DNA from: Lytechinus pictus
Taxonomy: Eukaryota
Reading direction: 5' to 3'
Assembly: GCF_037042905.1 (NCBI RefSeq)
Contig: NC_087245.1
Location: forward strand, 28,026,001 to 28,090,000
Length of the DNA: 64,000 bases
The position numbers were made by a program, and so were the translations under genes. This document shows positions 1 to 64,000 of the stretch, piece by piece (positions within the stretch are counted from its first letter, which is position 1; the number at the start of each line of letters is the position of its first letter). The notes under the pieces were generated by a model, which saw only the letters and a list, made by a program, of their open reading frames with translations, was not told the DNA's origin and searched no databases.

Positions 1-3000
1 TGTTGGTCAGGCGTCGCAACTCTCATGTTGCTTCACACGCCCACGAGCAGTGCGGGTAATTCCCCCCATGCTTCATGTCAGCTTCAGCCGCCGTGCTAAG
101 CACCGTGCGGTTCAAGCAGTCACCTGCCCTCTCACGCCGGGCTTTTATTGAAACGCTGCTCACCTACACGGTGACCCCGTTTCTATGCAGGTACTTCCGA
201 CATTCGGCTTTCAAGCCCCAACATGTCAGCGAGCTCTCTGTGACCGACGGCTGGACGTTGCATCCTTACAGGTTGCATCAATACGTCCCCGAGCATTACG
301 GGTTCTTACCCTTTTGTTCTCCGTCATTATAGACCGCCCCTACGCGAAGGCCGGGCTTATCAGCAGCCTCGCACCAGCCGCCGGCCCTTTTCATTTAAAT
401 TGCCGGCCCTTTCACCCGCACGGGTGATTTCACGATATGCACAGGTGCTGCCGACGTATGGGTCTCACCCAGCAAGTCGGCAAGCCCCCGTATGTCGCTG
501 GTTGGACGCTGCAGCCGCTTTGCTGCTTTCTGTTGGTCTGATTGCTGGTGTGGGGCATTGAGCGGATTGAGATTTCTCCCGCCAGCCCGCACTTCGGGGA
601 GCCGTCGGCGAGTTCACCTGTATGGGTATCCCCCATTAATATGCCGGTACTCCCGAATTCGGAATTCGCCCTCTACGTCAAGCTTCACAGTTTGACCGGG
701 CATCGCTTATGGTGACGGCTCTTTCAGCGGTAACTCTCTCCATTTAACCCCTAGGCAGGCCTGTAGATTGGAGGTAAGAATTTCTTACATACGGCATGCC
801 TTCCTTCTTTCGTGAGAATGTTTGGCTGTTTTTGAGAGGGCAACCTATCACGCCCGCTGACCGTCCGCCCAGGCGACGGGAACGTACGTCAGCTTTTGGC
901 CTCAACCTCACTTTCTATACGAAAGTAAGGGTGCCCTGTCTTTACTTTTAACTCGTACTCTTGTAAGGTTAGAGTCAGGGCTAGTACAGACACCCGTTCT
1001 CCAGCGATTGCCGCTGTAGAGAGGGCGACTCTGATATTAGCACCATTACTGCTCAGCGGTATGTCTCACTATCTTGTAGCTCTGCCGAGCTTATGAGCAT
1101 GAATATCGGATCTGAATGTCACAGCGATTTATAGTTCTCCTATACTTAGTAATCGCTATGCCTTCACCACCCGGTGCATTATGGTTATTTTTAACCTGTT
1201 TGTCTCGTATTCGGGCGGCTCGTGCGAGCCCTGCCCGAGCTGCCATTATCGGCAGCCCCCCCCCCCCCCCCCCCCCCGGACCCCGCCAGCAGCACCCGCA
1301 CCGAACACCCGGAGGGAATCGGCTATTTATATGCTTGATACCCCTCCTGTTGACATTCACAGCTTGTTCCTCGAGTCTTTCCCGGTCGGGTAAGCATCAT
1401 CTCGGAGGAAAGAAACAGCCGTATATCTCATTAGATTGTTGGCTGTGTACGTGCGTTCAGGCTTGTTTCAAGCCCCAGGCTTTTTCTGTCGGCATTTCTA
1501 TGCCTACTTCCTGGGCGCACCCACCGTGCCGGGTCGGCGAGTTCACACCAAACTGTCCGCCGCCAGGCCATCGGTCAAGCTCAAACAGTCTATCTGATAG
1601 ACTGCCCTCTATGTGGGTCAAGCTTGTGGGCGTCTCCGCCGCTTCCTCCTTGTGTGGAGTGGGTTACGGTCGATGCATTTACCGTGCCAGTTTGTCGAGT
1701 TGTCTTCTTATTTAGAAGCTTTTTCACTCGGCACACTTGAGTCGCCTCGCAGGCTGCTTTCATCCTCCTTCCATGCTATGTATGTGGCCATGGTCACTGC
1801 GCGACCGAGGATGATGTGATCGTGGATAGATGTTTATGTGCATGCATATGTATATATATATTTGGACTTATATGTATGCGTGTGTGTATGTATGCTTGTG
1901 TCTGTCTAACCAAGATCACCGCGACTCGCTATCTCTCGGGCCGACTGGATGAGTCCCTCCATGAAAGTGATTTACTTCACTGGAGCTCTTATTTTAAGAA
2001 GCTTAGATTCTCATCCCGCTGCTTAGGGCGTCAGTTTTGCCGCCCCCCGCAGCTTCTGGAACTCCTTGTCTTACCGATATCGGACTGTTCCATGCTTTCG
2101 CAACTGGCGCCGGCGGTGCTTGCCCTTGCGATCACCAGAGAAACCAGGCCTTGTGGCTGTTTTCGTAAACAACTGGTTCTCATCGCAGACTGAGGGAAAT
2201 ATTGGTGATTATTTTCCTCAAGTCGCCTTACTCCTCCGCTTGTTTCTTCAAGCAAGGACTTAAACACTCTTAGCCAGTTTCCTTCCCAACCTTAATAGGA
2301 CAGGGCCGTTGTTACCTCACTCGATTCCGTCAGGAACGTAACTGTTGAGGTATCATGTCTGGCGATGTCTGTTGGTTCAGAGCATCTTCCTCATCGACAT
2401 CTCTTGATTGTCGTTTACACGTGAGATCATGACAGAGGCATTTTTTCGCCAGCTCTCCTCTGGCGTACGCTTGCTGCGACTAGGGATTGCTCCGCTCAGC
2501 GGACATCCATCGCAGCCTAGCCTTACGGGCCCTCACGCCGATGGTGGCTTCAGTCAAGCCATCTCCCGCCGCGGGCGCTGCACCCTCGGGCGGTGTTTTT
2601 ATTAGTACGGGAGAGATGGGATCCCGGGTTCTCTCTCGACCGCTTGGTCTATCACACATGTTATGTTGTGATGCGAGCCACGTTTTTTCTCTGACACGCC
2701 AAGTTGAGCTGTTTGACCAGACTGTTCTATTCCACATAGACAGCAGGTCCGTGGCAGTTTCTTTATTAACAGGATGGCACTCAGTCGTTTTTCTCGACAC
2801 ATTGACTGCCTTACGAGTGGTTTACTTCAACCTTACTCTCTGCCGTTCCATGTCCTTATCGGACCGCTGGAAACGTCCTGCCACAGCTCTCTATCAGAAT
2901 TCTGCAGATGTTCTGCCCTCACGCATTTGAGACAGAGATCGACTTCTGGGCGCTTTCCCCCACGCGGGGGCTTCTGAGATATCTCGCATTCCTTACGTTT

Positions 3001-4184
3001 GCATTGTTGCGGCTTGGCTTAATTTATTAAGCCAGTGACCCGACCTTGGCTTTTATTAGCCTCGCCTTGCCTTCTCGGATTGATTGATTGATCACTTACT
3101 GAACCGTACAAGTTTCAGTCTTCCGTTCACGATTCTTGTCAAATTTTTCAACAAAGTCGGAATGTTTTTTGATCATCGGCGATTATCATCCTTCCGGTTA
3201 CGGATGATTAATACCTTCAATCCTAATCTTACAAACTCGTGAGTTTCTTCTCAAATGTTGAGCTTGTATGGCTTAGTCCGTCATGGCGCCTGTCGGTCGT
3301 TCTTGACGCTTGACTAACTCCCTCTTGGGTCGGTATTTAGGGTATCTTTCGTCTATCAGTCGAGATCCCTCCTGTATCTGTTTATCTGTAACCTTTTACA
3401 GTACGTAGCTTTGCATACTTACGCATCGCTCCCGGACATTTGCAGGGATTGGCGTAGATTAGGCGTGACTTCTAACCCTTGTCTTTGTTTGCCATTCTTC
3501 AGACAATTCCCAACTCTGTTCAGTTGGTTGTATTGTCACGCGAGCCGTTTGCGGCAGCTTCTCGAGACATCATTTCACACTGGATTGTCGAAACAATCAA
3601 GTCAGTTGGTAATGATGTTCTCCTTCTGACACTAGCCCATGATACCAAAGTATCGTTTCTTCTTGGGCTCTTTTCAATGGAATCGTCGTTGACGACATCT
3701 TGAGGACCGCCTTTTGGCGCTCTTCTAATTCCTTCACTTCCTTGTTCTTAAGGACTCTACTTCGCATAAGGCTTTATTTGCCTCCTCTGTCCTTAAGGCA
3801 GCGGCCTTCGTGTCTTCATCTCCCTATTTTGTATGCACTTTCTTAGTCTAGACATGCCTCCCTTCACGTTGAATCCGTGTTGGTCTAGCAAATCAAATGA
3901 GTATATCCCAGTTATTGATAGTAAATTATGAAAATACTTACCATGATTTTCTTATTTACGAGATAACTGGATATACTCATTTGAACCCGACCCCTCACCT
4001 TGCGTTCAGGCTCATAAGAGGAAATGGACGCCTATTTGCGTGATGATCTTGGGATAGTGCGCGCAGGAAAAATTGTGTACTTTTATTCGGCGTGCAAGTT
4101 AATCGTAATGAACTAGCAAATCAAATGAGTATATATCCAGTATATCTCGTAAATAAGAAAATCATGGTAAGTATTTTCATAATT
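1..4184 (+). mobile_element. Decayed DIRS1-type (tyrosine-recombinase) retrotransposon, 3' part, lying in an intron of the giant gene
   Basis: Frameshifted YR C-terminal motifs at 3400-3760: ...SRDIISHWIVETIKS...AHDTK, then SWALFNGIVVDDILRTAFWRSSNSFTS. 3924-3984 is the near-perfect reverse complement of 4121-4184, as expected for an ICR and right terminal repeat. Richer in GC/CpG than the other introns. No intact RT ORF; left end not located. Confidence 0.65.
3885..4184. repeat. Internal complementary region and right terminal repeat of the DIRS-like element
   Basis: aattatgaaaatacttaccatgattttcttatttacgagata...tatactcatttga (3924-3984) pairs with tcaaatgagtata...tatctcgtaaataagaaaatcatggtaagtattttcataatt (4121-4184). 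ctagcaaatcaaatgagtatat is directly repeated at 3885 and 4113. Confidence 0.8.
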
Positions 4185-4341
4185 CAAGATCATTGGTATA
4201 AGGATCCCATGCCTTTGCCCTGTCAAAATGTTTATCTTCTAGTCAAATTGCTGTTATATTTGGGTGTTGAAATTGATGAATGGAAAGTGATTAAACAATA
4301 ATGTTTTAAAATGTTTCCTCTTTTTTGTTTTTCCCCTTTAG

Positions 4342-7300
4342 ATGCATATCAGCAATTGTGGAAGAGAAACAGATCGCGTTGCACGTTTGGCTGTGCCATT
4401 TCCATCTCTCAGTCTGCAAACTCTTCACATCCGTGACAAAGGAAAAGTCATGGTCATATGTACTCTGAACAATGATGCAACATGCATTAGTGTTGGTCAT
4501 GTCATCGGAGACAGAACTGGTAGTATTGAAATAGCAAATGGTGCTTCATTATTTCTTGGTGTTTGTGGATCCTCTGGCTGTGAATATGAAGAACAAACTG
4601 AGATGGATCTTGCAGTAAACGTTATTGTTCAATATGGGGCTTACATTAAGATACCAAGCTATCTTACATTGAGAGGTGTGACCTTTGACATCTGTGGCGC
4701 AGTAGATGGTGTCCAAGATGGAAGAGTTGACATTCGGAGGGATGGTGCCTTTCTAGCAAGTTATCCTGCAAGGACTGGGCCACAAAACTCAGATGTTAGT
4801 GAGCTCGGCATTCTCAGAATAAATAATGTACATGTGTATCAAGATGGCAGATTGGATGTGTCTGATAGGTGTCCATACAACGTAAAACTCATTCTTGACT
4901 TTGCTACATTTGAAACTCTCTATGGGTCACAGTTTAACCCAGGATCATTTGAGTTGATTACAGCAACGCCATGGACAGAGCCTGTTGGAGATCCTTTAGA
5001 TGATGTTCTTTGTATGACTGATGGAAACCTAGTCTTGCTGTCTGGTCAGACCTGCTCCCTGCCTGCTGGCAGCTATGACTATCATTCCATTATGATTCAT
5101 GGTGGAGCTGTCCTCAAGATCCTAGGAAATGAAACTGGTGATAATATCACTGTGATTTCAGTCGTAGACCTTCATATCAATCCTGGAGGTCTGATTGATG
5201 GGAAAGGAGCAGGTTTGAGATTTGTTGGAGACACGCCATCACCAGAAGGGGGTAGCTATGGGGGTCATGGTGGCAATACAGAACATCCTCCATTTGGAAG
5301 TGCCATCGATCCACTGGATTATGGTTCTTATGGCTCTGGAGGTAGAGGAGGTGGGCAGCTGAAGCTTGTTATTGCGAGATGTGCAGTTATCAACGGGGAT
5401 ATCAGCATGGATGGTGGTGATTCGACTTTGCAGAACCAAGGTGCTGGAAGTGGTGGTAGTATTCTCATTCAAACACCTTGTCTTGTGGGTTATGGTACCA
5501 TTTCAAGCCGAGGAGGAAATGCATTAGCAAACTCTGGAGGTGGTGGAGGGGGAGGAGGAAGGATCTCTGTCCATTTCACAGATGATGGCAACAACTTCAT
5601 GGGTTCCTTTGAAGTTGATGGTGGACACGGTTCAGGCTCAAGTGGTACCATCTACCAGCAATCATATGATGGAGAAAGATATCTCATCTTAGCTGGGTTA
5701 ACAGATACCCCTACACCAATAACGTCAGACACGTTGAATAACATAGATCTGGTTGATATTCTGAAGGTAACAGAAGGATATCAAGTGGCATTAGACCTGA
5801 ATATTACCATAGGACAACTGGGAGGTGATTTGAGTGGTCATGTACTGCTGCCTGGTCATTCAACCATGCAATTAGATTCTGTTGAGTTTGATCACCTTGG
5901 AGCACAGTGCAGTTTTGAAATTACCGAACATGCCAGACTCATCCTTCCGCCATCAATTTTGATGCCAGGGACAGTGAATTTGGAAGGCCTGCTAGAAACA
6001 GAAGATTTCATCCTTGGGGAAGGGGCATCAGCTACTGTATCAGGTACTCTCATGGCAATATCTGTCAGATTACAAAGGAACTCATATCTCACTAGCTACG
6101 AGAATGCTACATTTGGTAGGATGGCGATACCTGGAACCATGGACATTGAAAGCCTTATCATTGACGTCAATGCCCATCTTGATCTTAGTAAAAGCTACCA
6201 AATACATGCATCAGACTTCCAAATGCATGAGTCATCAGAACTGAGTGTGAATTCAGATCGTAAGATGTTTTCCATCATCTGCGGAGATGCCTACATAGCA
6301 AGAGATGCCCAAATATCTGCTGACGCTGGTGGTCTTGGTGATGGCCCAGGAAGCCCTTCAGACCACAGATCTGGTGCAAGCCATGGCGGCGAAGGTGGTG
6401 TGTATGCAGGAATAGCAGGTGTAACCTATGGTTCTAGCACTGTTGCTTCCACGCCAGGTTGTGGAGTCAAATATGGTTCTTCAGAAGTTCGAGGAGGAGG
6501 AACAATATCTTTTGAAGTTGAATCAGATCTGATATTGGAAGGGATGCTTTCTGCAAATGGACAAGACTCTTCAGGAACTATTGGTAGTGGCTCTGGAGGA
6601 AGTATAAACATCCAGGTAAATGGTGTCTTTGAGGGTCATGGTACAATCAGATCTAATGGAGGGACAGCAAGAGGATCATCAACATCGGGTGGTGGAGGGG
6701 GTCGCATCTCTCTTTCATCAAGTATCAGTCACTTTTATGGTATAATTGAAGCTCATGGAGGTGGCGGACATTCCAATGGTGCAGCTGGTACAGTTTATGC
6801 CACAACCACTATAGGTAACTCTGGACAAAGCTCCTTGACTGTGGATAATGGTGGTATGTTAACTGTTAGTAGTACTGTATTTAATTCAAATGAGACAGAT
6901 ATTACTTTTAATGATGTTGTGTTGAGGAAATATGGAAAACTCAGATTTAACAGTTCATCACATTCCACAATCACAATTAACAATCTGCATGGAGACAATA
7001 CAGGATTACTTCAGGTTATTGATAACCAAAAACTGTTCCTTGCCAGAGATCAAGCAGTTGCAACATTTTACTACATAACATGTGCTCTTGAGGTTATGGA
7101 AAGTGCAGAGATATACCTTCCACCAAACATTTACATCTCAGAAAATATGTTTACAGAAACCTCATTTAAACTTTCCGGTCAGTTAACTGATGTAGCAAAC
7201 ATTGTTATTGGATCCAGTGCATCTATGGTTATCAGTGTCACAGCCCATTCTGCAATACTTCTGGATCGTAATGAGCTAATTATCAATCCACCAGGATCTT

Positions 7301-8359
7301 TCTCAGCTACCTCAATCCAAGTTCATGGAAACGGCCTGTTACAATTTGAGAATTCTACAGAATTATTTATCAATCTGGAATTGCTGAGTAGTTTGGAAGT
7401 CAGATACGGTGGTAAAGTGGAAAGTGGATGGCTTGAAATCAATACCCCTTCTGTTGTTGTGGAGTATGGGGGAATGATATCAAGTTCTGGTAGAGGCTTT
7501 GGACCAGGTGAAGGGCCATGCCCGGGTCAGAGTGTCTCTGGGGGTGGTTCCGGCGCTTGTCATGGTGGATCTGGTGGTTTTGCATCCAGTGGTGCAACAA
7601 CTCTTCAAAGGACAACAGGTAGTCTGTATGGCACAAGGGACTTTGGAAGTGGGGGCGGAAGTAGCGATACTGGAGCCGGTGGAGTTGGTGGTGGAGTGAT
7701 TTCTATTTCATCAGAGACTATAAGGATTGATGGAACTATTAATGCTGATGGCCAGAGTGGAAACAGGGCAGGTGGTGGAGGAAGTGGTGGTGCTATCCAC
7801 ATCATGACAGAACATTTCTCAGGATCAGGTGTTCTTAGAGCAACTGGTGGGAATGGTGGGGAAATAGCTGGTGGGGGAGGAGGAGGGGGTCGCATCGCTG
7901 CAATCCTTTCTTCTGCTAGTAAATTCAAAGGTACCTATGTTACCCATGGTGGAAGTGCCCGTGACGGCAACCAAGGAGGCTCTTCAGGCACTGCTTTGCA
8001 ACAAACTCAGATAGGAATCACAACATCTAATGAACTCTATATCAGCAATGAGGGTGCTGATTCCATTTCACCCCTTGTTACCCTGATAAACGAGACACAG
8101 AATGAACCCTTTATATTTTCCAAGTTGACACTTCTCAGTAAAGTTCGCCTGGAACTTGAGGGCGAGAATATTGAAGTCGTGATTGAGAAACTGGAGAGTG
8201 ATTCATCCTGCCAAATTCAAGTTCATGACACAATGGTACTAAGCGTGGAGAACGAGCAAGAGAGAGGTGTCTTTCATTGTAGCTTTTTGGTGGATCCTGA
8301 AGGAGAAATCAGACTACCCTCAAGTGTTGCCTTCCAGGGTGCAAGCAATCAGATATCTG
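4342..8359 (+). CDS. Exon 1 in window (internal exon): Gly-rich repeats 1-3
   Basis: Acceptor ttccccttttag ends at 4341; donor G|gtaaga at 8360; 4018-nt open frame with three GGGGGRI motifs. Confidence 0.9.
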
Positions 8360-8663
8360 GTAAGAATGATATTGTAGAATTGTAGAATATTGTTGAATCC
8401 TTCTAATATGCACTTTTCATATTTTAAAAAAAACTTACACCCTGCCAAATTGTATTTGAATTCAGTTGGAAGGATTGTTTTCAGGAAAATGAAAAATATG
8501 AACAAATTGGTCTTTGAGAACTCACCGATTTTTTTCATACCTGTACATGCACTATTTTCATACCTGTACATGCACTATTTTCATAGCTACACATATGTAA
8601 TCATGAATTCAAACATGGTATCCATTATCATCTTGTTTTATACTTTGTCTTTCTCTGATGCAG

Positions 8664-8995
8664 GTACTTTAACCAACATTTTTGAGCTTGTAGTTGGTGC
8701 CCACCAGTTTCTGTCACTTTCCTCTGAGGCTCGTACTGCAGTGTACGTCGGCGGAGGCTACACTTTTATCTCCCCTCGTGGAGTGTACAGCTTGGCATCC
8801 ATCGTTATCCAGGAGCATGCTACTCTTTCTCTGTCTGGGAGGAGTGCAAACATGTCTGTAGGAAGACTTCAGGTGGACTATGGAGGAAGTCTCTCCATAC
8901 CTGAATTGTACCTGGAGGGTAACAACGTCATAGTGAATCCTGGAGGTTCTATTGATCTGACTGGAGGCAGTTTAGAAGGGCCAGGTCAGGGCATG
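8664..8995 (+). CDS. Exon 2
   Basis: Acceptor tgcag|GT ACT (phase 1, GTLTNIFELVVG); donor ATG|gtaggt (phase 0) matches the next exon. Confidence 0.85.
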
Positions 8996-9666
8996 GTAGG
9001 TAAACCCTTTGATAAAGTTGCTCATATAGATGTGGGGTTAAGAAATCCGCCTTTGTCTTAAAAGAAACTTTGCAGATCTACTTGGAATTTTGAGGGTCAC
9101 TTCTTATTTTACTATAATGGGGATTCATATTGTATGTCTGAAGATTTGATAAGATACTTACATCTACATACATGTACTACTTCTAGCAATTACCCTTTCA
9201 GGATTAACTTTCAAACAAAAAGTCCATGGCAACCAGTCTACATGCCTGCATTAACACCTGTAGTAATTTTGGCTCACAGTCATAGATTTTTTTTAAACAT
9301 CTCTTTGTTGAAAGAAAGACTACTCATCTTTGATATGAGAAACTATCAGCAACATTGACCTTGAGCCCAAAATAACAGAAGTATTTTTATGGCAGGCATA
9401 TCGATTAGATGCTATAGACTTCTACATGAAAACAAGTGTCTTTCACTGCACTTGTAGGGTGATTAGGATTTAACCCTACACAGTAAATTGCTTGGACTCT
9501 ATACTTACATACATTTGAGCATTTCTAAGATAATTGTTTGCATGTCAATTGATGCATGTTGCAATATACAATGTACATGTAAAGACACTGTACCTTTCTC
9601 GTGCTGGGTAATCATGGTCCATTCATACTATATGCTTATTAATATCTTACTCTGTCTTCCAAATAG

Positions 9667-9859
9667 GGTGGAACTGGCGGAGGTCATGGAGGTTACGGGG
9701 GATCACCCCAGGGGGAGAGCATGCTGGGAGGAGCTGCGTATGGTGATGTCATGAAACCTGACAAAGGGGGTAGCAGGGGAGGAAATGGAACCGATGGATA
9801 TGGTGGAGCTGGAGGTGGATTCTTGTCTGTTACCCTTACAGGTGTCGCAACCATAAATG
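9667..9859 (+). CDS. Exon 3
   Basis: aatag|GGTGGGHGGYGG...YGDVMKP...TIN G|gtgagt. Confidence 0.88.
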
Positions 9860-10215
9860 GTGAGTTAATTATATTCTGCAGAGTTGATGTCCATTTAGTA
9901 AATCACCGTCCATTCCCGTGTTTGCCTCTTTTTTTAACTACTGCCCAATTTGAAAAAACGTTGAGATTTTAATGATAATTTGATAAAATATTCACCATTT
10001 ATGTATATTCAATCTCCACTTGACAAATTCATCAGGCCTTGATCATCATAGCTTTTCATGTGAACTAGAAAACCCAAACAAATCATTTCTGATACATGTA
10101 GGTCTTGTATATAAGGAGTCAGACATACATGTGTACTTTGCGGTATTACCCTCAGATTGCATTCTTTACAAATTTACCCAAATTTATCCAAAGTTTTATT
10201 ATTGTTTTTTAACAG

Positions 10216-10396
10216 GCATGATCATAGTTGATGGGCTGCCAGGGACAGGATCAAGCGGAGGAGGAAGTGGAGGTGGTATTATCTTAGATGTTCAAGACCT
10301 GAGTGGCCATGGCTCTATTTTGGCTCGAGGAGGAAACGGGGCTGGGACTGGTGGTGGAGGTTCAGGTGGAAGGATTGCTATTCATTCTCAAAACAG
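10216..10396 (+). CDS. Exon 4
   Basis: aacag|(G)MIIVDG...GGSGGRIAIHSQN AG|gtaagc (phase 2). Confidence 0.9.
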
Positions 10397-10703
10397 GTAA
10401 GCTCATAAAAACTCACTAACATTGTTCCTTGTTCAGACAGGTTGAGAAAAGTACATGTAGATTGGAAATCTGCCTGGTTATGCCACTCTGGAAGACAACT
10501 TTGATTTTAGTTCAAACGTGATCATACATTGTTGTCTCAACTAATTATTCCAGCTATTTGGAGATTACTAACTGCTGCTACTTGCGCGAACAGGCTGCCA
10601 ATGTACACCATCTCCATATTTAATGACATTCGTATTGAATATACCAAAATCTGGCTCAAGATCAATGCTTGAAATATGCCTTTTAATACTCTTGTCTCTG
10701 CAG

Positions 10704-10939
10704 TTTAAGCTATGCAGGATCCTATGAAACCAGAGGAGGTGGAAGCAACATCCCGAGTCCCGAGACCTACATAGGCGCAGCTGGAACTGTATATTTAGCA
10801 GATAAACTGAGTGGTATTCCAAGACACAGGATGATCATTGATGGATCTCAAAGAAGCAGCATCCCTCAGCAGGCTTTCACTATTCTGAGATCTGATCAGG
10901 GCATTCGAGATTTTGCTTTGGATTCACTAGACATTCGAG
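10704..10939 (+). CDS. Exon 5 (absent from the ORF track)
   Basis: ctgcag|T then LSYAGSYETRGG...GAAGTVYLAD...MIIDG...FALDSLDIR G|gtaaaa; supplies the GTVY segment present in every other repeat. Confidence 0.88.
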
Positions 10940-11454
10940 GTAAAATCCCTAATATACATTGCATGCCATGCCTCTAGGTTGCCTGAAGGATTTTGATATT
11001 GATTTATGTAAAATAAAATGTTTACACATGTAGCAAAGCGACTTTTGCGCCTAGTGTCGCCAGTAAGGTGCCTAGTGGCATGCAGTGGCTTAAACTGAAT
11101 GCCAACTGGCACGTGAAGATGCGTAACGGCACCAAAAATTGAACTTGGAGTGACAAAAATTTTTAAACCATGAGGATAAGTAATGAAATCCTATTGCTAG
11201 ATTCCTATGAGAAAGACATTACTCTGACATTTGACCAGTTGCCTAGGAGTCATCACATTCTTTTCACCTGCATGTATTGTAAGACATAATGTAGGTCTCA
11301 CAATTGTGAATCCAGGTTCAGAAGACATGCCTTCGTGTGAGAGGAATGAACATTCAAAAGGTGTCAAATTTGCCCATAACCTTGATTTTTCAAAGGAAAA
11401 TGTTCGTATTGAATGTATCTTTTTGCTCTGCTTTTATTTTTTTATTTTGTGCAG

Positions 11455-13332
11455 GACATGTATTCTTAGAGCTTGGTCACCCAGATTCATCTTTGAACAT
11501 TGGAACAATGTCTGGTGACAGGACAGGTACCCTGGTAGTTCGGGATCAACAATTACTGGAGGTAGATACGTTGATACCAGCCAATACATCATCTTTGACC
11601 CAGTGTAACTTTGAAGTTGGAAGAGAAGGCATCTTGACATTCCCTGGGTTGCTCTCCATTGATCAGACAACCCTGGTTGTAGCTGGAATGCTTGCTGTAG
11701 AACATGTGGCTGTAGAGGAAAATGGCAGGCTGACGTTTCTTGAAGGAGCCACCATTGTGAGCAGAAATGAGAGCAGCTTTGTACCACTTTCAGCGACAGG
11801 GGAATTCTACTTCTCATCTTTAACACTGAAACAGGGTTCAACTTTTGATCCTGCTGGAGGATTAGTTATAAGAGGTGGACTGTTCCATTTGAAGATAGGT
11901 GTTGTTTTGGATTTGGACTATCTCGAGGTCAGGACCAATGAACTCATAGTTGAAGAAGGAGCCATATTAAGTACCAGTGGTAGGAGCATGGTCAATCAAA
12001 TTCATAATATGGATGGAAGCTGTAGAGGTGGTGGCCATGGTGGTCCAGGGGGTATCGGCGATGGTCAACATCCTGCTGAGGCTATGCCATCATTTGGTAC
12101 AATATATGAGCCCTCATTGTATGGAACACGAGGAGAGGGCACTCAAGGTGGATATGGAGGTTCAGCAATTACTGTAAGTAGTGACAACATCAGGATCGAT
12201 GGTGTCCTAGAGGCTAATGGACATGACTCCGTTCATGGAGGTGGGAGTGGTGGGAGTGTGTGGGTAATTGCTCGACGTGATCTTAGTGGTAATGGTCTTA
12301 TCTCAGCCTCCGGGGGTTCCTCATCGTCACCCAGCTGTGGTAGTGGTGGAGGTGGTAGAATAGCCATACACATATTACCAAGGGCATCATACCTCTATCA
12401 TGGAACCTACAATGCTGCTGGAGGAAGTGGTAGTGGTGGATATGGTGGTCCTGGATCTATCTACTTCAAGCGGTACAAAGAGGAAGATTACACAGATGAA
12501 CTTGTGATTGACAACAGCAATGGTCAATCTCTCCTGTACTTCACCTTGAATGAAACCTGGACTGAAGGTCATCTTGACATTTTAGAACTGAACAACCATG
12601 CTCTCTTTCATCTTCCTGAAGATGGTCAGGTCAGAGAACTTGATTTAAGGAAGGTAGAAGGAGATGGCACAGGTCTTCTGCATGTCCATTCCAATCACAC
12701 TGTACTCTATGAACAGACTTTCGGTGAAAATCAGACTCACACAACTGTCAATACTAACCTTATCATTGACGATGGTGGAACAATTATTTTCTCGACTCTG
12801 ACATTCATATCAGGTAAAGGATCCGTACATACAGCTCTTGACCTTGAAGGCAGGATGCTAGGGGTACACAACCTTATCCTCACCGAAGGTCGTACCATGA
12901 AAGTGTCAAACACTGCTGTTGCGAGTACAGACATTGACAACACCACAACTCCAGGTCAGTTTACATTCGGTAGTGTTGAGCTTCATGCAGGCAGCCGATG
13001 GGAGTTTGAAACCAACATGGGATCTGTTCTTAACATGGGCTCTCTTGACGTCAAATTCGGTGCAACGATATCAGCTGACTATGTCATCGCAGAAGTGAAC
13101 TCTGTGGATGTTGAGATAGGATCTGTCATTGCTTGCTCAGGCACTGAACGACGGGAATCCTCATCAGCAGAAAGAGAGGGCATTCCATCAAGTGCAGATG
13201 CAGGTTCTGGCCATGGATCTTTCGGTGGGACTGGTCCTGATGGTGTTACTGGTGGTGGTTCCCCTTATGGATCTCTCTACTGGCCGACAAGAAGAGGTAG
13301 TGATGCCTATACTGGTGGACGAAAGGGAGGAG
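11455..13332 (+). CDS. Exon 6
   Basis: gtgcag|(G)HVFLELG...GDRTG...GRKGG G|gtaaga. Confidence 0.9.
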
Positions 13333-13471
13333 GTAAGAAATTTTAAATTGTCTATTTCTAAATGTATGTGCTTCAACTGTTCTTTCTACATAGAATACTG
13401 TTTTGGCACTCAAAATAATGCAGTCATTGTGCTTTTGATAAAATTAATATCTCTTAAAACTCCTAGTTCCT

Positions 13472-13663
13472 CAATTATAATTCCCACGTTACATATTTCG
13501 ATCTGCTTTGATTATTTTCTCTGTAGTTGACTTGTTAATACAGTATTTCTCTCAAATGACAAAGAATATAAGGATATGAATCAATTATGATTCCCACGTT
13601 ACATATTTCGATCTGCTTTGATTATTTCCTCTCAAATGACAAAGAATATAAGGATATGAATCA
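13472..13663. repeat. Local tandem duplication (80-110 bp units) in intron
   Basis: attcccacgttacatatttcgatctgctttgattattt and ctctcaaatgacaaagaatataaggatatgaatca each occur twice in tandem; the second copy lacks a ~30-bp spacer. Confidence 0.85.
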
Positions 13664-13736
13664 TGCTATATGATATGACTGTATGTTATTATTATTGTTG
13701 TGCTTTGTAATTTTCTGTTCATATTCACAACTATAG

Positions 13737-13850
13737 GCACAGTACACATCATTTCCAATGAGCTGATTATTGATGGTACTATCTCAGCCAGTGGCGCTGA
13801 GGGAGGGGCTAGCGGAGGAAGTGTCCTTGTTCAGGCATATCTTTTTATAG
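13737..13850 (+). CDS. Exon 7 (absent from the ORF track)
   Basis: ctatag|(G)TVHIISNELIIDGTISASGAEGGASGGSVLVQAYLFI G|gtgagc. Confidence 0.88.
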
Positions 13851-14307
13851 GTGAGCAAACATTACAAATATTTCATTAGCATTAAAGGCGCTTTTTATGT
13901 TTCTTAATGAAAGTCTAGACCACTTTTATTTAGACTGTAATCTGGAATCCCTTTCAATGCCATTTACCTTCTTACACTGTACCTCTCTTTCCTATATAAA
14001 ATAAAGATTGGGATCGGGCAAAGTGATATGCTGGATATGGCAACAGCATGACTTTTGTTTAGGTTTCAAAGATTTGTAAAATCTGTAAAATCTTTTTGAA
14101 TCAAATACATGTACCTTGGAAATAGTCACCTTGAACTCAGATGAAAAATGTCTCTTTGTGCTATTTTAGGGACTATACAGAGACACAATTTTCTTTTTTT
14201 CTTGTTTGTGGTATGATATCATGAAATTTGAGATTGTACTCATTCTCCATTTTGTATTTACACAAAATATGTATACATACACTTGCATGTATTTGTTGTT
14301 TTTATAG

Positions 14308-16322
14308 GGAGTGGTGAAATAGACGTGAGTGGAGGATCTGGGACTGGTGGTGGGGGAGGTGGCTCTGGGGGTCGAATTGCCGTCTACACCAACAGCACTA
14401 ATCAGTTCTATGGTTTCTACAATGCTCTTGGCGGAAGTGCTTCAAATGACCTACTGCAACCAAGGGGTGGTGGGAGTGGCACTGTGTATCTTTGGCAACC
14501 ACAGAATAGTTCTCCTTTCCAAAGTCTTCTCATTGACAACCAAAACAGACCACATTCTCAATTCGTGATGCTAGATGAAGGCAGAACGTATTATGAGTTT
14601 GATGAAATCCACCTTCCGAGGCAGTCCTCTCTTCACATCAATGAGTCGGTATCTGCAGAATTTGTGATTCACAAAGTTGTGGGAGATCGAACCGGCCTCC
14701 TCCAGTCTCATGCAGGACATATGTTTTTTGTGGAGGTTGTAGAGTCTATACCAACTATTGGGAAGACACCCGTCAACTTCATCATTGACAGCCAATCAGA
14801 AATGGTATTTGCTCCTACCCTCCATGTCCTGGGCCTTGGTGTACCCACAAGTAGTGGACGTTTAGCATCCTTAGACATGAAGGGGAGATTAACAAATGTG
14901 ATGGACCTAATTGCTAACCAGCACTCTCATATACAATATGGACAAGATGCACACACTGCAAAGCTGGAAAATGGAGAATATGTAGAGATCACTGAGCCTC
15001 TAAACTTTACCTTTGGTGCTATTCAGCTTCTGACCGATTCATCAATGTACTTTACAGCAGACTTAGGCATGCGATTCCTTGTGGCCGATCTCCATGCAAG
15101 ATATAATTCCTTCATATCTGCCGAACATATTGAGCTTGTTGCCTCCTCTGTCAACATTGAAAAGGGGGCCATCTTAACTTGTAGTGCAGGAGACAGGCCT
15201 GAAGATCTGATGTCTTCTAGTTTGGGTCAAGGTGCTCCTGCATCCTCTAATGGTGCTGGTGGCGCTGGACATGCAAATCTTGGCGGGAATGCTTGCACAG
15301 AATCTTCAGAAACTCTAGAGAGTGGAGGTGCATTCTATGGAAGTATTTACCAGGGGGAAGAGCGTGGTAGCGATGGCGGTGATGGAACAAATAGTGAGGC
15401 TGGTGGAAAAGGTGGTGGATACATGAAGATTGTGGTTGGAGATACATTTAGGCTTGATGGTGAGTTGAGAGTTGATGGCTCTAGTGGTGCCTCTGGGAGC
15501 GGAGGTGGGAGTGGAGGGTCTGTACATCTCTCTGTGACAGAGTTTGATGGTCTAGGAAGGATAACAGCTCATGGTGGGAGCGGTAGTCAATCATCTGGTG
15601 GAGGTTCTGGTGGTATCATCACTGTGTACACCACATCTGTTAACAACTATCAAGGCCTGTATGAGGCACATGGCGGTGAAGGCAACCCATCTGATGAATC
15701 GCAGAGATGCCATGGTAGTCCTGGATCTGTATTCATTCACCATCTCTTTGAAGGTTACCCACGTACAACTCTTCTCATAGATAATCAACAAAGGTCTTGG
15801 GTACATTACTTCACACTCAGAGAAGACAATATGAGGCATTACTACTTTGACGAAATTCATCTAAATAACAAAGCATCACTGCAACTTTTGGATAACGGAA
15901 TTCCGCAGACGCTGTCCGCAACCGAGCTTCTTGGCGACCAAACTGGTTTAATACATATACATGGTAACCACACCCACACATATGATGTCATTGAGGGAGA
16001 GATAACAAGCATGAAGCTTCCGGTGAATCTTAGGATTGACCCTGAAGGTGTAGCAGAGCTGGCCACCACAGTGGACGTTGTTGGCATGGGTAGTCCAGCC
16101 TTTGAATGGAACGGACAACTTCTTGGTGTAAGGCACCTGAGGATATCACCAGGCAGGGAAGTACTCATAGCTGCCAATGCTCACACTGCTCTAAAGGTAG
16201 ATGGCCAGTACATTCAATTGGACAATCCTGGTACGTTCCACTTCTCAAGTCTGGAGTTTGGATCACAGACGTCCATCAGTTTTCCACCGCCACTTGGAGT
16301 TACCTTTACTGTTGGATTTTTG
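14308..16322 (+). CDS. Exon 8
   Basis: ttatag|(G)SGEIDVSGG...FTVGFL|gtaagt (phase 0). Confidence 0.9.
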
Positions 16323-16373
16323 GTAAGTGTATTCTCTCTCCAGCTTATGTTGTTGTTTTTTATTTTGATTATA

Positions 16374-16660
16374 CAGTGCGTCCCACAATAAACGAAACTG
16401 AGATTTATCAATGATTTTTCATAACTTAATCACAAATACAATAGACAAATGACCTACCATTGTAAAGCTTAGAATCTCCTCTTTCATCTGAAATTACTTA
16501 GATTATTTTCTTGTACGCATGAGTGAGCAAAACCAATTTGAAGAGGGGATACCAAAAAGTCATTTGGCGGGCTATATCTGGGTTTCAAAAAGAAAACCAC
16601 ATTCTCAAAAAGTTCAATATCTGCTCTTTGATTTGATACCTCAATTGCAGAAAATGGTCC
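16374..16660. mobile_element. Fragment of a non-autonomous Tc1/mariner-like element (one terminus only)
   Basis: Begins TA|CAGTGCGTCCCACAATAAACGAAAC, a TA plus CAGTG terminus; no partner end found; right boundary approximate. Confidence 0.4.
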
Positions 16661-17071
16661 TAGTAGGGCCTACACTAAGATACTAATTTTACTCTTTCAG
16701 TAATTATATTCTTACATGATATCAGTACAGGTGAATCTACTTTAGTCTTATCTTTTTGAGACCAAAGAAATTTGTTTTTACTGAAGCAATAAGGGCTGGG
16801 ACTAAAACCCGGGTCCCGCCGGAAGCCTCGGGTACCCGGGTAGAAAAATCAATAACCGATACCCGAAAATTGCTTGCCAGTATAACGTACAGTATATGTA
16901 TTTGATTTGTATTGCGTAGTGTAAGACATGATTGTAACTCAGCACAAAAGTACGCAAGTCTCATTTTTGAATCTCACCAATTACCCTCGAAATATACAAG
17001 TTTTTCAAGTGATGATGTGACTGAGATCGTTCGATCGTCGCCATGTTTCTTTTGCAGCTTGAGCATACGAA

Positions 17072-17328
17072 GCGCCAGCCAACCACGTTCGTGTTACCAT
17101 TTTCAGTTCATCATAAACCGAAAATAAGGTTTATTGCTAATCAGAATTGCAATGCATCGTGGAATCGAAAAGTGGGCCGTTAGCTAGCATTGCTCGTGCG
17201 CAGCACAGAAATTTCAGTGGTGCGCAGAGCTGGCTAACGGTCCCCTTTTCGATCCCATGATACATTACGGTTCTGAACTTCTGATTAGCGATATACATTA
17301 TGGTCACACGATCGTGATTGGCTGGCGC
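17072..17328. repeat. ~260-bp imperfect palindrome (MITE-like) nested in the hAT-like element
   Basis: gcgccagccaaccacgttcgtgt pairs with acacgatcgtgattggctggcgc; inner arms atcgaaaag..ccgttagc and gctaacgg..cttttcgat. Confidence 0.7.
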
Positions 17329-18149
17329 ATTCGGCGCTCCGAAACTACCTGGAAATCAACTGACTTTGTGCATGTAGCGATAGATTCTACAAACTAAGGG
17401 AGCTTGTCAAAAGTCCATGCACCGTTCTATACCGTCTTTACTGCATCCGGGTTTTCGCTTCGGCTTTCCTGCCCAACGTTCCCTTCTCTTCAAAGGAACG
17501 GCCGCCATCAAAGGCCCATTGATGCCACCGTTCTTTTGTTCGTCTTTCCTGCAAGTCTTAATTTCTGTCGAAATACCGAAGAATCTATTCTAAATAGCTC
17601 CCTCTACGACCAAAACAAATGCGTGCCTTCATATTGACTGTCGGATCGGAGAGTTCGGGTCACTGTTCGCATCTATCATGTCTTTGGTTCGCATCTATCA
17701 TGTCTGTAATGGAAGTTCGGGTGCATTCATAAAGCCACGGTAGCTTAATAAAAAATCACGCACGCTTCATAAATCGTTACGGATCTTTCGAATTTGCTGC
17801 ACTAACCATGAAAACCTCTTTTTGTGCAATTGGAAGAGAGTCAATTCATGATGTTTTAGGTTGGAAAATAAGATTCCGCACATTTTCGTTTCGTAGGCCC
17901 AAGCCATTCGTAGAATTCACGTCAATTTGTAATGTTCATTATAACTCGCATCTGAAACAAATGTCGGGAGCGCCCCCCCCCCCCAAAAAAAAAAAGACAG
18001 AAGGAAATAGAATGATAAAATAAATATGACCGGAACAAGCTTGACACTATTACGCATAGATATATCAAAGATTTATTAGAAATTGTTTTTAATAGTTTGT
18101 TCAATTTTTGGACGGGCAACCATTTCCCCGGGATAATTTCTTTATCTCC

Positions 18150-19070
18150 TTGTTTTAAAGAAGCGGGACCAAAAGGGAAGGTGAAAAGAGGAAGAAGAAA
18201 GCTAACAAGTCATAGGGAAAGAAAAGGAAGGGGAAACAGAGAGAAATAGGAAAATAATATTGGGATGGAAGAAGAGGAAGGGTGAACAAAAATAGGGAGG
18301 AAAACAGTTGAAAGAGAAAAAAAAAGGAAATTTGAGAGGGGAAGAAATTTACGATCGAGAATCAACGGGAGAGGGGGGACAAAATAATATGGAAATGGAT
18401 AGAGACAGAAAATAAGGGGAAAGAAGTAAAGAGAGCTGGTGGACGATGGGGGAGAAATAAAGGCGGGAAGGGAAAGAGTGAAAGGGGAACAGAGGGGAAT
18501 TAGACATGGAGTGGCCATGCTGAAACGGTTCTTTATTCTTTGTTCATTCAGGTAACAAGAAGAAAATGAAGAAAAATGAAGCCTAATTAAAAGCTCGGAG
18601 TTAAATTGGTCGCAACTTTAATCTGATTGCAAACCCATTCTAGCAATATTCCATGAAAAGATATACAAAGCAAAATAAGTGAATAAAAAAGGAAAATGAG
18701 TAAAAGAAATTGAGAGAAGAAAAAAAAAAAAACTACTAAGATTTAAGAAAAACATGAGAAAGAGAAAGGGAAAACCGTGTACCGAAGAAATATAGTTATC
18801 GAATTGCTAATGCAGGAACCTAAAGCACTTATACCACATCAGTAATTATCAGGATAGGAAAGATAACAAAAGCAACATGATTATAGGGGTTGAAGCGGGC
18901 TCCTATTTGCGGCGACGGAAAAAATGGATTAAAGATTCAAAGATAAAAGGAAGAAGAATTAATGCAAGGAAACATGACAAGGGGAAGGGATAAAGAAATG
19001 AGGGGGTAAAAAGATTAATAAGAAATACAAGTGACAAAAATGGAGAGGGAGAATTGCAAATAGGAAACCC
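18150..19070. repeat. GA-rich low-complexity tract
   Basis: Purine-rich + strand with aag/gga runs; produces only spurious F/L/P/S ORFs on the - strand. Confidence 0.8.
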
Positions 19071-22000
19071 TACACACCTGCAGATCGCTTCCCTAGCTCT
19101 GTCATTGCCCATTAGATCTTGGACCTATGATATATTTACCCGTTCCGCCCGATTGGAATGACTGGGGGAACGTCGATTTCATTTCACACGAAACAGAAGA
19201 CCATGCCGTTGCCACCAGTAGGCGGGGCTTTACAGATAGCGTTTCGCCAATTGAAAAGGTGTTCTCCACATGAGCGATTCCATGTCCCTCGACGTCAATG
19301 TGCGATTGTGTTAAAAACGACTGTCATCGATTAATATTCATCTTTTCTTGTTGTTTGAACAAATGCGTGTTCATCCCGATTTCTGCCTCTGCATCGAAAT
19401 CAATATTCATGAGAGAGCAGAGTTGTGTTTTCGCAGAGGCCGTGATCAGGTGGGGGAGGGGGGGGGGCGAAATTATTTTTTCAAAAATTCATGACTTGCG
19501 TCTTCGCATGCGCGTGGACTGGACATTTACAAAATTTATTGTGGTCGTCTATTTCAAAAATTGCATGCCATGAATGAATCAGCATCCTCAAATTTTCTGG
19601 GGATTCAGGGGGAGCCGCCCCATGCCCTTCCCCATTAGGAGAGGCACAGTTAAAATTTGTAATGTAAAAATGCAGCCAAAACAAAAGTGTGCCCCCCCCC
19701 CCCCCTTGACAGCGAAACCTCTTTTCCCCTGTCATGGATCCGCCCCTGACCTCTAGACATTATGCTGTATAGACCCAATTCTTGGTTGGATTTACATTTA
19801 CATAGGGCCCGCCCCCCCCCCCTATAGGTGGAGCAAAAAAAAGGGAAACAAAGAGGGAAAGAAAGAAAAAGAATTGAAGTCTGTCCCGATAGATGCTTTC
19901 CAATACAAAATACGCAGACATTTTGATCGGTCGCCAAATCGCTGGAAAAAACAAAAAGAATGTGTGAAAAGGGCTATAAAAATTCCAACAAAACACATTT
20001 GATTTCATACCTATCACATCATAATCATTTTAGGGCCATGCTCATATAATATAGTAATCAGGAATGGAATGGTTACATGAACTTTTCTGACCGGGATTTA
20101 CCAATATGATTATAAACTTAAAAGCTTTAAATCATAAAGAATTAATATAAGCGGACAAACTGCAGTTCAAAAAATAAGAATGAATTAAATAGGAGGCCTA
20201 CATGAAGCAAAAATTGTGTGTGAATTTTATTTCATCAAAAAAGTATGTTTCTTGGTATTATTCATTGAATGTGTGACTTTCGTAACTTTCAGTATTTTCA
20301 TTTATTATAATTATCAAGGCTACCGCTACCACATTCACTACCACCACCACCATCATCATCAGTGTTAATTATCATCACTATCATCAGCAGGATCATTATA
20401 GCCAATCATGTCAACAGAACCATCTATGTCATTATCGTAGTTATTGAAATTTGGATAATTTTGGTAAGGAAATAATAAAAATGAGAGAAAGGTTGTAGCA
20501 GGAGGGGGGGGGGGTGAGTTTGTTCTAAAGTAAAATCAATGTGAGTAGAATTAAATTAATGTTTTTATCTATATTGCAGTGATGGTAAACATCATTTCAA
20601 TACTAGGATGCCATGATGTTCAATAAAAAAGCTTAAAAATTCAGTACTTCACGGGTGAAGATGGGGCCGTAAGATGGGGCCGTAAGCTGCAGGGAGATAT
20701 GTAAAATAATATTAACATTAGATCATTACTCTAAAATAGATGGAATATAATTTTTTATTATTAATATTAGTTAGTACACTTACTGGCCTAAAAGCAAAAG
20801 CAAATAGGGCCATGATATAGTCTTCTCCATCAAGAGAATTGGACATGATTGTCCTTTAAGGGTTGCTTGGCATTGATACTCATCGAACTGTTCTTAGTCA
20901 TTGCCCAGGCCTATGATCATGAAAAAGCAAGATCACTCACCCGTATAGTAGAGAATCATTGACAATAGCATGCTCAGCGGGTTCGCCACAGAAAACAATG
21001 GGAGACACGCTCAAGACTTTAATTCCCCATATCTGCTGTCGTGATTATTGTCGTAATTTCAATAGATGAACCTACTTCAAAAGACTGTTGGCCCGTCCGA
21101 TGGGAATCTTTTGTGATAATAGAGTGTAATAAAGTACGTGTATGCAGTAACTACCGTCCCGACTTCTTTTGTGCTATTTAAAAGATTCTTTCAACATCAT
21201 CGAGTAGCGATTAGCGTGTAAAGTCGCATAAATTATCTCACATAACGGATCTAATGTTCATGATTACCAGCATCACCATGATCTTTCATTTATTTTTAAA
21301 ATATAAAATTGATACTGGAGAACGATTGGAAATAGAGAATGAATGAATGATGATGGTGATGATGATGATAACAGTGATGATGATAGTGATAATCATAACT
21401 TTTAAGTTATATTAACGGACATGATATTACGAATAATAATATAACGTATAATGTTGATGATTAAATATTAACAAATGAAGATGATTGGTATATTTTGCGG
21501 CAATTAACCATGTACTTGAGACTCCCCTTTGACTCCCCCTTGGAGGAAACCAATAAAAATAAGCTTTGCGCGGTAGTTTTTTTTTTTTTTTTTTTTGGGG
21601 GGGGCATTTTGTGTCCTCTCTCTGTATTGACGAAAGCTGGATCCGCCCTGATAAAAATGATTCCTTTTAAAGCTCGCAATTCACGCTTGCCTTCTGTTCT
21701 ATGAAACTTGATATAGATGCATATGAACAAATCATATTTGGTTTACATATTATAAAGCGCCTTCTCATATTCCAATTTTACCTTAAACGTAAGTATTTTA
21801 TTTTCAAACGAAATCTATGAAAATGGTGCAGTTAGGCTTTCATTTTGATGCCAAATAGTCTCATAATTGGGATTAGTTGCAAACACGGTTTTTTTTAATA
21901 GAAGGTACAAGTATGAAGACAGTCACCCGCGCTGACAAAGTGATAATCTCCATTGAAATACCCCCACGAATCAAGAGGTCATCTTTCTATTGAAATCCGC

Positions 22001-22317
22001 CACCAGTCAGACCACCTCTATGTTCAAGAATATAGGGTAATCTCCCCAATCAAGAATGGGGTAATTTAAATCTACCTTGACAATGGAGCAAGCCGTTAAA
22101 TACAGCTTGCAATGCGCTGACCCGTGCCATTTTCAATGTCCGGCTTTCGGGGAATTAAAATGAGCATTAAATGGGTAGTTTTCTTGTTCTCGTTTTGTCC
22201 CCATACTAGAACCTTGATTTTGTTTCTTTTCGTAATGTGCATTTTGATATGGTTTCCATTATATTTCTCAACATTTCGACATTTAATGTAGTTTAATACT
22301 TGCCTTTATAAAGAGCA

Positions 22318-22594
22318 ATATAATAATAATAATAGCTGGATTTATAAAGCGCTTTTTGCCAGAGGATACAAAGCGCTGCTACTATTACCCCGGCTTTAGC
22401 TCGAGCTACCATCATCGGCGCTCAGTGCATGCAAGGAATTACTCCTGCCGGGTACCCATTCACCTCACCTGGGTCGAGTGCAGCACAGTGTGGATAAATT
22501 TCTTGCTGAAGGAAAATACGCCATGGCTACGATTCGAACACACAACCCTCTGTTTCAAAGGCGAGAGTCAGAACCACTAGACCACGACGCACCC
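22318..22594 (-). mobile_element. tRNA-derived SINE, near full length
   Basis: The - strand reads GGGTGCGTCGTGGTCTAGTGG (A box) ... GTTCGAATC (B box), then a body, then a (TTA)n tail. The body matches the copy at 55454-55590. Confidence 0.8.
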
Positions 22595-23170
22595 ACAATA
22601 TTACACAAAACCTGTTTGGCGAAGCAGATTATAACATAACGTTCGACTGATATTTTATCAACACATGTTTAATTAACCATTTAACTTCCCTCTTTATAGG
22701 TCTACTCTTAATGTGAACATTCGAGTTATATTCTTTGCCTACCATCTCTCTGTGCATTTTAATAACCAAATATATTTGGAAAAGGGGTGTTTACTAGGCT
22801 AACGTGAAGGTCCTCACTTGTGTATGAACGACATATTCTCATTAAAATACATGCTGTGAGTTTCAAAGGGGGCACATTTGTTTAAAAATGGCATATTTAC
22901 ATTAACAAAATTGATAATGGCTCTCAAGGGGGTGGGGCGCACGGGCCGGATGCCCCCCCCCCCCCCCCCGGATTCACTACATAACTGTACCCTCAAGGTG
23001 CAGAATATAGACCCACTGACTTCTTTCAGTAGATGTCACAATATAGACCACAATACTTTTGATAGCCCAACTATTGTTCAAAATAAATACGGCGCCTATT
23101 GGATTGTATTGTGTTACTCCGGCAGGATCCGCACCAGCATGCACTCCATCCTTGTTGATATAGTATGCCA

Positions 23171-23323
23171 AATACCTCGGTCACGTTTATTCTAAGGCGA
23201 GTCGAAAACAGTCGTTTTAACAGTTTTTGTACCAGCTAAATATAGGAGGTTTGAATAAAATGAATAAAACGGCTGTTTTCGACTTGCCGTATGGCCGCCG
23301 TAGAGCAAATGTGACCTAGGTAT
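23171..23323. mobile_element. ~150-bp MITE
   Basis: aatacctcggtcac pairs with gtgacctaggtatt; inner arms gtcgaaaacag and ctgttttcgac. Confidence 0.65.
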
Positions 23324-25830
23324 TACCATTTCCAGTAAGTTTATTGATTTCTTGTGCATATTTAAATATGCAAGCTATACAGAATGCAGATACGATTAAG
23401 AGGTGAAGTACAAAGTTGGAAGGGAAACTAGGCCAACGAGGCTTTCGTATTACTAACTTTACGTCGGTAAAATATGTTTACCTTAGACACTGGGAATCTA
23501 ATTTGCAATATTTTGACACACACACATTGCAGATTAATTCAGATATTTGATAGGAAGAAGAAATCAACGGCAATATACACGTATTGAACAAGTCAAACGT
23601 GAATGTTAAAAACAGAATAGGCTTATTAGAAAGGATCTTAAAAATGGAAAGATGTAGAACTGGAAAAATGAAAGAAATAATTAAGCCCCCCCGAGCGGAC
23701 AGGTTTGAAGGGGGGGGGGATCACCATGCATAAAATCATGGTACTTGTGAAGGCCTGAGCCCCAGACCCACTTCGGTTCTGTGGCTCCTGGATGGTAATC
23801 AAGAACACTAGGTCACATAGTACTCTACATCACAGGGGAAATTTATGTAAGAGAATAAAGACGGATCCAAGGTAAAAAGATAATATAGGTTTTCCTGTCC
23901 AATATCATGTCGGAGTCACTTAAATGTGTTAATTTGCATTTTAATTCGCGCAATATTTTTCATCGGTCATTCAAAGTTTAGAATAAGATTCCTTAGAAGA
24001 CGCTATAATTTCTTTATAAACACTAAACTCAATTCATGGTCAAGACTACCTCAACTTTGATACTTTCAATATTTGATTTTTAAGTGCTTTTGATTTCGTT
24101 CGAAGGTAAAGATGTTTGTAACGGTCTTACAAAGTAACGAAAGTTCTTTTTGTTCTGAATTTCGGGCAATGAAACTCAAGAATAATGCATTTAAGCTAGA
24201 ATTACCGATATGACTGCTTGAACATCCAATTTAATTTTTAAAGTTCAAATTAACGATATTTTATTCGTTTGTTTTGCACGGCATCTGTATTATGTGTGAA
24301 TATATAAGTTTCTAACATGTCAATGTTTAAACATGTGGATAATAATTGATTTGCACTTTGGCTAAATTAGATATAGGCCTATAATTAGCTCAAATTTGAA
24401 TTTAAATGATGCCTTTAGTTTTCATCCTTTTTTTTCCACAAAAAACACTTGCATTTTATGTATTTTTTTTGCCACAGTAGCGTTTCAATGTATAAATTTA
24501 AATGCCCTCATTTTTGGACCCAGGTATGATTTATATTGCGATTTTTGCGAGGGGTTTTGCATTTTGTTTACAAAGATGTTAAGGAAAATTCCATATTTTT
24601 CCTTTTCACCCGACAATGCTGACTGTGTGGGCTCAGTGTGATGAAAAAATCTTACCCGCGCCTGAATACTTACTTTTAGAAAGTCAATATCTTAACGGTA
24701 TATTCTTCAAAATAAAACAACATGCTAGTGCTAAAGGGCTAAAGCTTTATTGTTCTATTAAAGAAATGAAATCTAAATCTAACTGAACTTTGTCATATGC
24801 TGAAACCCGAAACGAAAAATTATCAAAAGAAATTGTGAAAGCGTAACTTTGGAAAATATATACCCCACTGGACTAGGCACACCGATACAAGGACACAACG
24901 ATATTCAGATCAGTGACTAGAGATCGGGTGTTCAATAGTTTGCCTAAAACGCCGATATCGTGGACATAGAGGGCGCTCATGCAAAAACATCTTATCGGAG
25001 AGCCAACCGGGGGGCGTCAAAAGAAAAGATAAAAGCGCACGCTTCCGTTTTCGCTGCAAAAGTGCACGCTGGCGTCTTGAATGGCAAGAGCACTGACCCG
25101 TAGGTAAGAAAATGGACAATGTCACGCTCAGCGGTTTCGCCGTGGAATATAAAGGAAAAAACGCACACACACTTTTGACAACACGCCTAACGAACACGAT
25201 GTAATATCGAGGCTACTTCGTAAGATTTTGACGGAAAAGCAAGAAGTAATCAAAATTTGCTTACCTGTGTGGTATCGGTGAGAAAACAGATCCTCCGAGA
25301 ATACCTTTCATAATTAATATGAAATATTTTAAGTGGAATTCTAGGTTGATTTTGGTACGAGGTGACAGAGTATTGCAGACTTGTTTTGATGGATACTGCG
25401 TGGGGCACGGGAGGCTTGCACTGTGCATGCTTACTATATTTTCATTCATAAGTTTGCTTGCGGCACAGGGGCTGAATGACGTCACCTACGGGGTTTTTCC
25501 ACCAGTCATATTTCATGCGACATGAATTTCTGGTACCCGCCCGAACATTACCACGGGTACCCGAAGACAAAAATATTCATAAGTCCCAGGCCTAGAAGCA
25601 ATATTAGACTTCAAACAAATAACACATATATGCATATTCTGGTCTGAAAAATGCTTTGACCTAGGTATTTTTTTAGCATATAGAAGGGCAACCTAATCTA
25701 TATGCAAATGCATTCTAAAGTTATTAATCATACATGTAGTTTTCTTCTCTCTCTCTTTCAATGCACCTTTTGCACTCTGATTTTACGCATTATGAATATC
25801 ATATTATATTATTATTATTATGAAATGCAG

Positions 25831-26011
25831 GATATAAAATGGGCCTCAGTCTTCAGTGCTGAGTATTTCAACATCACATCTTCAGACTTCAACCTTGAGA
25901 TTGAAGCCACCTTAGATTGCTCTGGACGAGGCCTGGAGAATGGCAGTCCAGGAAGAGGTCTGATGCCAGGTTCAGGGGCAGGCCATGCAACAACAGGAGG
26001 CTCTTGTACAT
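25831..26011 (+). CDS. Exon 9
   Basis: atgcag|DIKWASVFSAEY continues FL| of exon 8 (compare SLDVKFGATISADY in exon 6). Donor T|gtaggt; a weaker in-phase alternative lies 6 nt upstream. Confidence 0.82.
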
Positions 26012-26403
26012 GTAGGTTTATTAAGGATAAAATCTCTTGGGGTGACAATCGCAAACTAAATTCAAACAGAATCAAATTTACCACCCAAATGTTTTCTAAG
26101 TGTAGGTGAAAAATTGAAACAAGGACATGTCAATTATGTCTTGAAGAAAAATAAGTAAATGCTCAGAAATTTCAAAAAATAAGAATATTTCTATCAATAC
26201 ATGGGCTTTTTTCAATGGATGTGTCCACATGAACTAATCTATAATGGTTGCTCATATGGTTTTCATCTTTTTTCATTATTTATTGACATTTGGCTTGTAT
26301 CTCTCGTTCAGAATGTACCATATTTAGATCTATGATAATGTACAATTCACATTTCTATTGAGGGCCTATACTTGTACATTTTCATTTTCCGGGCTTGCTA
26401 TAG

Positions 26404-26631
26404 CTACTGACTGTGAAGGTGGCTCTGTGTATGGATCTCTTTATGAACCTGTTGATGCTGGATCCAGAGGTGGAGCTGACAATTCAGGAAACCCTGGTCC
26501 ACGTGGAGGAGGGCACATCCGTATCCGGGTGGGATATATCTTCCAGTTGGATGGCATCTTAGATGCAGATGGACTTTCTGGATCTAATCGTGCAGGGGGA
26601 GCCAGTGGTGGAGCCATATGGATTACAACAG
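26404..26631 (+). CDS. Exon 10
   Basis: ctatag|..TDCEGGSVYGSLYEP...GGAIWITT G|gtgaat. Confidence 0.85.
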
Positions 26632-27049
26632 GTGAATACGTGAATAGAAAATCCCTTTTAGGTCCCATCTTATCCTGTACCCCAAGAAGAATAGTGTTCT
26701 TTTTACCAAAGGATTTGGCCGAGACAATTGAAGAAATGAATAATGCTTAGGTAATTCATTGAATCAAGGAATGAAGTAAACATAAACATTCCTTTGTCCT
26801 TATTCTGAAGTAACATTTATCCATTCCCTGTATTCAACAAAATTTACATGTGTCATTTCAAAGATGTTGTGTTCTCAACTGCCTAGTCCGAGTAGCTCAG
26901 ACAACGATGAGTGTTATAATTAATTGGAGGGGTTCTTATGGTAAAAAGTTATACTGATAACAAAACAGGATAAACTTCTGAAGTACTCAAATTGACAATA
27001 TTGAATCAAAAAATTTGTTGTTGATCGTCAAATCCATGGTCTATTGCAG

Positions 27050-27411
27050 ATCACTTGAGAGGCCATGGTCGTGCACGGGCTTTAGGAGGATTGGGAGACC
27101 ACTCCTCTGGTGGAGGGGCAGGAGGGCGCATCGCTGTTCACATTGGAGGCACCGACGAGTATAGGGGTGCATTGGTCGCCCTCGGTGCAGCTGGTGGTGG
27201 ACATGGAGGGGATCATGGAGGCACTGGCACAGTATACGTGGAGGAGTACAGGAATGGAACAGCCAGGACCAGGCTCTATTTGGATGGCCAAGGATTTTCT
27301 CCAGCCAAAGATTTCATCCTGACGGAGACCAACCCTAGAATCCTTTATGAGGGCCTTCCCATCCACAGTGGTGCTCCTTTCGCTTTTGATGAAGTCACTT
27401 TGCAGGGAGGG
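27050..27411 (+). CDS. Exon 11
   Basis: ttgcag|(D)HLRGHG...GGAGGRIAVH...FDEVTLQGG|gtaagg. Confidence 0.9.
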
Positions 27412-27594
27412 GTAAGGATATGTTGCTTGAAAGACGACAGTGTTTCATAGAGTGGAGTACATTGTTAAATCACCTTCACACTCTTAAACTTAGGCATTTC
27501 CACAGTGTGTACCACTATTTCACACAGCTTATGAACACACTGTGTGACACTGCGCTCTTTCAAACAGGGTATATGATCATGCTACCAGGCTAGG

Positions 27595-27910
27595 AAACGG
27601 TTTATTTTCAATTGGTCTACCATCAGTTTGTCCACTATCCACAGGGTCTAATTGCCAGTTTGTCCATGCACTCACCATTTTGTCTAATAGCCAGTTGGCT
27701 GAATAGCCATGCATACTATGTGGTCTATTTGGACTAAGTGTTAATTTGGCGGAATGAATGAAAAGAAAGTGGGGATTAGACCAACTGGTTATGAGACGAA
27801 ATGGTAATTTTCGGACCAAATGGTTGTCAGATCAAATGTTGATGGACAGAATGGCATTAGACCATGTGATGAGTGGACAAGTTGGCAATTGAAGAACTGG
27901 CAGTTTACTG
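27595..27910. repeat. Degenerate repeat made of short inverted sub-repeats (ccanttggtcta / tagaccaantgg)
   Basis: The left half has several ttggtcta/ttgtcca units; the right half has tagacca/ggacaa units. Confidence 0.5.
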
Positions 27911-28192
27911 GTTAGAGCTGTAATTTAATGTCTTAGTTTTGGAGGCTCTATAACATGATACAATGCAGATAAACTTGCCCAAATTATTTGAAAAAAATTA
28001 CCATTCTACAGTGTAATTTTGTCATGAGTTTGATAATGAGATGAAAGATGTTTGAAAGATGCTATTTCATTTTCTAGACAATCATGTTTTGAAAAAAAAG
28101 TAAAGTTTTTAGTGGTAGCATCTGAATTTTTTTTTAGTATGGTAAAGCTATTTTTGAGAATGTGCTACACTTTTATATTAATCACATTACAG

Positions 28193-28553
28193 GTTATCTT
28201 CAAGCTTTCACCAGATGAAGATGTTTCACCGAGGCTCTCAATCCTTACCATCCTAGGCGATGCAAGCGGTCTTCTCCACATCCAACCCAATCAAACATTC
28301 TCTATTGAATACACATCTGCTGTAAATAGACGTTCAGTCCCACCTGTTAATATTCATGTCAGTCAAGATTCCACTGTCTACTTGCCAGCTGACTTTAGGA
28401 TCATAGGAGATGCTAGTCCGTCATTCTACCTTGATGGCACCATGGTTGGTGTTTATAATCTAACTATTGGGGGAGGGAAACAGTTGGAGATAGGAGAACA
28501 TGCAACCAATCGTCATATCAGTAATGGGACCTGGGTTTCATCATCTGTAGAAG
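28193..28553 (+). CDS. Exon 12
   Basis: ttacag|VIFKLS...GDASGLLHI...SSVE G|gtatgg. Confidence 0.9.
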
Positions 28554-29245
28554 GTATGGATGCCCAAAGTTGTGTGGTTAACGATTTATATATATGTGCA
28601 GTTCCATAAAACAAGCAACCTTTTTTGTATGTCTGACCTTCATTTCTTTCCATTCTTGCTTCATGAACTTATCTAATCATGATCATTTAAGAGAAAACAG
28701 TAAAAATATCCAGAAGATCCCACTTATATTGGGCTTGATGTACATATGTTTTGTGACATTTTCCATGCATGATGTTGGCATAAGCAGTGATATGAGTGAT
28801 ATAGGAATAAGTTCATAAAAAAACAGTTTGATTAAGAGTTGAATTCATTCCATTTTGAAGGGGTCAAAGAATGGATATAAATCTCCAGAATTGATACATT
28901 GATGTGTTGAGAGACATGCTGTTAAAACAGCGTTCTAACATAGCAACCCGTGTATGAAGTGATTTGTTATATCCTAACATTGATTAAAATATACTATATG
29001 TATTTGAATATCATGTAGGTGTGTAAAAAAGGCTCCTTTACAAAGACTACCAGTTTTCTCTATTATACAACAAAGGTTGTATTGCATAAAACTTCCAGTT
29101 GATCATAACTGTGCTTTGTTAACTTCGGATGAATCCTCAATTCAGGTTATGAGTTGTTTTACCAGTTTGCCATAGTAGTTGTCATGGATTGTTAAGTTAA
29201 TATTAATTAAAGTTCATGATCTTTTTGTATATTTCTGTGCTTTAG

Positions 29246-29536
29246 GCCACATTCTTGTAGGTCATCTGGAAATGGAATCCCAGTCCAGCTTTGTCAGTCC
29301 TACCCATCTCACAATTGACGCTGCTTCCATCATCATGCATTATAAATCGTACATCACTGCACAATCCTTTCATATTACGGCCAATGACCTCACCATTGAA
29401 GGAGAAGCACGCCTAGATGTATCCGCACGGGAACCTGGACCTGGGCTTGGTCCAGGAACAGAAACCCCTTCAGGTGGAACTGGAGCTGGTCATGGAGGCT
29501 TTGGCGGAGGTGCCGATCATGCTAACTACACACATG
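29246..29536 (+). CDS. Exon 13
   Basis: ctttag|(G)HILVGH...GAGHGGFGG...NYTH G|gtaaaa. Confidence 0.9.
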
Positions 29537-30107
29537 GTAAAAATTTATGATAAAAATTTTAACTATCAATGTTAAACAATAACATGCTGGTAGCAATGTG
29601 AATTTTATGTCTCCTACTTTTGTTTTGTACATGCTTGAATGCAGACTTTCCCGGTAATTTTGTGAGAGTTTAAAGAAAAGTCTCATTTGGGAAATTAAAA
29701 ATGGTATACATGTAAATGAAAGAGTTCGAGTTACATATTTTTTTCTGAAAGTTTGAAAGCATCATATGTATTGGTTTCAGTTTGATTTTTAATTGATATG
29801 AAGCTATCCACATACAAAACTTACCTCACCCTGAATTGTTTTTTTATGAATTGTGTGGTTTGCAAAGTTAATATATGTCTTTAGTACATCTTAATTGAAT
29901 CATTTGAATCATGAATTTGATACCATTTCATTTTTTTTCTTTATGGGTAATTACCATGCTAATATTCTAAGCCAATCAGAACTGAAGAATTCATTGATAA
30001 TTTATGTGTATGACTAGTTATTAATAGCCTTTGAACTTTCTGGAAACTGTGCCCTGATTTTGCTGTCATACACATGAGGTAATGATGACTCTCTTTCACT
30101 TCTGCAG

Positions 30108-33100
30108 GTGTTGCATACGGTTCCTACATCACCCCATCTCACCCAGGGAGTCGTGGTGGAGGTAATAGTGGTGGTACAGGTGGTAGCACAATCAGACTTG
30201 AAGTAGGCAACAAACTCCATGTTGATGGATCAATCCTTGCAGAAGGGGGTAATGCTGAGGCCTCTTCCACTAGTGGAGGGGGCAGTGGAGGAAGTATTTG
30301 GATAGATGCATTAACATTCTCAGGACATGGGACAGTATCAACTGATGGTGGAAACGGAACAGGAAATGGTGGTGCTGGTGGCAGGATTGCCGTGCATGTC
30401 TCTTGGCTGAGGGAATTCTCTGGTTCATACAGCTCTCTTGGTGGTTTAGGGATTGATGGAGCAAATGGTGCATGTGGAACTGTTTACTACACAGACACCA
30501 ATCAGGGGTTGAATTATAGAAGGGCTATCACTGGCAGTGATGAGGAACTGATTTGGATAGTAGGTTACACCAAACTTCTACTTGATAACCAAAACCGCAA
30601 CCATTTGCTCCCTACTGTCATTGAGGATGATTATGGTACTGGCTACTTCGAGTTTGATGAGCTAGAGACCAATAATCATGTGACAATGTGGCTTCATGAA
30701 TCGAATGCAACACTGGTGGTGCATAAGTTCATCGGAGATCGAACAGGCCGTCTTCATTTGAGATCTGGTCAGACAATGTTCAATGAGTTTGTAGAATCTG
30801 AAAGTGGTATTTCTGTAGCACCTGTCAGTTTTCTAATTGATGTGGGTGCAGAGTTGATATGTCCATCTACATTCATAATGTTAGGAACTAGAACAATAAT
30901 CAATGGACTCTTGGCTGCTGTTCTTGATCTCTATGTTGCTGAAGGAGCTAGTGTAACATTCTCATCAACATCCACAACTGCTCTGTTGATCAATGATACA
31001 TATGAGTCAATGACAGAGCCAGGAAATATCAGTTTCAGCCAAATGATCATCCAAAAGGATTCCCGCATTGAGTTTCAGGAACTTGAAGCAGACTTCACCC
31101 TAACAGCTAGTGAATTGACCATCAAGTACCATGGAGTGGTTGATATGAACAGAGGTAATATCCACACAGGAGAAGCGGTCATTGAGAGTGAGGGATACCT
31201 GAACCTTAATGGAACTGGATTTGGACCAGAGTCGGGTCCAGGAAAGGGGACAACTACTGTAAATGGTCTTGGTCTTGGTGGCGGATTTGGAGGTGCTGGT
31301 GGGGGACCAGAGCCACAGGAAGGTGGCTTGGCATATGGTTCACTGTATGAGCCACTACAGATGGGGAGTGGTGGCGGAAATGGTGGTGGATCTGGAGGAG
31401 CAGGTGGAGGGGTTCTGCACTGGATAAATGGAAAGACGATGCAAATTGATGGCTTTATCTACGCAGCAGGAACACATGGTAGTGGCTCAAATGCAGGTGG
31501 TGGTAGTGGAGGAGGAATATTGATTGAGGTCACTGACTTTTCTGGTCATGGTGAGATCAATGCTCAGGGAGGTGATGCTGCATCAGTAGATGGAAACTTT
31601 GGGCATGGGTTTGGAGGATCAGGTGGACGCATAGCCATTCATGCAAGAAAGTCATTCCTGTTCTCTGGAAACTTCCAAAATGCTGGCGGTAACCGTGGGT
31701 CTGAAGGCTTTGGAGCTGCCGGTACTGTATATGTTGAAGAAAATGACAGGGGACCACAATATGCAGACATTAAAACTAGTAAAGGTACAAATTCAACCTT
31801 CATTGTGGCTGATCATCGATATGTTGAGGTGGACAATGACAACCAGCATGAACCATGGATTTTCACCATGCTATCAGAGGGAAATTTAGCAGAATGGGAA
31901 CTTGATGAACTGCATGTTACCAGACATGCTAATGTAAGATTCTACCATCCGCCAGATGAGGAAAATGTGACCGTTGTTATTCATAGGTTCCTTGGTGATA
32001 GGACAGGACTTGTGAACATTCGCCTCAACCAAACAATATACTTTGAGTTTGTGGAATCCCAAAGCAATGAAACTGTCGCACCATGCAGTTATCAAATAGA
32101 CGCTGGCAGTGAAATTGTCTTTCCTACAACTGTATACATCCTAGGTACTAGATCCTGGTTTGCTGGACTTATAACAGGTGTTCACCACCTACATATTGCA
32201 GATGGAGGAAATGCAATATTCATGTCAACAGCACACACAGCAATACTTGAAAATCTACAATATGTGGACATCACTCCACAGGGGAATTTTAGCTTTGCTA
32301 CCTTCACAGTGGAAAGGGATTCAGAAGGTCACTTCTGGCAGATAACTCAGCCACTTGGACTCTATGTTAGTGAATTCAGAGTGAAATTTGAAGGACAGCT
32401 ATACATGAATACGGCTGAGATAAAATCTTCCTTTGCATGGATTGAGAGTCGAGGAAGGTTCCACATGGACGAAAGAGGCCATGCTGCACAGACTGGTCCA
32501 GGAGCAGGGTTTACAACACAAGATGGATCAGGCACTGGAGGAGGGCATGGAGGACAAGGAGGAGGACCATCAACTGAATATGGGGGTGTGCCATATGATT
32601 CTGTGTACGCACCACTATTTAGCGGTAGTGGGGGTGGCAATGGCCAAGGAACAGGTGGTACTGGTGGAGGCTATCTGTATTGGGAGGTTGCCGAAAAGCT
32701 GTCATTGAATGGAGAACTAGCACTACGTGGTGGGAATGGTGTAGGCTCCAGTGCAGGAGGTGGCAGTGGTGGAGGACTGCTGATAGAGACAACCAATATG
32801 ACAGGTCATGGTGTGATTGATGTGAGTGGAGGAAACAGCACTGGGCAAGGAGGCGGTGGTGCAGGAGGTAGAGTAGGGATCCACTGCAGGTGGCGCTACC
32901 AGTTTGGAGGAAAATTCATAGATCATGGAGGCCTAGGAGATGGTGACAAAGTTTTGAGGCATGGAGGTGCAGGTGGAACTATCTACAAAGAAGAGAATCT
33001 TCGCCCTCTGCCATACCGCATCCTAAAGAGAGATAAGGTGCACAACAGTACATACCTTGATGTTGATCACAAATATGTGCACAGTGACAATGATGGGAAT

Positions 33101-36100
33101 GATGTGCCTCCTGCTGCAATGTTAAGTGAAGGAGGAACTGTAGTGTACTACTTTGATGAGATGGAACTCACTGGTTCCTCAAGACTCCTAATCTACCATC
33201 CTGATAATGCAACTGAAGTCAACATAACTGTGCACCTGTTCATTGGTGATCGTACTGGGCAGCTGCATCTGCGAACGAACCAGACTGTTTTTGTTGAGGT
33301 GGAAGAGACAGAAACAAACAAGACAGATGCCCCCTGCAGTTACATCATTGATCCAGGTGCAGTTCTTATTCTGCCTACGGAATTCCATGTCCATGGAACA
33401 AACAGCCTAATTAAAGGACTCATCGCAGGAGTACATCATCTCTATGTTGAAGACCAGGCCAGGATGACATTTGAATCAACAGGAAATACTGCATTGTGGA
33501 TGCAGAGACAGTTTGTCAGCATAACCCCATTGGGAAATTTCGCATTTTCGACTATTACAGTCAAGGAAGGAGGTACAGTGGGGTTCATGAGGATCACTTC
33601 TCCTTTGAGGTTAGAATCAAGTGAAATGAGGGTGAAGTACGGAGGGCAGCTGTTCATGAATGAAGCACATCTGTTTTCATCATATGCCTGGGTAGAGAGT
33701 ACTGGAACATTTCATCTGGATGGCGGGGGACATGATGCAGAGTCTGGACCAGGAGCTGGTTTTAGTTCGGGTGGTGTTGGATATGGTGCAGCACATGGCG
33801 GAGAAGGTGGAGGAGTAGATGTGTCCCTGGTTTCCCAGCCGTATGGCTCTATTTATTTACCATTTCAATCTGGGAGTGGTGGAGGTAGTGGTCAAGGAGC
33901 CGGAGGTAAAGGTGGAGGCCTTCTGCGATGGACCATTGGACATTATCTTGAATTGAATGGGTTGCTCTCCCTCAAAGGACTTGATGGTGGTCAACACGCA
34001 GGTGGTGGAAGTGGGGGCAGTGGTATCATCGAAAGCACAAACATGACTGGCCATGGTGAGATCAATGTGCAGGGAGGCAGTGGGTCTGGTCAAGGGTGTG
34101 GTGGAGCTGGTGGCAGGGTAGCCATACTCTGTAGATTGAGGTATACATATGGTGGAAAATTCAATGATTTTGGAGGTAGTGGGAGCTCAAACCAGAGGGG
34201 AGCAGCGGCAGGTACCATCTACAAGGAAGAGAATATGCGTCCATTGGAATATCGTAAGAGCAAGTATATCAAATCCTTGAACACCACCTTGCTTGTTGTG
34301 GACCATACCTATCTCCACATTGATAATAATAACATTGATGTCCCAGTTTCTACAATGATTCGAGAGGACAATACAATAAGTTATGAATTAGATGAACTTG
34401 AAGTTACTGGCCTTGCACGGTCAACTGTGTATCACCCCAGTAATGAGACAGAAGTCCAAGTCATTGCACATCGATTTATTGGAGATAGAACAGGGCAGAT
34501 GCATCTGAGACAAAACCAGACCTTATTTGCTGAGGTTGTGGAATCTGAAACAAATCATACAGAAGCACCTTGTAGCTTCAGAATCGATGATGGGGCAGAG
34601 ATAGTGCTCCCTTCCGAAGTTCATTTGCATGGAATACGAACTGAAATCCATGGTCGAGTGACTGGCATCCATGATCTATACATTGAAGCTGATGGATATG
34701 TAATAGTGACATCTACTACACAAACTGCTCTCCTTGAAAGGCAAGAGTATGTTTACATATCTTCCAATGGCAACTTCTCAATCCCTCGCCTGTACATTAA
34801 ACAAGGTGGCAACATAGACTTTCATCGTGTCAAGGAAGAAATTCTGGTTGATGTTTCATTTCTGGAAATAAAATTTGGAGGCCTCTTTGAGATGAACAGT
34901 GGTTCCGTTTACTCTGACGTTGCAGATCTGGAGAGTGAAGGTGTTCTAAGTCTGGATGGAAGAGGGTATAGCGGTAGCGAAGGACCTGGAGCTGGAGTAA
35001 CCATTAGCAGTAGGGGTTCCGGTGCCCACCATGGTGGAATTGGTGGAAATCCAACCATAGGTGATAATGGATCATATGGGTCTGTTTTCAATCCCACTGA
35101 GCTAGGAAGTGGGGGTGGCAGTAGCAGCCATGGGTCAGGCGGATCTGGGGGAGGTTCTCTCCAATGGGTTGTGGGTAAGGTTATACACATCAATGGTCTG
35201 GTCTCAGCAGATGGTTCTTCTGGAGCGACTGATGCAGGAGGTGGTAGTGGAGGCAGCATATTGATTCAAGCACTGAACATGACGGGCCATGGTGAGGTTA
35301 GGACCAGTGGGGGTAATGGCTCAAGATATGGGGCTGGTGGAGCTGGTGGGAGAATGGCAATACACATTGATTACCAGAACAACTTTGATGGGTTATATAA
35401 CTGCAGAGGAGGGTTTTATGGAGGGAACTCTGATCCTGATCACTCAGGAAACGGAGCAGCTGGAACTATTTATAAATACGAATCAAGAAGAGGTCCTCAA
35501 TACAGAGATTTAAAATATAATGACCCAGCTCTCAATATCTCCACAATAAAACCAGAACACAGCAAATTGACAGTAGATAATGGGATAATAGACGTTGATC
35601 ATCCAGCAGTTGTAATGGAAGAAGGTCGTTGGTTCTATGAATTCGATGAAGTCCAAGTGGAAGGCTATTCCTATGTCCACTTTTATCACCCAGAAACAGC
35701 CCTTGATATCACTGTAATCATACATGAGTTGACTGGCAATAAGAAAGGTCTGATACGTGTCCAGAGTAGGCAGCGAGTGTTTGTCAACATTGTAGAGTCA
35801 ACGCATACCTACCTTGATGCTCCTTGTGGATTCCATGTGGATTGGGGTGGTGACCTTGTCCTTCCTACAAATGTCATCATCCTGACTGAGAGAATTCTAG
35901 TCGAAGGACAACTCTCTGGAGTGGAGGAACTAACCGTTGAGAGAGATGGAGAACTTCAGTTTGGCGGAAGAGCCTTTACCTCTCTCCTTCCACCCAGCTC
36001 AGAATGGTACATCGATGTGCCCTATGACACTTCCAGAAATGGCACTATCGATATTGGCACCATTCTTGTCAACAATCTGGGTATTATTCGGCTTACATCT

Positions 36101-36296
36101 TCTACTGCTGAACCAGTAATAGATGCTGGTGTCCTGAGGGTGAAGAAAGGTGGATCTGTAGTTGCTGAATGTGAGAAGATCAGTGTCAATGCTGGGGAGC
36201 TGGTGATCGAGTATGTAGGCATCCTGTCCTCTGTAGGGTCTGGGATGGGTCCTGGTGCTGGAAGTAGCTATGGCGGTGCAGGACATGGCTCACCAG
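30108..36296 (+). CDS. Exon 14 (6189 nt): about five Gly-rich repeats
   Basis: ctgcag|(G)VAYGSYITP..., in frame with the 1971-aa ORF starting at 30392; donor G|gtaaga. Confidence 0.92.
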
Positions 36297-36797
36297 GTAA
36301 GATATGAATAGATCTTCATAACTTTGATATGGTGATAAACCAGAAAAAAAACCAAATTCATTGCCATAGATACTATACTATGAGACAATGTTGCACCATG
36401 ACTTTTCTATCTTTATGTGTCAAATTGCAGGCAACTTGCATCACTTATTTAATGGAGGCTACAATTGATGGCAACAATATCTAAATTGATGATTATTGAT
36501 ATAATTTCTCTTGCTCACATCATATAAGTTTAGTTCTAAATTTAGTTTCATAGGCTGCATGCTTGTCACCCATTATGTATGTAATGCATATTCTGTAAGA
36601 AATAGAATCAGGATCATGATTCCAAAGCTTTCATACACAATTCTCTGTTGATCCTCAATCCATTTCTAACAATTTAGATAGAACTTTTTACAGAATGATG
36701 AAATGTAAATCACATATAAAATGTTATCAACTGCTCTATTATGATATCACATCGATTTATATATTCATATATGTGATAAATTCATTTCTGTTTCAAG

Positions 36798-36913
36798 GTG
36801 GTAATAATGGTGGCGGATCAGCATATGGTGATTTGTTCAACCCCAGTTTGTCCGGGAGTAGGGGAAGTGGGGTGAGCAAAGGAGGTGGCGTTATCCTTCT
36901 AAACATTGGTGGG
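36798..36913 (+). CDS. Exon 15
   Basis: ttcaag|(G)GNNGGGSAYGDLFNP...ILLNIGG|gtaagt. Confidence 0.85.
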
Positions 36914-37043
36914 GTAAGTCTTAAAACTTTTACTTCTGATGTTTGAAAGAGACAAAGAAGATCCCAGGATATTATATACCTGTTTATTGAAGTAGATTTC
37001 TTTTTGGGGCAAATATATCATTCGCACTCGGTATTTTCAAATT

Positions 37044-37325
37044 CTGGGCCCCATCTTACAGAGAGTTACAATTGATCCGATCAATCGTACATGTAACTCT
37101 ATGGAAATCCATCAATGTCATAATTTTTTCTACAGGAAATTTGCACAATGTCTTTTGTAAGCAAAGAGAAGGACAAAACATTTTCAAGAAAACAATGAAT
37201 GCATGAATATATATCATGGTTAGAAAATATTTTTAACAAACATGCATAAAAAATGTTGATTTTGCTGGCTTTCCATAGTTGCGATTGATCGGATCAATCA
37301 CAACTCTTTGTAAGACGGGGCCCAG
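37044..37325. mobile_element. ~280-bp MITE with ~55-bp TIRs (possibly PIF/Harbinger-related)
   Basis: ctgggccccatcttacagagagtt...gatccgatcaatcg pairs with cgattgatcggatcaatc...aactctttgtaagacggggcccag; ATT on both flanks. Confidence 0.8.
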
Positions 37326-37982
37326 ATTCTGTAGTTAATATCTCCTCCAACAATTCTACAACTCAGAAACTATCTCATCATCATCATAATAGCTTGACAT
37401 ATTAGTCTGCCTCCTCCCCATCTTGCAATGGATATATGCCTCAATTTAGGCTTGCTGCATGTTTTGTCTTCCAACTGTATGTCCAAACCTGTTTCTCTTC
37501 CATCTTTTAATGGTTTCCCGAAGATTCTCACTCTCGTAAAAATCATGTTGCTCATCATCTAGCCATATTACTAAGATTTCAAGCATCTTTTCTTCTGACT
37601 TTCTGATTATCCAAGTTTAAGATCCATACAATGCTACACTCCAAACCAAACATTTGACAAGTTATGTCCTTAAATTTTTATTTTACCTAGCTGATAAAGA
37701 TTTCTTAGGTAACATCATTTTCATTTTTTGTTCATGCTCTCATTATAATTTTATCATCATTCTGATTATTATTATGATTATTATTGTTATCATTGTTATT
37801 ATTACTATTATTATTGATATTAGTATTATTAATATTGTGATTTAAAAAGTATGTACATTTTTCAATCAAAACCAGCAGTTCTTAAGCCAGTCAGTGGTAA
37901 CCAAACAGGATTAAATGAATCAACATACGGAAAAGTTCGCACTATAGATACAAACAAAAAAGAAGAACACCATCAAATACTA

Positions 37983-39190
37983 TTTTTATGTCCCCGCAGA
38001 CAAAATCCGGAGGGTCATTAAGCGTTGCCCCTGTCCGTTTGTCCGTCCATCCGTCCCCCCGCTTGGTTTCCGCGCAATAACTAAAAAATATTAAATGGAT
38101 CTAAAAAAAAATTAATGTGTAGGTAGATGACACCAAAATACAGGCTAAGTTCCAATTCGGAGTCCGCAGATCAAAGGTCCAGCTCATTAAATATGCGAGT
38201 TGGTTTCCATGCAATAACTCAACAAATATCTAATGGATTTTAAAAATTTTGGATGTGTTGGTAGATGACACCAAAATACAGGCTAAGTCTGAATTTGGAG
38301 TCTTCAGGTCAAAGGTCACAGCTCATTGAATATGCAAGTTGGTTTCCCCATGATAACTTACATGTATGAAATATTCATTATGAAATATTCAACAGATTAA
38401 AAAAAATTTGGTGTGTAGATAGATGACACCAAAATACAGGTTACGTTTGAATTCGGAATCCGCAGGTCAAAGGTCACAGCTCATAAAATATGCGAGTTGG
38501 TTTCCGTGCAATAACTCAACAAATATTTAATGGATTTTAACAATTTTGGGTTTGTAGTTAGATGACACCAAAATACAGGCTTAGATCGAATTTGGATTCT
38601 GCAGGTCAAAGGTCACAGCTCATTAAATATGCGAGTTGGTTTCCGCATGATAACTTACAGTATGAAATATTCAACAGATTTTTAAAAATTTTGGTGTGTA
38701 GGTAAATAACACCAAAATATAGGTGAAGTTCAAATTTGGAGTCCGCAGGTCAAAGGTCACAGCTCATTAAATATGCAAGATGGTTTCCACATGATAACTT
38801 ATGAAATATTCAACAGATTTAAAAAAAAATTTGGTGTGTAGGTAGATGACACCAAAATACAGGCTAAGTTCGAATTCGGAGTCCGCAGGTCAAAGTTCAC
38901 AGCTCATTAAATATGCGAGTTGGTTTCCACAAGATAACTTGTGAAATATTCGACAGATTAAAAAAATTGGGGTATGTAGGTACATGTAGATGACACCAAA
39001 ATACAGGCTAAGTTCGAATTCGGAGTACACAGGTCAAAGGTCACAACTCATTATATATGCAAGTTAATTCAAAGTTCTAAATTTGTTCATTATATATATG
39101 CATATTGGTTTCTGCACAATATTAAGTTCAATCATATTGAATGAATTTCTGATCGCGTTAAGCGGGGGCATCTGTGTCCTTTGGACACGT
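37983..39190 (+). mobile_element. Helentron-associated (HINE/DINE-1-like) non-autonomous element with an internal array of seven ~140-bp units
   Basis: T-run start; subTIRs atgtccccgc (37988) and gcgggggcat (39162); gtcc microsatellite near 38030; 3' hairpin gtgtcc-ttt-ggacac (39174-39188). Units anchored by gatgacaccaaaata (one variant) at 38126, 38264, 38422, 38561, 38705, 38845 and 38989. Confidence 0.75.
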
Positions 39191-39462
39191 CAAATTACAA
39201 GTTCTAAAATATATGTTAGAAGTAATTAGTAACTTTATAATAAACAAAAAAGCAAGATGGTTAACGTATAGTGATATTGTTCAAATGCATATGAAAGTAA
39301 AAGGGTGTAATCCTAGATAATATCACATGATGTGAAGAATTATGAATATGGAATTTTTTTTTTGTGGAAAACTGCATGTGTGGCAACTGATTCAAAGAAT
39401 GAAACTACATTGTTTATTATGATTGAAATATCATTGAATTGTATCGAATCTTTGTTTTGTAG

Positions 39463-39613
39463 AAAATGATCTGTGATGGCATTATATCTGTTAATGCCCA
39501 TGATCCTACTGCTACTTATAAAAGTGGGGGAAGTGGTGGAAGTCTGGTAATCAAGACTAATACCTTCAGAGGTCATGGAGAGGTCGTTGCAAATGGTGCA
39601 AGTGGACACAGTG
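39463..39613 (+). CDS. Exon 16
   Basis: ttgtag|KMICDGIISVNA...GGSGGSLVI...GHS G|gtgaga. Confidence 0.9.
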
Positions 39614-40066
39614 GTGAGAATGTTTTTTTAAGCCAACTGAATAGATTTATTATGATATTAGTAGAAACCAATTGCAACTTGGAACTTTGAAACTAGTGTG
39701 ATACTTTCCTTGCCATTACTCAAATATCATGGAAACCTGAACAGTATCAATTGAATTTTGGAAATTTTTGTCTCTCTTAGTATCGTTATATCAATTTAAG
39801 GCAATATTTTAAAATTCATTAGCTTAACCCTCTTTTTACTTTTATAAACATATGTAATTCTCTCAGGATGAAATATACTTTTTGCATAATGATTTGTGGA
39901 TTGAGAGTAGATTTTTGATTTATTATTTTCTTTTGAAGTGTTTATTAAAGATGGAAAGTGTACATGTAGGCCTATATATGATTATTAGTTTGCTATATTG
40001 ATGTTATGTATTATTATATATTTCAACATTAAATAAAACTTGATGGCCATCTATTTTTTTTTGTAG

Positions 40067-40362
40067 GATCATCAACCCGATATGGGGGTGGAAGCGGAGG
40101 ACGTATGGCTTTATACATCAATGAGCCTTACAGGTTTCAAGGCACTGTTCAAGCCCTTGGTGGTGCAGGGTCACATTCTAGAGTTTCTGGAGGGCCAGGT
40201 ACTGTCTACAGGCAGTATGAGCAGGATGGCCACCTATGGAAGGAGCTGGTGTTAGATGGCAATGGTCACTCACTCAGTGCAAATACAGTGACACTTGCTG
40301 GAGCTGTTCACTATGAGTTTGACACTGTTATTCTCCTACGAGGGGCAAAGCTCAACATAAAG
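40067..40362 (+). CDS. Exon 17
   Basis: ttgtag|(G)SSTRYGGGSGGRMALY...KLNIK|gtaggc. Confidence 0.9.
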
Positions 40363-40627
40363 GTAGGCTGCTATTGGGTGTTGTCATTCAGGTACTTAAG
40401 AACTGTGGATTTGCCAAGAGAAAAGTTTGAGAAATCTCCTTTCTTGAGGAATTTTGTAGACTAATGTATCTAAGTTGTTTTCAGCCTTCATTCATGGAGT
40501 CATGCAATTTAGATAACAAAATAAATATAATGATAATAACAATGTAACTTCTGAAGGTTTTCATGGCAAAGAAGTAGAGTGTAGTGGTTTTCACAGTACA
40601 CCATGTATCTCTTGTGGGCAAATGATA

Positions 40628-40997
40628 CCCTAGTCAAAATAAGATAGTTAAAAAAAATAGAAGAAAAAATAGCCAAAAAATAAAACATGAAATATATTTT
40701 TATGCTATTTTTCCCCCACACAAAATAGTGTAAAAATATGTAAAAAATATAAAAGAAATACAATAAAAATAGTTTAAAAAATAGTATGCGCTTTAAAAAC
40801 AGAAATAAAATAGCCTATTTTCTCTATTTCACCTGTAAAAATAACAAAAAAATAGTCTGAGTAAAAAATAGGGAAAAGATAGACTATTTTCTTTCTATTT
40901 CATTTGTAAAAATAGTTTAAAAAATAGTCCCGTTTTACTAAAAATAGAGAGAAAATAAGGAAAAAATATATTTTCTCGCAGCAAAAAACTACTAGGG
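40628..40997. mobile_element. A-rich 370-bp MITE-like insertion
   Basis: Ends CCCTAGT and ACTAGGG, ATA on both flanks, many internal aaaaatag sub-repeats. Confidence 0.5.
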
Positions 40998-41293
40998 ATA
41001 ACAATAATGATAAGAAGAATGAATATTCAATCTTTAACTGCAAGTTATTTTTGTTCTACTTTGTGTCAGATGTATCTGGATGCTTGTAACATTTTAGATC
41101 AGAAGACTGTATATGTCTAGGCCTGATTCAGTAGTTTTTATCATGGAAAGCAGATGTATTGTTTCTTTTATCAAATACATTGAAGAATGGATGATATCAG
41201 AGAAAAAAGAGGGATTGTATCATGTAGTAGTATGTCTGTATAGAGAATATTGAGTGCAGGAAATTTATTGATTGTAATGTTTCTTTTTTTCAG

Positions 41294-44200
41294 GGGTCAG
41301 AAGGGTCAATAGGCTATGGAACTATTCATTCCCTAAAGGGCGATGGGACAGGAGAATTGATTGTAAAAGATCATACCGAGATACAGCTTTCTCCTGCTGT
41401 CAGCAGATCAAGACCGACCGAAGCCATATCCATACAACCGAGAGGAATCTTCATTGTGCCAAGTAACCTTGAAGTTCCTGATACTCTCTCAATACAGGGT
41501 GGTATATTTGGATTACAAGAGCTTGTTGTCTCTGGAACCATTAACATCTACAACTCTGGCTATTCAGTTTGCTCAAACTGCTCAATGACCTCAACAGAGC
41601 TGGGTCAATACCGTCTTACCAGTATCCATGTGCGTAATACTGGAACCTTTCATGTCAGGAGCAACACCTACAGCACTCAGGATGAAAGCGGGGTTCGTCT
41701 GTTTCTTACTGGGATTCTGGAAGTGGAATACGGAGGAGTTGCACGTGTAGAGAAAAGTATTGCAGGATATACCAAATGCCTTAAAGTAGAACTGTCCGGA
41801 AGTGTTGATGGATCAGGGTTAGGCTACCTGCAAGAAAGTGGCCCTGGGCGAGGTTACAGATGCGGCAATGCTGGCAGTGGAGCTGGGCATGGCGGTATGG
41901 GGAATAGGATAGGTTGTGTTCATGGCAGTGAGACATATGGTGAAGCTTGCCTGCCAGTCAGTTCAGGAAGTGGAGGTGGTTCAGGATGCACTGGCGGTCA
42001 TGTCGGTGGAAGTGGTGGAGCTGCTGTCAAATTCATCTCAATTCTGTCTCATGTAGAAGGTGATATAAGGATGGATGGAAATAATGGAGCATATACATCT
42101 GGAGGTGGCAGTGGGGGGTCTATCTGGCTTGATAGTGATGTCTTTGAAGGATGGGGTGTTCTGTCGGCTTCAGGCGGGAGTGGATCTTCAGCACGGTGTT
42201 ATAACCTTGACCATATAAGATATGGTGGTGGAGGAGGAGGGGGCCGTATAAGGACATTTTCCCCAGGCCTATATCCCATTTTGTCTGGAAGACGTGTGGT
42301 GGATGGACCAAGTGCTGGCTCTGGAACGCTCTGTTCAGATCCTTTGCTTTGCAATTGCCCAATCTCTTCTCTGTGCAGTAATCATGGTATATGGAACACA
42401 ACAACAGAAGAATGTACCTGTGGTGATGGATATGTTGGTACCTGGTGCCACGTACCATGTTCATCAAGCTTGACCTGCAATGGGCATGGTCTATGTACCG
42501 ATTCTGGTGACTGCATCTGTGAAGTGGGATATGTTGGATATCGATGTGAGCATGAATGCACCAGAAATGACACCTGTAACGGACATGGTGAATGCTCAGT
42601 ATTTGGGGAATGCCTATGTCAGGATTGTTTCCATGGGGAAGATTGCTCACAAGAATGCAGTGATGCTGGTACATGTTCTCTCCTCGGTACTTGTGATTGC
42701 AATAGCTGCCATGTTGGGGAATACTGTGAAATTGTGTGCTCGGACCATGGATCATGTGATAATGGGGTTTGTTCCTGTGAAGTGGGTTGGAGCGGTGAGC
42801 ACTGCTCCATTGCTGGATGTCCAGGTGACGATAATTGTTGTGGACATGGAGTTTGCAATTCTGCAATTCATCAGTGTTATTGCAATCCTGGATGGTGGGG
42901 TAATGACTGCTGCTCTCCAGACTGCCCAGGAGATCCAGATTGCAACAGTAATGGAAACTGCACAGCTCTGAGTAATCCCCCACAATGTACATGCTTCCAT
43001 GGATGGATGGGTCTCGCATGTGAACATGAATGCCTCCATGGGAGTGTGGTTGTTCTAAATGGAGAATACTCATGCGAGTGTGATCCCTGCTGGGTAGGAT
43101 CAGGATGCAACGTCTTGTGTTCAGGTTTTGGCTTGTGCGACGATACAACAGAAATATGTCAATGTGATCCTCTAACTGGATGGAGAGGTGATCTCTGTGA
43201 GGTCCCTGGGTGCCCTGGAATTGGAGAAGATTGCTCTGGTCATGGTGATTGCAATAGTGCAGTTCATGAATGTACCTGTGATCCTGGCTGGTCTGGTGTT
43301 GGCTGCCACATACCTGACTGCCCTGGTGAACCAGACTGCTATGAACGAGGCTTCTGCAATGCAACATTCGATCCGCCTGAATGCAGAAACTGCTCCACTG
43401 GTTTTATGGGACGTGATTGCAATGAACGTTGCATCAATGGTCAGCAGCAACCAATGGACAGTGGGATATGTGTTTGTGAGCCAGGATGGGTAGGCACGAG
43501 TTGTGATTCAGAGTGCTCTGGTCATGGTTCAATCATTGATGGAGAGTGTGTATGTGATGAAGTCTGGCGCGGAATATTCTGTGACTACCCTGGTTGTCCG
43601 GGTGATGGTATTGATTGTAGCGGCCATGGAGAATGTGACAGCTCACAACATGTCTGTACTTGTGATCCTGGCTGGATTGGAGATGGCTGCAACATTGCTG
43701 ATTGCCCTGGAGAACCAGACTGCAATGGTAAAGGTACCTGCAACAGCACATTTGATCCACCAAGGTGTCTTGACTGTCAGCCAGGCTTTATGGGACTTTC
43801 CTGTGAAGAGCCCTGTGTCCACGGAACTCAAGATCCTCCAAACAGTGGCATTTGCCAGTGTGAATCACTCTATACTGGTGTTGGATGTGATGCAGAATGT
43901 TCTTTACATGGAATAATTGTTGGTGAGCAATGCCTGTGTGATCCTACATGGTGGGGAACTCTTTGCGATGAACCAGGCTGTTACGGCAATGGCTCATCCT
44001 GCACAGATAGGGGTGAATGCAATGCAGCTTCTCATATTTGTAGTTGTGTGAGTGGATACAGAGGAAATGGCTGTGAATTTCTGGACTGTCCTGGAGATCC
44101 TGATTGCTTTGGACGTGGTGAATGCAGTGATAACTTTGAAACACCACGTTGTATTAACTGCCATTGGCCTTACATAGGAAGGGACTGCAACCAACTTTGT

Positions 44201-44551
44201 CAAAATGGCACTGAACAACCAGTCAACAGTGGAAACTGCATATGTGATGCCTGTTTTGCAGGTATGGGGTGTAATGCTGAATGTTCCGGAAACGGCCAAT
44301 GCCTCACCAACCCTGAGAGTGGACTTCTCCAATGCTCTTGCATCACAAGATGGCGAGGAGATCTCTGTAATGTGCCAGGCTGTCCTGGTGATGGGGAAGA
44401 CTGTACTGGACATGGTGACTGTAATACAGGTGTTGGGCAGTGCTTCTGCTACCCAGGCTGGATTGGAGAGGGATGTGATGTGCCAGACTGTCCAGGAGAA
44501 CCTGACTGCAATGGGCATGGTGAATGTGCAGTACCATCCGATTCTCAACCA
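41294..44551 (+). CDS. Exon 18: last Gly-rich repeat, then the start of the EGF array
   Basis: tttcag|GSEGSIG...; EGF modules (CxxHGxC...CxCxxGWxGxxC) from about 42370; donor CCA|gtaagt. Confidence 0.92.
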
Positions 44552-44977
44552 GTAAGTAGATATTTGTTTTCCTAGCATGAGAGTTTTACATACATGTAGA
44601 GTCCTTGGTCATAAAAGATAGCATGACATGAGTGGAAAATGAAAGAGATATTTAACTGAATCATTTGAATATCAAGCGCAGGAAAGAATAAGGATTAGTT
44701 ATCTTGTGTGCATGTATTATGAATCACACAATTTGATCTTCATTTAATTACAGGTTTATGCAAAGAAATAAGAGTTTGGCATTAAAATATATTACACATA
44801 ATGGATGATAATTGATCGCTATAATTAACAAAAAGAACAGAATTTCTTAATTAAATCTCTGATATTTTATCTAAAGAGAGTAAAAAAAATACTTTGCCCT
44901 AATTCATTGTATTTTGCATTCATAGATCTAATCACTTTGTTTCTTTTATCATTTGCATAACCTCTTACCCTACCCAG

Positions 44978-45347
44978 ATCTGCATTTGTGAAAACGGCTT
45001 CTTTGGAAGTGATTGTGATTTCTTTTGCATGGAAGGTGAGGTGCAGGATGAGCACACTTGCAAATGTGACAAATGCTATACTGGATTTGAGTGTAACGTT
45101 GAGTGCTCTGGCAATGGAATTTGTAGATCTGGCGAGTGCGATTGCTCCAGCAATGCACTTCAGTCTATTCTTGGAATTCAGTCTTTTCTGGGACCACTTT
45201 GTGAGTTCAGAGGATGCCCTGGAGATGATGGTTCCTGCAACGGTCAGGGATCCTGCAACGTTGACAGCCAAGAATGCACCTGTTACCCGGGCTGGACTGG
45301 AGAGGACTGCAATGAGCCGGATTGCCCAGGAGTTCCCAGCTGCTCTG
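44978..45347 (+). CDS. Exon 19 (EGF repeats)
   Basis: cccag|ICICENGFFGSDC...PSCS G|gtacgt. Confidence 0.9.
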
Positions 45348-45488
45348 GTACGTTACAAACTCTTGATAACCTTTTGATATTGGAGTGTAACTGTTCTTCG
45401 CTAAATGCTTGATTGCTTGATTTTCAGGGGCTTCTGAATTAGATTTAATTTACCTTAACAGGAAATCATTTCTTTGTATTTGAGAAAC

Positions 45489-45712
45489 CAGGGTCCTGTC
45501 GTACAAATGACTATTATTAATCCATTCAATTACAACTATAGAAAACCAGGGAGACCTGCTTTCTGATTGTGTTTAATACTCGTGCATGTGTCTTTGTCTT
45601 TTCAAATCAGAGTGCTCTTTGTTTTCAAAGGGACATAGTGTACTATAACTATGAAGAATTATCTCATTGATGGATTTCCATGATTGAGATTGATTAAATC
45701 AATGACAACTCT
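45489..45712. mobile_element. Degenerate inverted copy of the 37044-37325 MITE family
   Basis: cattgatggatttccat at ~45665 is the reverse complement of atggaaatccatcaatg at ~37101; decayed TIR-like ends. Confidence 0.5.
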
Positions 45713-45982
45713 AGAAAATTAGTCACATGCCATATGCAGCTTCCATAATTAATTTATGATCAGGCCTAATATTATACTATTCAAATCGCAATATAATGTA
45801 ACATAATTTTATCTTTTTTATTCAAAGGGTGCGCAAGATTTAAAGTCAATTCCTCCCACCTGCTCTAATAAAATTGCCAAAATAAACTTATTTTCTATTT
45901 ACTTTCTCTTTAGTGTGTTTTCAAAGTCTCCAAATGCAATGTTTGCCATGTTTAAAAATGTTGCATTAATGTCCCTTTACAG

Positions 45983-46169
45983 GAAACGGTGTATGTGAGA
46001 ATAGACAGCCAAGGCGATGTTCCTGCGATGAAGAATGGACTGGTGAAGCTTGCAGCATCTCCTGTGTCCATGGCAAGAATATTGATGGATCACGATGTGT
46101 CTGTGACCCATGCTACACAGGGCTTGGCTGTACAGAGATATGCAGTGGCAATGGCCAGTGTAATGACGG
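45983..46169 (+). CDS. Exon 20 (EGF; correct frame not in the ORF track)
   Basis: ttacag|(G)NGVCENRQPRRCSCDEEWTGEAC...QCND GG|gtagga (phase 2). Confidence 0.88.
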
Positions 46170-46474
46170 GTAGGAACTGTATATTTTAAACTAATGAAAA
46201 TACTGGATATGGGGGGTGTCTCTGGTGTTTTGTGTAGGCATAAAACCTAAACCTACTTGAGTATAGGAATATAGTGGTCCCGGAATTGAGAAAGTGGGAA
46301 TTAGTTAACCCATAGGTATATGTGTTCATTTGCCAACTTGATTATGTTATATGTATGTTTAACTAAGAAATATATGGTACATTTCTGTGATATTTAGTGA
46401 TATACAAGTGGTTTTTGCTTTAATTGTTTTTTAATAAATTCTTACTTATTGCATTTTCTGTGTTCGTATTTTAG

Positions 46475-47373
46475 AACTTGCATATGTGACTTTAAGAGTG
46501 GTTTCCGAGGTGACCACTGTCAGATAAATGGCTGTCCAGGAAATAAAACAGACTGCAGTGGTCATGGATCATGTAATACTGGAAGCTGGGAGTGTCTCTG
46601 TGATCCTGGTTGGCAAGATATTGGATGCCAAATTCCAGATTGTCCAGGAACTCCAGATTGCTCTGGACATGGTGATTGTCCTTTACCTGCATCTGAGGAG
46701 AATCCTATTTGCCATTGTGAGGATACTTTCATGGGCCATGCTTGTGAGTTCAGATGCTTCCATGGACACCCCTCTTTGCTTAACATGACATGGGTCTGTG
46801 AATGTGAAGCATGTTACAGTGGCGTGGATTGCAGTTCTTTGTGCAACAATCAAAGCAATGTATGTGATAATGGGATCTGTGATTGTGGATTTGATGGATG
46901 GAGGGGAGACGTCTGTGACAGGCAAGGTTGCCCAGGAGAAGGAACAGACTGTAGCAACCATGGACAATGCAATCTTGCTGATCGCTCCTGTTCGTGCAAC
47001 CCTGGTTGGACAGGAATAGGATGCCACATCCCAGACTGTCCTGGAGAACCTGATGACTGCAATGGCCGTGGTGTCTGTCATCCCGAGGATCCATCTCCTC
47101 GTTGCATCAACTGCAGTGCTGGTTGGATGGGAGCTGCATGTGAGGTTCCTTGTGTGAACGGAACCCAAAACCCACCTAATTCAGGCATCTGTGATTGCCA
47201 GCCTTGCTTTCATGGAATAAGTTGTGACAGCCGTTGCTCTGGTATTGGTGTGTGCTCCAGTAATGGTACCTGTGACTGCATTTATGCTGCTGGGAAGGGA
47301 GCATTCTGTGAGATCCCAGGCTGTCCTGGAGTATTTGACCTTGATTGCTCTGGAAGAGGATCATGTCTCGAAG
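46475..47373 (+). CDS. Exon 21 (EGF repeats)
   Basis: ttttag|A TCICD...GSCLE G|gtgtgt. Confidence 0.9.
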
Positions 47374-47889
47374 GTGTGTTTATATTTTAATTTTTTATCT
47401 AATATCAGGAGATACAGAAAGGCAACTCCAAAAGATATGTGCACCTAACCTCCTACATGTATACCTGGGACCTTCCTGAATTGATTAATCTTTGTTTTCT
47501 AGGTCATACGAATCGTAGTAACGCTCATAAACTATCATGGCTTATGAAGTTGATGAAGTGAAGTGAGATTGGAGAAAATTTTGTGGAGCCATTTTCCTTT
47601 TGAATGTTCTGCTCGTGATTTTTTTTCACAAACATTATTTAGCCTCTGTATAACAAACATTATGTAACATAATTATAGCATTAGTGTGTGACTATAATGC
47701 AAATAAATTAAAAGTTAATATTCCAGTGAATTCTTTCTCTGCAATGTGTGGAGTTCCAGAACAAGAAAACATGGAAGAAAACATAAGGCAGCATAAAAAC
47801 GTAAAATCAGAATTTCATAACTTTTATTGGTGCATGGCAAGAGGAATATTCCAATTATTTTGATGCAAGTTGTTTTTATCTGTCTGCAG

Positions 47890-48063
47890 GAGAGTGTTTG
47901 TGCAACCAGGGTTGGACTGGTGTTGGTTGCGAGATAGCAGACTGTCCTGGAGATCCTGACTGTAATGATAGAGGAGTTTGCTTCTCTGAGCTTGATGTCC
48001 CTGAATGTCGAAGCTGTGCTACAGGATGGATGGGCGAGGCTTGTGAGGTACCCTGTGGTCCAG
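47890..48063 (+). CDS. Exon 22 (EGF repeats)
   Basis: ctgcag|(G)ECLCNQGW...PCGP G|gtatgt. Confidence 0.9.
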
Positions 48064-48208
48064 GTATGTTCACGAAGAGTTATCCCTAATGTGATATACC
48101 AAGATGAATACTTTTTCCTTTAGTAAAGATGCAATTTTCTTAAGAGTGCTGTGAGATATTTTATGAATTTATTATGCTTTCAGGGTTCTGGAAAAAGAAT
48201 TAGTCTAC

Positions 48209-48671
48209 TACGCTTTTTCACAGGATTTTCTTAACCCCAGACTATCGCTAACCTCGTATTGTCCTTAACACTGTACTAAACTTTTTCCTTCTCACAAACT
48301 TTATGCTTAACCCTGGCTAAGAAAATGGTTGTTTATCTCAAACATAATTTAGTAATCCCTAACTAGTGGTAGCCATTCATGAGTGCTTAACTCTGATTGG
48401 ACAACAGTGCTGGCTTTGTTGCCCCTAGGGCATAAACCAAGCAATGTCCTTGGCTTAGCCGGGTTTCTTTTTACACTAGGGATCTTAACCCCAGACTTTC
48501 ACTCATAGTACCGCAATTGCTCTGCTAACCCTGCTATTTTGCAGGGCCAAATAATCCTGTACTATAGTTGGGGTTCGCCCACTTTGCAAAAACGCTATGT
48601 AAAAAGGAAGCGGGCTAAGCTTAACCCCATACCACAGGGTTAAGGACATTTTCATGTGTGTAAAAAGCATA
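48209..48671. mobile_element. Degenerate MITE-like element with ttaaccc sub-repeats
   Basis: tacgctttttcaca...cttaaccc pairs loosely with gggttaag...tgtgtaaaaagcata. Confidence 0.45.
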
Positions 48672-48940
48672 TATAAGGAAACAGAGTTATCACGTCAACC
48701 TCTTATACTTGTATTGCTTGTGATATACTGCCTTCAAATAAGAATCGATAACAAATTGATGATTAATCTGAAAGTTTCATCAGTCAACTTCGATTTTTAT
48801 TTAATCCATTGAGAAAAATCAAATGAGATAATTGTGCATGTCATCAAAATATTATACATGTTAAGTTGTTTTATCATGGTTATTAGTGGAAGTCAGAACT
48901 CTGATTATACATTTACTTTGGAATGTTTTTTTGTCCACAG

Positions 48941-49453
48941 ACCATGGCATCCAGTTTCCAATGGACAGTGGAGTATGTAAGTGTACAGACCCTTGCTGGC
49001 ATGGAGTTAGCTGTCATGACCTTTGTAGTGGTCAAGGATTCTGTACCCAGGAGGGAAACAGCCACTGTGAATGCCAACCTAGCTATTGGGGAGAGTTCTG
49101 TGAAATAGCAAGTTGCCATGGCGATGGCCGCCCATGCTCGGGGCATGGCGTTTGTCAACCAGACAGAACGTGCATGTGTGAGAGCAGCTGGTTAGGACAA
49201 GGATGTGAACTCCCTGTCTGCATCAACGACTGCAACGGATACGGCTTCTGCGATGGTTCCAGTGGCATTCCGGTGTGCCAGTGCGATGAGAACCACTTTG
49301 GACTGGATTGTGGGTATGACTGTGTGAATGGTACGGTCTTCAATGAAACCTGTGTATGCGATCCATGTTCCTCTGGCCCCTTCTGTGATCAGGAATGTGC
49401 TGGTCATGGCATATGTATGGATGACACATGTCATTGTGATCAGGCATGGTGGG
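48941..49453 (+). CDS. Exon 23 (EGF repeats)
   Basis: ccacag|(D)HGIQFPMDSG...DQAWW G|gtgagg. Confidence 0.9.
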
Positions 49454-50072
49454 GTGAGGACCTGTTATTTTTTTTCATATGTGTAATCTCTGGTCAATTA
49501 CAAAAATGCATTTCTAATTTGTTCATATTTTGAGACAAAGATGTTTGAGATTAATGCTACTTCAACACATTTATTTAATTCTTATGATATCCTTTTCGAG
49601 ATATAGGTTATATTATTTTTCGTTATAGATATGGAAAAATGTTGATCATGCGAACATATATCTAACATCTAGGAGCAGTTATTTGCACATGTTTCAAGCT
49701 CTTTATTTTCACTCACCAGTCTTCAAGGAAAGCTTAATATTTGATGGCAATATGCATAAGGAAGACAAAAGGAGGATTCGAACTTCTGTCATTGTAATTT
49801 GTAGACACATCTTGGCTATCATATGTATGATCAATTAAAGAAGGCATCCAGTATTTTATCATTACCATGACAATTGTGTTTCCTGGGGAGATTTTCATGA
49901 AAGGACTTTTCAGACGTTTTATCAGACAAGTCCTGTTTTATTCAACAGTTACCATTGGAAATGTGCTTCTCCGTCATTCAAAATCGAGAAGAGTTATGAG
50001 ATAAAATGTTGATAAAAGTCTTCCCAGGTTACAATTCTCTCTCTCTCTTTTTCTTGCTCTTCCCTGTATCAG

Positions 50073-50234
50073 GTACTGATTGCAGTTACCGTGGCTGTCC
50101 AGGTGATGGAACCAACTGCACTGGACATGGCTACTGCGATGCTCTTCGTCAACAATGCAGCTGTATGTTAGGATGGAAGGACCAAGGCTGTAATGTTCCT
50201 GATTGCATTGGAGAACCTGACTGCGGAGGAAGGG
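50073..50234 (+). CDS. Exon 24 (EGF repeats)
   Basis: tatcag|(G)TDCSYRGCPG...DCGGR G|gtaatt. Confidence 0.9.
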
Positions 50235-50663
50235 GTAATTTTTATCATTCCTGTATCAGCTCTAGAAGCCTTATTTTGTTCTTTATTGTTATTTGCTTGT
50301 GTGCAGGGGCTGCAAGACCTTGGGAAAAACTGTTGAATTTTTTTAATAAACATGTACAAACACATAAAAATGGACATCTGATTTTGTGCATGGTCACCCC
50401 CCCCCCCCCCACCCTTGCCACCAAAGAGCACATTTTGTTTGATGTTGACCTTTTGGTGTACATGTCGGGATGATTTTACATTATCACAGCAACAAATATA
50501 TAATGGAACAAATTATTATCAAATAATAAGAATCATTATGCTATACTCTTTATCATGATAAACTTTTTGTTGTTAAATTCAGTACTACAAGATTTTCTTG
50601 TTTCAGTTATTGTGAAAAGTTCGGACAGCATGCTGTTAAAGGATTTTACCGTTATTGTTCTAG

Positions 50664-51053
50664 GTTACTGCAATGGATCTTATGACCCATTACCGCAATG
50701 TGATTGCTACAATGGATGGATAGGAGAAGCTTGTGAGGTCCCATGCATCAATGGAACTCAAGACCCATTAGACCCTAACCGTTGCATCTGTCACCATTGC
50801 TTTGGTGGGTTGAGCTGTGATGTGGAATGCAACAACAGAGGGAGCTGTTCGGAGAGTGAAGGCTGTGCATGTGACCCATTCTTTAAGGGGGAGCTTTGCA
50901 ATGAGTTTGATTGTCCAGGAGAACCAGATTGCTCAGATCGAGGTTCTTGCCTCTTTAGAGATGGAGAAGCATTCTGTCTCTGTGATCCTGGATTTACATC
51001 AGAAAACTGTAGTGAACTGGTGTGTCCTGGACAGCCTCAGTGCTCAGGCTTTG
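50664..51053 (+). CDS. Exon 25 (EGF repeats)
   Basis: ttctag|(G)YCNGS...QCSGF G|gtgaga. Confidence 0.9.
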
Positions 51054-51503
51054 GTGAGAAACAACTTCTTTTGCTGTATTTACATGCATTGTTTATGATA
51101 ATTATAATGATATTGATGATGATAGTAATGATTTTAATAACATTGATAATGATGATAATAATGACAATGTTATGCTAGATTTGCATAGCACTTTTTGTCT
51201 TTGATTAGATGCTTAAGGTGCTTCATAAAGTAATCAGAGAATTAGTAACAAGGGAAAAAGAAGGATATGAATTTCACAATATATATAGAGAACCATGTCT
51301 CTCATTCAGAGCATACTTTTGAGATCATATGCTGTCCCTTAATAAAGCCATTGAGTTAAGTCCAACAATGTGTGGACCTTCCATCCATTTACACATCCTG
51401 AATGGTGCTGACAAGACAAATTTAATAACATTGCAATGTTACCATAGCAGTCATTACAACTACATTTATTATATTCATACATTGTATTATTTGTACAATT
51501 TAG

Positions 51504-51800
51504 GAACTTGTACATTGATAGATGATACGCCCCTTTGTATCTGTCAACATGGCTTTGATGGCGATGCTTGTCAGACATGCCGCCCTCGGTTTACCGGAGA
51601 CACCTGCGACCGTTGCATTGAAGGATACATCGGTTACAACACCAGCTGCAGTATCTACTGTCTTCATGGCTATGCTTCCGATCCTGGAGGAGATGAATGT
51701 CAGTGCTATGATGATGATGAACATGGCCACTGGAGTGGACAGAGCTGTCTCCAGTGCAAGAATGGATTTGCTCTGCCAGACTGCCAACAGTGTGAAAGAA
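51504..51800 (+). CDS. Exon 26 (EGF / laminin-EGF-like)
   Basis: atttag|(G)TCTLID...CQQCER A|gtatgg. Confidence 0.87.
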
Positions 51801-52109
51801 GTATGGAGGAAGCCTTGTTTCACATAGTTTTGGGGGTTTTCTTTGCCTAGTTTTGCAAAGTCCTTTCGTTTCAAAACTTTGGTGGAATATGTATTTTATA
51901 CTGTGTGAAAGAATTGTGAATCCAATACCTAATACTGCTTGATTAATGATGCATGGAAATAAATTAACTGATGCAAAGTCCTTCCGTTTCAAAACTTTGG
52001 TGGAATAATATTTCCTATTTATTGGAAAGAAGCATTTTGTGTTATGATAATTGGTCTTCAACAGAAAACAAACATGAATAGCTTTTAAATTATTATTAAT
52101 GGTAATGTG

Positions 52110-54349
52110 CAGGGTGCGACATAAGCGCTTGCCCGATTGCCCGGGGCAAGTAAAAGTTAGAGTCGGGCAAGTGTTTTGAAACAAAGACAAAAAGTAATTG
52201 CCCGAATCGGGCAAGCAAAATTCTCATATAGATATAGTATTTTAGAAAGATTCCCCATATTTCACCATGAAAAATATAGAAAAGAAATAGAGACAAAAAA
52301 GCCATATCATTTTCTTCTTTCAAAAAAGTTTGTAAGTCATGATTCGAATTGCAAAATTTGCGCTATTTTGTGCAAGAGACACACAGCTCAGAGACATACA
52401 CACACACACCATCACACACAGAATCAATGGCATGCAAGTCGAGCATACCTAGCTAGTGCCTGGCCACGTCCACGCAGCCCATATGCATGTAGTTAAGTTT
52501 CTACCGACGAACGAAGTTTGCACTGGAAGAAATCTCCTACAGAACTGTCAAAATTCACATTTCTTACCAATGGAAACTCTTGTAATGTCCATATTTCCTA
52601 AAAATTGGGGCAACTCTGTCATTTGTAAGCAGTAAAAAAAGAAATCATCCCTTCTGTATTGCTTCAAAATGATCGGGTTTCGAATGATATCGTCTGTATC
52701 ACACACACTGAAATACATTGTTTGACAGTTCCACATATGCATTTGTGTGTATGTTGATAAACTTGAATTGGTTTCTCTCGTAACTATTTTTTTTTTAGCT
52801 AAAAAGAAATTGATAATTTTTCTTCTTTATTTATAACTGGATAGTTTGAGCTTTCTTCCTCTCTTTTTTCTTTCCTTCTGCTTATCCTTCTGCTTCTGCT
52901 TTCTTTAAATTTCCTTCCTTTCAATCCTTCTTTTGTTCATATTTCTATTACGAGCTGTCTTTCTTTTTGTCATTCTTTTCTTTCTTTCTTCCTTCCATCC
53001 ATCCTTTGTTTACCTCTTTGATCCTTCTTTTCCCCTTCCCCTCATTCTTTCTTTGTTACTGTCTTCCATCCATCCATTCTTTACCCTTCCTTTTTTCTTC
53101 CTTCTTTCTTCATCCCTTTCTTTCTTTAATTCCTATTTTTCTTTTCTTTCTTTATAATTTCTTTCCTTCATTCCTTCCTTTCTTTTTTTCTTTCGTTTTT
53201 TCTTTCATTCTTTCTTTCAGCTTCCTTCTTTTTTTCTTCTTTCTTTCTGATTTTCTTTATTTCTGTCTCTCGTTCTTTTGATCTTTCTTTTTTTTCCCAT
53301 CCATCCTTTCTTTTCTTATTTTTTCTTTCTGCCTTCCTTCATCTCTTTCCTTCATTCCTTCCTTCCTTTCTTTCTGTTCATTCTACCTTTCTTTTTTTCC
53401 TTTCTTCCATCTACCCTTTTACCTTTTCTTTCTTCCTTTCTCTTGTTCTTTCTTTCCCTTTCCTTCCTTCCATCCATCCTTTCTCCACCTTTTCTTTTTC
53501 TCTTTTCTTTCTTTCCTTTTACCTTTTTTTCTTTCTTTTTCTTTCTTTAGTCCTTCCTTTCTTTCCTTCATTCCTTTCTTTCTTCCTTAATTTTTCTTTC
53601 CTTTCTCTTGTTCTTTCTTTCCTTTTTCCTTTCTTCCCCTTTTCTTTTTCTCTTTTCTTTCTTCCTTTCTTTCCTTTTACCTTTTTCTTTCTTTCTTTAG
53701 TCCTTCCTTTCTTTCCTTCTTTCCTTTCTTTTTCTTCCCCTCAGTCTTTCTCTATTTTTTTTCTTTACTTCTTCCTTTCCTTCCTTCTTTCTTTCCCTTC
53801 TTTCTTTTTTTCTTTCTTTCTTTCCATCTTTCTCTTCCCCACAGCCATTCTCTCTCTTTCCTTCTTTCTTTTTTCTTTTTCTTTCTTCCTTCCTTTATTT
53901 CTTCCTCCTTTCTGTCTTCTTTTTTTTTTCTTTCATTCTCTCCCCCTCCTAATTTTGTTTCTTTCTCTGGTTATTTTCAGTGATTTTCCCTTTTTTATTG
54001 TGTCTTAGTCCCCTAAAAAAGTACATGGAAAATATATGAGATTAGGAAATTAATTAAAGAGCATATTAACCATATTTTTTGTCATGATGTAGAAGATAAA
54101 AATTAATATAAAAAAATAAAACAATTACAAGGTATACATCAGTAGTCATGTTGAAAATTATATTAAAAAGCCGTCAATGGTATGGAATGTAAAACCGTAA
54201 GCCTATAACTTGTTTTGAAGCAATAAAACTTTGTTTTGAAGGATTTTTTCGGACAAGTGAAATCTACATTCGGGCAAGCATTTTCCAACTATTTGAAAAT
54301 TTACTTGCCCGACTGGGCAAGTGCTTCAAAAAAGTTATGTAGCACCCTG
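52110..54349. mobile_element. 2.24-kb non-autonomous TIR DNA transposon (CAGGG ends, 5-bp TSD)
   Basis: CAGGGTGCGACATAA pairs with TTATGTAGCACCCTG; ATGTG on both flanks; several cgggcaag/cttgcccg subterminal motifs; internal CT-rich tract. Confidence 0.78.
52850..53970. repeat. ~1.1-kb polypyrimidine (CT-rich) low-complexity tract
   Basis: Almost only C and T on the + strand (ttcc/tttc units), with an internal duplication around 53430-53730. Confidence 0.9.
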
Positions 54350-54604
54350 ATGTGTATATGAAAATCATTCCATTCTGTTTTGCCTTTTAAACTCCCAAAT
54401 GATGTTTTATTGCAGAATCGATAAATGCTTTAGCCTTTCTTTGTATTTTTCAATAATTTGTGAATCTGAAGGTTATTCATAGCTCTGAAAGAGACTCTTT
54501 TATCATTGTGAAGACTGAATGTTTTAGTCCAACACCTAATACTGCTTGATTAATGATGCATGTAAGTAAGTTGACTGATGACTATGTGTCTTTTTATACC
54601 TAAG

Positions 54605-54884
54605 ACTATGTTGGAGATTGTAGCATCAGTTGTATAGAGGGCCAAGGTACCTATTCTGACCCTATGGATGGGTTAGGAGGAGAGGGAGCCCTCCAACCAT
54701 TCTTGCAGTGCCTTACGCCCCAAAACGAAACGTCAGATGGAATTGCCTGGTTTGGTTACAGGAACCTGAATACTCACAATGTGTACCTTCCAATTGGTCC
54801 TGCCAATCACTTTGATTTTGATGATTATGGTGGTCAACCCACCAAGTTCAAACCAGGTCTCCACTACAGCTCCGTACGAATTAC
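54605..54884 (+). CDS. Exon 27: start of a non-EGF beta domain
   Basis: cctaag|(N)YVGDCSISC...LQPFLQCL...AWFGYRN...GQPTKFKPG...VRI AC|gtaagt. Confidence 0.87.
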
Positions 54885-55453
54885 GTAAGTCTACAACACT
54901 TAGGTTCATTATGAAGTGCAGTCTTTGAATGTTTTTGAAAGGTATTAATTTTTTGTCCATTTCGCACATCCGAATAGTTTTTTTTTAACTTTGCCTTTAA
55001 ATAGGGTTTGGTAATAATTTTACCAAGCACAATTTTTGCTATCTCAAATATATCCACAAATTTTGAAAGTTGATTACATTTTTTCATAACCATTTCTCAT
55101 GTGTCATCTACAGACATCTGCTTAGTTGTGGGAATAATGCTTGAGATTATTATATATTGCCTGCTTGAGGTCACCGTCTTGCACAAATCTTTCTTGATGC
55201 TGTGTAAATTATGATGTTTATAAGTATAATCCTTACAGAAAAATATTTTTTATTGAGTTATGTATAGTCACCTGAATTAAAATGAAAATTAATTTTCTTT
55301 TTTTTTGTATTTCATTTTATGATGCTGGTTATTTCAGATTATTTTCAGGTATTTATTGATGAATGAAATGATAACTAATGATCATTTGTGCTCTTGTTTA
55401 AGTAGTTATGACGGTAAGTCTGAAAATAAAAAGTTTATGGTACTTGGTGATCA

Positions 55454-55697
55454 TTTCAAACAGGGTCGCAGGTTTGAATCCTAGCCATGGCATGTTTTCC
55501 TTCAGCAAGAAATTTATCCACACCGTGCTGTACTTGACTCAGTTGAGGTGAATGGGTACCCGGAAAGGTAGCTGTGCCAAAGCTGGGGTAATAATAATAT
55601 TATCATGTTAAGCAGGGTCCGCTGGTAGAACAGTTTTCAGAACTGAAGTGGCTACCCTGGGTAAATTATGACATTATTATTAGTATTATTATTATTA
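55454..55697 (+). mobile_element. 5'-truncated SINE of the same family as 22318-22594, with a different 3' tail
   Basis: Shares gaatc.tagccatggc...ttccttcagcaagaaatttatccacac...gaggtgaatgggtacccgg...aaagc.ggggtaata with the first copy, then has unrelated sequence and (tta)n. Confidence 0.75.
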
Positions 55698-55748
55698 TCT
55701 CTATAATTTATTCATAATGTATCAATTATTGTTTGCCACTCCTTTCAG

Positions 55749-55878
55749 GTTCAATGACAAGGTATCAGCAACATGGTTCCTGTCTTATAGTCCTTCAAAC
55801 AGTCAATTCAGAGAGACTGCTTCAGAGGCCAACAGCACTGTCCGTCTATGCACATCACGGGATGAAGAGATAGCTCTT
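55749..55878 (+). CDS. Exon 28
   Basis: tttcag|G FNDKVSATWFLS...ASEANSTVRLC...IAL|gtaagt. Confidence 0.87.
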
Positions 55879-56150
55879 GTAAGTTTGGTGCTCAACGCAA
55901 TTCTCTAAATTCCATAGAGTAATTCACAGAATAAATTCCGCAGAATAATCTTCCACATAAAATTCATCTTTGTGTTCATCCACTCCCTATTTCCATGAGC
56001 TGTTAAAGCAATGATAATATAAGAGCATAATACTATGGCCTTTTTACAAGAAACAGAAATTATTACAGGAAGGCACCTCATGAAGGGATCTTGATGTACA
56101 TTCAATATATTATGGAATTGAACAAATGATATTTAATTATTTGTTTTTAA

Positions 56151-56725
56151 AGGAGAATGAAACCCTTGAAACCAGCTGAATCCATATCAAAGAGAAAAAT
56201 CAAAGAAACATATTGTTGAAAGTTTGAGGAAGATTGAATGAATAATAAGAAAGTTATGAGCATTTGAATATTGAGATCACTAATGCCATGTAGATCCTCC
56301 CATAGGCAATGTGACCAAGATCTGTGATGTACAACTCCCTCATTACTTTAGTACTTATTTCACTTATATTCTCACTTTTATAGCGTCTATCACAAGGTGA
56401 GGTGTTCTCTTTATGAGAGGACAAGTACAAATGTTTCACAACATTAGATCATTGATGATTCGTTTGTCATATGATTAGAATGAGCAAAAAGAGATGTTTT
56501 GGGGTATATTTTCAGTGTCCAAAAGGGGAGAGTTGTTCATCTGTGACATCATAGATCTTGGTCGCATTGCCAATGGGAGGATCTCCATAGCATTAGTGAT
56601 CTCGACATTCAAATGCTCATAACTCTTCTATTGCTAGTCCTATTTTACTCAAACTTTTGTTGATCTTATTCTTTGATTTTTCTGCTTTCACAAAACCTAA
56701 CTTGCTCCAAGAGTTTCATTCTCCT
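56151..56725. mobile_element. 575-bp MITE with TTAA target site (Kolobok- or piggyBac-type)
   Basis: TTAA|AGGAGAATGAAAC ... GTTTCATTCTCCT|TTAA; long inner inverted arms (gttatgagcatttgaat...gagatcactaatgc versus gcattagtgatctc...attcaaatgctcataac). Confidence 0.82.
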
Positions 56726-57177
56726 TTAAGTAACAGTAAAGAACATAAATATGATATACAGTGTAGTTTCCACTAAGGCATTTGTGTTTTATTAACAAAT
56801 CCCATCAATTAGCTGTCAGAAATATTTAGTTTGTATGTTTACTTCTTCGCCCACAATGTTGATTCTAATATACATGTCTTACTATGTTTTCATGGTTTAA
56901 CTTTTAGGATTTTCTTTAATTGCAACACTAGCTTTGGATTTATTTGATCTGTTACACTTGAAAAATAAACTATTGAAGATAATTTACAGTTCTCTAAAGA
57001 TGGTTGACATTGCTTGGCATTAGTCTCAAATAAATGGAATATTAAATAATGCCTTGTGTGCATCATATAGTTCTTGGTGTGTCAAGAACAACTTTCTATT
57101 AGATTCCTGATTGATCATAATGTAATAATCTTTATTTATTGCCATTGCCCATGAACTTTATATTCATCTCTCAACAG

Positions 57178-60100
57178 GAGAATCAGCTGGAATCAGCCAA
57201 TGACAGCCACTGCATTTGCAACCATGGGTATTGGGGCCCAGCTTGCCAGAATGAGTGCATTGGGGGATCAGACAATCCTTGCTTTGGTAATGGCATCTGC
57301 AATTCAAACTCCGGACTGTGTCATTGTGAAGATTCTGTCGATCAAATGTCAGCTAACTGTACCTTGTGTTCAGAGGGAAGATTTGGAATAGATTGCTCCG
57401 TGGCATCAAGTAGCCTCATAGAAGATGTGAATGGGATGCGGTATGCAGCTGCATATGGCCCGGGGCACTTCACAACATTTGATGGATCGTCTTATACTTA
57501 CCGGGGAGAGGGAGAGCATTACTTGATCAACAGTTCCATTGAGCTACAAGTTAGACTTGTGCCCTGTAGACAAGGGAAACCAGCAACTTGTATCAACGCA
57601 GTGGCATTCTCTGCAGGAAATGGAAGAATCGTTGCCATCCATGGTGGTTACACGGATAATGATGTCCAGTTCGTGACTTGGATTGATGGAGAAGAGCAAA
57701 GTATCGATTCGGACCTGCTTGGCAACGGCTTTTTGATCACCCGCCTTTCTTACGACCATTTCTTGATTTCCAAAGATGACTTCATGGACATCAGTGTATA
57801 CATCAGAGGGCGCTATATCAGTGTATTTGTCAAAACCACTGGTGCTGCATGTAGCGAACTGCATGGACTCCTGAGTTCATGCAATGGAAATCCATATGAT
57901 GACTTTGTCCTATCTAATGGAAACCACCTTTACTTAGACAGGATCAGTTCATATTCCTTGAGTCAAGACAGCATTCATCATATATTCGGACCCTCTTGGA
58001 AAGTTAGAGATTCTTCACTTCTGTCATCAATCTACCTGCATGGCAATTATCAACAAGTATACGATATTGAGGGTTCAGATGCTGGATATGCCATGTTTTT
58101 CGAGGATTCCTCCTTGAAATCAACCTCCCCTATCAATTCATTTACAGGACCTGATGTCACATTTGAACTGGATTTGAAGCTTGCTGAAGTGTCTCAAGAG
58201 TGCAAGGCTGTTTTCTCCTACTATCTGTCGGATACATCAGGACTGCTGTTGTGTGATGGTTATCTTACAATTTCAGTTGAAACCAGTCAAGTTGCTACTT
58301 TCAATATCAAGCTTGAGGTTGATACATGGTATCAGATCTCTATTCTTTGGCTTCAGTCTGTTAAAAGGCTTCAGGTGTATGCCATATCAGACTCCACTTT
58401 CCAATCTGATGTTTTTGTTGTTGATGGAAGCCTATCCAACTTCCTTGATCCCGGTGGAATCTTAGTGTTTGGTCAGTGGCAGCTGCCGTCAGGTTACTCC
58501 GGGCCATTTCTGTACAGAGGCTTCTCAGGTTGGCTCGATGAAATTAAGATCTGGAACTCTTACTATTTTGAGAATGATGTGAGATCACATTATGGTGTTA
58601 CTGCTGATATGTCAGATTCTGCTCTATCTAGTTACTTTGTACTGAACGAAGGTCAAGGGTCAGTGATTAAGGATTCAAAGTCGATCATGACGTTAATGAT
58701 ACTTCCAGAAATATGGAATCCCCCAAGGTGGCAGTTCTCCTCTGCTACTGTACATAGATCCACTGTGGCAACATTAAGAAGTATTTATTATCCTTCTTGG
58801 TCTAATCAATTAGCCCATGACGAGGCAGCAGTCTTGTGCTCTAGGATAATAAGTGATACTCCTCTATCACCATTTAGTGTTTGTTCAGATCTAGAAATGG
58901 TAGAATACTATGCATATCTTTGTTCCGCAGATTCTGCACTACACGATACATCATCATATTCTATGGAAGTTATCCTTGCATACTCCCAACATTGCAGATC
59001 TATTCTCAACTTAATGCAGTCTCCTGAACAGTCATATTGCAATGACTTTCCAGGGAGACGCTTTCCTGATTGGACAGGTCCAGGATGCAATATTCCGTGT
59101 AAGTCTGGAGTTGGTCCTAGCTCCTGTTCCTGCTATAGTGGATATTGGGGTGAAGCATGTGAGCACAGCTGCCCAGGAGGTGATGGATCTCTTGCTTGTG
59201 GTGGTGTGGGTGTTTGTCTATCAGATAATGGTACGTGTGACTGCCCTCTATCCTTTGATTCATCCTCGGATTGTTCCTCATGCACTCCTGGGTGGTCTGG
59301 GCTGGATTGCTCTGTGACTACTGTCAATAGTACAAACATACTCCAGCCCGTCTGTGCAATGTTTGGCTTTGGGCATATAATAACCTTTGATGGACTTTCA
59401 TTGTCACTAGATATTCCTGGTGAATACCAATTAGCCAGTGTTGGCGACATTGATGTCTATATCAGACACACACCATCTCCATGGTTTGACCTATCATGCA
59501 GCATAACCTCAGTTTGGTTGAAGCTCTCAGACACCAGCTTAACCTTTCAGGCTTCTTTTTCAGATGAAGGTTCTGTGAGGGTGTATTTGGATGATGATCT
59601 CTTAACTCCATCCGGAGACATGACACTTCCTTCTGGTCACATCCTCCTGATATCCTATGATGGCTATATAGTACATGATAACCAGACTACTGTGGCTATC
59701 ATCAGTCATCTGACATATTTTGACATCCAGGTGACCACACGATTTGAGATTTGCAGGAACTCATCCAGACCCTTGATCAGTGGAAACTGTGACAGTGACC
59801 CATCCAATGACCTTCGCATCAGTAAGGATGAATTCATAGATCCAGTAGATATAACTTATGAGAAGGTAAATGGGCCTTGGGCAAAATACATCAGACTAGC
59901 TCCAGAAAGTTCAACCAAGTTTGTCTACCACCATCCTAATCGTATAGATGCACAAGATTTGACTCCAGGCGGTTATGGCTTATACTTCAATGACTCAAGC
60001 TGCATTAGCGATCAACTCCAGGATGATATTTTCAGTGTAGAAGAAGATATGACTATTGAACTCCTCTTCTTTCCTATTGGTTCTACCTCTGGTTGCTTAT

Positions 60101-63100
60101 TTTCTTATCTCAATGGAAACTCTTTCTTTGCTTTAACTATCGATATAACTCTTCAAATCTATGTCTCTACTTCTTTGAACATTGACACAGGAATTATCAT
60201 TCACCCAGATCATTGGAACTTTTTATCCTTTGTTTATCACAGAGAGAGTGGAGGATGTACAATTGTTTATGTAGGTAAGAACACTATAAGTGGATGGTCA
60301 TTTATTGTAGGAAGGGGATACTTCTTTCCAGGAGGCAGTGTAGCAGTAGGTACCTGGCAAAGTTCAGATTATGAATATCCATATGAAACTGGATATCATG
60401 GTTACATAGATGAACTACGTATTTGGAAGAGAAATTTTGACATCACAACAACGTGGAGTAATACAAATCTTAACATTCAGGCTGGTATTCCTGGGCTTGT
60501 TGCTCTGTGGAAGTTTGATGAAGGAAATGGAGTAAAAGCAGTAGACATTGTAAGCCTCACCCAACTCCAGTTTTCAAGTGATAGAGGACCTTTCTTTGCT
60601 CTATGTGGTGCACCAATAGATTCAATTCCAAAATCATTTCACTACTTTGAAGTTTACGACAGATACCCAAGTTCAGAGTCAAGAAAAGAAGCATTGGACA
60701 TTTGTACTGAGGTAGTTTTAGATAAATACTTGATTGATGGATGCAGTCAGTTGGGTAGATCTGTTTCTTTGTTTTTCCTGCAGAATTGTTTCTATGACTC
60801 CTCACATATGTCAGATAATCAACTTGCATATGTGAATGCTCGTATCTACTCAGCTTACTGTGGATCAGTTCTCGATCTGGAAGTGTCACCAAAGATGGAA
60901 TTATGCGATAAAGCTCGTGGAAACCCAGATGTTTTCCTTGCGCTTGGATGCACTGATATTGGTTCTTGCAAGTTTGGGTATTTTGATGTTGCTACAGCAG
61001 AGTGTGTTTGCCTAGAAGGCTACTGGGGTTCATACTGTTCAAATATCTGTCCTGGTGGACATGAAAACCCATGTAACAGGAAAGGGTACTGTGATAAATA
61101 CACAGGAGTCTGTCATTGTCCATTGACATGGTCATCAGAGAGTAACTGTACAAAATGTGAAAGTGCATGGTCTGGGGAAAACTGTGATGTTGCACTGCCT
61201 GTGCCAGATATTGAAACTAACAATAAAACCTGTGGTGTTTTTGGCCAGGGTCACATCTTGAACTTTGATGGTGCATATTTTGATTTTAAGGAGTTTGGGG
61301 AGTATGTGCTACTGTTTGACAAAGATTCTTCTTTCTCTATTCAAGCACGAATCATTCCTTGCTACAATTTTTCATCCTGTGTCTCGGCAGTAGCTGTGTC
61401 CAATAGCTCGCATACATTCATCATTCGATCAGGATATACATCTCAAAGCAAACCACTCTTCTGGTTTGCTGGAGAGCAGATAGAGCTGAATAATTTAGAA
61501 GAAACTGTTGGACATGTTGTTGTGAGACATATGTCGAATTTTGAATACCACCTGATAGCTCTTGACCAAACCTGGACAGCCCAGATACGTATCGTTGACC
61601 GTTATCTCAACATCTTAATAAATATGGCAAGAGAATGTACTGCATTATCAGGTATCTGTGGGTCTTGTGATAACAATGTAACAAACGACATCTTCCCAGT
61701 CCATGAAGGAAAGCTGCTCTGGCAGAATCGTGGAAGATCATTGTTTTCGCCCTTGTTTGAGTCAACTTCATATAATGAATTAGAAGTCAGTGTTGGAAGT
61801 GGTTATACTTTAACCTTTGATGACACATTCCTTCAGTCAGAAAATCTGGATCTTGATTTACAGGGGTCAGTTTCATTTGAGCTCTACTTTCGAACCAAAA
61901 CTAACCATGGTGTTCTAATGTCCTTTGGAGCAAGACGTACCTTCTCCATGTACCTAGATACGACACTACAGATTATTGTTGGCACAGCTCATTTTGATAC
62001 AAATGTAGTTCCTTTCATAGACTGGAACCATCTTGTTTTAGTAATTAAGCCTTCCGATCAACAAGATGTATTTTCACTAAGATTGGCATTGATTGATTCT
62101 GATGGTCTCACCAAAACTTGGGAAATAACCATTACTGAAAATATCTTTGTCTCAAGCTTCTATATTGTCTTTGGTCAATGGCTGCCAGGTGAGGATACTT
62201 ACATTCCATCCCCTGTATCTCGTCCATTCCGTGGTTCCATTGACGAGTTTTACATCTGGAAGAAGGAGCTTTTGGTAACAGAGGTTCTTGCAAGATTGGG
62301 CAGTAGTGTACTTCCTGGCCCAGCAGACCTTGTGGCTCTCTGGAAGTTTGATGAAGGTCAAGGGAACACGGCAACAGATTTGGTTAACCAAAAACAGTTC
62401 ATGATAAGGCAGTACTCATGGAATGTAAGAACGCCCATATGGCAGTTTTCATCAGCTCCTATCAGCTTGTACTCTCCAACATATATTTTGCATAATCCTT
62501 CTGAGTGGTTTCAGTCCTGTGTGGAATTGTTTGCGACGATCAGTTCCACTTGTCATTCCGTCTCAGATCAGATAGATGTTTATCTAGTTGCATGTGCAAG
62601 GGACTATGCTTTGTCCAATTCTGAGTATGCAAGACTTGGGGTACTCCTTTCGTATGCAGACGTATGCCATCTGAATTCAGAATCTACACTGAGTTGGCCT
62701 GCACAGGATCTTTGCAATTCCTTTGATGTTTATTTTCCTCTTTGGTATGGACCATCTTGTGAATCAAAGTGTTACTTCTCATTAGACACTGATTCACCAA
62801 TATCAAACTGCACATGTTCTCCGGGAACTTGGGGAATTGAATGTGATTCATCCTGTGTAGGAGGTGTGGGGTCACATTGCAATGGCCATGGCACATGTTC
62901 TCCTGCTAGTGGATCTTGTCAATGTGAGTCTAACTGGATGGGCAGCAGTTGCGATGTGTGTAGTCAAGGATGGTTCGGAAGTGACTGTTCCCTAACCGCC
63001 AGTAGAACCCCTGACATACCTCTGTCAAGGTGCTCCATGTACATCAATGGACATATCACTATGTTTGATGGTTCTGTCTTTGAATTTTCAGATACCAGTG

Positions 63101-64000
63101 ATATGGTTTTCTTCTCTTCCTCAGATATTGAGATTCAAATAAGGCAGATTCCTTGCAACGGTTTGCCATCATGCATCACAGCAGTATCATTTGCCACTGG
63201 CACAAGTCACATGCTTTTATCTGCTCCTCATTTGCAACAATCGGATCCAGTCATCTTGCTGAACAATGTCACACTGCCATTGGAAACTGAGCTATTTGTG
63301 GGATCTACTGGTTTTTCTCTTATCAGGGTTGCGGTTGGTCACTTTGAAATAAATGGACCAAATAACTTTAAGTTCAAGATATTAAGTCCCGGAGCTTACT
63401 TCAATTTAGAGGTTTTACAAACAAATTGCATCTTCTCTTCTGGACTTTGTGGTCCCTGTCAAGTAATGGCCACATCATGTGGTGATTCTCAAGCTCTGTG
63501 TGCAATCAATAATCTCGGCTTTGTTGCTTATGCATCACTCTACCCATTAAGCTTTTCATTATCACAACAATACGGTGCCAGCTATGTGAGATATGGACCT
63601 TCAAGTTTAATATATACACAGCTGTTGGCAGCATCTCAAGCTACCTATATCCCAGTCTTTGGGAGCCCTTCAGGTTATGCCTTACAGTTCTATGAAGACG
63701 GAATCATGAGTGATCCACTACCAAGTTTTTTCTCTGCTGGACGAACCACCACACTTCAATGGTATTGCAAATTCACAGATATTCCTGGGGGTACCTTGTT
63801 TTCTGCTTCAGAGAGCAAATCATTAGCGGTAACAGTAGGAGATGATGGTAACTTCTGGATTCATGCAGGATTCGAGTCCCAAACAACAGGCATCATTGCT
63901 CCACAGAATGACTGGTTATTTATCATGGTATCATACTCCTCAGATGATGGACAGATTGTCTTCTATTGCGTCAAGTCATCTGGTGCAGTGTATAAAGCTT
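57178..64000 (+). CDS. Exon 29 (>6.8 kb, runs off the window): at least 4 EGF-VWD-LamG/pentraxin-C8-like units
   Basis: caacag|ENQLES...; I translated all 2274 codons and found no stop. VWD starts: GPGHFTTFDG, GFGHIITFDG, GQGHILNFDG, INGHITMFDG. LamG motifs: FSGWLDEIKIWN, YHGYIDELRIWK, FRGSIDEFYIWK. Confidence 0.92.

What the first reader, a model, noticed from the sequence alone, without database searches (positions are those of the whole stretch)
4342..64000. A single spliced ORF of more than 10,200 aa, still open at both ends: a megadalton extracellular protein with an unfamiliar architecture
Seen: 29 exons join in phase into 30,625 nt with no stop. The first exon starts mid-repeat right after an acceptor and has no signal peptide; the last runs off the window. 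Order: ~15 Gly-rich units, ~50-55 EGFs, a bacterial-like domain, then [EGF-VWD-LamG-C8]x4 or more. Known: I recognise no named protein with this combination; tenascin has FN3 and fibrinogen domains, teneurin has NHL/YD repeats, and mucins/FCGBP have VWD-C8-TIL. Inference: a very long filamentous matrix, adhesive or mucus-type protein. This is the best candidate for an undescribed system in the window.
Basis: partly seen in the sequence, partly recalled or inferred. Interest (0 to 1): 0.88.

Follow-up and report, generated by a model that had tools for sequence, protein, structure and literature searches.

The report
Giant conserved cell-surface filament protein
The window holds the middle of one very large gene whose roughly 21,000-amino-acid product looks like a membrane-anchored rod on the cell surface; corals, molluscs, worms and echinoderms carry it with its repeats in the same order, yet I found no description of it.

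Summary
Confirmed and larger than reported. The 29 exons join into 30,625 nt (10,208 aa) with no stop. Extending both ways gives one single-copy gene model of 116 exons over 212 kb: 21,089 aa, 2.24 MDa, with an N-terminal signal-like segment and a C-terminal transmembrane helix. Order: Gly unit, F5/8C-like domain, 30 more ~410-aa Gly units, ~53 EGF-like modules, a ~140-aa unnamed domain, 9 x [EGF-VWD-LamG-C8-like], TM, tail. The Gly unit has no Pfam family and no solved relative by sequence. AlphaFold2 (pLDDT 91-94) folds it as a beta-helix like bacterial and fungal adhesins, with ordered glycine loops resembling polyproline-II bundles. Clam, coral, scallop, snail and sea-star proteins match the units one by one in order, including across both long introns. 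Assembled contigs from three public runs break at predicted splice sites, but no full-length transcript was seen. Databases hold it only as split 'uncharacterized' or 'Tenascin-X' entries; it fails tenascin, teneurin, mucin and Dumpy membership. Best reading: a fixed-length, non-enzymatic surface tether or adhesin filament of roughly 0.4-0.5 um. Function and location are inferred, not shown.

The parts
4342..8359 (+). Exon 83 of 116 (window exon 1), aa 7365-8703: Gly/beta-helix units 17-19 and start of 20. Joined in phase 0 to an upstream exon ending at G000:C1:28,015,821; 82 predicted upstream exons reach the ATG and signal-like segment at C1:27,891,926
   Evidence: a clam protein runs across this join in unit register
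8664..8995 (+). window exon 2, unit 20
   Evidence: an X11 contig piece spans 8663-8994 with 44 letters going on elsewhere
9667..9859 (+). window exon 3, unit 20
10216..10396 (+). window exon 4, unit 20
10704..10939 (+). window exon 5, units 20/21
   Evidence: covered by contigs of the same depth as those on exon 6 (table 3)
11455..13332 (+). window exon 6, units 21-22
   Evidence: contig pieces of X1 and X11 begin at 11453
13737..13850 (+). window exon 7, unit 22
14308..16322 (+). window exon 8, end of unit 22, unit 23, start of 24
   Evidence: X1 and X11 pieces end at 16323 and continue on sequence not in the intron part laid; two unnamed ORFs stop aligning at this same donor
25831..26011 (+). 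window exon 9, unit 24
   Evidence: coral and clam proteins run through the 8/9 join
26404..26631 (+). window exon 10, unit 24
27050..27411 (+). window exon 11, units 24/25
28193..28553 (+). window exon 12, unit 25
29246..29536 (+). window exon 13, unit 25
30108..36296 (+). window exon 14, aa 10828-12890: units 26-29 and start of 30, the best conserved units
   Evidence: AlphaFold2 model of 31814-34303
36798..36913 (+). window exon 15, unit 30
39463..39613 (+). window exon 16, unit 30
40067..40362 (+). window exon 17, units 30/31
41294..44551 (+). window exon 18: unit 31 and, in the same exon, the start of the EGF array
   Evidence: (EGF_TEN, EGF_2)
44978..45347 (+). window exon 19, EGF array
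45983..46169 (+). window exon 20, EGF array
46475..47373 (+). window exon 21, EGF array
47890..48063 (+). window exon 22, EGF array
48941..49453 (+). window exon 23, EGF array
50073..50234 (+). window exon 24, EGF array
50664..51053 (+). window exon 25, EGF array
51504..51800 (+). window exon 26, end of EGF array
54605..54884 (+). window exon 27, unnamed ~140-aa domain between the EGF array and the first VWD
   Evidence: found in hemichordate, coral, scallop and snail proteins; no family hit
55749..55878 (+). window exon 28, end of the unnamed domain
57178..64000 (+). window exon 29 (continues to 65049): EGF-VWD-LamG-C8-like modules 1-4. Five further exons carry modules 5-9, the TM helix, the tail and the stop at window-equivalent 77951

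Best explanation
One gene makes a ~21,100-aa type I membrane glycoprotein that stands out from the cell surface as a long, mostly stiff filament of fixed length. From the membrane outward: nine EGF-VWD-LamG-C8-like modules (stalk), about 53 EGF-like modules (spacer), then 31 beta-helix units, each carrying a glycine bundle on one side, with an F5/8C-like domain near the tip. It most likely acts mechanically, as a tether or adhesin that links the apical membrane of ciliated or microvillar epithelia to a neighbouring surface, to apical matrix or to copies of itself, with each unit holding a set place along the rod. Shown: reading frame, domain order, TM, single copy, unit-by-unit conservation. 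Predicted: the unit fold. Inferred: one transcript end to end, rod length of about 0.4-0.5 um (standard geometry from memory, not measured), apical location and tether role.
For: Model of 116 exons, 21,089 aa, only the terminal stop. The two most hydrophobic 19-aa stretches are aa 20,970 (3.46) and aa 38 (2.03). A hydrophobic helix follows the last module in 14 of 14 homologues examined. All matches in the genome lie at this locus (24 of 24; 10 of 10). With glycines masked, homologue units best-match model units in order: clam 11 of 12 (units 15-26, crossing both long introns), coral 7 of 8 (24-30), scallop 5 of 5, sea star 10 of 10, snail 3 of 3. Single alignments: coral XP_015752845 to aa 10,298-15,016 at 43%; Ptychodera XP_070533132 to 14,697-20,958 at 35%; an unnamed 7,665-aa ORF on a 23.8-kb contig to 13,323-20,962 at 32%. 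AlphaFold2 pLDDT 91 for two units and 94 for a half unit. Top folds are adhesin beta-helices: EtpA Z 15.2 (rmsd 4.4, 259 aligned), HMW1 Z 15.0, Candida Awp3b Z 13.7; the half unit also matches a polyproline-II bundle, 7JJV Z 7.7 (rmsd 3.4, 113 of 126). The best-conserved unit positions are mostly glycine, with no obvious catalytic set. Tails vary from 57 to 432 aa, with a class I PDZ-type end in 9 of 26 distinct tails.
Against: No location, binding or mechanical data. No junction was read with both partners: the joint table showed 15 rows (67 more not shown), all from repeats or spurious, and the raw-read run X13 had depth of at most 0.16 in the exon bins before the intron repeats. Several small upstream exons are prediction only. 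No single homologue covers the full length. A shared beta-helix fold does not show adhesion: polysaccharide lyases and phage tailspikes score Z 8-10. This protein's own tail has no PDZ-type end. In one BLAST setting the clam protein's top alignment was out of register.
Confidence: 0.55

Rival explanations
1. A giant glycan-binding capture or endocytic receptor, megalin/cubilin-like in role (recalled), in which F5/8C, LamG and beta-helix grooves bind particles, microbes or dissolved glycoproteins and the tail drives uptake.
For: F5/8C-like domain near the tip; nine LamG domains; FxNPxY/F in 5 of 26 tails and NPxW in 3 of 26; many named hosts are aquatic suspension or deposit feeders (general knowledge).
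Against: Those motifs sit in about 3 related groups of tails and are absent from this protein. The gutless tubeworm Lamellibrachia (gutless: recalled) keeps both ends. A fixed 31-unit register is not needed for uptake.
Confidence: 0.2
2. A mechanosensory or inter-ciliary link or coat of sensory cells, like PKHD1L1, USH2A or VLGR1 in hair bundles (recalled).
For: Fixed length and PDZ-type tail ends; G8 hits in sea-star and hemichordate orthologues; TMEM2 ectodomain among weak fold matches, Z 5.3; low, sample-dependent coverage.
Against: No cell-type data; no IPT/TIG, cadherin, FN3 or Calx-beta hit in the exons scanned.
Confidence: 0.13
3. Two or more adjacent genes: an upstream secreted Gly-unit protein and a downstream membrane protein, as most public annotations split it.
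For: Public models are 0.6-6.8k-aa pieces. The exon style differs, with many small exons upstream and few huge ones here. The 14.5-kb intron before 4342 is filled with mobile elements. A start-like cap motif recurs at about aa 7,587.
Against: No stop or second signal segment in the chain; the splice sites at the link are strong and in phase; one clam model crosses both long introns in unit register; a 2,917-nt contig carries 1,859 letters beyond donor 16322; snail pieces from both halves carry nearby locus tags on a contig of the same length.
Confidence: 0.08
4. A membrane-bound polysaccharide-degrading enzyme array (lyase or tailspike-like beta-helices).
For: Lyases, epimerases and tailspikes appear among fold matches at Z 8-10.
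Against: They rank below adhesins; conserved positions are mostly glycine; no enzyme family hit.
Confidence: 0.04

Closest known systems
Drosophila Dumpy
   Same: Huge EGF-rich protein with a C-terminal TM that attaches the apical surface to cuticle (PMC2930355, passages)
   Different: No ZP domain and far fewer EGFs; 60% of the length is beta-helix/glycine units; VWD-LamG stalk. Dumpy's PIGSFEAST repeats evolve in concert, whereas these units keep separate identities
Two-partner-secretion and fungal beta-helix adhesins (EtpA, HMW1, FHA, Candida Awp)
   Same: Predicted fold of the unit, Z 12-15; Z 9-10 at rmsd about 2 for the half unit
   Different: No sequence match; added glycine bundle; animal type I membrane protein; tandem array of 31
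Glycine-rich polyproline-II bundles (springtail antifreeze 7JJV, phage S16 gp38 6F45, ALK/LTK)
   Same: Glycine segments ordered (pLDDT >90) without helix or strand; matches 7JJV Z 7.7 and 6F45 Z 5.7
   Different: Grafted on a beta-helix and repeated 31 times; not among the proteins named in the part of 10.1101/2023.11.25.568672 that I read (parts 1-2 of 4; its Table 1 is an image)
VWD-C8-TIL proteins (gel mucins, FCGBP, alpha-tectorin, otogelin, zonadhesin; definitions recalled)
   Same: Tandem VWD with a C8-like helical Cys domain
   Different: LamG lies between VWD and the C8-like part; EGFs instead of TIL; no GDPH; no PTS region
Tenascin-X and teneurin (automatic database labels)
   Same: Teneurin/tenascin-type EGF repeats (EGF_TEN)
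   Different: No FN3, fibrinogen globe, NHL or YD hit in the exons scanned; C-terminal TM
PKHD1L1/fibrocystin and TMEM2 (recalled)
   Same: Large single-pass proteins with G8 and beta-helix; G8 hits in two orthologues
   Different: No IPT/TIG; five times longer; glycine bundles, EGF array and VWD-LamG stalk
Bacterial giant surface proteins and Myxococcus AgmC N-terminal domain (NF047640)
   Same: The Gly half of the unit recurs in tandem in unnamed and bacterial proteins; AgmC_N hits two such unnamed proteins below cut-off and 4 of 11 half units weakly, best E 0.0019
   Different: They mostly lack the first half of the unit and carry Ig, RHS or carboxypeptidase-like domains; direction of any transfer not tested

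Membership tests
Tenascin | Tenascin-type EGF array | tested here: met
   EGF_TEN and EGF_2 hits
Tenascin | FN3 repeats and C-terminal fibrinogen globe; secreted | tested here: not met
   No such Pfam hit in about 13,200 of 21,089 aa scanned; the C-terminus is a TM plus tail
Teneurin | N-terminal type II TM, 8 EGFs, NHL and YD shell | tested here: not met
   TM is C-terminal, about 53 EGFs, no NHL/YD hit in exons scanned
VWD-C8-TIL proteins (mucins, FCGBP, tectorin) | VWD domains | tested here: met
   PF00094 E 6.5e-30 and 5.8e-22; nine modules align
VWD-C8-TIL proteins (mucins, FCGBP, tectorin) | C8 domain | tested here: inconclusive
   1 of 4 regions, E 0.0025, below cut-off
VWD-C8-TIL proteins (mucins, FCGBP, tectorin) | TIL after C8; GDPH site or PTS region | tested here: not met
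   No TIL hit; 0 GDPH and no 100-aa window above 40% S/T/P
Dumpy | ZP domain before the TM; more than 300 EGF/DPY modules | tested here: not met
   Last exon has VWD/LamG/EGF only; about 53 EGFs in the array
PKHD1L1/fibrocystin/TMEM2 | G8 domain | tested here: inconclusive
   Hits in sea-star (E 1.7e-7) and hemichordate (E 0.0024) orthologues, none in this protein's scanned exons
PKHD1L1/fibrocystin/TMEM2 | IPT/TIG repeats or GG domains | tested here: not met
   No hit in the exons scanned; small upstream exons were not scanned
Beta-helix adhesins (works-like) | Parallel beta-helix fold | tested here: met
   AlphaFold2 plus VIA-align Z 15.2; predicted, not solved
Beta-helix adhesins (works-like) | Binds a cell, glycan or matrix ligand | not testable with these tools
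   needs a binding assay
Gly-rich polyproline-II bundle domains | Packed antiparallel PPII helices of glycine | tested here: inconclusive
Type I membrane protein | N-terminal signal and single C-terminal TM | tested here: met
   Hydropathy only, no signal-peptide predictor; TM in 14 of 14 homologues; signal-like starts in hemichordate and choanoflagellate homologues read by eye

The most novel reading that the evidence does not exclude
This is the structural filament of the glycocalyx mesh or links on ciliated collar-type cells (flagellar vane, barbs or inter-microvillar mesh). It would be inherited from the common ancestor of animals and choanoflagellates, built by stringing a bacterial-type beta-helix/glycine-bundle adhesin domain into a 31-unit ruler, and lost in lineages without such cells. 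For: Salpingoeca PTSG_13037 shows the same N-terminal order (Gly half unit, F5/8C, long plain beta region, units); the named animal hosts have ciliated epithelia; vane and barb composition is unknown and vane filaments are about 3.5 nm wide (PMC9671500, passages). Against: the vane resisted proteinase K and extends beyond 1.2-3 um; barbs are only about 50 nm (same paper); the choanoflagellate model is partial and its unit register is ambiguous; absence from vertebrates, arthropods and nematodes was not properly tested.
Probability: 0.12. Interest if true: 0.92.

Novelty: new variant of a known kind. Interest (0 to 1): 0.72.

Why it matters
It would be among the longest single-pass membrane proteins known (comparison recalled), shared by cnidarians and bilaterians, and missed because gene callers cut it into pieces labelled 'uncharacterized' or 'Tenascin-X'. 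About 13,000 of its residues are a repeat with no Pfam family and no solved relative, predicted to combine a beta-helix with a glycine bundle. Each repeat has kept its own identity and position, shown here for units 24-30 across the coral-bilaterian split, which points to a structure built to a set length. That gives a concrete candidate for uncharacterised surface filaments of ciliated marine epithelia, testable by antibody, cryo-ET and knock-out, and a correctable annotation error across many invertebrate genomes.

Tried and rejected
Literature: searches for the architecture or accession numbers gave no paper describing it (0 papers; 1, 6, 1, 1, 1 listed, none about it by listing or abstract; PMC7853314 passages read, not relevant). 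The library is open-access only and supplements were not searched, so a proteome table or subscription paper could name a piece of it. Earlier scan notes: nothing. Solved structures by sequence: 0. Foldseek: no match at E <= 0.001; ALK/LTK was not among the 50 rows shown, which does not exclude it. Pfam and NCBIfam for the unit: none. Run finder: no RNA holder on record. Read laying: joint and loose-end tables were swamped by intron repeats, so no junction partner was read; X13 had almost no exon reads. Atlas: the unit's nearest clusters are unnamed (0.95; recognition below the reliable level); the unnamed domain gave only 0.78. A word-index search with the C-terminal part found only 2 proteins, while the full HMMER search found 550. 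My per-exon support statistic used only top alignments and is uninformative for 14 of the 16 exons it flagged; not used. One overlapping spurious exon was dropped before the count of 116; transposon, microsatellite and low-complexity stretches were masked by hand. Rejected: pseudogene or repeat artefact (open frame, 16 of 26 listed exon differences at third codon positions; conserved orthologues); collagen-like reading (no run of 6 GXY); calcium-binding EGFs (consensus absent); a conserved signalling tail.
Full report
OBSERVATION. The window is G000:C1:28,026,001-28,090,000 of an 812-Mb genome. The host is an animal, probably an echinoderm: the closest named relatives are sea cucumber at 59% and sea star at 53%; this is inference. 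From stop-free frames, codon scores and candidate splice sites I rebuilt 29 exons, all AG/GT, 30,625 nt, 10,208 aa, no stop. A chain search trained on these exons returned the same 29, a consistency check only.

CLOSING THE ENDS. I read 300 kb upstream and 100 kb downstream. The same Gly-rich units continue upstream for about 107 kb and end in a first exon at C1:27,891,926 with a hydrophobic segment at aa 38-56. Downstream the VWD modules continue through five more exons to a strongly hydrophobic helix at aa 20,970, a roughly 100-aa tail and a stop. The model has 116 exons (82 upstream, 29 here, 5 downstream), 63,270 nt, 21,089 aa, 2.24 MDa and 206 N-glycosylation sequons, and spans 212 kb. 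Upstream exons were predicted with a bonus for homologue matches; a few small ones may be wrong, so the length is good to a few hundred residues. A HECT-domain gene lies upstream and a HYR-repeat gene downstream, bounding the locus. It is single copy: 24 of 24 and 10 of 10 genome matches fall here (only the best candidates are scored).

ONE GENE? The two weak points are the 14.5-kb intron before 4342 and the 9.5-kb intron 16323-25830. At the first, donor and acceptor score among the strongest, both in phase 0, and the repeat motif runs on across it. With glycines masked, the 12 units of clam protein ACF0H5_010636 best-match model units 15-26 in order in 11 of 12 cases (the miss has the expected unit second), crossing both introns; coral units match 24-30 in order (7 of 8), scallop 27-31 (5 of 5), sea star 3-12 (10 of 10), snail 13-15 (3 of 3). 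These are predicted proteins, not cDNAs. In another BLAST setting the clam's top alignment was out of register, as repeats allow. Coral XP_015752845 joins units, EGFs and the first VWD module; Ptychodera XP_070533132 covers aa 14,697-20,958; an unnamed 7,665-aa unbroken ORF on a 23.8-kb contig covers 13,323-20,962 in one alignment, probably a transcript since the gene has introns here (inference).

EXPRESSION. Four runs were laid on 4200-24199. Three contig sets (RNA status guessed or unknown) cover exon bins at depth up to about 14. Listed pieces begin at 11453 (two runs), end at 16323 (two runs), span 8663-8994, and begin at 14299, where the end of exon 7 and the intron end share 9 letters. 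One 2,917-nt contig has 1,859 letters beyond donor 16322; exons 9-13 sum to 1,423, so it could reach exon 14, but those letters were not shown. No joint with both partners was displayed, nothing bears directly on the join at 4342, and the one raw-read RNA run had almost no exon reads. Of the 26 exonic differences listed, 16 fall at third codon positions. So the gene is probably spliced and expressed at a low level in some samples; a full-length transcript is not shown.

ANATOMY. A profile of seven window units finds 33 segments that merge to 31 units, 15 in the window. After unit 1 comes an F5/8C-like domain (Pfam hit in the hemichordate orthologue; match to model aa 313-366, E 5.5e-4) and about 500 aa of plain beta-type sequence. 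About 53 EGF-like modules follow unit 31, starting within the same exon, mostly in groups of four. Then come a ~140-aa unnamed domain conserved in coral, scallop, snail and hemichordate, and nine EGF-VWD-LamG-C8-like modules 17-29% identical to each other. C8 is a weak match only.

THE UNIT. It has no Pfam, NCBIfam or PDB sequence match, yet relatives at 45-56% are common (131 hits, 120 listed, mostly unnamed; named ones are molluscs, sea cucumber and coral). AlphaFold2 gives pLDDT 91 and pTM 0.82 for two units and 94 and 0.90 for the Gly half: nearly all strands, with long ordered glycine segments that are neither helix nor strand. Foldseek finds nothing at E <= 0.001. VIA-align ranks beta-helix adhesins first (EtpA Z 15.2, HMW1 15.0, Awp3b 13.7), and for the half unit EtpA Z 9.6 at rmsd 1.8, then the springtail polyproline-II bundle 7JJV at rank 5 (Z 7.7, 113 of 126 residues) and phage gp38 tips at Z 5.7 and 5.2. 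I read this as a beta-helix carrying a glycine PPII bundle; I could not inspect the coordinates, and Z under 8 is weak alone. The Gly half recurs in tandem in giant bacterial and stramenopile proteins, and 4 of 11 half units weakly hit Myxococcus AgmC_N. Salpingoeca PTSG_13037 shows the N-terminal order of this protein and its residues 2818-3011 best match the unit 2/3 boundary region, but its later units map weakly to 20-22, so it is a likely but partial orthologue. No named vertebrate, arthropod or nematode appeared among the listed hits; most hits are unnamed, so this is weak.

MECHANISM. A signal segment and one TM put about 20,900 residues outside the cell. Stacked beta-helix units, EGF runs and disulphide-rich modules suggest an extended rod; using recalled geometry (0.48 nm per coil, about 15 coils per unit, about 2.5 nm per EGF, 8-10 nm per module) it would be about 0.4-0.5 um. 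Each unit resembles its counterpart in distant animals more than its neighbours, so position matters, as in a link or lattice, unlike freely expanding mucin repeats. The TM is conserved in 14 of 14 homologues, whereas tails differ in length and sequence; 9 of 26 end in a class I PDZ-type motif and 5 of 26 carry FxNPxY/F, both counts inflated by near-identical records, some tails possibly truncated, and this protein has neither. I therefore favour a structural tether or adhesin (0.55) over a capture receptor (0.2), a sensory link (0.13), split genes (0.08) or an enzyme (0.04).

COMPARISON AND NOVELTY. It works like Dumpy or PKHD1L1-type giant surface proteins but fails membership of tenascin, teneurin, VWD-C8-TIL, Dumpy and fibrocystin families on tested features; about 62% of the model was scanned against Pfam. 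Papers seen: PMC2930355 (passages), PMC9671500 (passages), 10.1101/2023.11.25.568672 (parts 1-2 of 4), PMC7853314 (passages); others as listings only. Eight searches aimed at this protein found no description; subscription papers and supplements were not searched. Definitions of tenascin, teneurin, mucins, PKHD1L1, USH2A, VLGR1 and megalin are recalled.

VERDICT. Real, ancient and apparently undescribed: a new variant of the giant single-pass surface filament, built largely from an unclassified repeat. Interest 0.72.

Noticed in passing
window 1-3900: GC-richer stretch inside the intron before exon 4342; a dispersed repeat with many copies at 85-95% identity on several contigs (74 matches), with no long ORF here. 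Element class not determined.
   Followed up: partly
L021:256-1994 (about 8.0-9.7 kb upstream of the window): Tc1/mariner transposase ORF (339 aa, HTH plus DDE) lying within a 793-bp inverted duplication at 99.5% identity.
   Followed up: partly
L021:3048-5522: LINE-type endonuclease/reverse transcriptase ORF of 824 aa in the same intron.
   Followed up: partly
window 4016-4159 and L021 near 2410-2553: 145-bp inverted repeat pair (94%) about 11.5 kb apart, enclosing the LINE and the 1-3900 repeat; could be the ends of a larger insertion.
   Followed up: no
window about 4980-5170 (model aa 7,577-7,640): A Cys-containing cap motif like the protein's own N-terminus recurs in the middle of unit 17 and is conserved in the clam; possibly a joint in the rod or a trace of an old fusion.
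   Followed up: partly
upstream exons at model aa about 3,750-3,920, 4,760-4,900 and 6,065-6,120: Inserts between units: two related ~150-aa beta-type domains, discoidin-like by eye, and one furin-like Cys-rich segment; no family test run on them.
   Followed up: partly
L022-L026 (about 259-297 kb upstream): Same-strand gene with a HECT domain, UBR5-like by recalled motifs.
   Followed up: partly
L009-L011 (about 140-155 kb in window-equivalent coordinates): Same-strand gene with HYR repeats and SEA-like exons by eye; another surface or matrix protein next door.
   Followed up: partly
window 38102-39065 and 53077-53939: Intronic tandem array (144/284-bp period) and a long CT-rich tract.
   Followed up: no
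window 16350-17500 and 22300-23300: Intronic repeats with very high read and contig depth in all four runs.
   Followed up: no
P0366, P0367, P0005, P0006 (unnamed JGI records): Long unbroken ORFs with parts of this architecture: EGF plus unnamed domain plus VWD-C8 without LamG, or Gly units plus LamG plus EGF; may be non-animal relatives.
   Followed up: partly
P0007 (Salpingoeca PTSG_13037): Annotated as a ribosomal oxygenase because a JmjC domain sits at its N-terminus; possibly a fused gene model.
   Followed up: no
model aa 6109, 13709, 14099, 14361, 14493: Five RGD triplets, four in the EGF array; conservation not checked.
   Followed up: no

Follow-up and report, generated by a model that had tools for sequence, protein, structure and literature searches.

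The plus strand of a Lytechinus pictus window (herein the whole 64,000-nucleotide stretch of DNA analyzed) encodes 15 tandem glycine-rich repeat units that lie in one spliced frame and are predicted to form a beta-helix in which the glycine segments are ordered without being strands. We consider it somewhat probable that the product is a giant extracellular animal protein, whose 15 repeats form one uninterrupted beta-helix bearing glycine bundles, a stiff rod that is tethered to the membrane and serves in an adhesive mesh or a coat on the cell surface. The glycine core is, by sequence comparison, related to part of a bacterial domain profile; what is new is the animal protein.

Repeat array and gene model

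A first-pass annotation, made from the sequence alone, had reported about 15 tandem units covering some 5,800 amino acids (aa). We likewise counted 15 cores (Table 1), and the units, each 381 to 446 aa long and interrupted by 17 introns altogether, sum to the higher figure of ~6,070 aa. Cores are spaced 381 to 416 aa apart in the spliced frame, and each of units 2 to 7 consists of a beta-helix spacer of ~215 to 230 aa and a glycine core of ~170 to 185 aa. Across the 15 units, glycine makes up 15 to 20% of residues and pairwise identity is 21 to 50% (mean 29%), with units 10 to 13 most similar among themselves (40 to 50%). The cores are richer in glycine (26 to 34%) and nearly constant in length (164 to 188 aa). 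The fixed motif order described earlier for each unit is visible in the alignment columns, from which conservation was taken without a strict motif-by-motif tally: no fewer than 13 of the 15 units keep the main glycine columns and no fewer than 9 keep the IDN and FDE columns, and 21 columns (20 Gly, 1 Ser) are invariant across the 10 cores contained in single exons.

Leave-one-out profiles built from the other 14 units scored every non-glycine half at 46 to 215 bits, with the best of 100 shuffles never above 7.7 bits, and every glycine half at 77 to 140 bits, with shuffles below zero. Because both tests were far above shuffles in 15 of 15 units, the array reflects neither chance nor composition bias. 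The earlier view that it is unlike collagen or silk was borne out: collagen was ruled out by the lack of long uninterrupted Gly-X-Y runs (Gly occupies every third residue over six triplets at most), and silk fibroin or spidroin by a composition of 17.4% Gly and 5.6% Ala with diverse hydrophobic strands rather than Gly/Ala-dominated low-complexity blocks.

Table 1. Features on the plus strand of the window, with the glycine core position of each repeat unit.
Feature	Position	Strand	Glycine core	Remarks
Spliced frame	4342..64000	+		29 exons, 10,208 aa
Exons 1-10	4342-8359, 8664-8995, 9667-9859, 10216-10396, 10704-10939, 11455-13332, 13737-13850, 14308-16322, 25831-26011, 26404-26631	+
Exons 11-20	27050-27411, 28193-28553, 29246-29536, 30108-36296, 36798-36913, 39463-39613, 40067-40362, 41294-44551, 44978-45347, 45983-46169	+
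Exons 21-29	46475-47373, 47890-48063, 48941-49453, 50073-50234, 50664-51053, 51504-51800, 54605-54884, 55749-55878, 57178-64000	+
Unit 1	4342..5679	+	5545	446 aa; extra insert ahead of core; begins at splice acceptor
Unit 2	5680-6822	+	6688
Unit 3	6823-8010	+	7876
Unit 4	8011-10797	+	10356
Unit 5	10798-12476	+	12342
Unit 6	12477-14492	+	14358
Unit 7	14493-15734	+	15600
Unit 8	15735-27246	+	27112	contains a 9.5-kb intron
Unit 9	27247-30502	+	30368
Unit 10	30503-31747	+	31613
Unit 11	31748-32989	+	32855
Unit 12	32990-34234	+	34100
Unit 13	34235-35470	+	35336
Unit 14	35471-40221	+	40087
Unit 15	40222-42364	+	42230
Teneurin-type EGF-like run	42365..51800	+		~1,730 aa, 293 Cys; Pfam EGF_TEN (E 6e-65), EGF_Teneurin, EGF_2
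Conserved linker domain of unknown family	54605..55878	+		two small exons; 41% to Pecten P0296, 47% to Amphiura P0413
VWD - laminin-G-like - helical Cys-rich - EGF modules	57178..64000	+		period ~630 aa, ~3.6 copies; continues past window end

The frame has no stop, is open at both ends, and has GT-AG ends at all 28 introns. The feature had been bounded at 4342..42330; the frame in fact runs on to the window end, and the ATG at 4342, which a splice acceptor precedes, is probably not the true start. Also overlooked were the introns, the EGF and VWD-LamG parts downstream, and the domain link to AgmC described below. A protein model from Pecten (P0296) is colinear with aa 3969 to 8055 at 43% identity. 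Several separate genes were ruled out by the single frame, the canonical introns, and this Pecten model, which covers the repeats, the EGF run, and the first VWD; a pseudogene was ruled out by 10,208 codons without a stop. The EGF run starts in the exon that holds the last glycine core (41294-44551), and the VWD exon matched Pfam VWD (E 5.5e-30) and Laminin_G_3 (E 7.8e-08), its periodicity being taken from self-matches. The 10,208-aa model carries 95 N-glycosylation sequons and has no transmembrane stretch, both gene ends lying outside the window.

In sequencing run X7 (contigs whose RNA status is a guess), aligned pieces stop within two bases of five predicted exon edges (at 26012, 26403, 27411, 28551, and 36294), and an intronic bin at 36364-36741 had a depth of 0 versus 68.5 in DNA run X1. 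Two raw RNA runs, a quarter of each being read, contained almost no exon reads (exon depth at most 1.6). No GT-AG joint was present among the read-alignment rows listed, and none of the sequencing runs containing the exon is recorded as RNA.

Family searches and predicted fold

That no family name could be assigned agrees with our searches of Pfam and of solved structures. Pfam gave no family on six of seven repeat-only ORFs, a spurious AcrF8 match on the seventh (E 0.02; it recurred at E 0.71 when PDB sequences were searched), and none on the 10 glycine cores, ALK-type glycine domains included; the repeats had no credible Pfam match. A PDB profile search returned chance Fab matches only, no two-partner-secretion (TPS) or autotransporter family was matched in Pfam, NCBIfam, or PDB sequences, and tblastn found no match in phages. 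Two prokaryote contig scans, sensitive to close relatives only, confirmed no relatives among 39 and 63 pattern hits.

The uncatalogued domain family is very large: a threshold of E ≤0.001 gave 3,426 cluster representatives. Positions ~216 to 403 (of 412) of NCBIfam NF047640, the AgmC N-terminal domain, matched 4 of the 10 window cores (best E 0.0073), relatives from Mactra (E 5e-5) and Patiria (E 3e-4), and 9 of 15 further relatives. The best of these, P0176, matched with nine stretches (E 1e-52) and matched the window cores with 99% probability, which provides a transitive link. The window stayed far below the curated cut-off of 275 bits, whole exons giving no match or 8.4 bits. These sequence matches relate the glycine core to the second, glycine-rich half of the AgmC N-terminal domain profile; neither that domain nor the window repeats match a solved structure by sequence.

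The spread to plants, protists, and bacteria that the first-pass annotation had suggested held for bacteria and protists, and plants are a lead only (a Streptophyta cluster, 27% of whose members have DUF8003, at an Atlas score of 0.84). The plant glycine-rich DUF8003 proteins, a PANTHER family with Arabidopsis members, are candidate relatives, and AT5G11700 may belong to the glycine-core family. A preprint describes AT5G11700 as PELE, a vacuolar protein (bioRxiv 10.1101/2024.12.03.626687).

Regions 31178-33688 (two cores with spacers) and 32384-33094 (one core) were modeled with AlphaFold2 (AF2), yielding a pLDDT of 91.2 with a pTM of 0.84 and a pLDDT of 92.3 with a pTM of 0.86, respectively; all five models were confident in both runs, and the modeled units are not predicted to be disordered. 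The glycine segments had pLDDT values of 86 to 98, with no helix and isolated bridges only, and in the models short beta-strands stack into a parallel beta-helix. Foldseek found nothing in the PDB at E ≤0.001 for either model; the best matches listed by VIA were adhesin beta-helices, namely, EtpA (Z 10.7, rmsd 4.9, 290 residues aligned), HMW1 (Z 10.6), and FHA (Z 9.7), and the single-core model aligned to HMW1 over 120 of its 237 residues (Z 8.1, rmsd 2.3). Z-scores of 8 to 11 are middling for repeat proteins.

The proposed beta-solenoid with polyglycine-II segments is therefore supported, at the level of prediction, in its solenoid and in its ordered glycine. Model residues were assigned as helix, strand, or other, and packing of the glycine segments into polyproline-II/polyglycine-II helices is an inference. 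No polyproline-II (PPII) bundle structure (ALK, gp38, springtail antifreeze protein) was among the fold matches listed, an absence that carries no weight as proof. AF2 is reported to return confident yet unreal beta-solenoids for perfect repeats (PMC11795689), a caveat tempered here by units that are far from identical.

Age of the array and proposed role

Fourteen of the 15 window units group with the mollusc unit of equal position and four group, in order, with choanoflagellate units, which makes the array ancient. Candidate members in the choanoflagellate Salpingoeca rosetta are PTSG_11389 and PTSG_13037. Molluscs and acorn worms have the repeats in an unchanged order, and at one locus (L002) that order is retained from a match to unit 4 as far as the EGF run. 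Recent tandem duplication was ruled out, as no window unit is sister to another window unit.

Relatives from Saccoglossus (P0126) and Potamilus (P0299) have a signal-peptide-like hydrophobic start and an F5/8 domain among ~9 to 10 cores, and the beta half of unit 1 groups with units of signal-peptide-bearing relatives. These comparisons suggest a signal peptide and more units upstream of the window; continuity of the signal-peptide-bearing relatives (Saccoglossus, Patiria, Potamilus, Diadema) with unit 1 is tentative, the linking matches reaching only 64 to 84 bits. Weak G8 matches occurred in upstream-type units of 3 of 10 relatives. Of eight VWD-LamG relatives examined, P0418 and P0419 end in a hydrophobic helix and tail; their identity is only 21 to 24%, and they may be paralogues that lack the glycine array. 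No such helix terminates the remaining six, which are probably truncated at exon or model ends. A C-terminal membrane anchor is thus possibly present. The Patiria relative is labeled Tenascin-X in UniRef, a misnomer that arises from the EGF part. Databases split the protein into neighboring "uncharacterized" or "Tenascin-X" models, which may explain why it was overlooked; in Mactra, ACF0H5_010636 and ACF0H5_010637 are such neighbors. A search of mostly open-access literature found nothing on the protein, its locus tags, AgmC, or the localization or function of members, though supplementary proteomes of tube feet, shells, or mucus may list it.

In the mechanism that we propose, an N-terminal signal peptide would send the protein outside and a C-terminal single-pass helix would anchor it, while the 15 repeats would stack end to end as one unbroken beta-helix, every unit carrying a glycine bundle on one face. 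The rise of a beta-helix is 0.48 nm, so that ~13 to 14 rungs would give a rod of ~6 to 7 nm per unit and ~100 nm for 15 units, which may act as a structural spacer or in adhesion on the apical surface. Separate conservation of each position makes it probable that the units contact glycans or neighboring rods specifically and are not interchangeable spacers.

A protein of equal fold might instead be fully secreted, its VWD modules polymerizing into a mucus, cuticle, or matrix fiber, as is established for gel-forming mucins and von Willebrand factor (VWF). The window has at least 3.6 VWD modules and Amphiura P0413 ~6, the latter without a membrane helix over 3,784 aa. We regard this reading as unlikely, though worth keeping in view, given the membrane helix and tail that terminate two relatives, the alternation of VWD with LamG, unlike mucin D assemblies, and a VWD exon in which Pfam matched neither TIL nor cystine knot, with no PTS region apparent (the C-terminus is beyond the window).

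Position-by-position conservation, the lectin-like LamG domains of the window, and the F5/8 domains of relatives would also suit a recognition receptor, in which the glycine bundle and beta-helix groove bind glycan, microbe, or peptide as in ALK/LTK and length is secondary; PPII bundles do bind in ALK and phage gp38 (PMC13243192). We find this improbable, as the P0418 and P0419 tails have no Pfam signaling domain or recognizable fold, the cores have no Pfam match to ALK-type glycine domains, and their invariant positions are Gly/Ser, as expected of packing rather than ligand binding. That the glycine segments are flexible, elastomeric linkers joining separate beta-helix blocks, the ordered model being an AF2 artifact, would fit the glycine content of the cores, the solenoid bias of AF2 (PMC11795689), and the lack of a solved template in PDB sequence and profile searches, but appears very improbable given invariant glycines at fixed distance from beta-strands, the near-constant core length, core order retained in bacteria (37% identity, probability 99%), and the confidence of all five models in both runs.

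The tethered rod remains our preferred reading, and a bolder version of it is doubtful in its full extent: a polypeptide of ~18,000 residues with some 27 or more beta-helix/polyglycine-II units, of which the window would hold the middle, derived from a bacterial-type AgmC-like domain before the animal-choanoflagellate split and kept unit by unit, would supply the structural fibril still missing from the glycocalyx or the microvillar filter mesh on collar cells and ciliated epithelia of marine invertebrates and choanoflagellates. If the rod is real, a surface protein among the largest known is common to invertebrates and choanoflagellates. It would join a beta-helix like that of bacterial adhesins to a glycine bundle, a build for which we found no solved structure, and would add a pre-animal component to the origin story of the extracellular matrix. 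The 400-residue unit is a candidate first structure for its very large uncatalogued domain family.

Comparison with known systems

The closest fold matches of the models are TPS/autotransporter adhesins (EtpA, HMW1, FHA, Ag43, pertactin; Z 8 to 10.7), which form long parallel beta-helix rods; they differ in lacking a sequence match, in leaving unaligned roughly half of the core model (the glycine segments, in all likelihood), and in that the window protein is animal. Glycine-rich PPII-bundle domains are described in ALK/LTK, phage S16 gp38, springtail antifreeze proteins, and PE_PGRS (PMC13243192, PMC11364801). The modeled window tracts are similarly short, ordered, and neither helix nor strand, but are predicted to be woven into beta-helix rungs 15 times over, and PPII-bundle domains are absent from the fold matches listed and from the Pfam matches. 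An antifreeze role, considered because PPII antifreeze proteins exist, found no support and sits poorly with the freshwater, soil-type bacterial, and choanoflagellate relatives.

The window protein shares a teneurin-type EGF run with tenascins and teneurins, but the ORFs scanned contain no FN3 or fibrinogen domain, the run being followed by VWD-LamG, and EGF models are the only teneurin matches, with no NHL or YD. VWD domains are common to gel-forming mucins, VWF, and the window protein. PKHD1L1, a 4,249-aa single-pass beta-helix/G8 protein, is reported to form a stereocilia surface coat (PMC6707252). As giant single-pass beta-helix surface proteins, PKHD1 and PKHD1L1 (fibrocystin and fibrocystin-L) would offer a functional analogy only, there being no IPT or G8 match in 10 window ORFs (Pfam) and no glycine cores in the account of fibrocystins given in PMC6707252. 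AgmC, a myxobacterial adventurous-gliding protein, has a related glycine core in its N-terminal domain; there it is one bacterial domain, whereas the window has at least 15 tandem cores with an animal-type beta spacer in an EGF/VWD/LamG context.

Gene model and verification of the repeat array

The window DNA was of animal type, with spliceosomal introns, and in a six-frame reading only the plus strand carried open stretches rich in glycine or in Cys. Donor and acceptor tracing yielded 29 exons and 10,208 codons with no stops, GT-AG borders at all introns (28/28) and both ends open; the first ATG was preceded by a pyrimidine tract and AG. Residues 1 to 6,071 of this model form 15 units of 381 to 446 aa, 21 to 50% identical, each with a non-glycine half (spacer) and a glycine half (core). 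In leave-one-out profile tests all 15 spacers scored 46 to 215 bits (shuffles, ≤7.7) and all 15 cores 77 to 140 bits (shuffles, <0), confirming the first-pass annotation in its description of about 15 tandem Gly-rich/beta-strand repeats. The extent it gave, about 5,800 aa, needed enlarging; the array spans ~6,070 aa, is interrupted by 17 introns and is a larger feature than was first seen.

Sequencing runs from a near relative that differs by ~3.6% in the large exon were mapped to window positions 25780-37100. In X7, a run of contigs that is RNA by guess, piece ends coincided to within 2 bases with five predicted exon edges, two of them with a further 129 and 164 letters past the end, and an intron bin with coverage in the DNA run was empty; none of the rows listed for X7 was a splice joint. 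The piece ends and the empty bin fit splicing. Two raw RNA runs contained almost no exon reads, so expression was low or restricted in those samples.

Located features of the window, with their probable nature where one can be suggested
Feature	Window positions	Observations	Reading
Intron upstream of first exon	1-3900	GC-richer, T-skewed, short open frames only	Likely mobile-element remnant
Cys-containing insert, unit 1	4950-5200	Like first post-signal-peptide residues of Saccoglossus P0126	May be a cap at the start of a second rod segment
9.5-kb intron within unit 8	16323-25830	Inverted ends, both short, near 16792 and 25590; nested hairpins (next row)	A probable stack of non-autonomous mobile elements
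Nested hairpins in the unit 8 intron	17072-17328		
High-copy repeats in introns	27540-27870; 37046-37089	DNA and RNA coverage very deep, both orientations	
Tandem array in intron	38102-39065	Period ~144 bp, ~82% alike	
Pyrimidine-rich microsatellite	53086-53939	Degenerate; gives spurious Phe/Leu/Ser-rich frames	
Linker domain, EGF run to VWD modules	54605-55878	41-47% to Pecten and Amphiura	

Relatives and age of the array

No Pfam family fell on the repeats. NF047640, the NCBIfam N-terminal domain of the myxobacterial gliding protein AgmC, gave weak matches to 4 of 10 window cores (best E, 0.0073) and strong ones to bacterial relatives, and the related protein P0176 connected the profile with the window cores; on these grounds the core is AgmC-like at the sequence level, though under the family cut-off of 275 bits. 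Family tests rejected tenascin, teneurin and fibrocystin identity. They likewise rejected collagen and silk, both of which the repeat had been said not to resemble.

A search with one unit as query found 481 proteins among 8,000 scored, and a one-unit search at E 0.001 or better gave 3,426 cluster representatives. Among named relatives, full units occurred in molluscs (Dreissena, Mactra, Pecten, Potamilus), echinoderms (Patiria, Diadema), hemichordates (Ptychodera, Saccoglossus) and the choanoflagellate Salpingoeca (PTSG_11389, PTSG_13037), and 4 to 11 cores with other spacers in one ochromonad and in numerous bacteria, among them Verrucomicrobiae, Auribacterota, Microbulbifer and Deltaproteobacteria. 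The core was present in 408 of 422 proteins compared, the animal-type spacer as well in 181. The similar motifs that the first-pass annotation placed in protists and bacteria were recovered as cores; for plants, which it also named, a DUF8003 cluster is a lead to possible relatives only. A large set of bacterial proteins (P0114-P0120, P0292 and similar, with a named Verrucomicrobiae member) carries signal peptides and 7 to 8 cores at ~255-aa spacing, and offers a compact model for solving the core structure.

The tree comprised 73 holozoan units. It excluded 39 cores from bacteria and the ochromonad, as well as cores that were short or scored low, among them the one at Mactra's fifth position. 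Fourteen of the 15 window units grouped with a mollusc unit, order kept (support 0.67-1.0), and none had another window unit as sister. The conserved order places the array before the mollusc-deuterostome split. Four of 9 PTSG_11389 units grouped with window units 2-5, again in order, so part of the array is probably older than animals. The related genomic locus L002 matched in the same order from unit 4 through to the EGF run. The relatives suggest that the host is a marine invertebrate. Both the style of construction and the bacterial domain belong to known kinds; searches of mostly open-access main texts turned up no conserved giant holozoan protein made of AgmC-like units.

Predicted fold

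AF2 models of window 31178-33688 (837 aa, 91 sequences; pLDDT 91.2, pTM 0.84) and of one core (237 aa, 90 sequences; pLDDT 92.3, pTM 0.86) predicted the spacer as a series of short strands and the core as strands alternating with glycine tracts, including a high-confidence stretch of ~70 residues with isolated bridges only and no helix. Neither model had a Foldseek match in the PDB at E 0.001. VIA fold comparison matched the adhesin beta-helices EtpA (Z 10.7, rmsd 4.9, 290 aligned), HMW1 (10.6) and FHA (9.7), and these matches and the confident models support the earlier proposal of a beta-solenoid. With the core alone, the top rows (Z 8.9 and 8.5) both had rmsd >11, and HMW1 (Z 8.1, rmsd 2.3) aligned over 120 of 237 residues, so that about half of the core lacks a counterpart among the VIA matches listed.

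We infer that the predicted glycine tracts form a polyproline-II/polyglycine-II (PPII) bundle packed on the last rungs of each unit; PMC13243192 and PMC11364801 provide comparisons in ALK, gp38 and springtail antifreeze proteins. The AF2 bias toward beta-solenoids described in PMC11795689 pertains to perfect repeats. We consider the fold very likely to be as predicted. Among BFVD structures, two proteins of prasinoviruses (Bathycoccus and Ostreococcus viruses) resembled the core fold (E 1.6e-4, TM 0.47; E 3.4e-4, TM 0.36).

Architecture, full length and putative role

A teneurin-type EGF run (~1,730 aa, 293 Cys) starts in the same exon as the last glycine core, followed by a conserved linker and ~3.6 VWD/laminin-G-like/Cys-rich/EGF modules that recur about every 630 aa. 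The repeats belong to one protein with the EGF and VWD parts, since the Pecten model is colinear with aa 3969-8055 (43%) and the Ptychodera model with aa 4776-6537 (48%). Mactra P0297 has three cores ahead of the one matching window unit 1, and Amphiura P0413 extends ~1,350 aa beyond the window's end, which would put the minimum length at about 12,500 aa.

Both Saccoglossus P0126 and Potamilus P0299 open with a signal-peptide-like stretch, a core and an F5/8 domain. In the tree, their units fall together with window unit 1 and with the two Mactra units that precede its counterpart (support 0.87); Salpingoeca P0302 (PTSG_13037) holds both upstream-type and window-type units within one model. 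Should this part join the window part, the protein would reach ~18,000 aa; direct matches linking the two are weak (64-84 bits). P0302 also has a JmjC domain at its start, ahead of the F5/8 domain and cores, possibly a gene-model fusion. As in window unit 1, the first spacing is longer in the relatives P0122, P0124, P0127 and P0128 (426-480 aa). For P0122, P0038, P0415 and P0417 the longest contig has the same length (1,600,744 bases), which suggests that repeat arrays and two VWD-LamG copies lie on one contig, perhaps as tandem paralogues.

On balance we favor a secreted protein, anchored at its C terminus, in which a disulfide-rich EGF/VWD-LamG stalk would bear a stiff beta-helix rod, by estimate roughly 100 nm long for these 15 units. 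On apical surfaces the protein would serve as a coat, as a spacer or as an adhesive fibril. The gene model has 95 N-glycosylation sequons and, over its 10,208 aa, no transmembrane stretch; two of eight VWD-part relatives have a terminal membrane helix with a tail (21-24% identity). A fully secreted VWD polymer is a less probable but serious alternative, and a recognition receptor is unlikely. That the glycine segments are disordered linkers is very improbable, and the units were not predicted to be disordered. The apical coat role proposed for the anchored stalk and rod would be like that of PKHD1L1, which PMC6707252 places on stereocilia.

Follow-up and report, generated by a model that had tools for sequence, protein, structure and literature searches.

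Canonical D assemblies run VWD-C8-TIL. The last part of the window (the whole 64,000-nt stretch of Lytechinus pictus DNA analyzed here) raises the question of what kind of protein would carry a further folded domain between each VWD and its C8-like partner, and what that domain would do there.

A giant coding exon at the window end

The frame at 57121-63999 comprises 2293 codons without a stop and is open at the window end, while each of the other five frames contains 109-175 stops over 57178-63999. The composition-based chance of finding no stop across 2274 codons is about 1e-59, and the hidden stop-free exon of more than 6.8 kb claimed in a preliminary description of this DNA is thus borne out. 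The splice acceptor AG occupies 57176-57177, with a pyrimidine tract just upstream. Contig 10 of run X3, which is closely related and probably RNA, joins 55878 directly to 57178 and continues from this splice join into the first insert, and contig 14 covers the second insert with 0 gaps; the RNA nature of runs X1 and X3 is a guess only. The insert is also kept in an intron-free homolog. The LamG parts therefore do not appear to be spliced out, which the preliminary description had named as a possible refutation, and their reading as read-through introns is ruled out by the gap-free contigs and by conservation in the 189 full units compared. An artefact or a retroposed copy is ruled out by the spliced join and a conserved intron position. 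Depth on the exon in the raw RNA runs X20 and X21 (a quarter of each used) is 0-2, a range that allows no firm statement on expression.

Within the window, the exon contains three complete and one partial unit of about 600 aa, each with the order VWD, pentraxin-type LamG fold of about 220 aa, C8-fold helical bundle and EGF modules (Table 1). The homologous genomic ORFs P0016/P0161 and P0178/P0186/P0187 open at the equivalent codon, 11 residues ahead of the first Cys, and terminate within VWD5. By homology, the full exon would span about 7.7-7.9 kb, enough for four whole units plus the beginning of a fifth VWD.

Table 1. Features of the gene within the window (positions in nt of the window).
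Feature	Position	Strand	Remarks
Exons of N-terminal Gly-rich repeat region, same gene	4405..42200	+	~400-aa period, GGSGGxIxI motifs
Exons of long teneurin/tenascin-type EGF array, same gene	42400..51800 (approximate)	+	EGF_TEN E 6.2e-65
Upstream exon, same gene	54605..54884	+	small non-EGF domain
Preceding 130-nt exon	55749..55878	+	in-frame splice to 57178
Giant coding exon	57178..64000	+	phase 0 acceptor; open at window end
EGF/laminin-EGF-type modules ahead of VWD1	57211..57405	+	profile positions 552-621
VWD1 and linker	57433..58083	+	Pfam E 1.1e-12; GPGH replaces GDPH
Pentraxin-type LamG insert 1	58084..58740	+	FGQW, FSGWLDEIKIW motifs
Reduced C8-fold helical bundle 1	58810..59040	+	five Cys; fold examined on unit 3
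EGF-type Cys tail 1, replacing TIL/E	59041..59340	+	
VWD2 and linker	59341..59970	+	GFGH
Pentraxin-type LamG insert 2	59971..60615	+	Laminin_G_3 E 2.9e-4 (unit search, under gathering score); contig 14
Reduced C8-fold bundle 2	60675..60906	+	
EGF-type Cys tail 2	60907..61218	+	
VWD3 and linker	61219..61800	+	Pfam E 5.7e-10; GQGH
Pentraxin-type LamG insert 3	61801..62460	+	model residues 194-415
Reduced C8-fold bundle 3	62495..62715	+	fold searches on model
EGF-type Cys tail 3	62716..63018	+	EGF_Teneurin E 1.2e-7, EGF_laminin E 3e-5
VWD4 and linker	63019..63672	+	INGH
Pentraxin-type insert 4, start only	63673..64000	+	cut by window end

The VWD domains

VWD motifs are found at nt 57457, 59365, 61243 and 63046. 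The four VWDs and the periods of 636 and 626 aa agree with the preliminary description, and the third period is 601 rather than 600 aa. The HMMER check suggested there succeeded in part: over the whole 2274-aa window protein, Pfam returned VWD (E 6.5e-30), Laminin_G_3 (E 7.3e-8) and three EGF-type models, but no match to the Pentaxin model, to TIL or, at E<=1, to C8 (PF08742). VWD units 1 and 3 exceed the Pfam gathering score and units 2 and 4 are weaker. VWD1 lacks both the first VWD Cys and its partner.

The GDPH motif is found in 0 of the 4 window VWDs and 0 of the 189 full units. It does occur in the last VWD, beyond the window, in 13 of the 24 TM-ending entries (14 with P0004); these entries are a redundant set in which a unit and then a hydrophobic segment stand at the end, and the named ones with GDPH are all corals. 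Ptychodera has GNIH at this position and Lamellibrachia has no GDPH anywhere. The VWD calcium site consists of the Asp of TFD plus GLCGN..D..ND. Across the 189 units its columns retain the first Asp in 70%, the Asn in 20% and the later ND in 38%/48%; in the window, the site residues are partial in units 1-3 and not evident in unit 4.

The pentraxin-type insert

The insert is found in 3 of 3 complete window units and in the 189 full units, and C8 does not directly follow VWD. The LamG/pentraxin-like domain that had been placed between the VWD and the C8-like domain is thus supported by these units and by the unit 3 model. All four GY(A/G/T)(L/M)xF starts fall exactly where described (58084, 59971, 61801 and 63673), while the ends lie some 60-80 nt further on, as judged from model residues 194-415 of unit 3. 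G(Q/T)W motifs lie at 58468, 60346 and 62170, with unit 2 reading VGTW instead of the described FGQW, and F/YxGx(L/I)DExxIW lies at 58522, 60394 and 62227.

Fold matches of insert 3 include BACOVA_03559 (Z 18.5), PAPP-A (18.1), NPTX1 (17.7) and SAP (17.0); CRP, PTX3, the Limulus pentraxin, NPTX1 and SAP together span Z 16-17.7, and the pentraxin-like domain of ADGRG4 reaches 16.8. Classical laminin LG was considered as the closest fold and rejected, its best Z of 15.1 being below the pentraxins. The insert profile matches NPTX1 (E 5e-11) and the Limulus pentraxin (E 2e-9), and GG-x-L-x-x-G-Q and F-x-G-x-x-x-W motifs are common to the insert and pentraxins. The beta-sandwich is common to pentraxins (NPTX1/2, SAP, CRP, Limulus SAP-like), PAPP-A, ADGRG4 and Laminin_G_3 domains (Z 16-18). 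Unlike pentraxins, the insert has GQW in place of GQEQD, sits inside a D assembly instead of standing alone or at a chain end, and gives no evidence of ring assembly.

In SAP, the metal ligands include Glu136, Asp138 and Gln148 (PMC4118831), and the double calcium site also includes Asp58 and Asn59. The pentraxin calcium/ligand motif GQEQD aligns to GqWqp in the insert, with the downstream Gln variable, and a column-level comparison of the 189 units gave no conserved acidic column for the Asp58/Asn59 loop. Because GQEQD is replaced by GQW, calcium-dependent pentraxin-type binding of glycans or microbes by the insert is unlikely. Calcium-independent binding may occur, and the multivalent glycan or microbe binding proposed in the preliminary description stays a conjecture. 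The position of the calcium-ligand Glu is taken by a Trp, conserved in 77% of the 189 inserts, which might stack against a sugar. The remaining conserved positions of the insert mostly match family core motifs and are read here as core rather than ligand. The window inserts are acidic (K+R 9-16, D+E 20-24), which argues against a heparin-type basic patch. Mean pairwise identity is 24% for the insert versus 19% for the VWD.

A reduced C8-fold bundle in a predicted D-assembly fold

The AlphaFold model of unit 3 (pLDDT 86.9, pTM 0.82) has a D-assembly fold with the insert looped out. As one rigid body it superposes on MUC5AC (Z 25.5, 289 residues, rmsd 4.6), VWF D2 (Z 24.1, 283 residues, rmsd 4.7-4.9) and MUC5B (Z 23.9), the whole unit reaching Z 20-25.5 against known D assemblies. 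The superposition covers model residues 1 to about 585-600 and leaves the insert unaligned. The C8-fold bundle is predicted to pack on the VWD as in VWF and mucin D assemblies, although the predictor may have learned this packing from known D assemblies.

Ranks 1-10 of 48,161 chains in the fold search with the bundle are all D-assembly C8-type domains, at Z 6.9-8.7, a level within the chance range for helical bundles. Its language-model neighbors are C8 clusters (0.93), and the Atlas recognition value of 2007 is below the 2300 mark. In Foldseek, no match to the bundle on its own reached E<=0.001, though VWF chains filled ranks 1-6. Five Cys columns are conserved at 95-97% in the 189 units; in 181 of these units the stretch from the third to the fourth column is free of further Cys, whereas MUC5AC D3 has five there. 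The preliminary assignment of a C8-like Cys segment therefore holds for the predicted fold and fails for the central cysteine cluster and the Pfam model; a segment folding unlike C8, the other refutation named there, is not what the model shows. PF26129, probably a VWDE-type helical domain, is listed on several homologs in precomputed annotation, and databases may already tag the bundle in this way. The EGF-like modules described downstream are supported by the EGF_Teneurin and EGF_laminin matches, and in the D-assembly superposition the EGF-type tail has a place similar to that of TIL.

By homology, Cys1088 of MUC2 would fall in the central C8 cluster. MUC2 D3 dimerizes via Cys1088 and Cys1130 (PMC7599080). 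In the window units, the cysteines of D3-type intermolecular disulfides are missing, the central C8 cluster and TIL both being absent. A two-copy complex prediction for unit 3 residues 1-492, made without an alignment, scored 0.00 and is evidence neither way.

The gene and its homologs

The exon is one part of a far larger gene, missed in the preliminary description, that fills the window. Collinearity of the window with P0170, Pecten P0226 and Mactra P0225 argues for one gene. Pieces of the Gly-rich region have no relevant Pfam, NCBIfam (three pieces) or PDB sequence match. The exon is probably part of a gene of about 14,000 codons, a length summed from overlapping pieces of several sequences, that would encode Gly-rich repeats, the EGF array, nine units and, as in homologs, a membrane anchor. 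The TM segment, the last unit and the signal peptide lie beyond the window and are taken from homologs; among these, P0170 and Ptychodera P0008 each carry 8 full units followed by a last unit and a TM.

Homologs are found in corals (Acropora digitifera XP_015752872.1, Oculina patagonica KAL9957092/3.1, Montipora XP_068717200.1), a snail (Nucella lapillus KAL8620494.1), an annelid (Lamellibrachia satsuma KAI0240976.1), a hemichordate (Ptychodera flava XP_070533132.1) and a sea cucumber (Apostichopus japonicus BSL78_07877). Repeat unit and order match the window, and the bilaterian units are orthologous by position: units 1-7 form position-specific clades across bilaterians with support of 0.97-1.0, a pattern that speaks against nine equivalent lectin copies. 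All of these homologs are incomplete gene models labeled hypothetical or uncharacterized, probably owing to the great size of the gene, and our searches returned no described function for any of them. No paper on a VWD-LamG/pentraxin-C8 repeat was found in searches of open-access article texts. In the relatives P0072, P0073 and P0076, such units are joined to canonical VWD-C8 repeats. P0071 was rejected as a relative; it has ten GDPH VWD repeats without an insert or bundle match.

A proposed membrane-anchored row of beads and its alternatives

The exon probably encodes the first four beads, out of a likely nine, of the stalk nearest the membrane in a giant single-pass surface glycoprotein that, judging by its anatomy, would act as a structural tether or spacer; we give this reading a probability of roughly 0.55. 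Each bead is modeled as a D-assembly variant: VWD beta-sandwich and C8-fold bundle pack together, the whole pentraxin-type beta-sandwich forms a side lobe looped out between the two, and EGF-type modules substitute for TIL/E and connect successive beads. The chain would undergo neither mucin-type disulfide polymerization nor cleavage between beads. As an anchored rod, it would keep the EGF array and the extended run of Gly-rich repeats well away from the membrane, most likely as part of an epithelial surface coat or an adhesion link. The pentraxin lobes could make calcium-independent, position-specific contacts, whether with adjacent beads, with partner cells or with proteins of the matrix or coat. 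In corals, the GDPH of the last VWD may permit cleavage beside the membrane.

Several close structural relatives of the insert, such as the PAPP-A and ADGRG4 domains, are not known as classical lectins. This, the loss of the GQEQD motif and its variable downstream Gln, where the SAP metal ligands lie (PMC4118831), the core-like nature of most remaining conserved residues and the acidic composition all weigh against a multivalent lectin, in which each insert would recognize a glycan or the surface of a microbe with no need of the pentraxin calcium site, and the beads in series would supply the avidity to capture microbes or cross-link the glycocalyx. We regard this alternative as doubtful, even with its concanavalin-type fold, its best single-domain match to a putative carbohydrate-binding Bacteroides protein, its somewhat higher conservation than the VWD, the conserved Trp and the precedent of Sfp1 delta, which unites VWD, galactose lectin and C8 (PMC12817120). 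A shed or secreted mucus or adhesive scaffold like Sfp1, FCGBP or alpha-tectorin, in which a released ectodomain builds a gel or matrix via its D assemblies, is unlikely. Mucins and VWF assemble through their D assemblies, and MUC2 heads still build filaments when the intermolecular disulfides are missing (PMC7599080); GDPH in the last VWD of many TM-ending entries and the relatives with canonical VWD-C8 repeats point the same way. However, the full units lack GDPH, as do the last VWD of Ptychodera and the whole Lamellibrachia protein, and the central C8 cysteines and TIL are gone. Least probable is a signaling receptor or mechanosensor like teneurin or ADGRV1, whose distal domains would sense ligand or force and whose cytoplasmic tail would signal. 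Homologs that cross the membrane once and carry tails of about 80 to more than 400 aa, the teneurin-type EGF array and the occurrence of pentraxin-like domains in adhesion receptors (ADGRG4) fit such a receptor, but on inspection the tails look low-complexity and dissimilar between lineages, and Pfam detected no catalytic or known signaling domain in the TM-ending proteins scanned.

If the tether reading is correct, the D assembly from which mucins and VWF are built can take up a whole domain in the VWD-C8 linker and serve as a bead of a membrane-anchored stalk. For protein design, this linker would mark a place where a mucin scaffold tolerates an insertion. Array order and position-specific identity have persisted from the protostome-deuterostome split onward, and corals have related arrays as well; the array therefore probably has some basic function. 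A bolder and quite tentative proposal is that this overlooked protein of about 14,000 aa, already present in the ancestor shared by corals and bilaterians, carries a new binding module, a pentraxin fold with Trp for the calcium site, in nine copies on D-assembly beads, each position having its own conserved specificity. On the epithelia of marine invertebrates it could then form an anchored array of lectins or receptors, its distal Gly-rich repeat fold being one that choanoflagellates and bacteria also have, and would be among the largest animal surface proteins. The 600-aa unit is expressible and well predicted, and its function is directly testable.

Comparison with known systems

The units resemble the D assemblies of VWF, MUC2, MUC5AC, MUC5B and FCGBP in VWD fold and sequence (PF00094), packed C8-fold bundle, Cys-rich tail and tandem beads. 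They differ from those of VWF, mucins and FCGBP in the 220-aa insert, the loss of the central C8 cysteines, EGF-type modules for TIL/E, internal units without GDPH, membrane anchoring in homologs, and giant Gly-rich and EGF regions upstream.

In Sfp1, the lectin probably sits between VWD and C8; if so, it would be a precedent for an insert at the VWD-C8 site. The likeness to Sfp1 suggested earlier is otherwise only loose. Of the sea star footprint proteins Sfp1 and Sfp2, Sfp1 is secreted, has 3853 aa, is auto-cleaved to four subunits and contains galactose-lectin and discoidin domains and no pentraxin fold; the exon has no Pfam match to galactose-lectin or discoidin, its VWDs and the 189 units lack GDPH, and its homologs are single-pass proteins. 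Cypridina luciferase (PDB 24nk/24ne), a small secreted enzyme without an insert or a repeat stalk, is the top single match of the bundle (Z 8.7), and its VWD and bundle superpose with those of the unit over 224 residues at rmsd 3.4.

Exon structure and transcript evidence

One frame (57121–63999) stays open for 2293 codons and runs past the window end, with 109–175 stops in each of the other five frames over 57178–63999; base composition gives a probability of about 1e-59 for meeting no stop in that interval. The preliminary description of a stop-free exon carrying VWD domains and inserts is confirmed, its insert starts being exact by motif positions (see table), and the VWD motifs recur with periods of 636, 626 and 601 aa. 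Of the profiles it had proposed, VWD (E 6.5e-30) and Laminin_G_3 (E 7.3e-8) match the window protein, as do EGF models, but Pfam C8 and Pentaxin do not, and neither does Pfam TIL.

Features of the window
Feature	Position	Strand	Remarks
Gly-rich repeat region	4405–42200	+	about 400-aa period
Tandem array, intronic	38102–39065		144-bp unit, higher-order period 284–297
Degenerate (CTTT)n tract, intronic	53086–53939		about 850 bp
Repeat with tRNA-like box, intronic	55462–55632		probably a SINE
High-copy element, intronic	56147–56730		probably a MITE-like inverted-repeat element
Splice acceptor	ends at 57177	+	pyrimidine tract and AG
VWD1	57433–57890	+	first VWD cysteine and its GLCG-motif partner both missing
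VWD motifs	57457, 59365, 61243, 63046	+	
Insert starts	58084, 59971, 61801, 63673	+	

Four of 24 sequencing runs were compared with window 54400–64000. In run X3, RNA by our guess and about 96% alike to the window, contig 10 joins 55749–55878 directly to 57178–58521 with a GT-AG intron removed, passes VWD1 and enters insert 1; contig 14 (59825–62214) crosses without a gap the whole of insert 2, bundle 2, VWD3 and the greater part of insert 3; and contig 15 covers 62203–64000 plus 2908 more letters. Run X1 gave short pieces (99–100% identity), some of which cross VWD/insert and insert/bundle borders, and two raw RNA runs reach a depth of 0–2 on the exon. P0170, a 7665-aa homologue from a contig of 23.8 kb, has none of the intron read-through ends that mark the genomic ORFs P0016 and P0161 of its cluster; it is therefore spliced, and it keeps every insert. 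The exon is real and its inserts are retained; the possibility that the LamG parts are spliced out is contradicted by contig 14 and by P0170.

P0016 and P0161 open at the same codon as the window exon does, 11 residues ahead of the first cysteine, and are about 2570–2590 aa long; a four-unit giant exon is thus common to the window and a species placed among protostomes by the tree of units, and the end of the window exon probably lies about 1 kb beyond the window. A second class of ORFs (2660–2970 aa: P0023, P0032, P0034, P0039, P0041, P0048, P0049 and P0050) has its start within a bundle or an EGF tail and extends as far as the transmembrane (TM) segment and tail; this suggests that in several species the 3′ end of the gene holds a second giant exon.

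Predicted structure of the unit

The AlphaFold2 model of unit 3 (35-sequence alignment; pLDDT 86.9, pTM 0.82) superposes as a single body on the D assemblies of MUC5AC (Z 25.5, 289 residues, rmsd 4.6), VWF (Z 24.1, 283 residues, rmsd 4.7–4.9) and MUC5B (Z 23.9), the superpositions covering the model from residue 1 to about 585–600. Because some 285 aligned residues exceed a VWD alone, the bundle and tail of the model are placed like C8 and TIL/E with the insert looped out, and the unit is modelled as a D-assembly bead bearing the insert as a side lobe. The insert (residues 194–415) is closest to BACOVA_03559 (Z 18.5), the PAPP-A LamG-like domain (18.1), NPTX1 (17.7) and SAP (17.0), and laminin LG (15.1) falls behind these.

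When the bundle is folded alone (pLDDT 85.1), its best 10 matches among 48,161 chains are without exception C8-type portions, either of D assemblies or of Cypridina luciferase, at modest Z scores of 6.9–8.7. Foldseek returned nothing for it at E ≤ 0.001; its Atlas neighbours are C8 clusters (0.93), with a recognition value under the Atlas mark, and its cysteines align in register with those of MUC2 and MUC5AC C8 at negative alignment scores. Since the modest fold matches agree with the in-register alignments, we assign the bundle to the C8 fold, and the concern that the cysteine segment might fold otherwise is not borne out.

Family and whole gene

Searched against 1.84 billion proteins, a profile built from the window's three units recovered 243 at E < 1e-30. 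Of the 157 examined, 78 have one full unit or more, yielding 189 full units, a set that includes the window's three and the redundant members P0002–P0007. Names, taken from 21 clusters and thus covering a minority of the matches, are Oculina, Acropora, Montipora, Nucella, Lamellibrachia, Ptychodera and Apostichopus, every one annotated as hypothetical or uncharacterized; automatic tags on homologues are VWD, Laminin_G_3 and PF26129. In the Ptychodera protein and in P0170, eight full units precede a shortened ninth and a TM segment, and 24 entries of the collected set finish with a unit and, after it, a TM segment.

A FastTree built on the units of 15 proteins groups the bilaterian ones by position (support 0.988, 0.999, 0.993, 0.968, 0.993, 0.999 and 0.986 for units 1–7), and in it the last unit joins corals with bilaterians (1.0); unit 8 forms no single clade, and deep nodes are weak. 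Window units adjoin a 52%-identical protein and next, for units 1–3, Apostichopus, so that the window probably derives from an echinoderm. Four proteins (P0072, P0073, P0076 and P0056) join one or two such units to more VWD repeats, the first three with canonical Pfam C8 matches; this mixed architecture links the family to FCGBP-like arrays. P0071 was rejected as a member: it is a 7101-aa membrane protein whose ten repeats of 700 aa all begin with a VWD that carries GDPH, and the rest of each repeat presumably resembles Sushi, IPT and AMOP modules, judged by eye.

Plus-strand exons from about 4400 encode the Gly-rich repeats, a long EGF array (EGF_TEN, E 6.2e-65) and then the giant exon; this order is collinear with that of P0170, of Pecten LOC117331103 and of a Mactra protein, which begins 934 aa ahead of the exon matched first. 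No signal peptide was located for the gene. Homologue matches span about 10,500 window codons, an approximate figure because they may overrun exon ends or miss small exons, and P0170 continues for 3464 aa past the point matching 63966, so that the full protein, summed from pieces none of which spans it all, would be about 14,000 aa. None of the tested pieces of the Gly-rich region had a relevant sequence match in Pfam, NCBIfam or PDB; its relatives occur in Mactra, Pecten, Patiria, Saccoglossus and Diadema, in a choanoflagellate (PTSG_11389 and PTSG_13037 of Salpingoeca rosetta) and in numerous large proteins of bacteria and archaea.

Conserved and lost features, and possible function

The predicted unit resembles a canonical D assembly in its structural working, but its insert, reduced C8 and missing TIL set it outside that class. 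Five bundle cysteines are each 95–97% conserved among the 189 units, and 181 have none from the third to the fourth of these, a stretch in which MUC5AC D3 carries five further cysteines. By homology, MUC2 Cys1088 would fall in this lost cluster and Cys1130 in TIL, a domain absent from the window protein by Pfam. PMC7599080 describes MUC2 D3 dimerisation via Cys1088 and Cys1130. Within the family, the first VWD cysteine and its partner show nearly perfect co-variation: 85 of the 189 units align at both sites, and of these 42 have both, 41 neither, two the first alone and none the partner alone.

GDPH occurs in none of the four window VWDs and none of the 189 full units. Among the 24 TM-ending entries, 13 (14 with P0004) carry it in their last VWD, those named all being corals, whereas the Ptychodera and Lamellibrachia proteins lack it there. 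P0002, P0011, P0045, P0070, P0183, P0196 and P0211–P0213, which are coral proteins where named, keep GDPH in no VWD but the last, membrane-proximal one, and this suggests lineage-specific cleavage beside the membrane.

SAP Glu136 and Asp138 are the E and D of the pentraxin GQEQD motif. The SAP metal ligands listed in PMC4118831 are Asp58, Asn59, Glu136, Asp138 and Gln148. The insert has the pentraxin fold but not its calcium site, GQEQD aligning to GqWqp with Trp in 77% of the 189 units.

We give a probability of roughly 0.55 to a reading in which nine beads would form an uncleaved, non-polymerising stalk holding the EGF array and Gly-rich region off the cell surface, its pentraxin lobes offering contact surfaces that need no calcium, as part of either a coat on the cell surface or an adhesion tether. 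The preliminary description had proposed multivalent glycan or microbe binding by a lectin-fold module on each D assembly; this interpretation is partly supported, in that the D-assembly-like unit and pentraxin-fold insert stand and calcium-dependent binding of the pentraxin type is unlikely. A multivalent lectin working without calcium is a tentative alternative and on balance unlikely. A shed mucus or adhesive scaffold is doubtful, and a signalling receptor more doubtful still.

The literature searches found no published description of the VWD-pentraxin-bundle repeat, including in the consulted main-text parts, supplements aside, of PMC4224354, PMC12549020, PMC9080433, PMC4890752 and PMC10448888. 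The architecture is solid, ancient and unstudied, built of known folds within a giant protein, and its function is putative.

Among the intronic elements of the window, the tRNA-like-box repeat has heavy RNA-read cover continuing into unlike sequence, and the high-copy element shows opposite-strand joints in reads and contigs.
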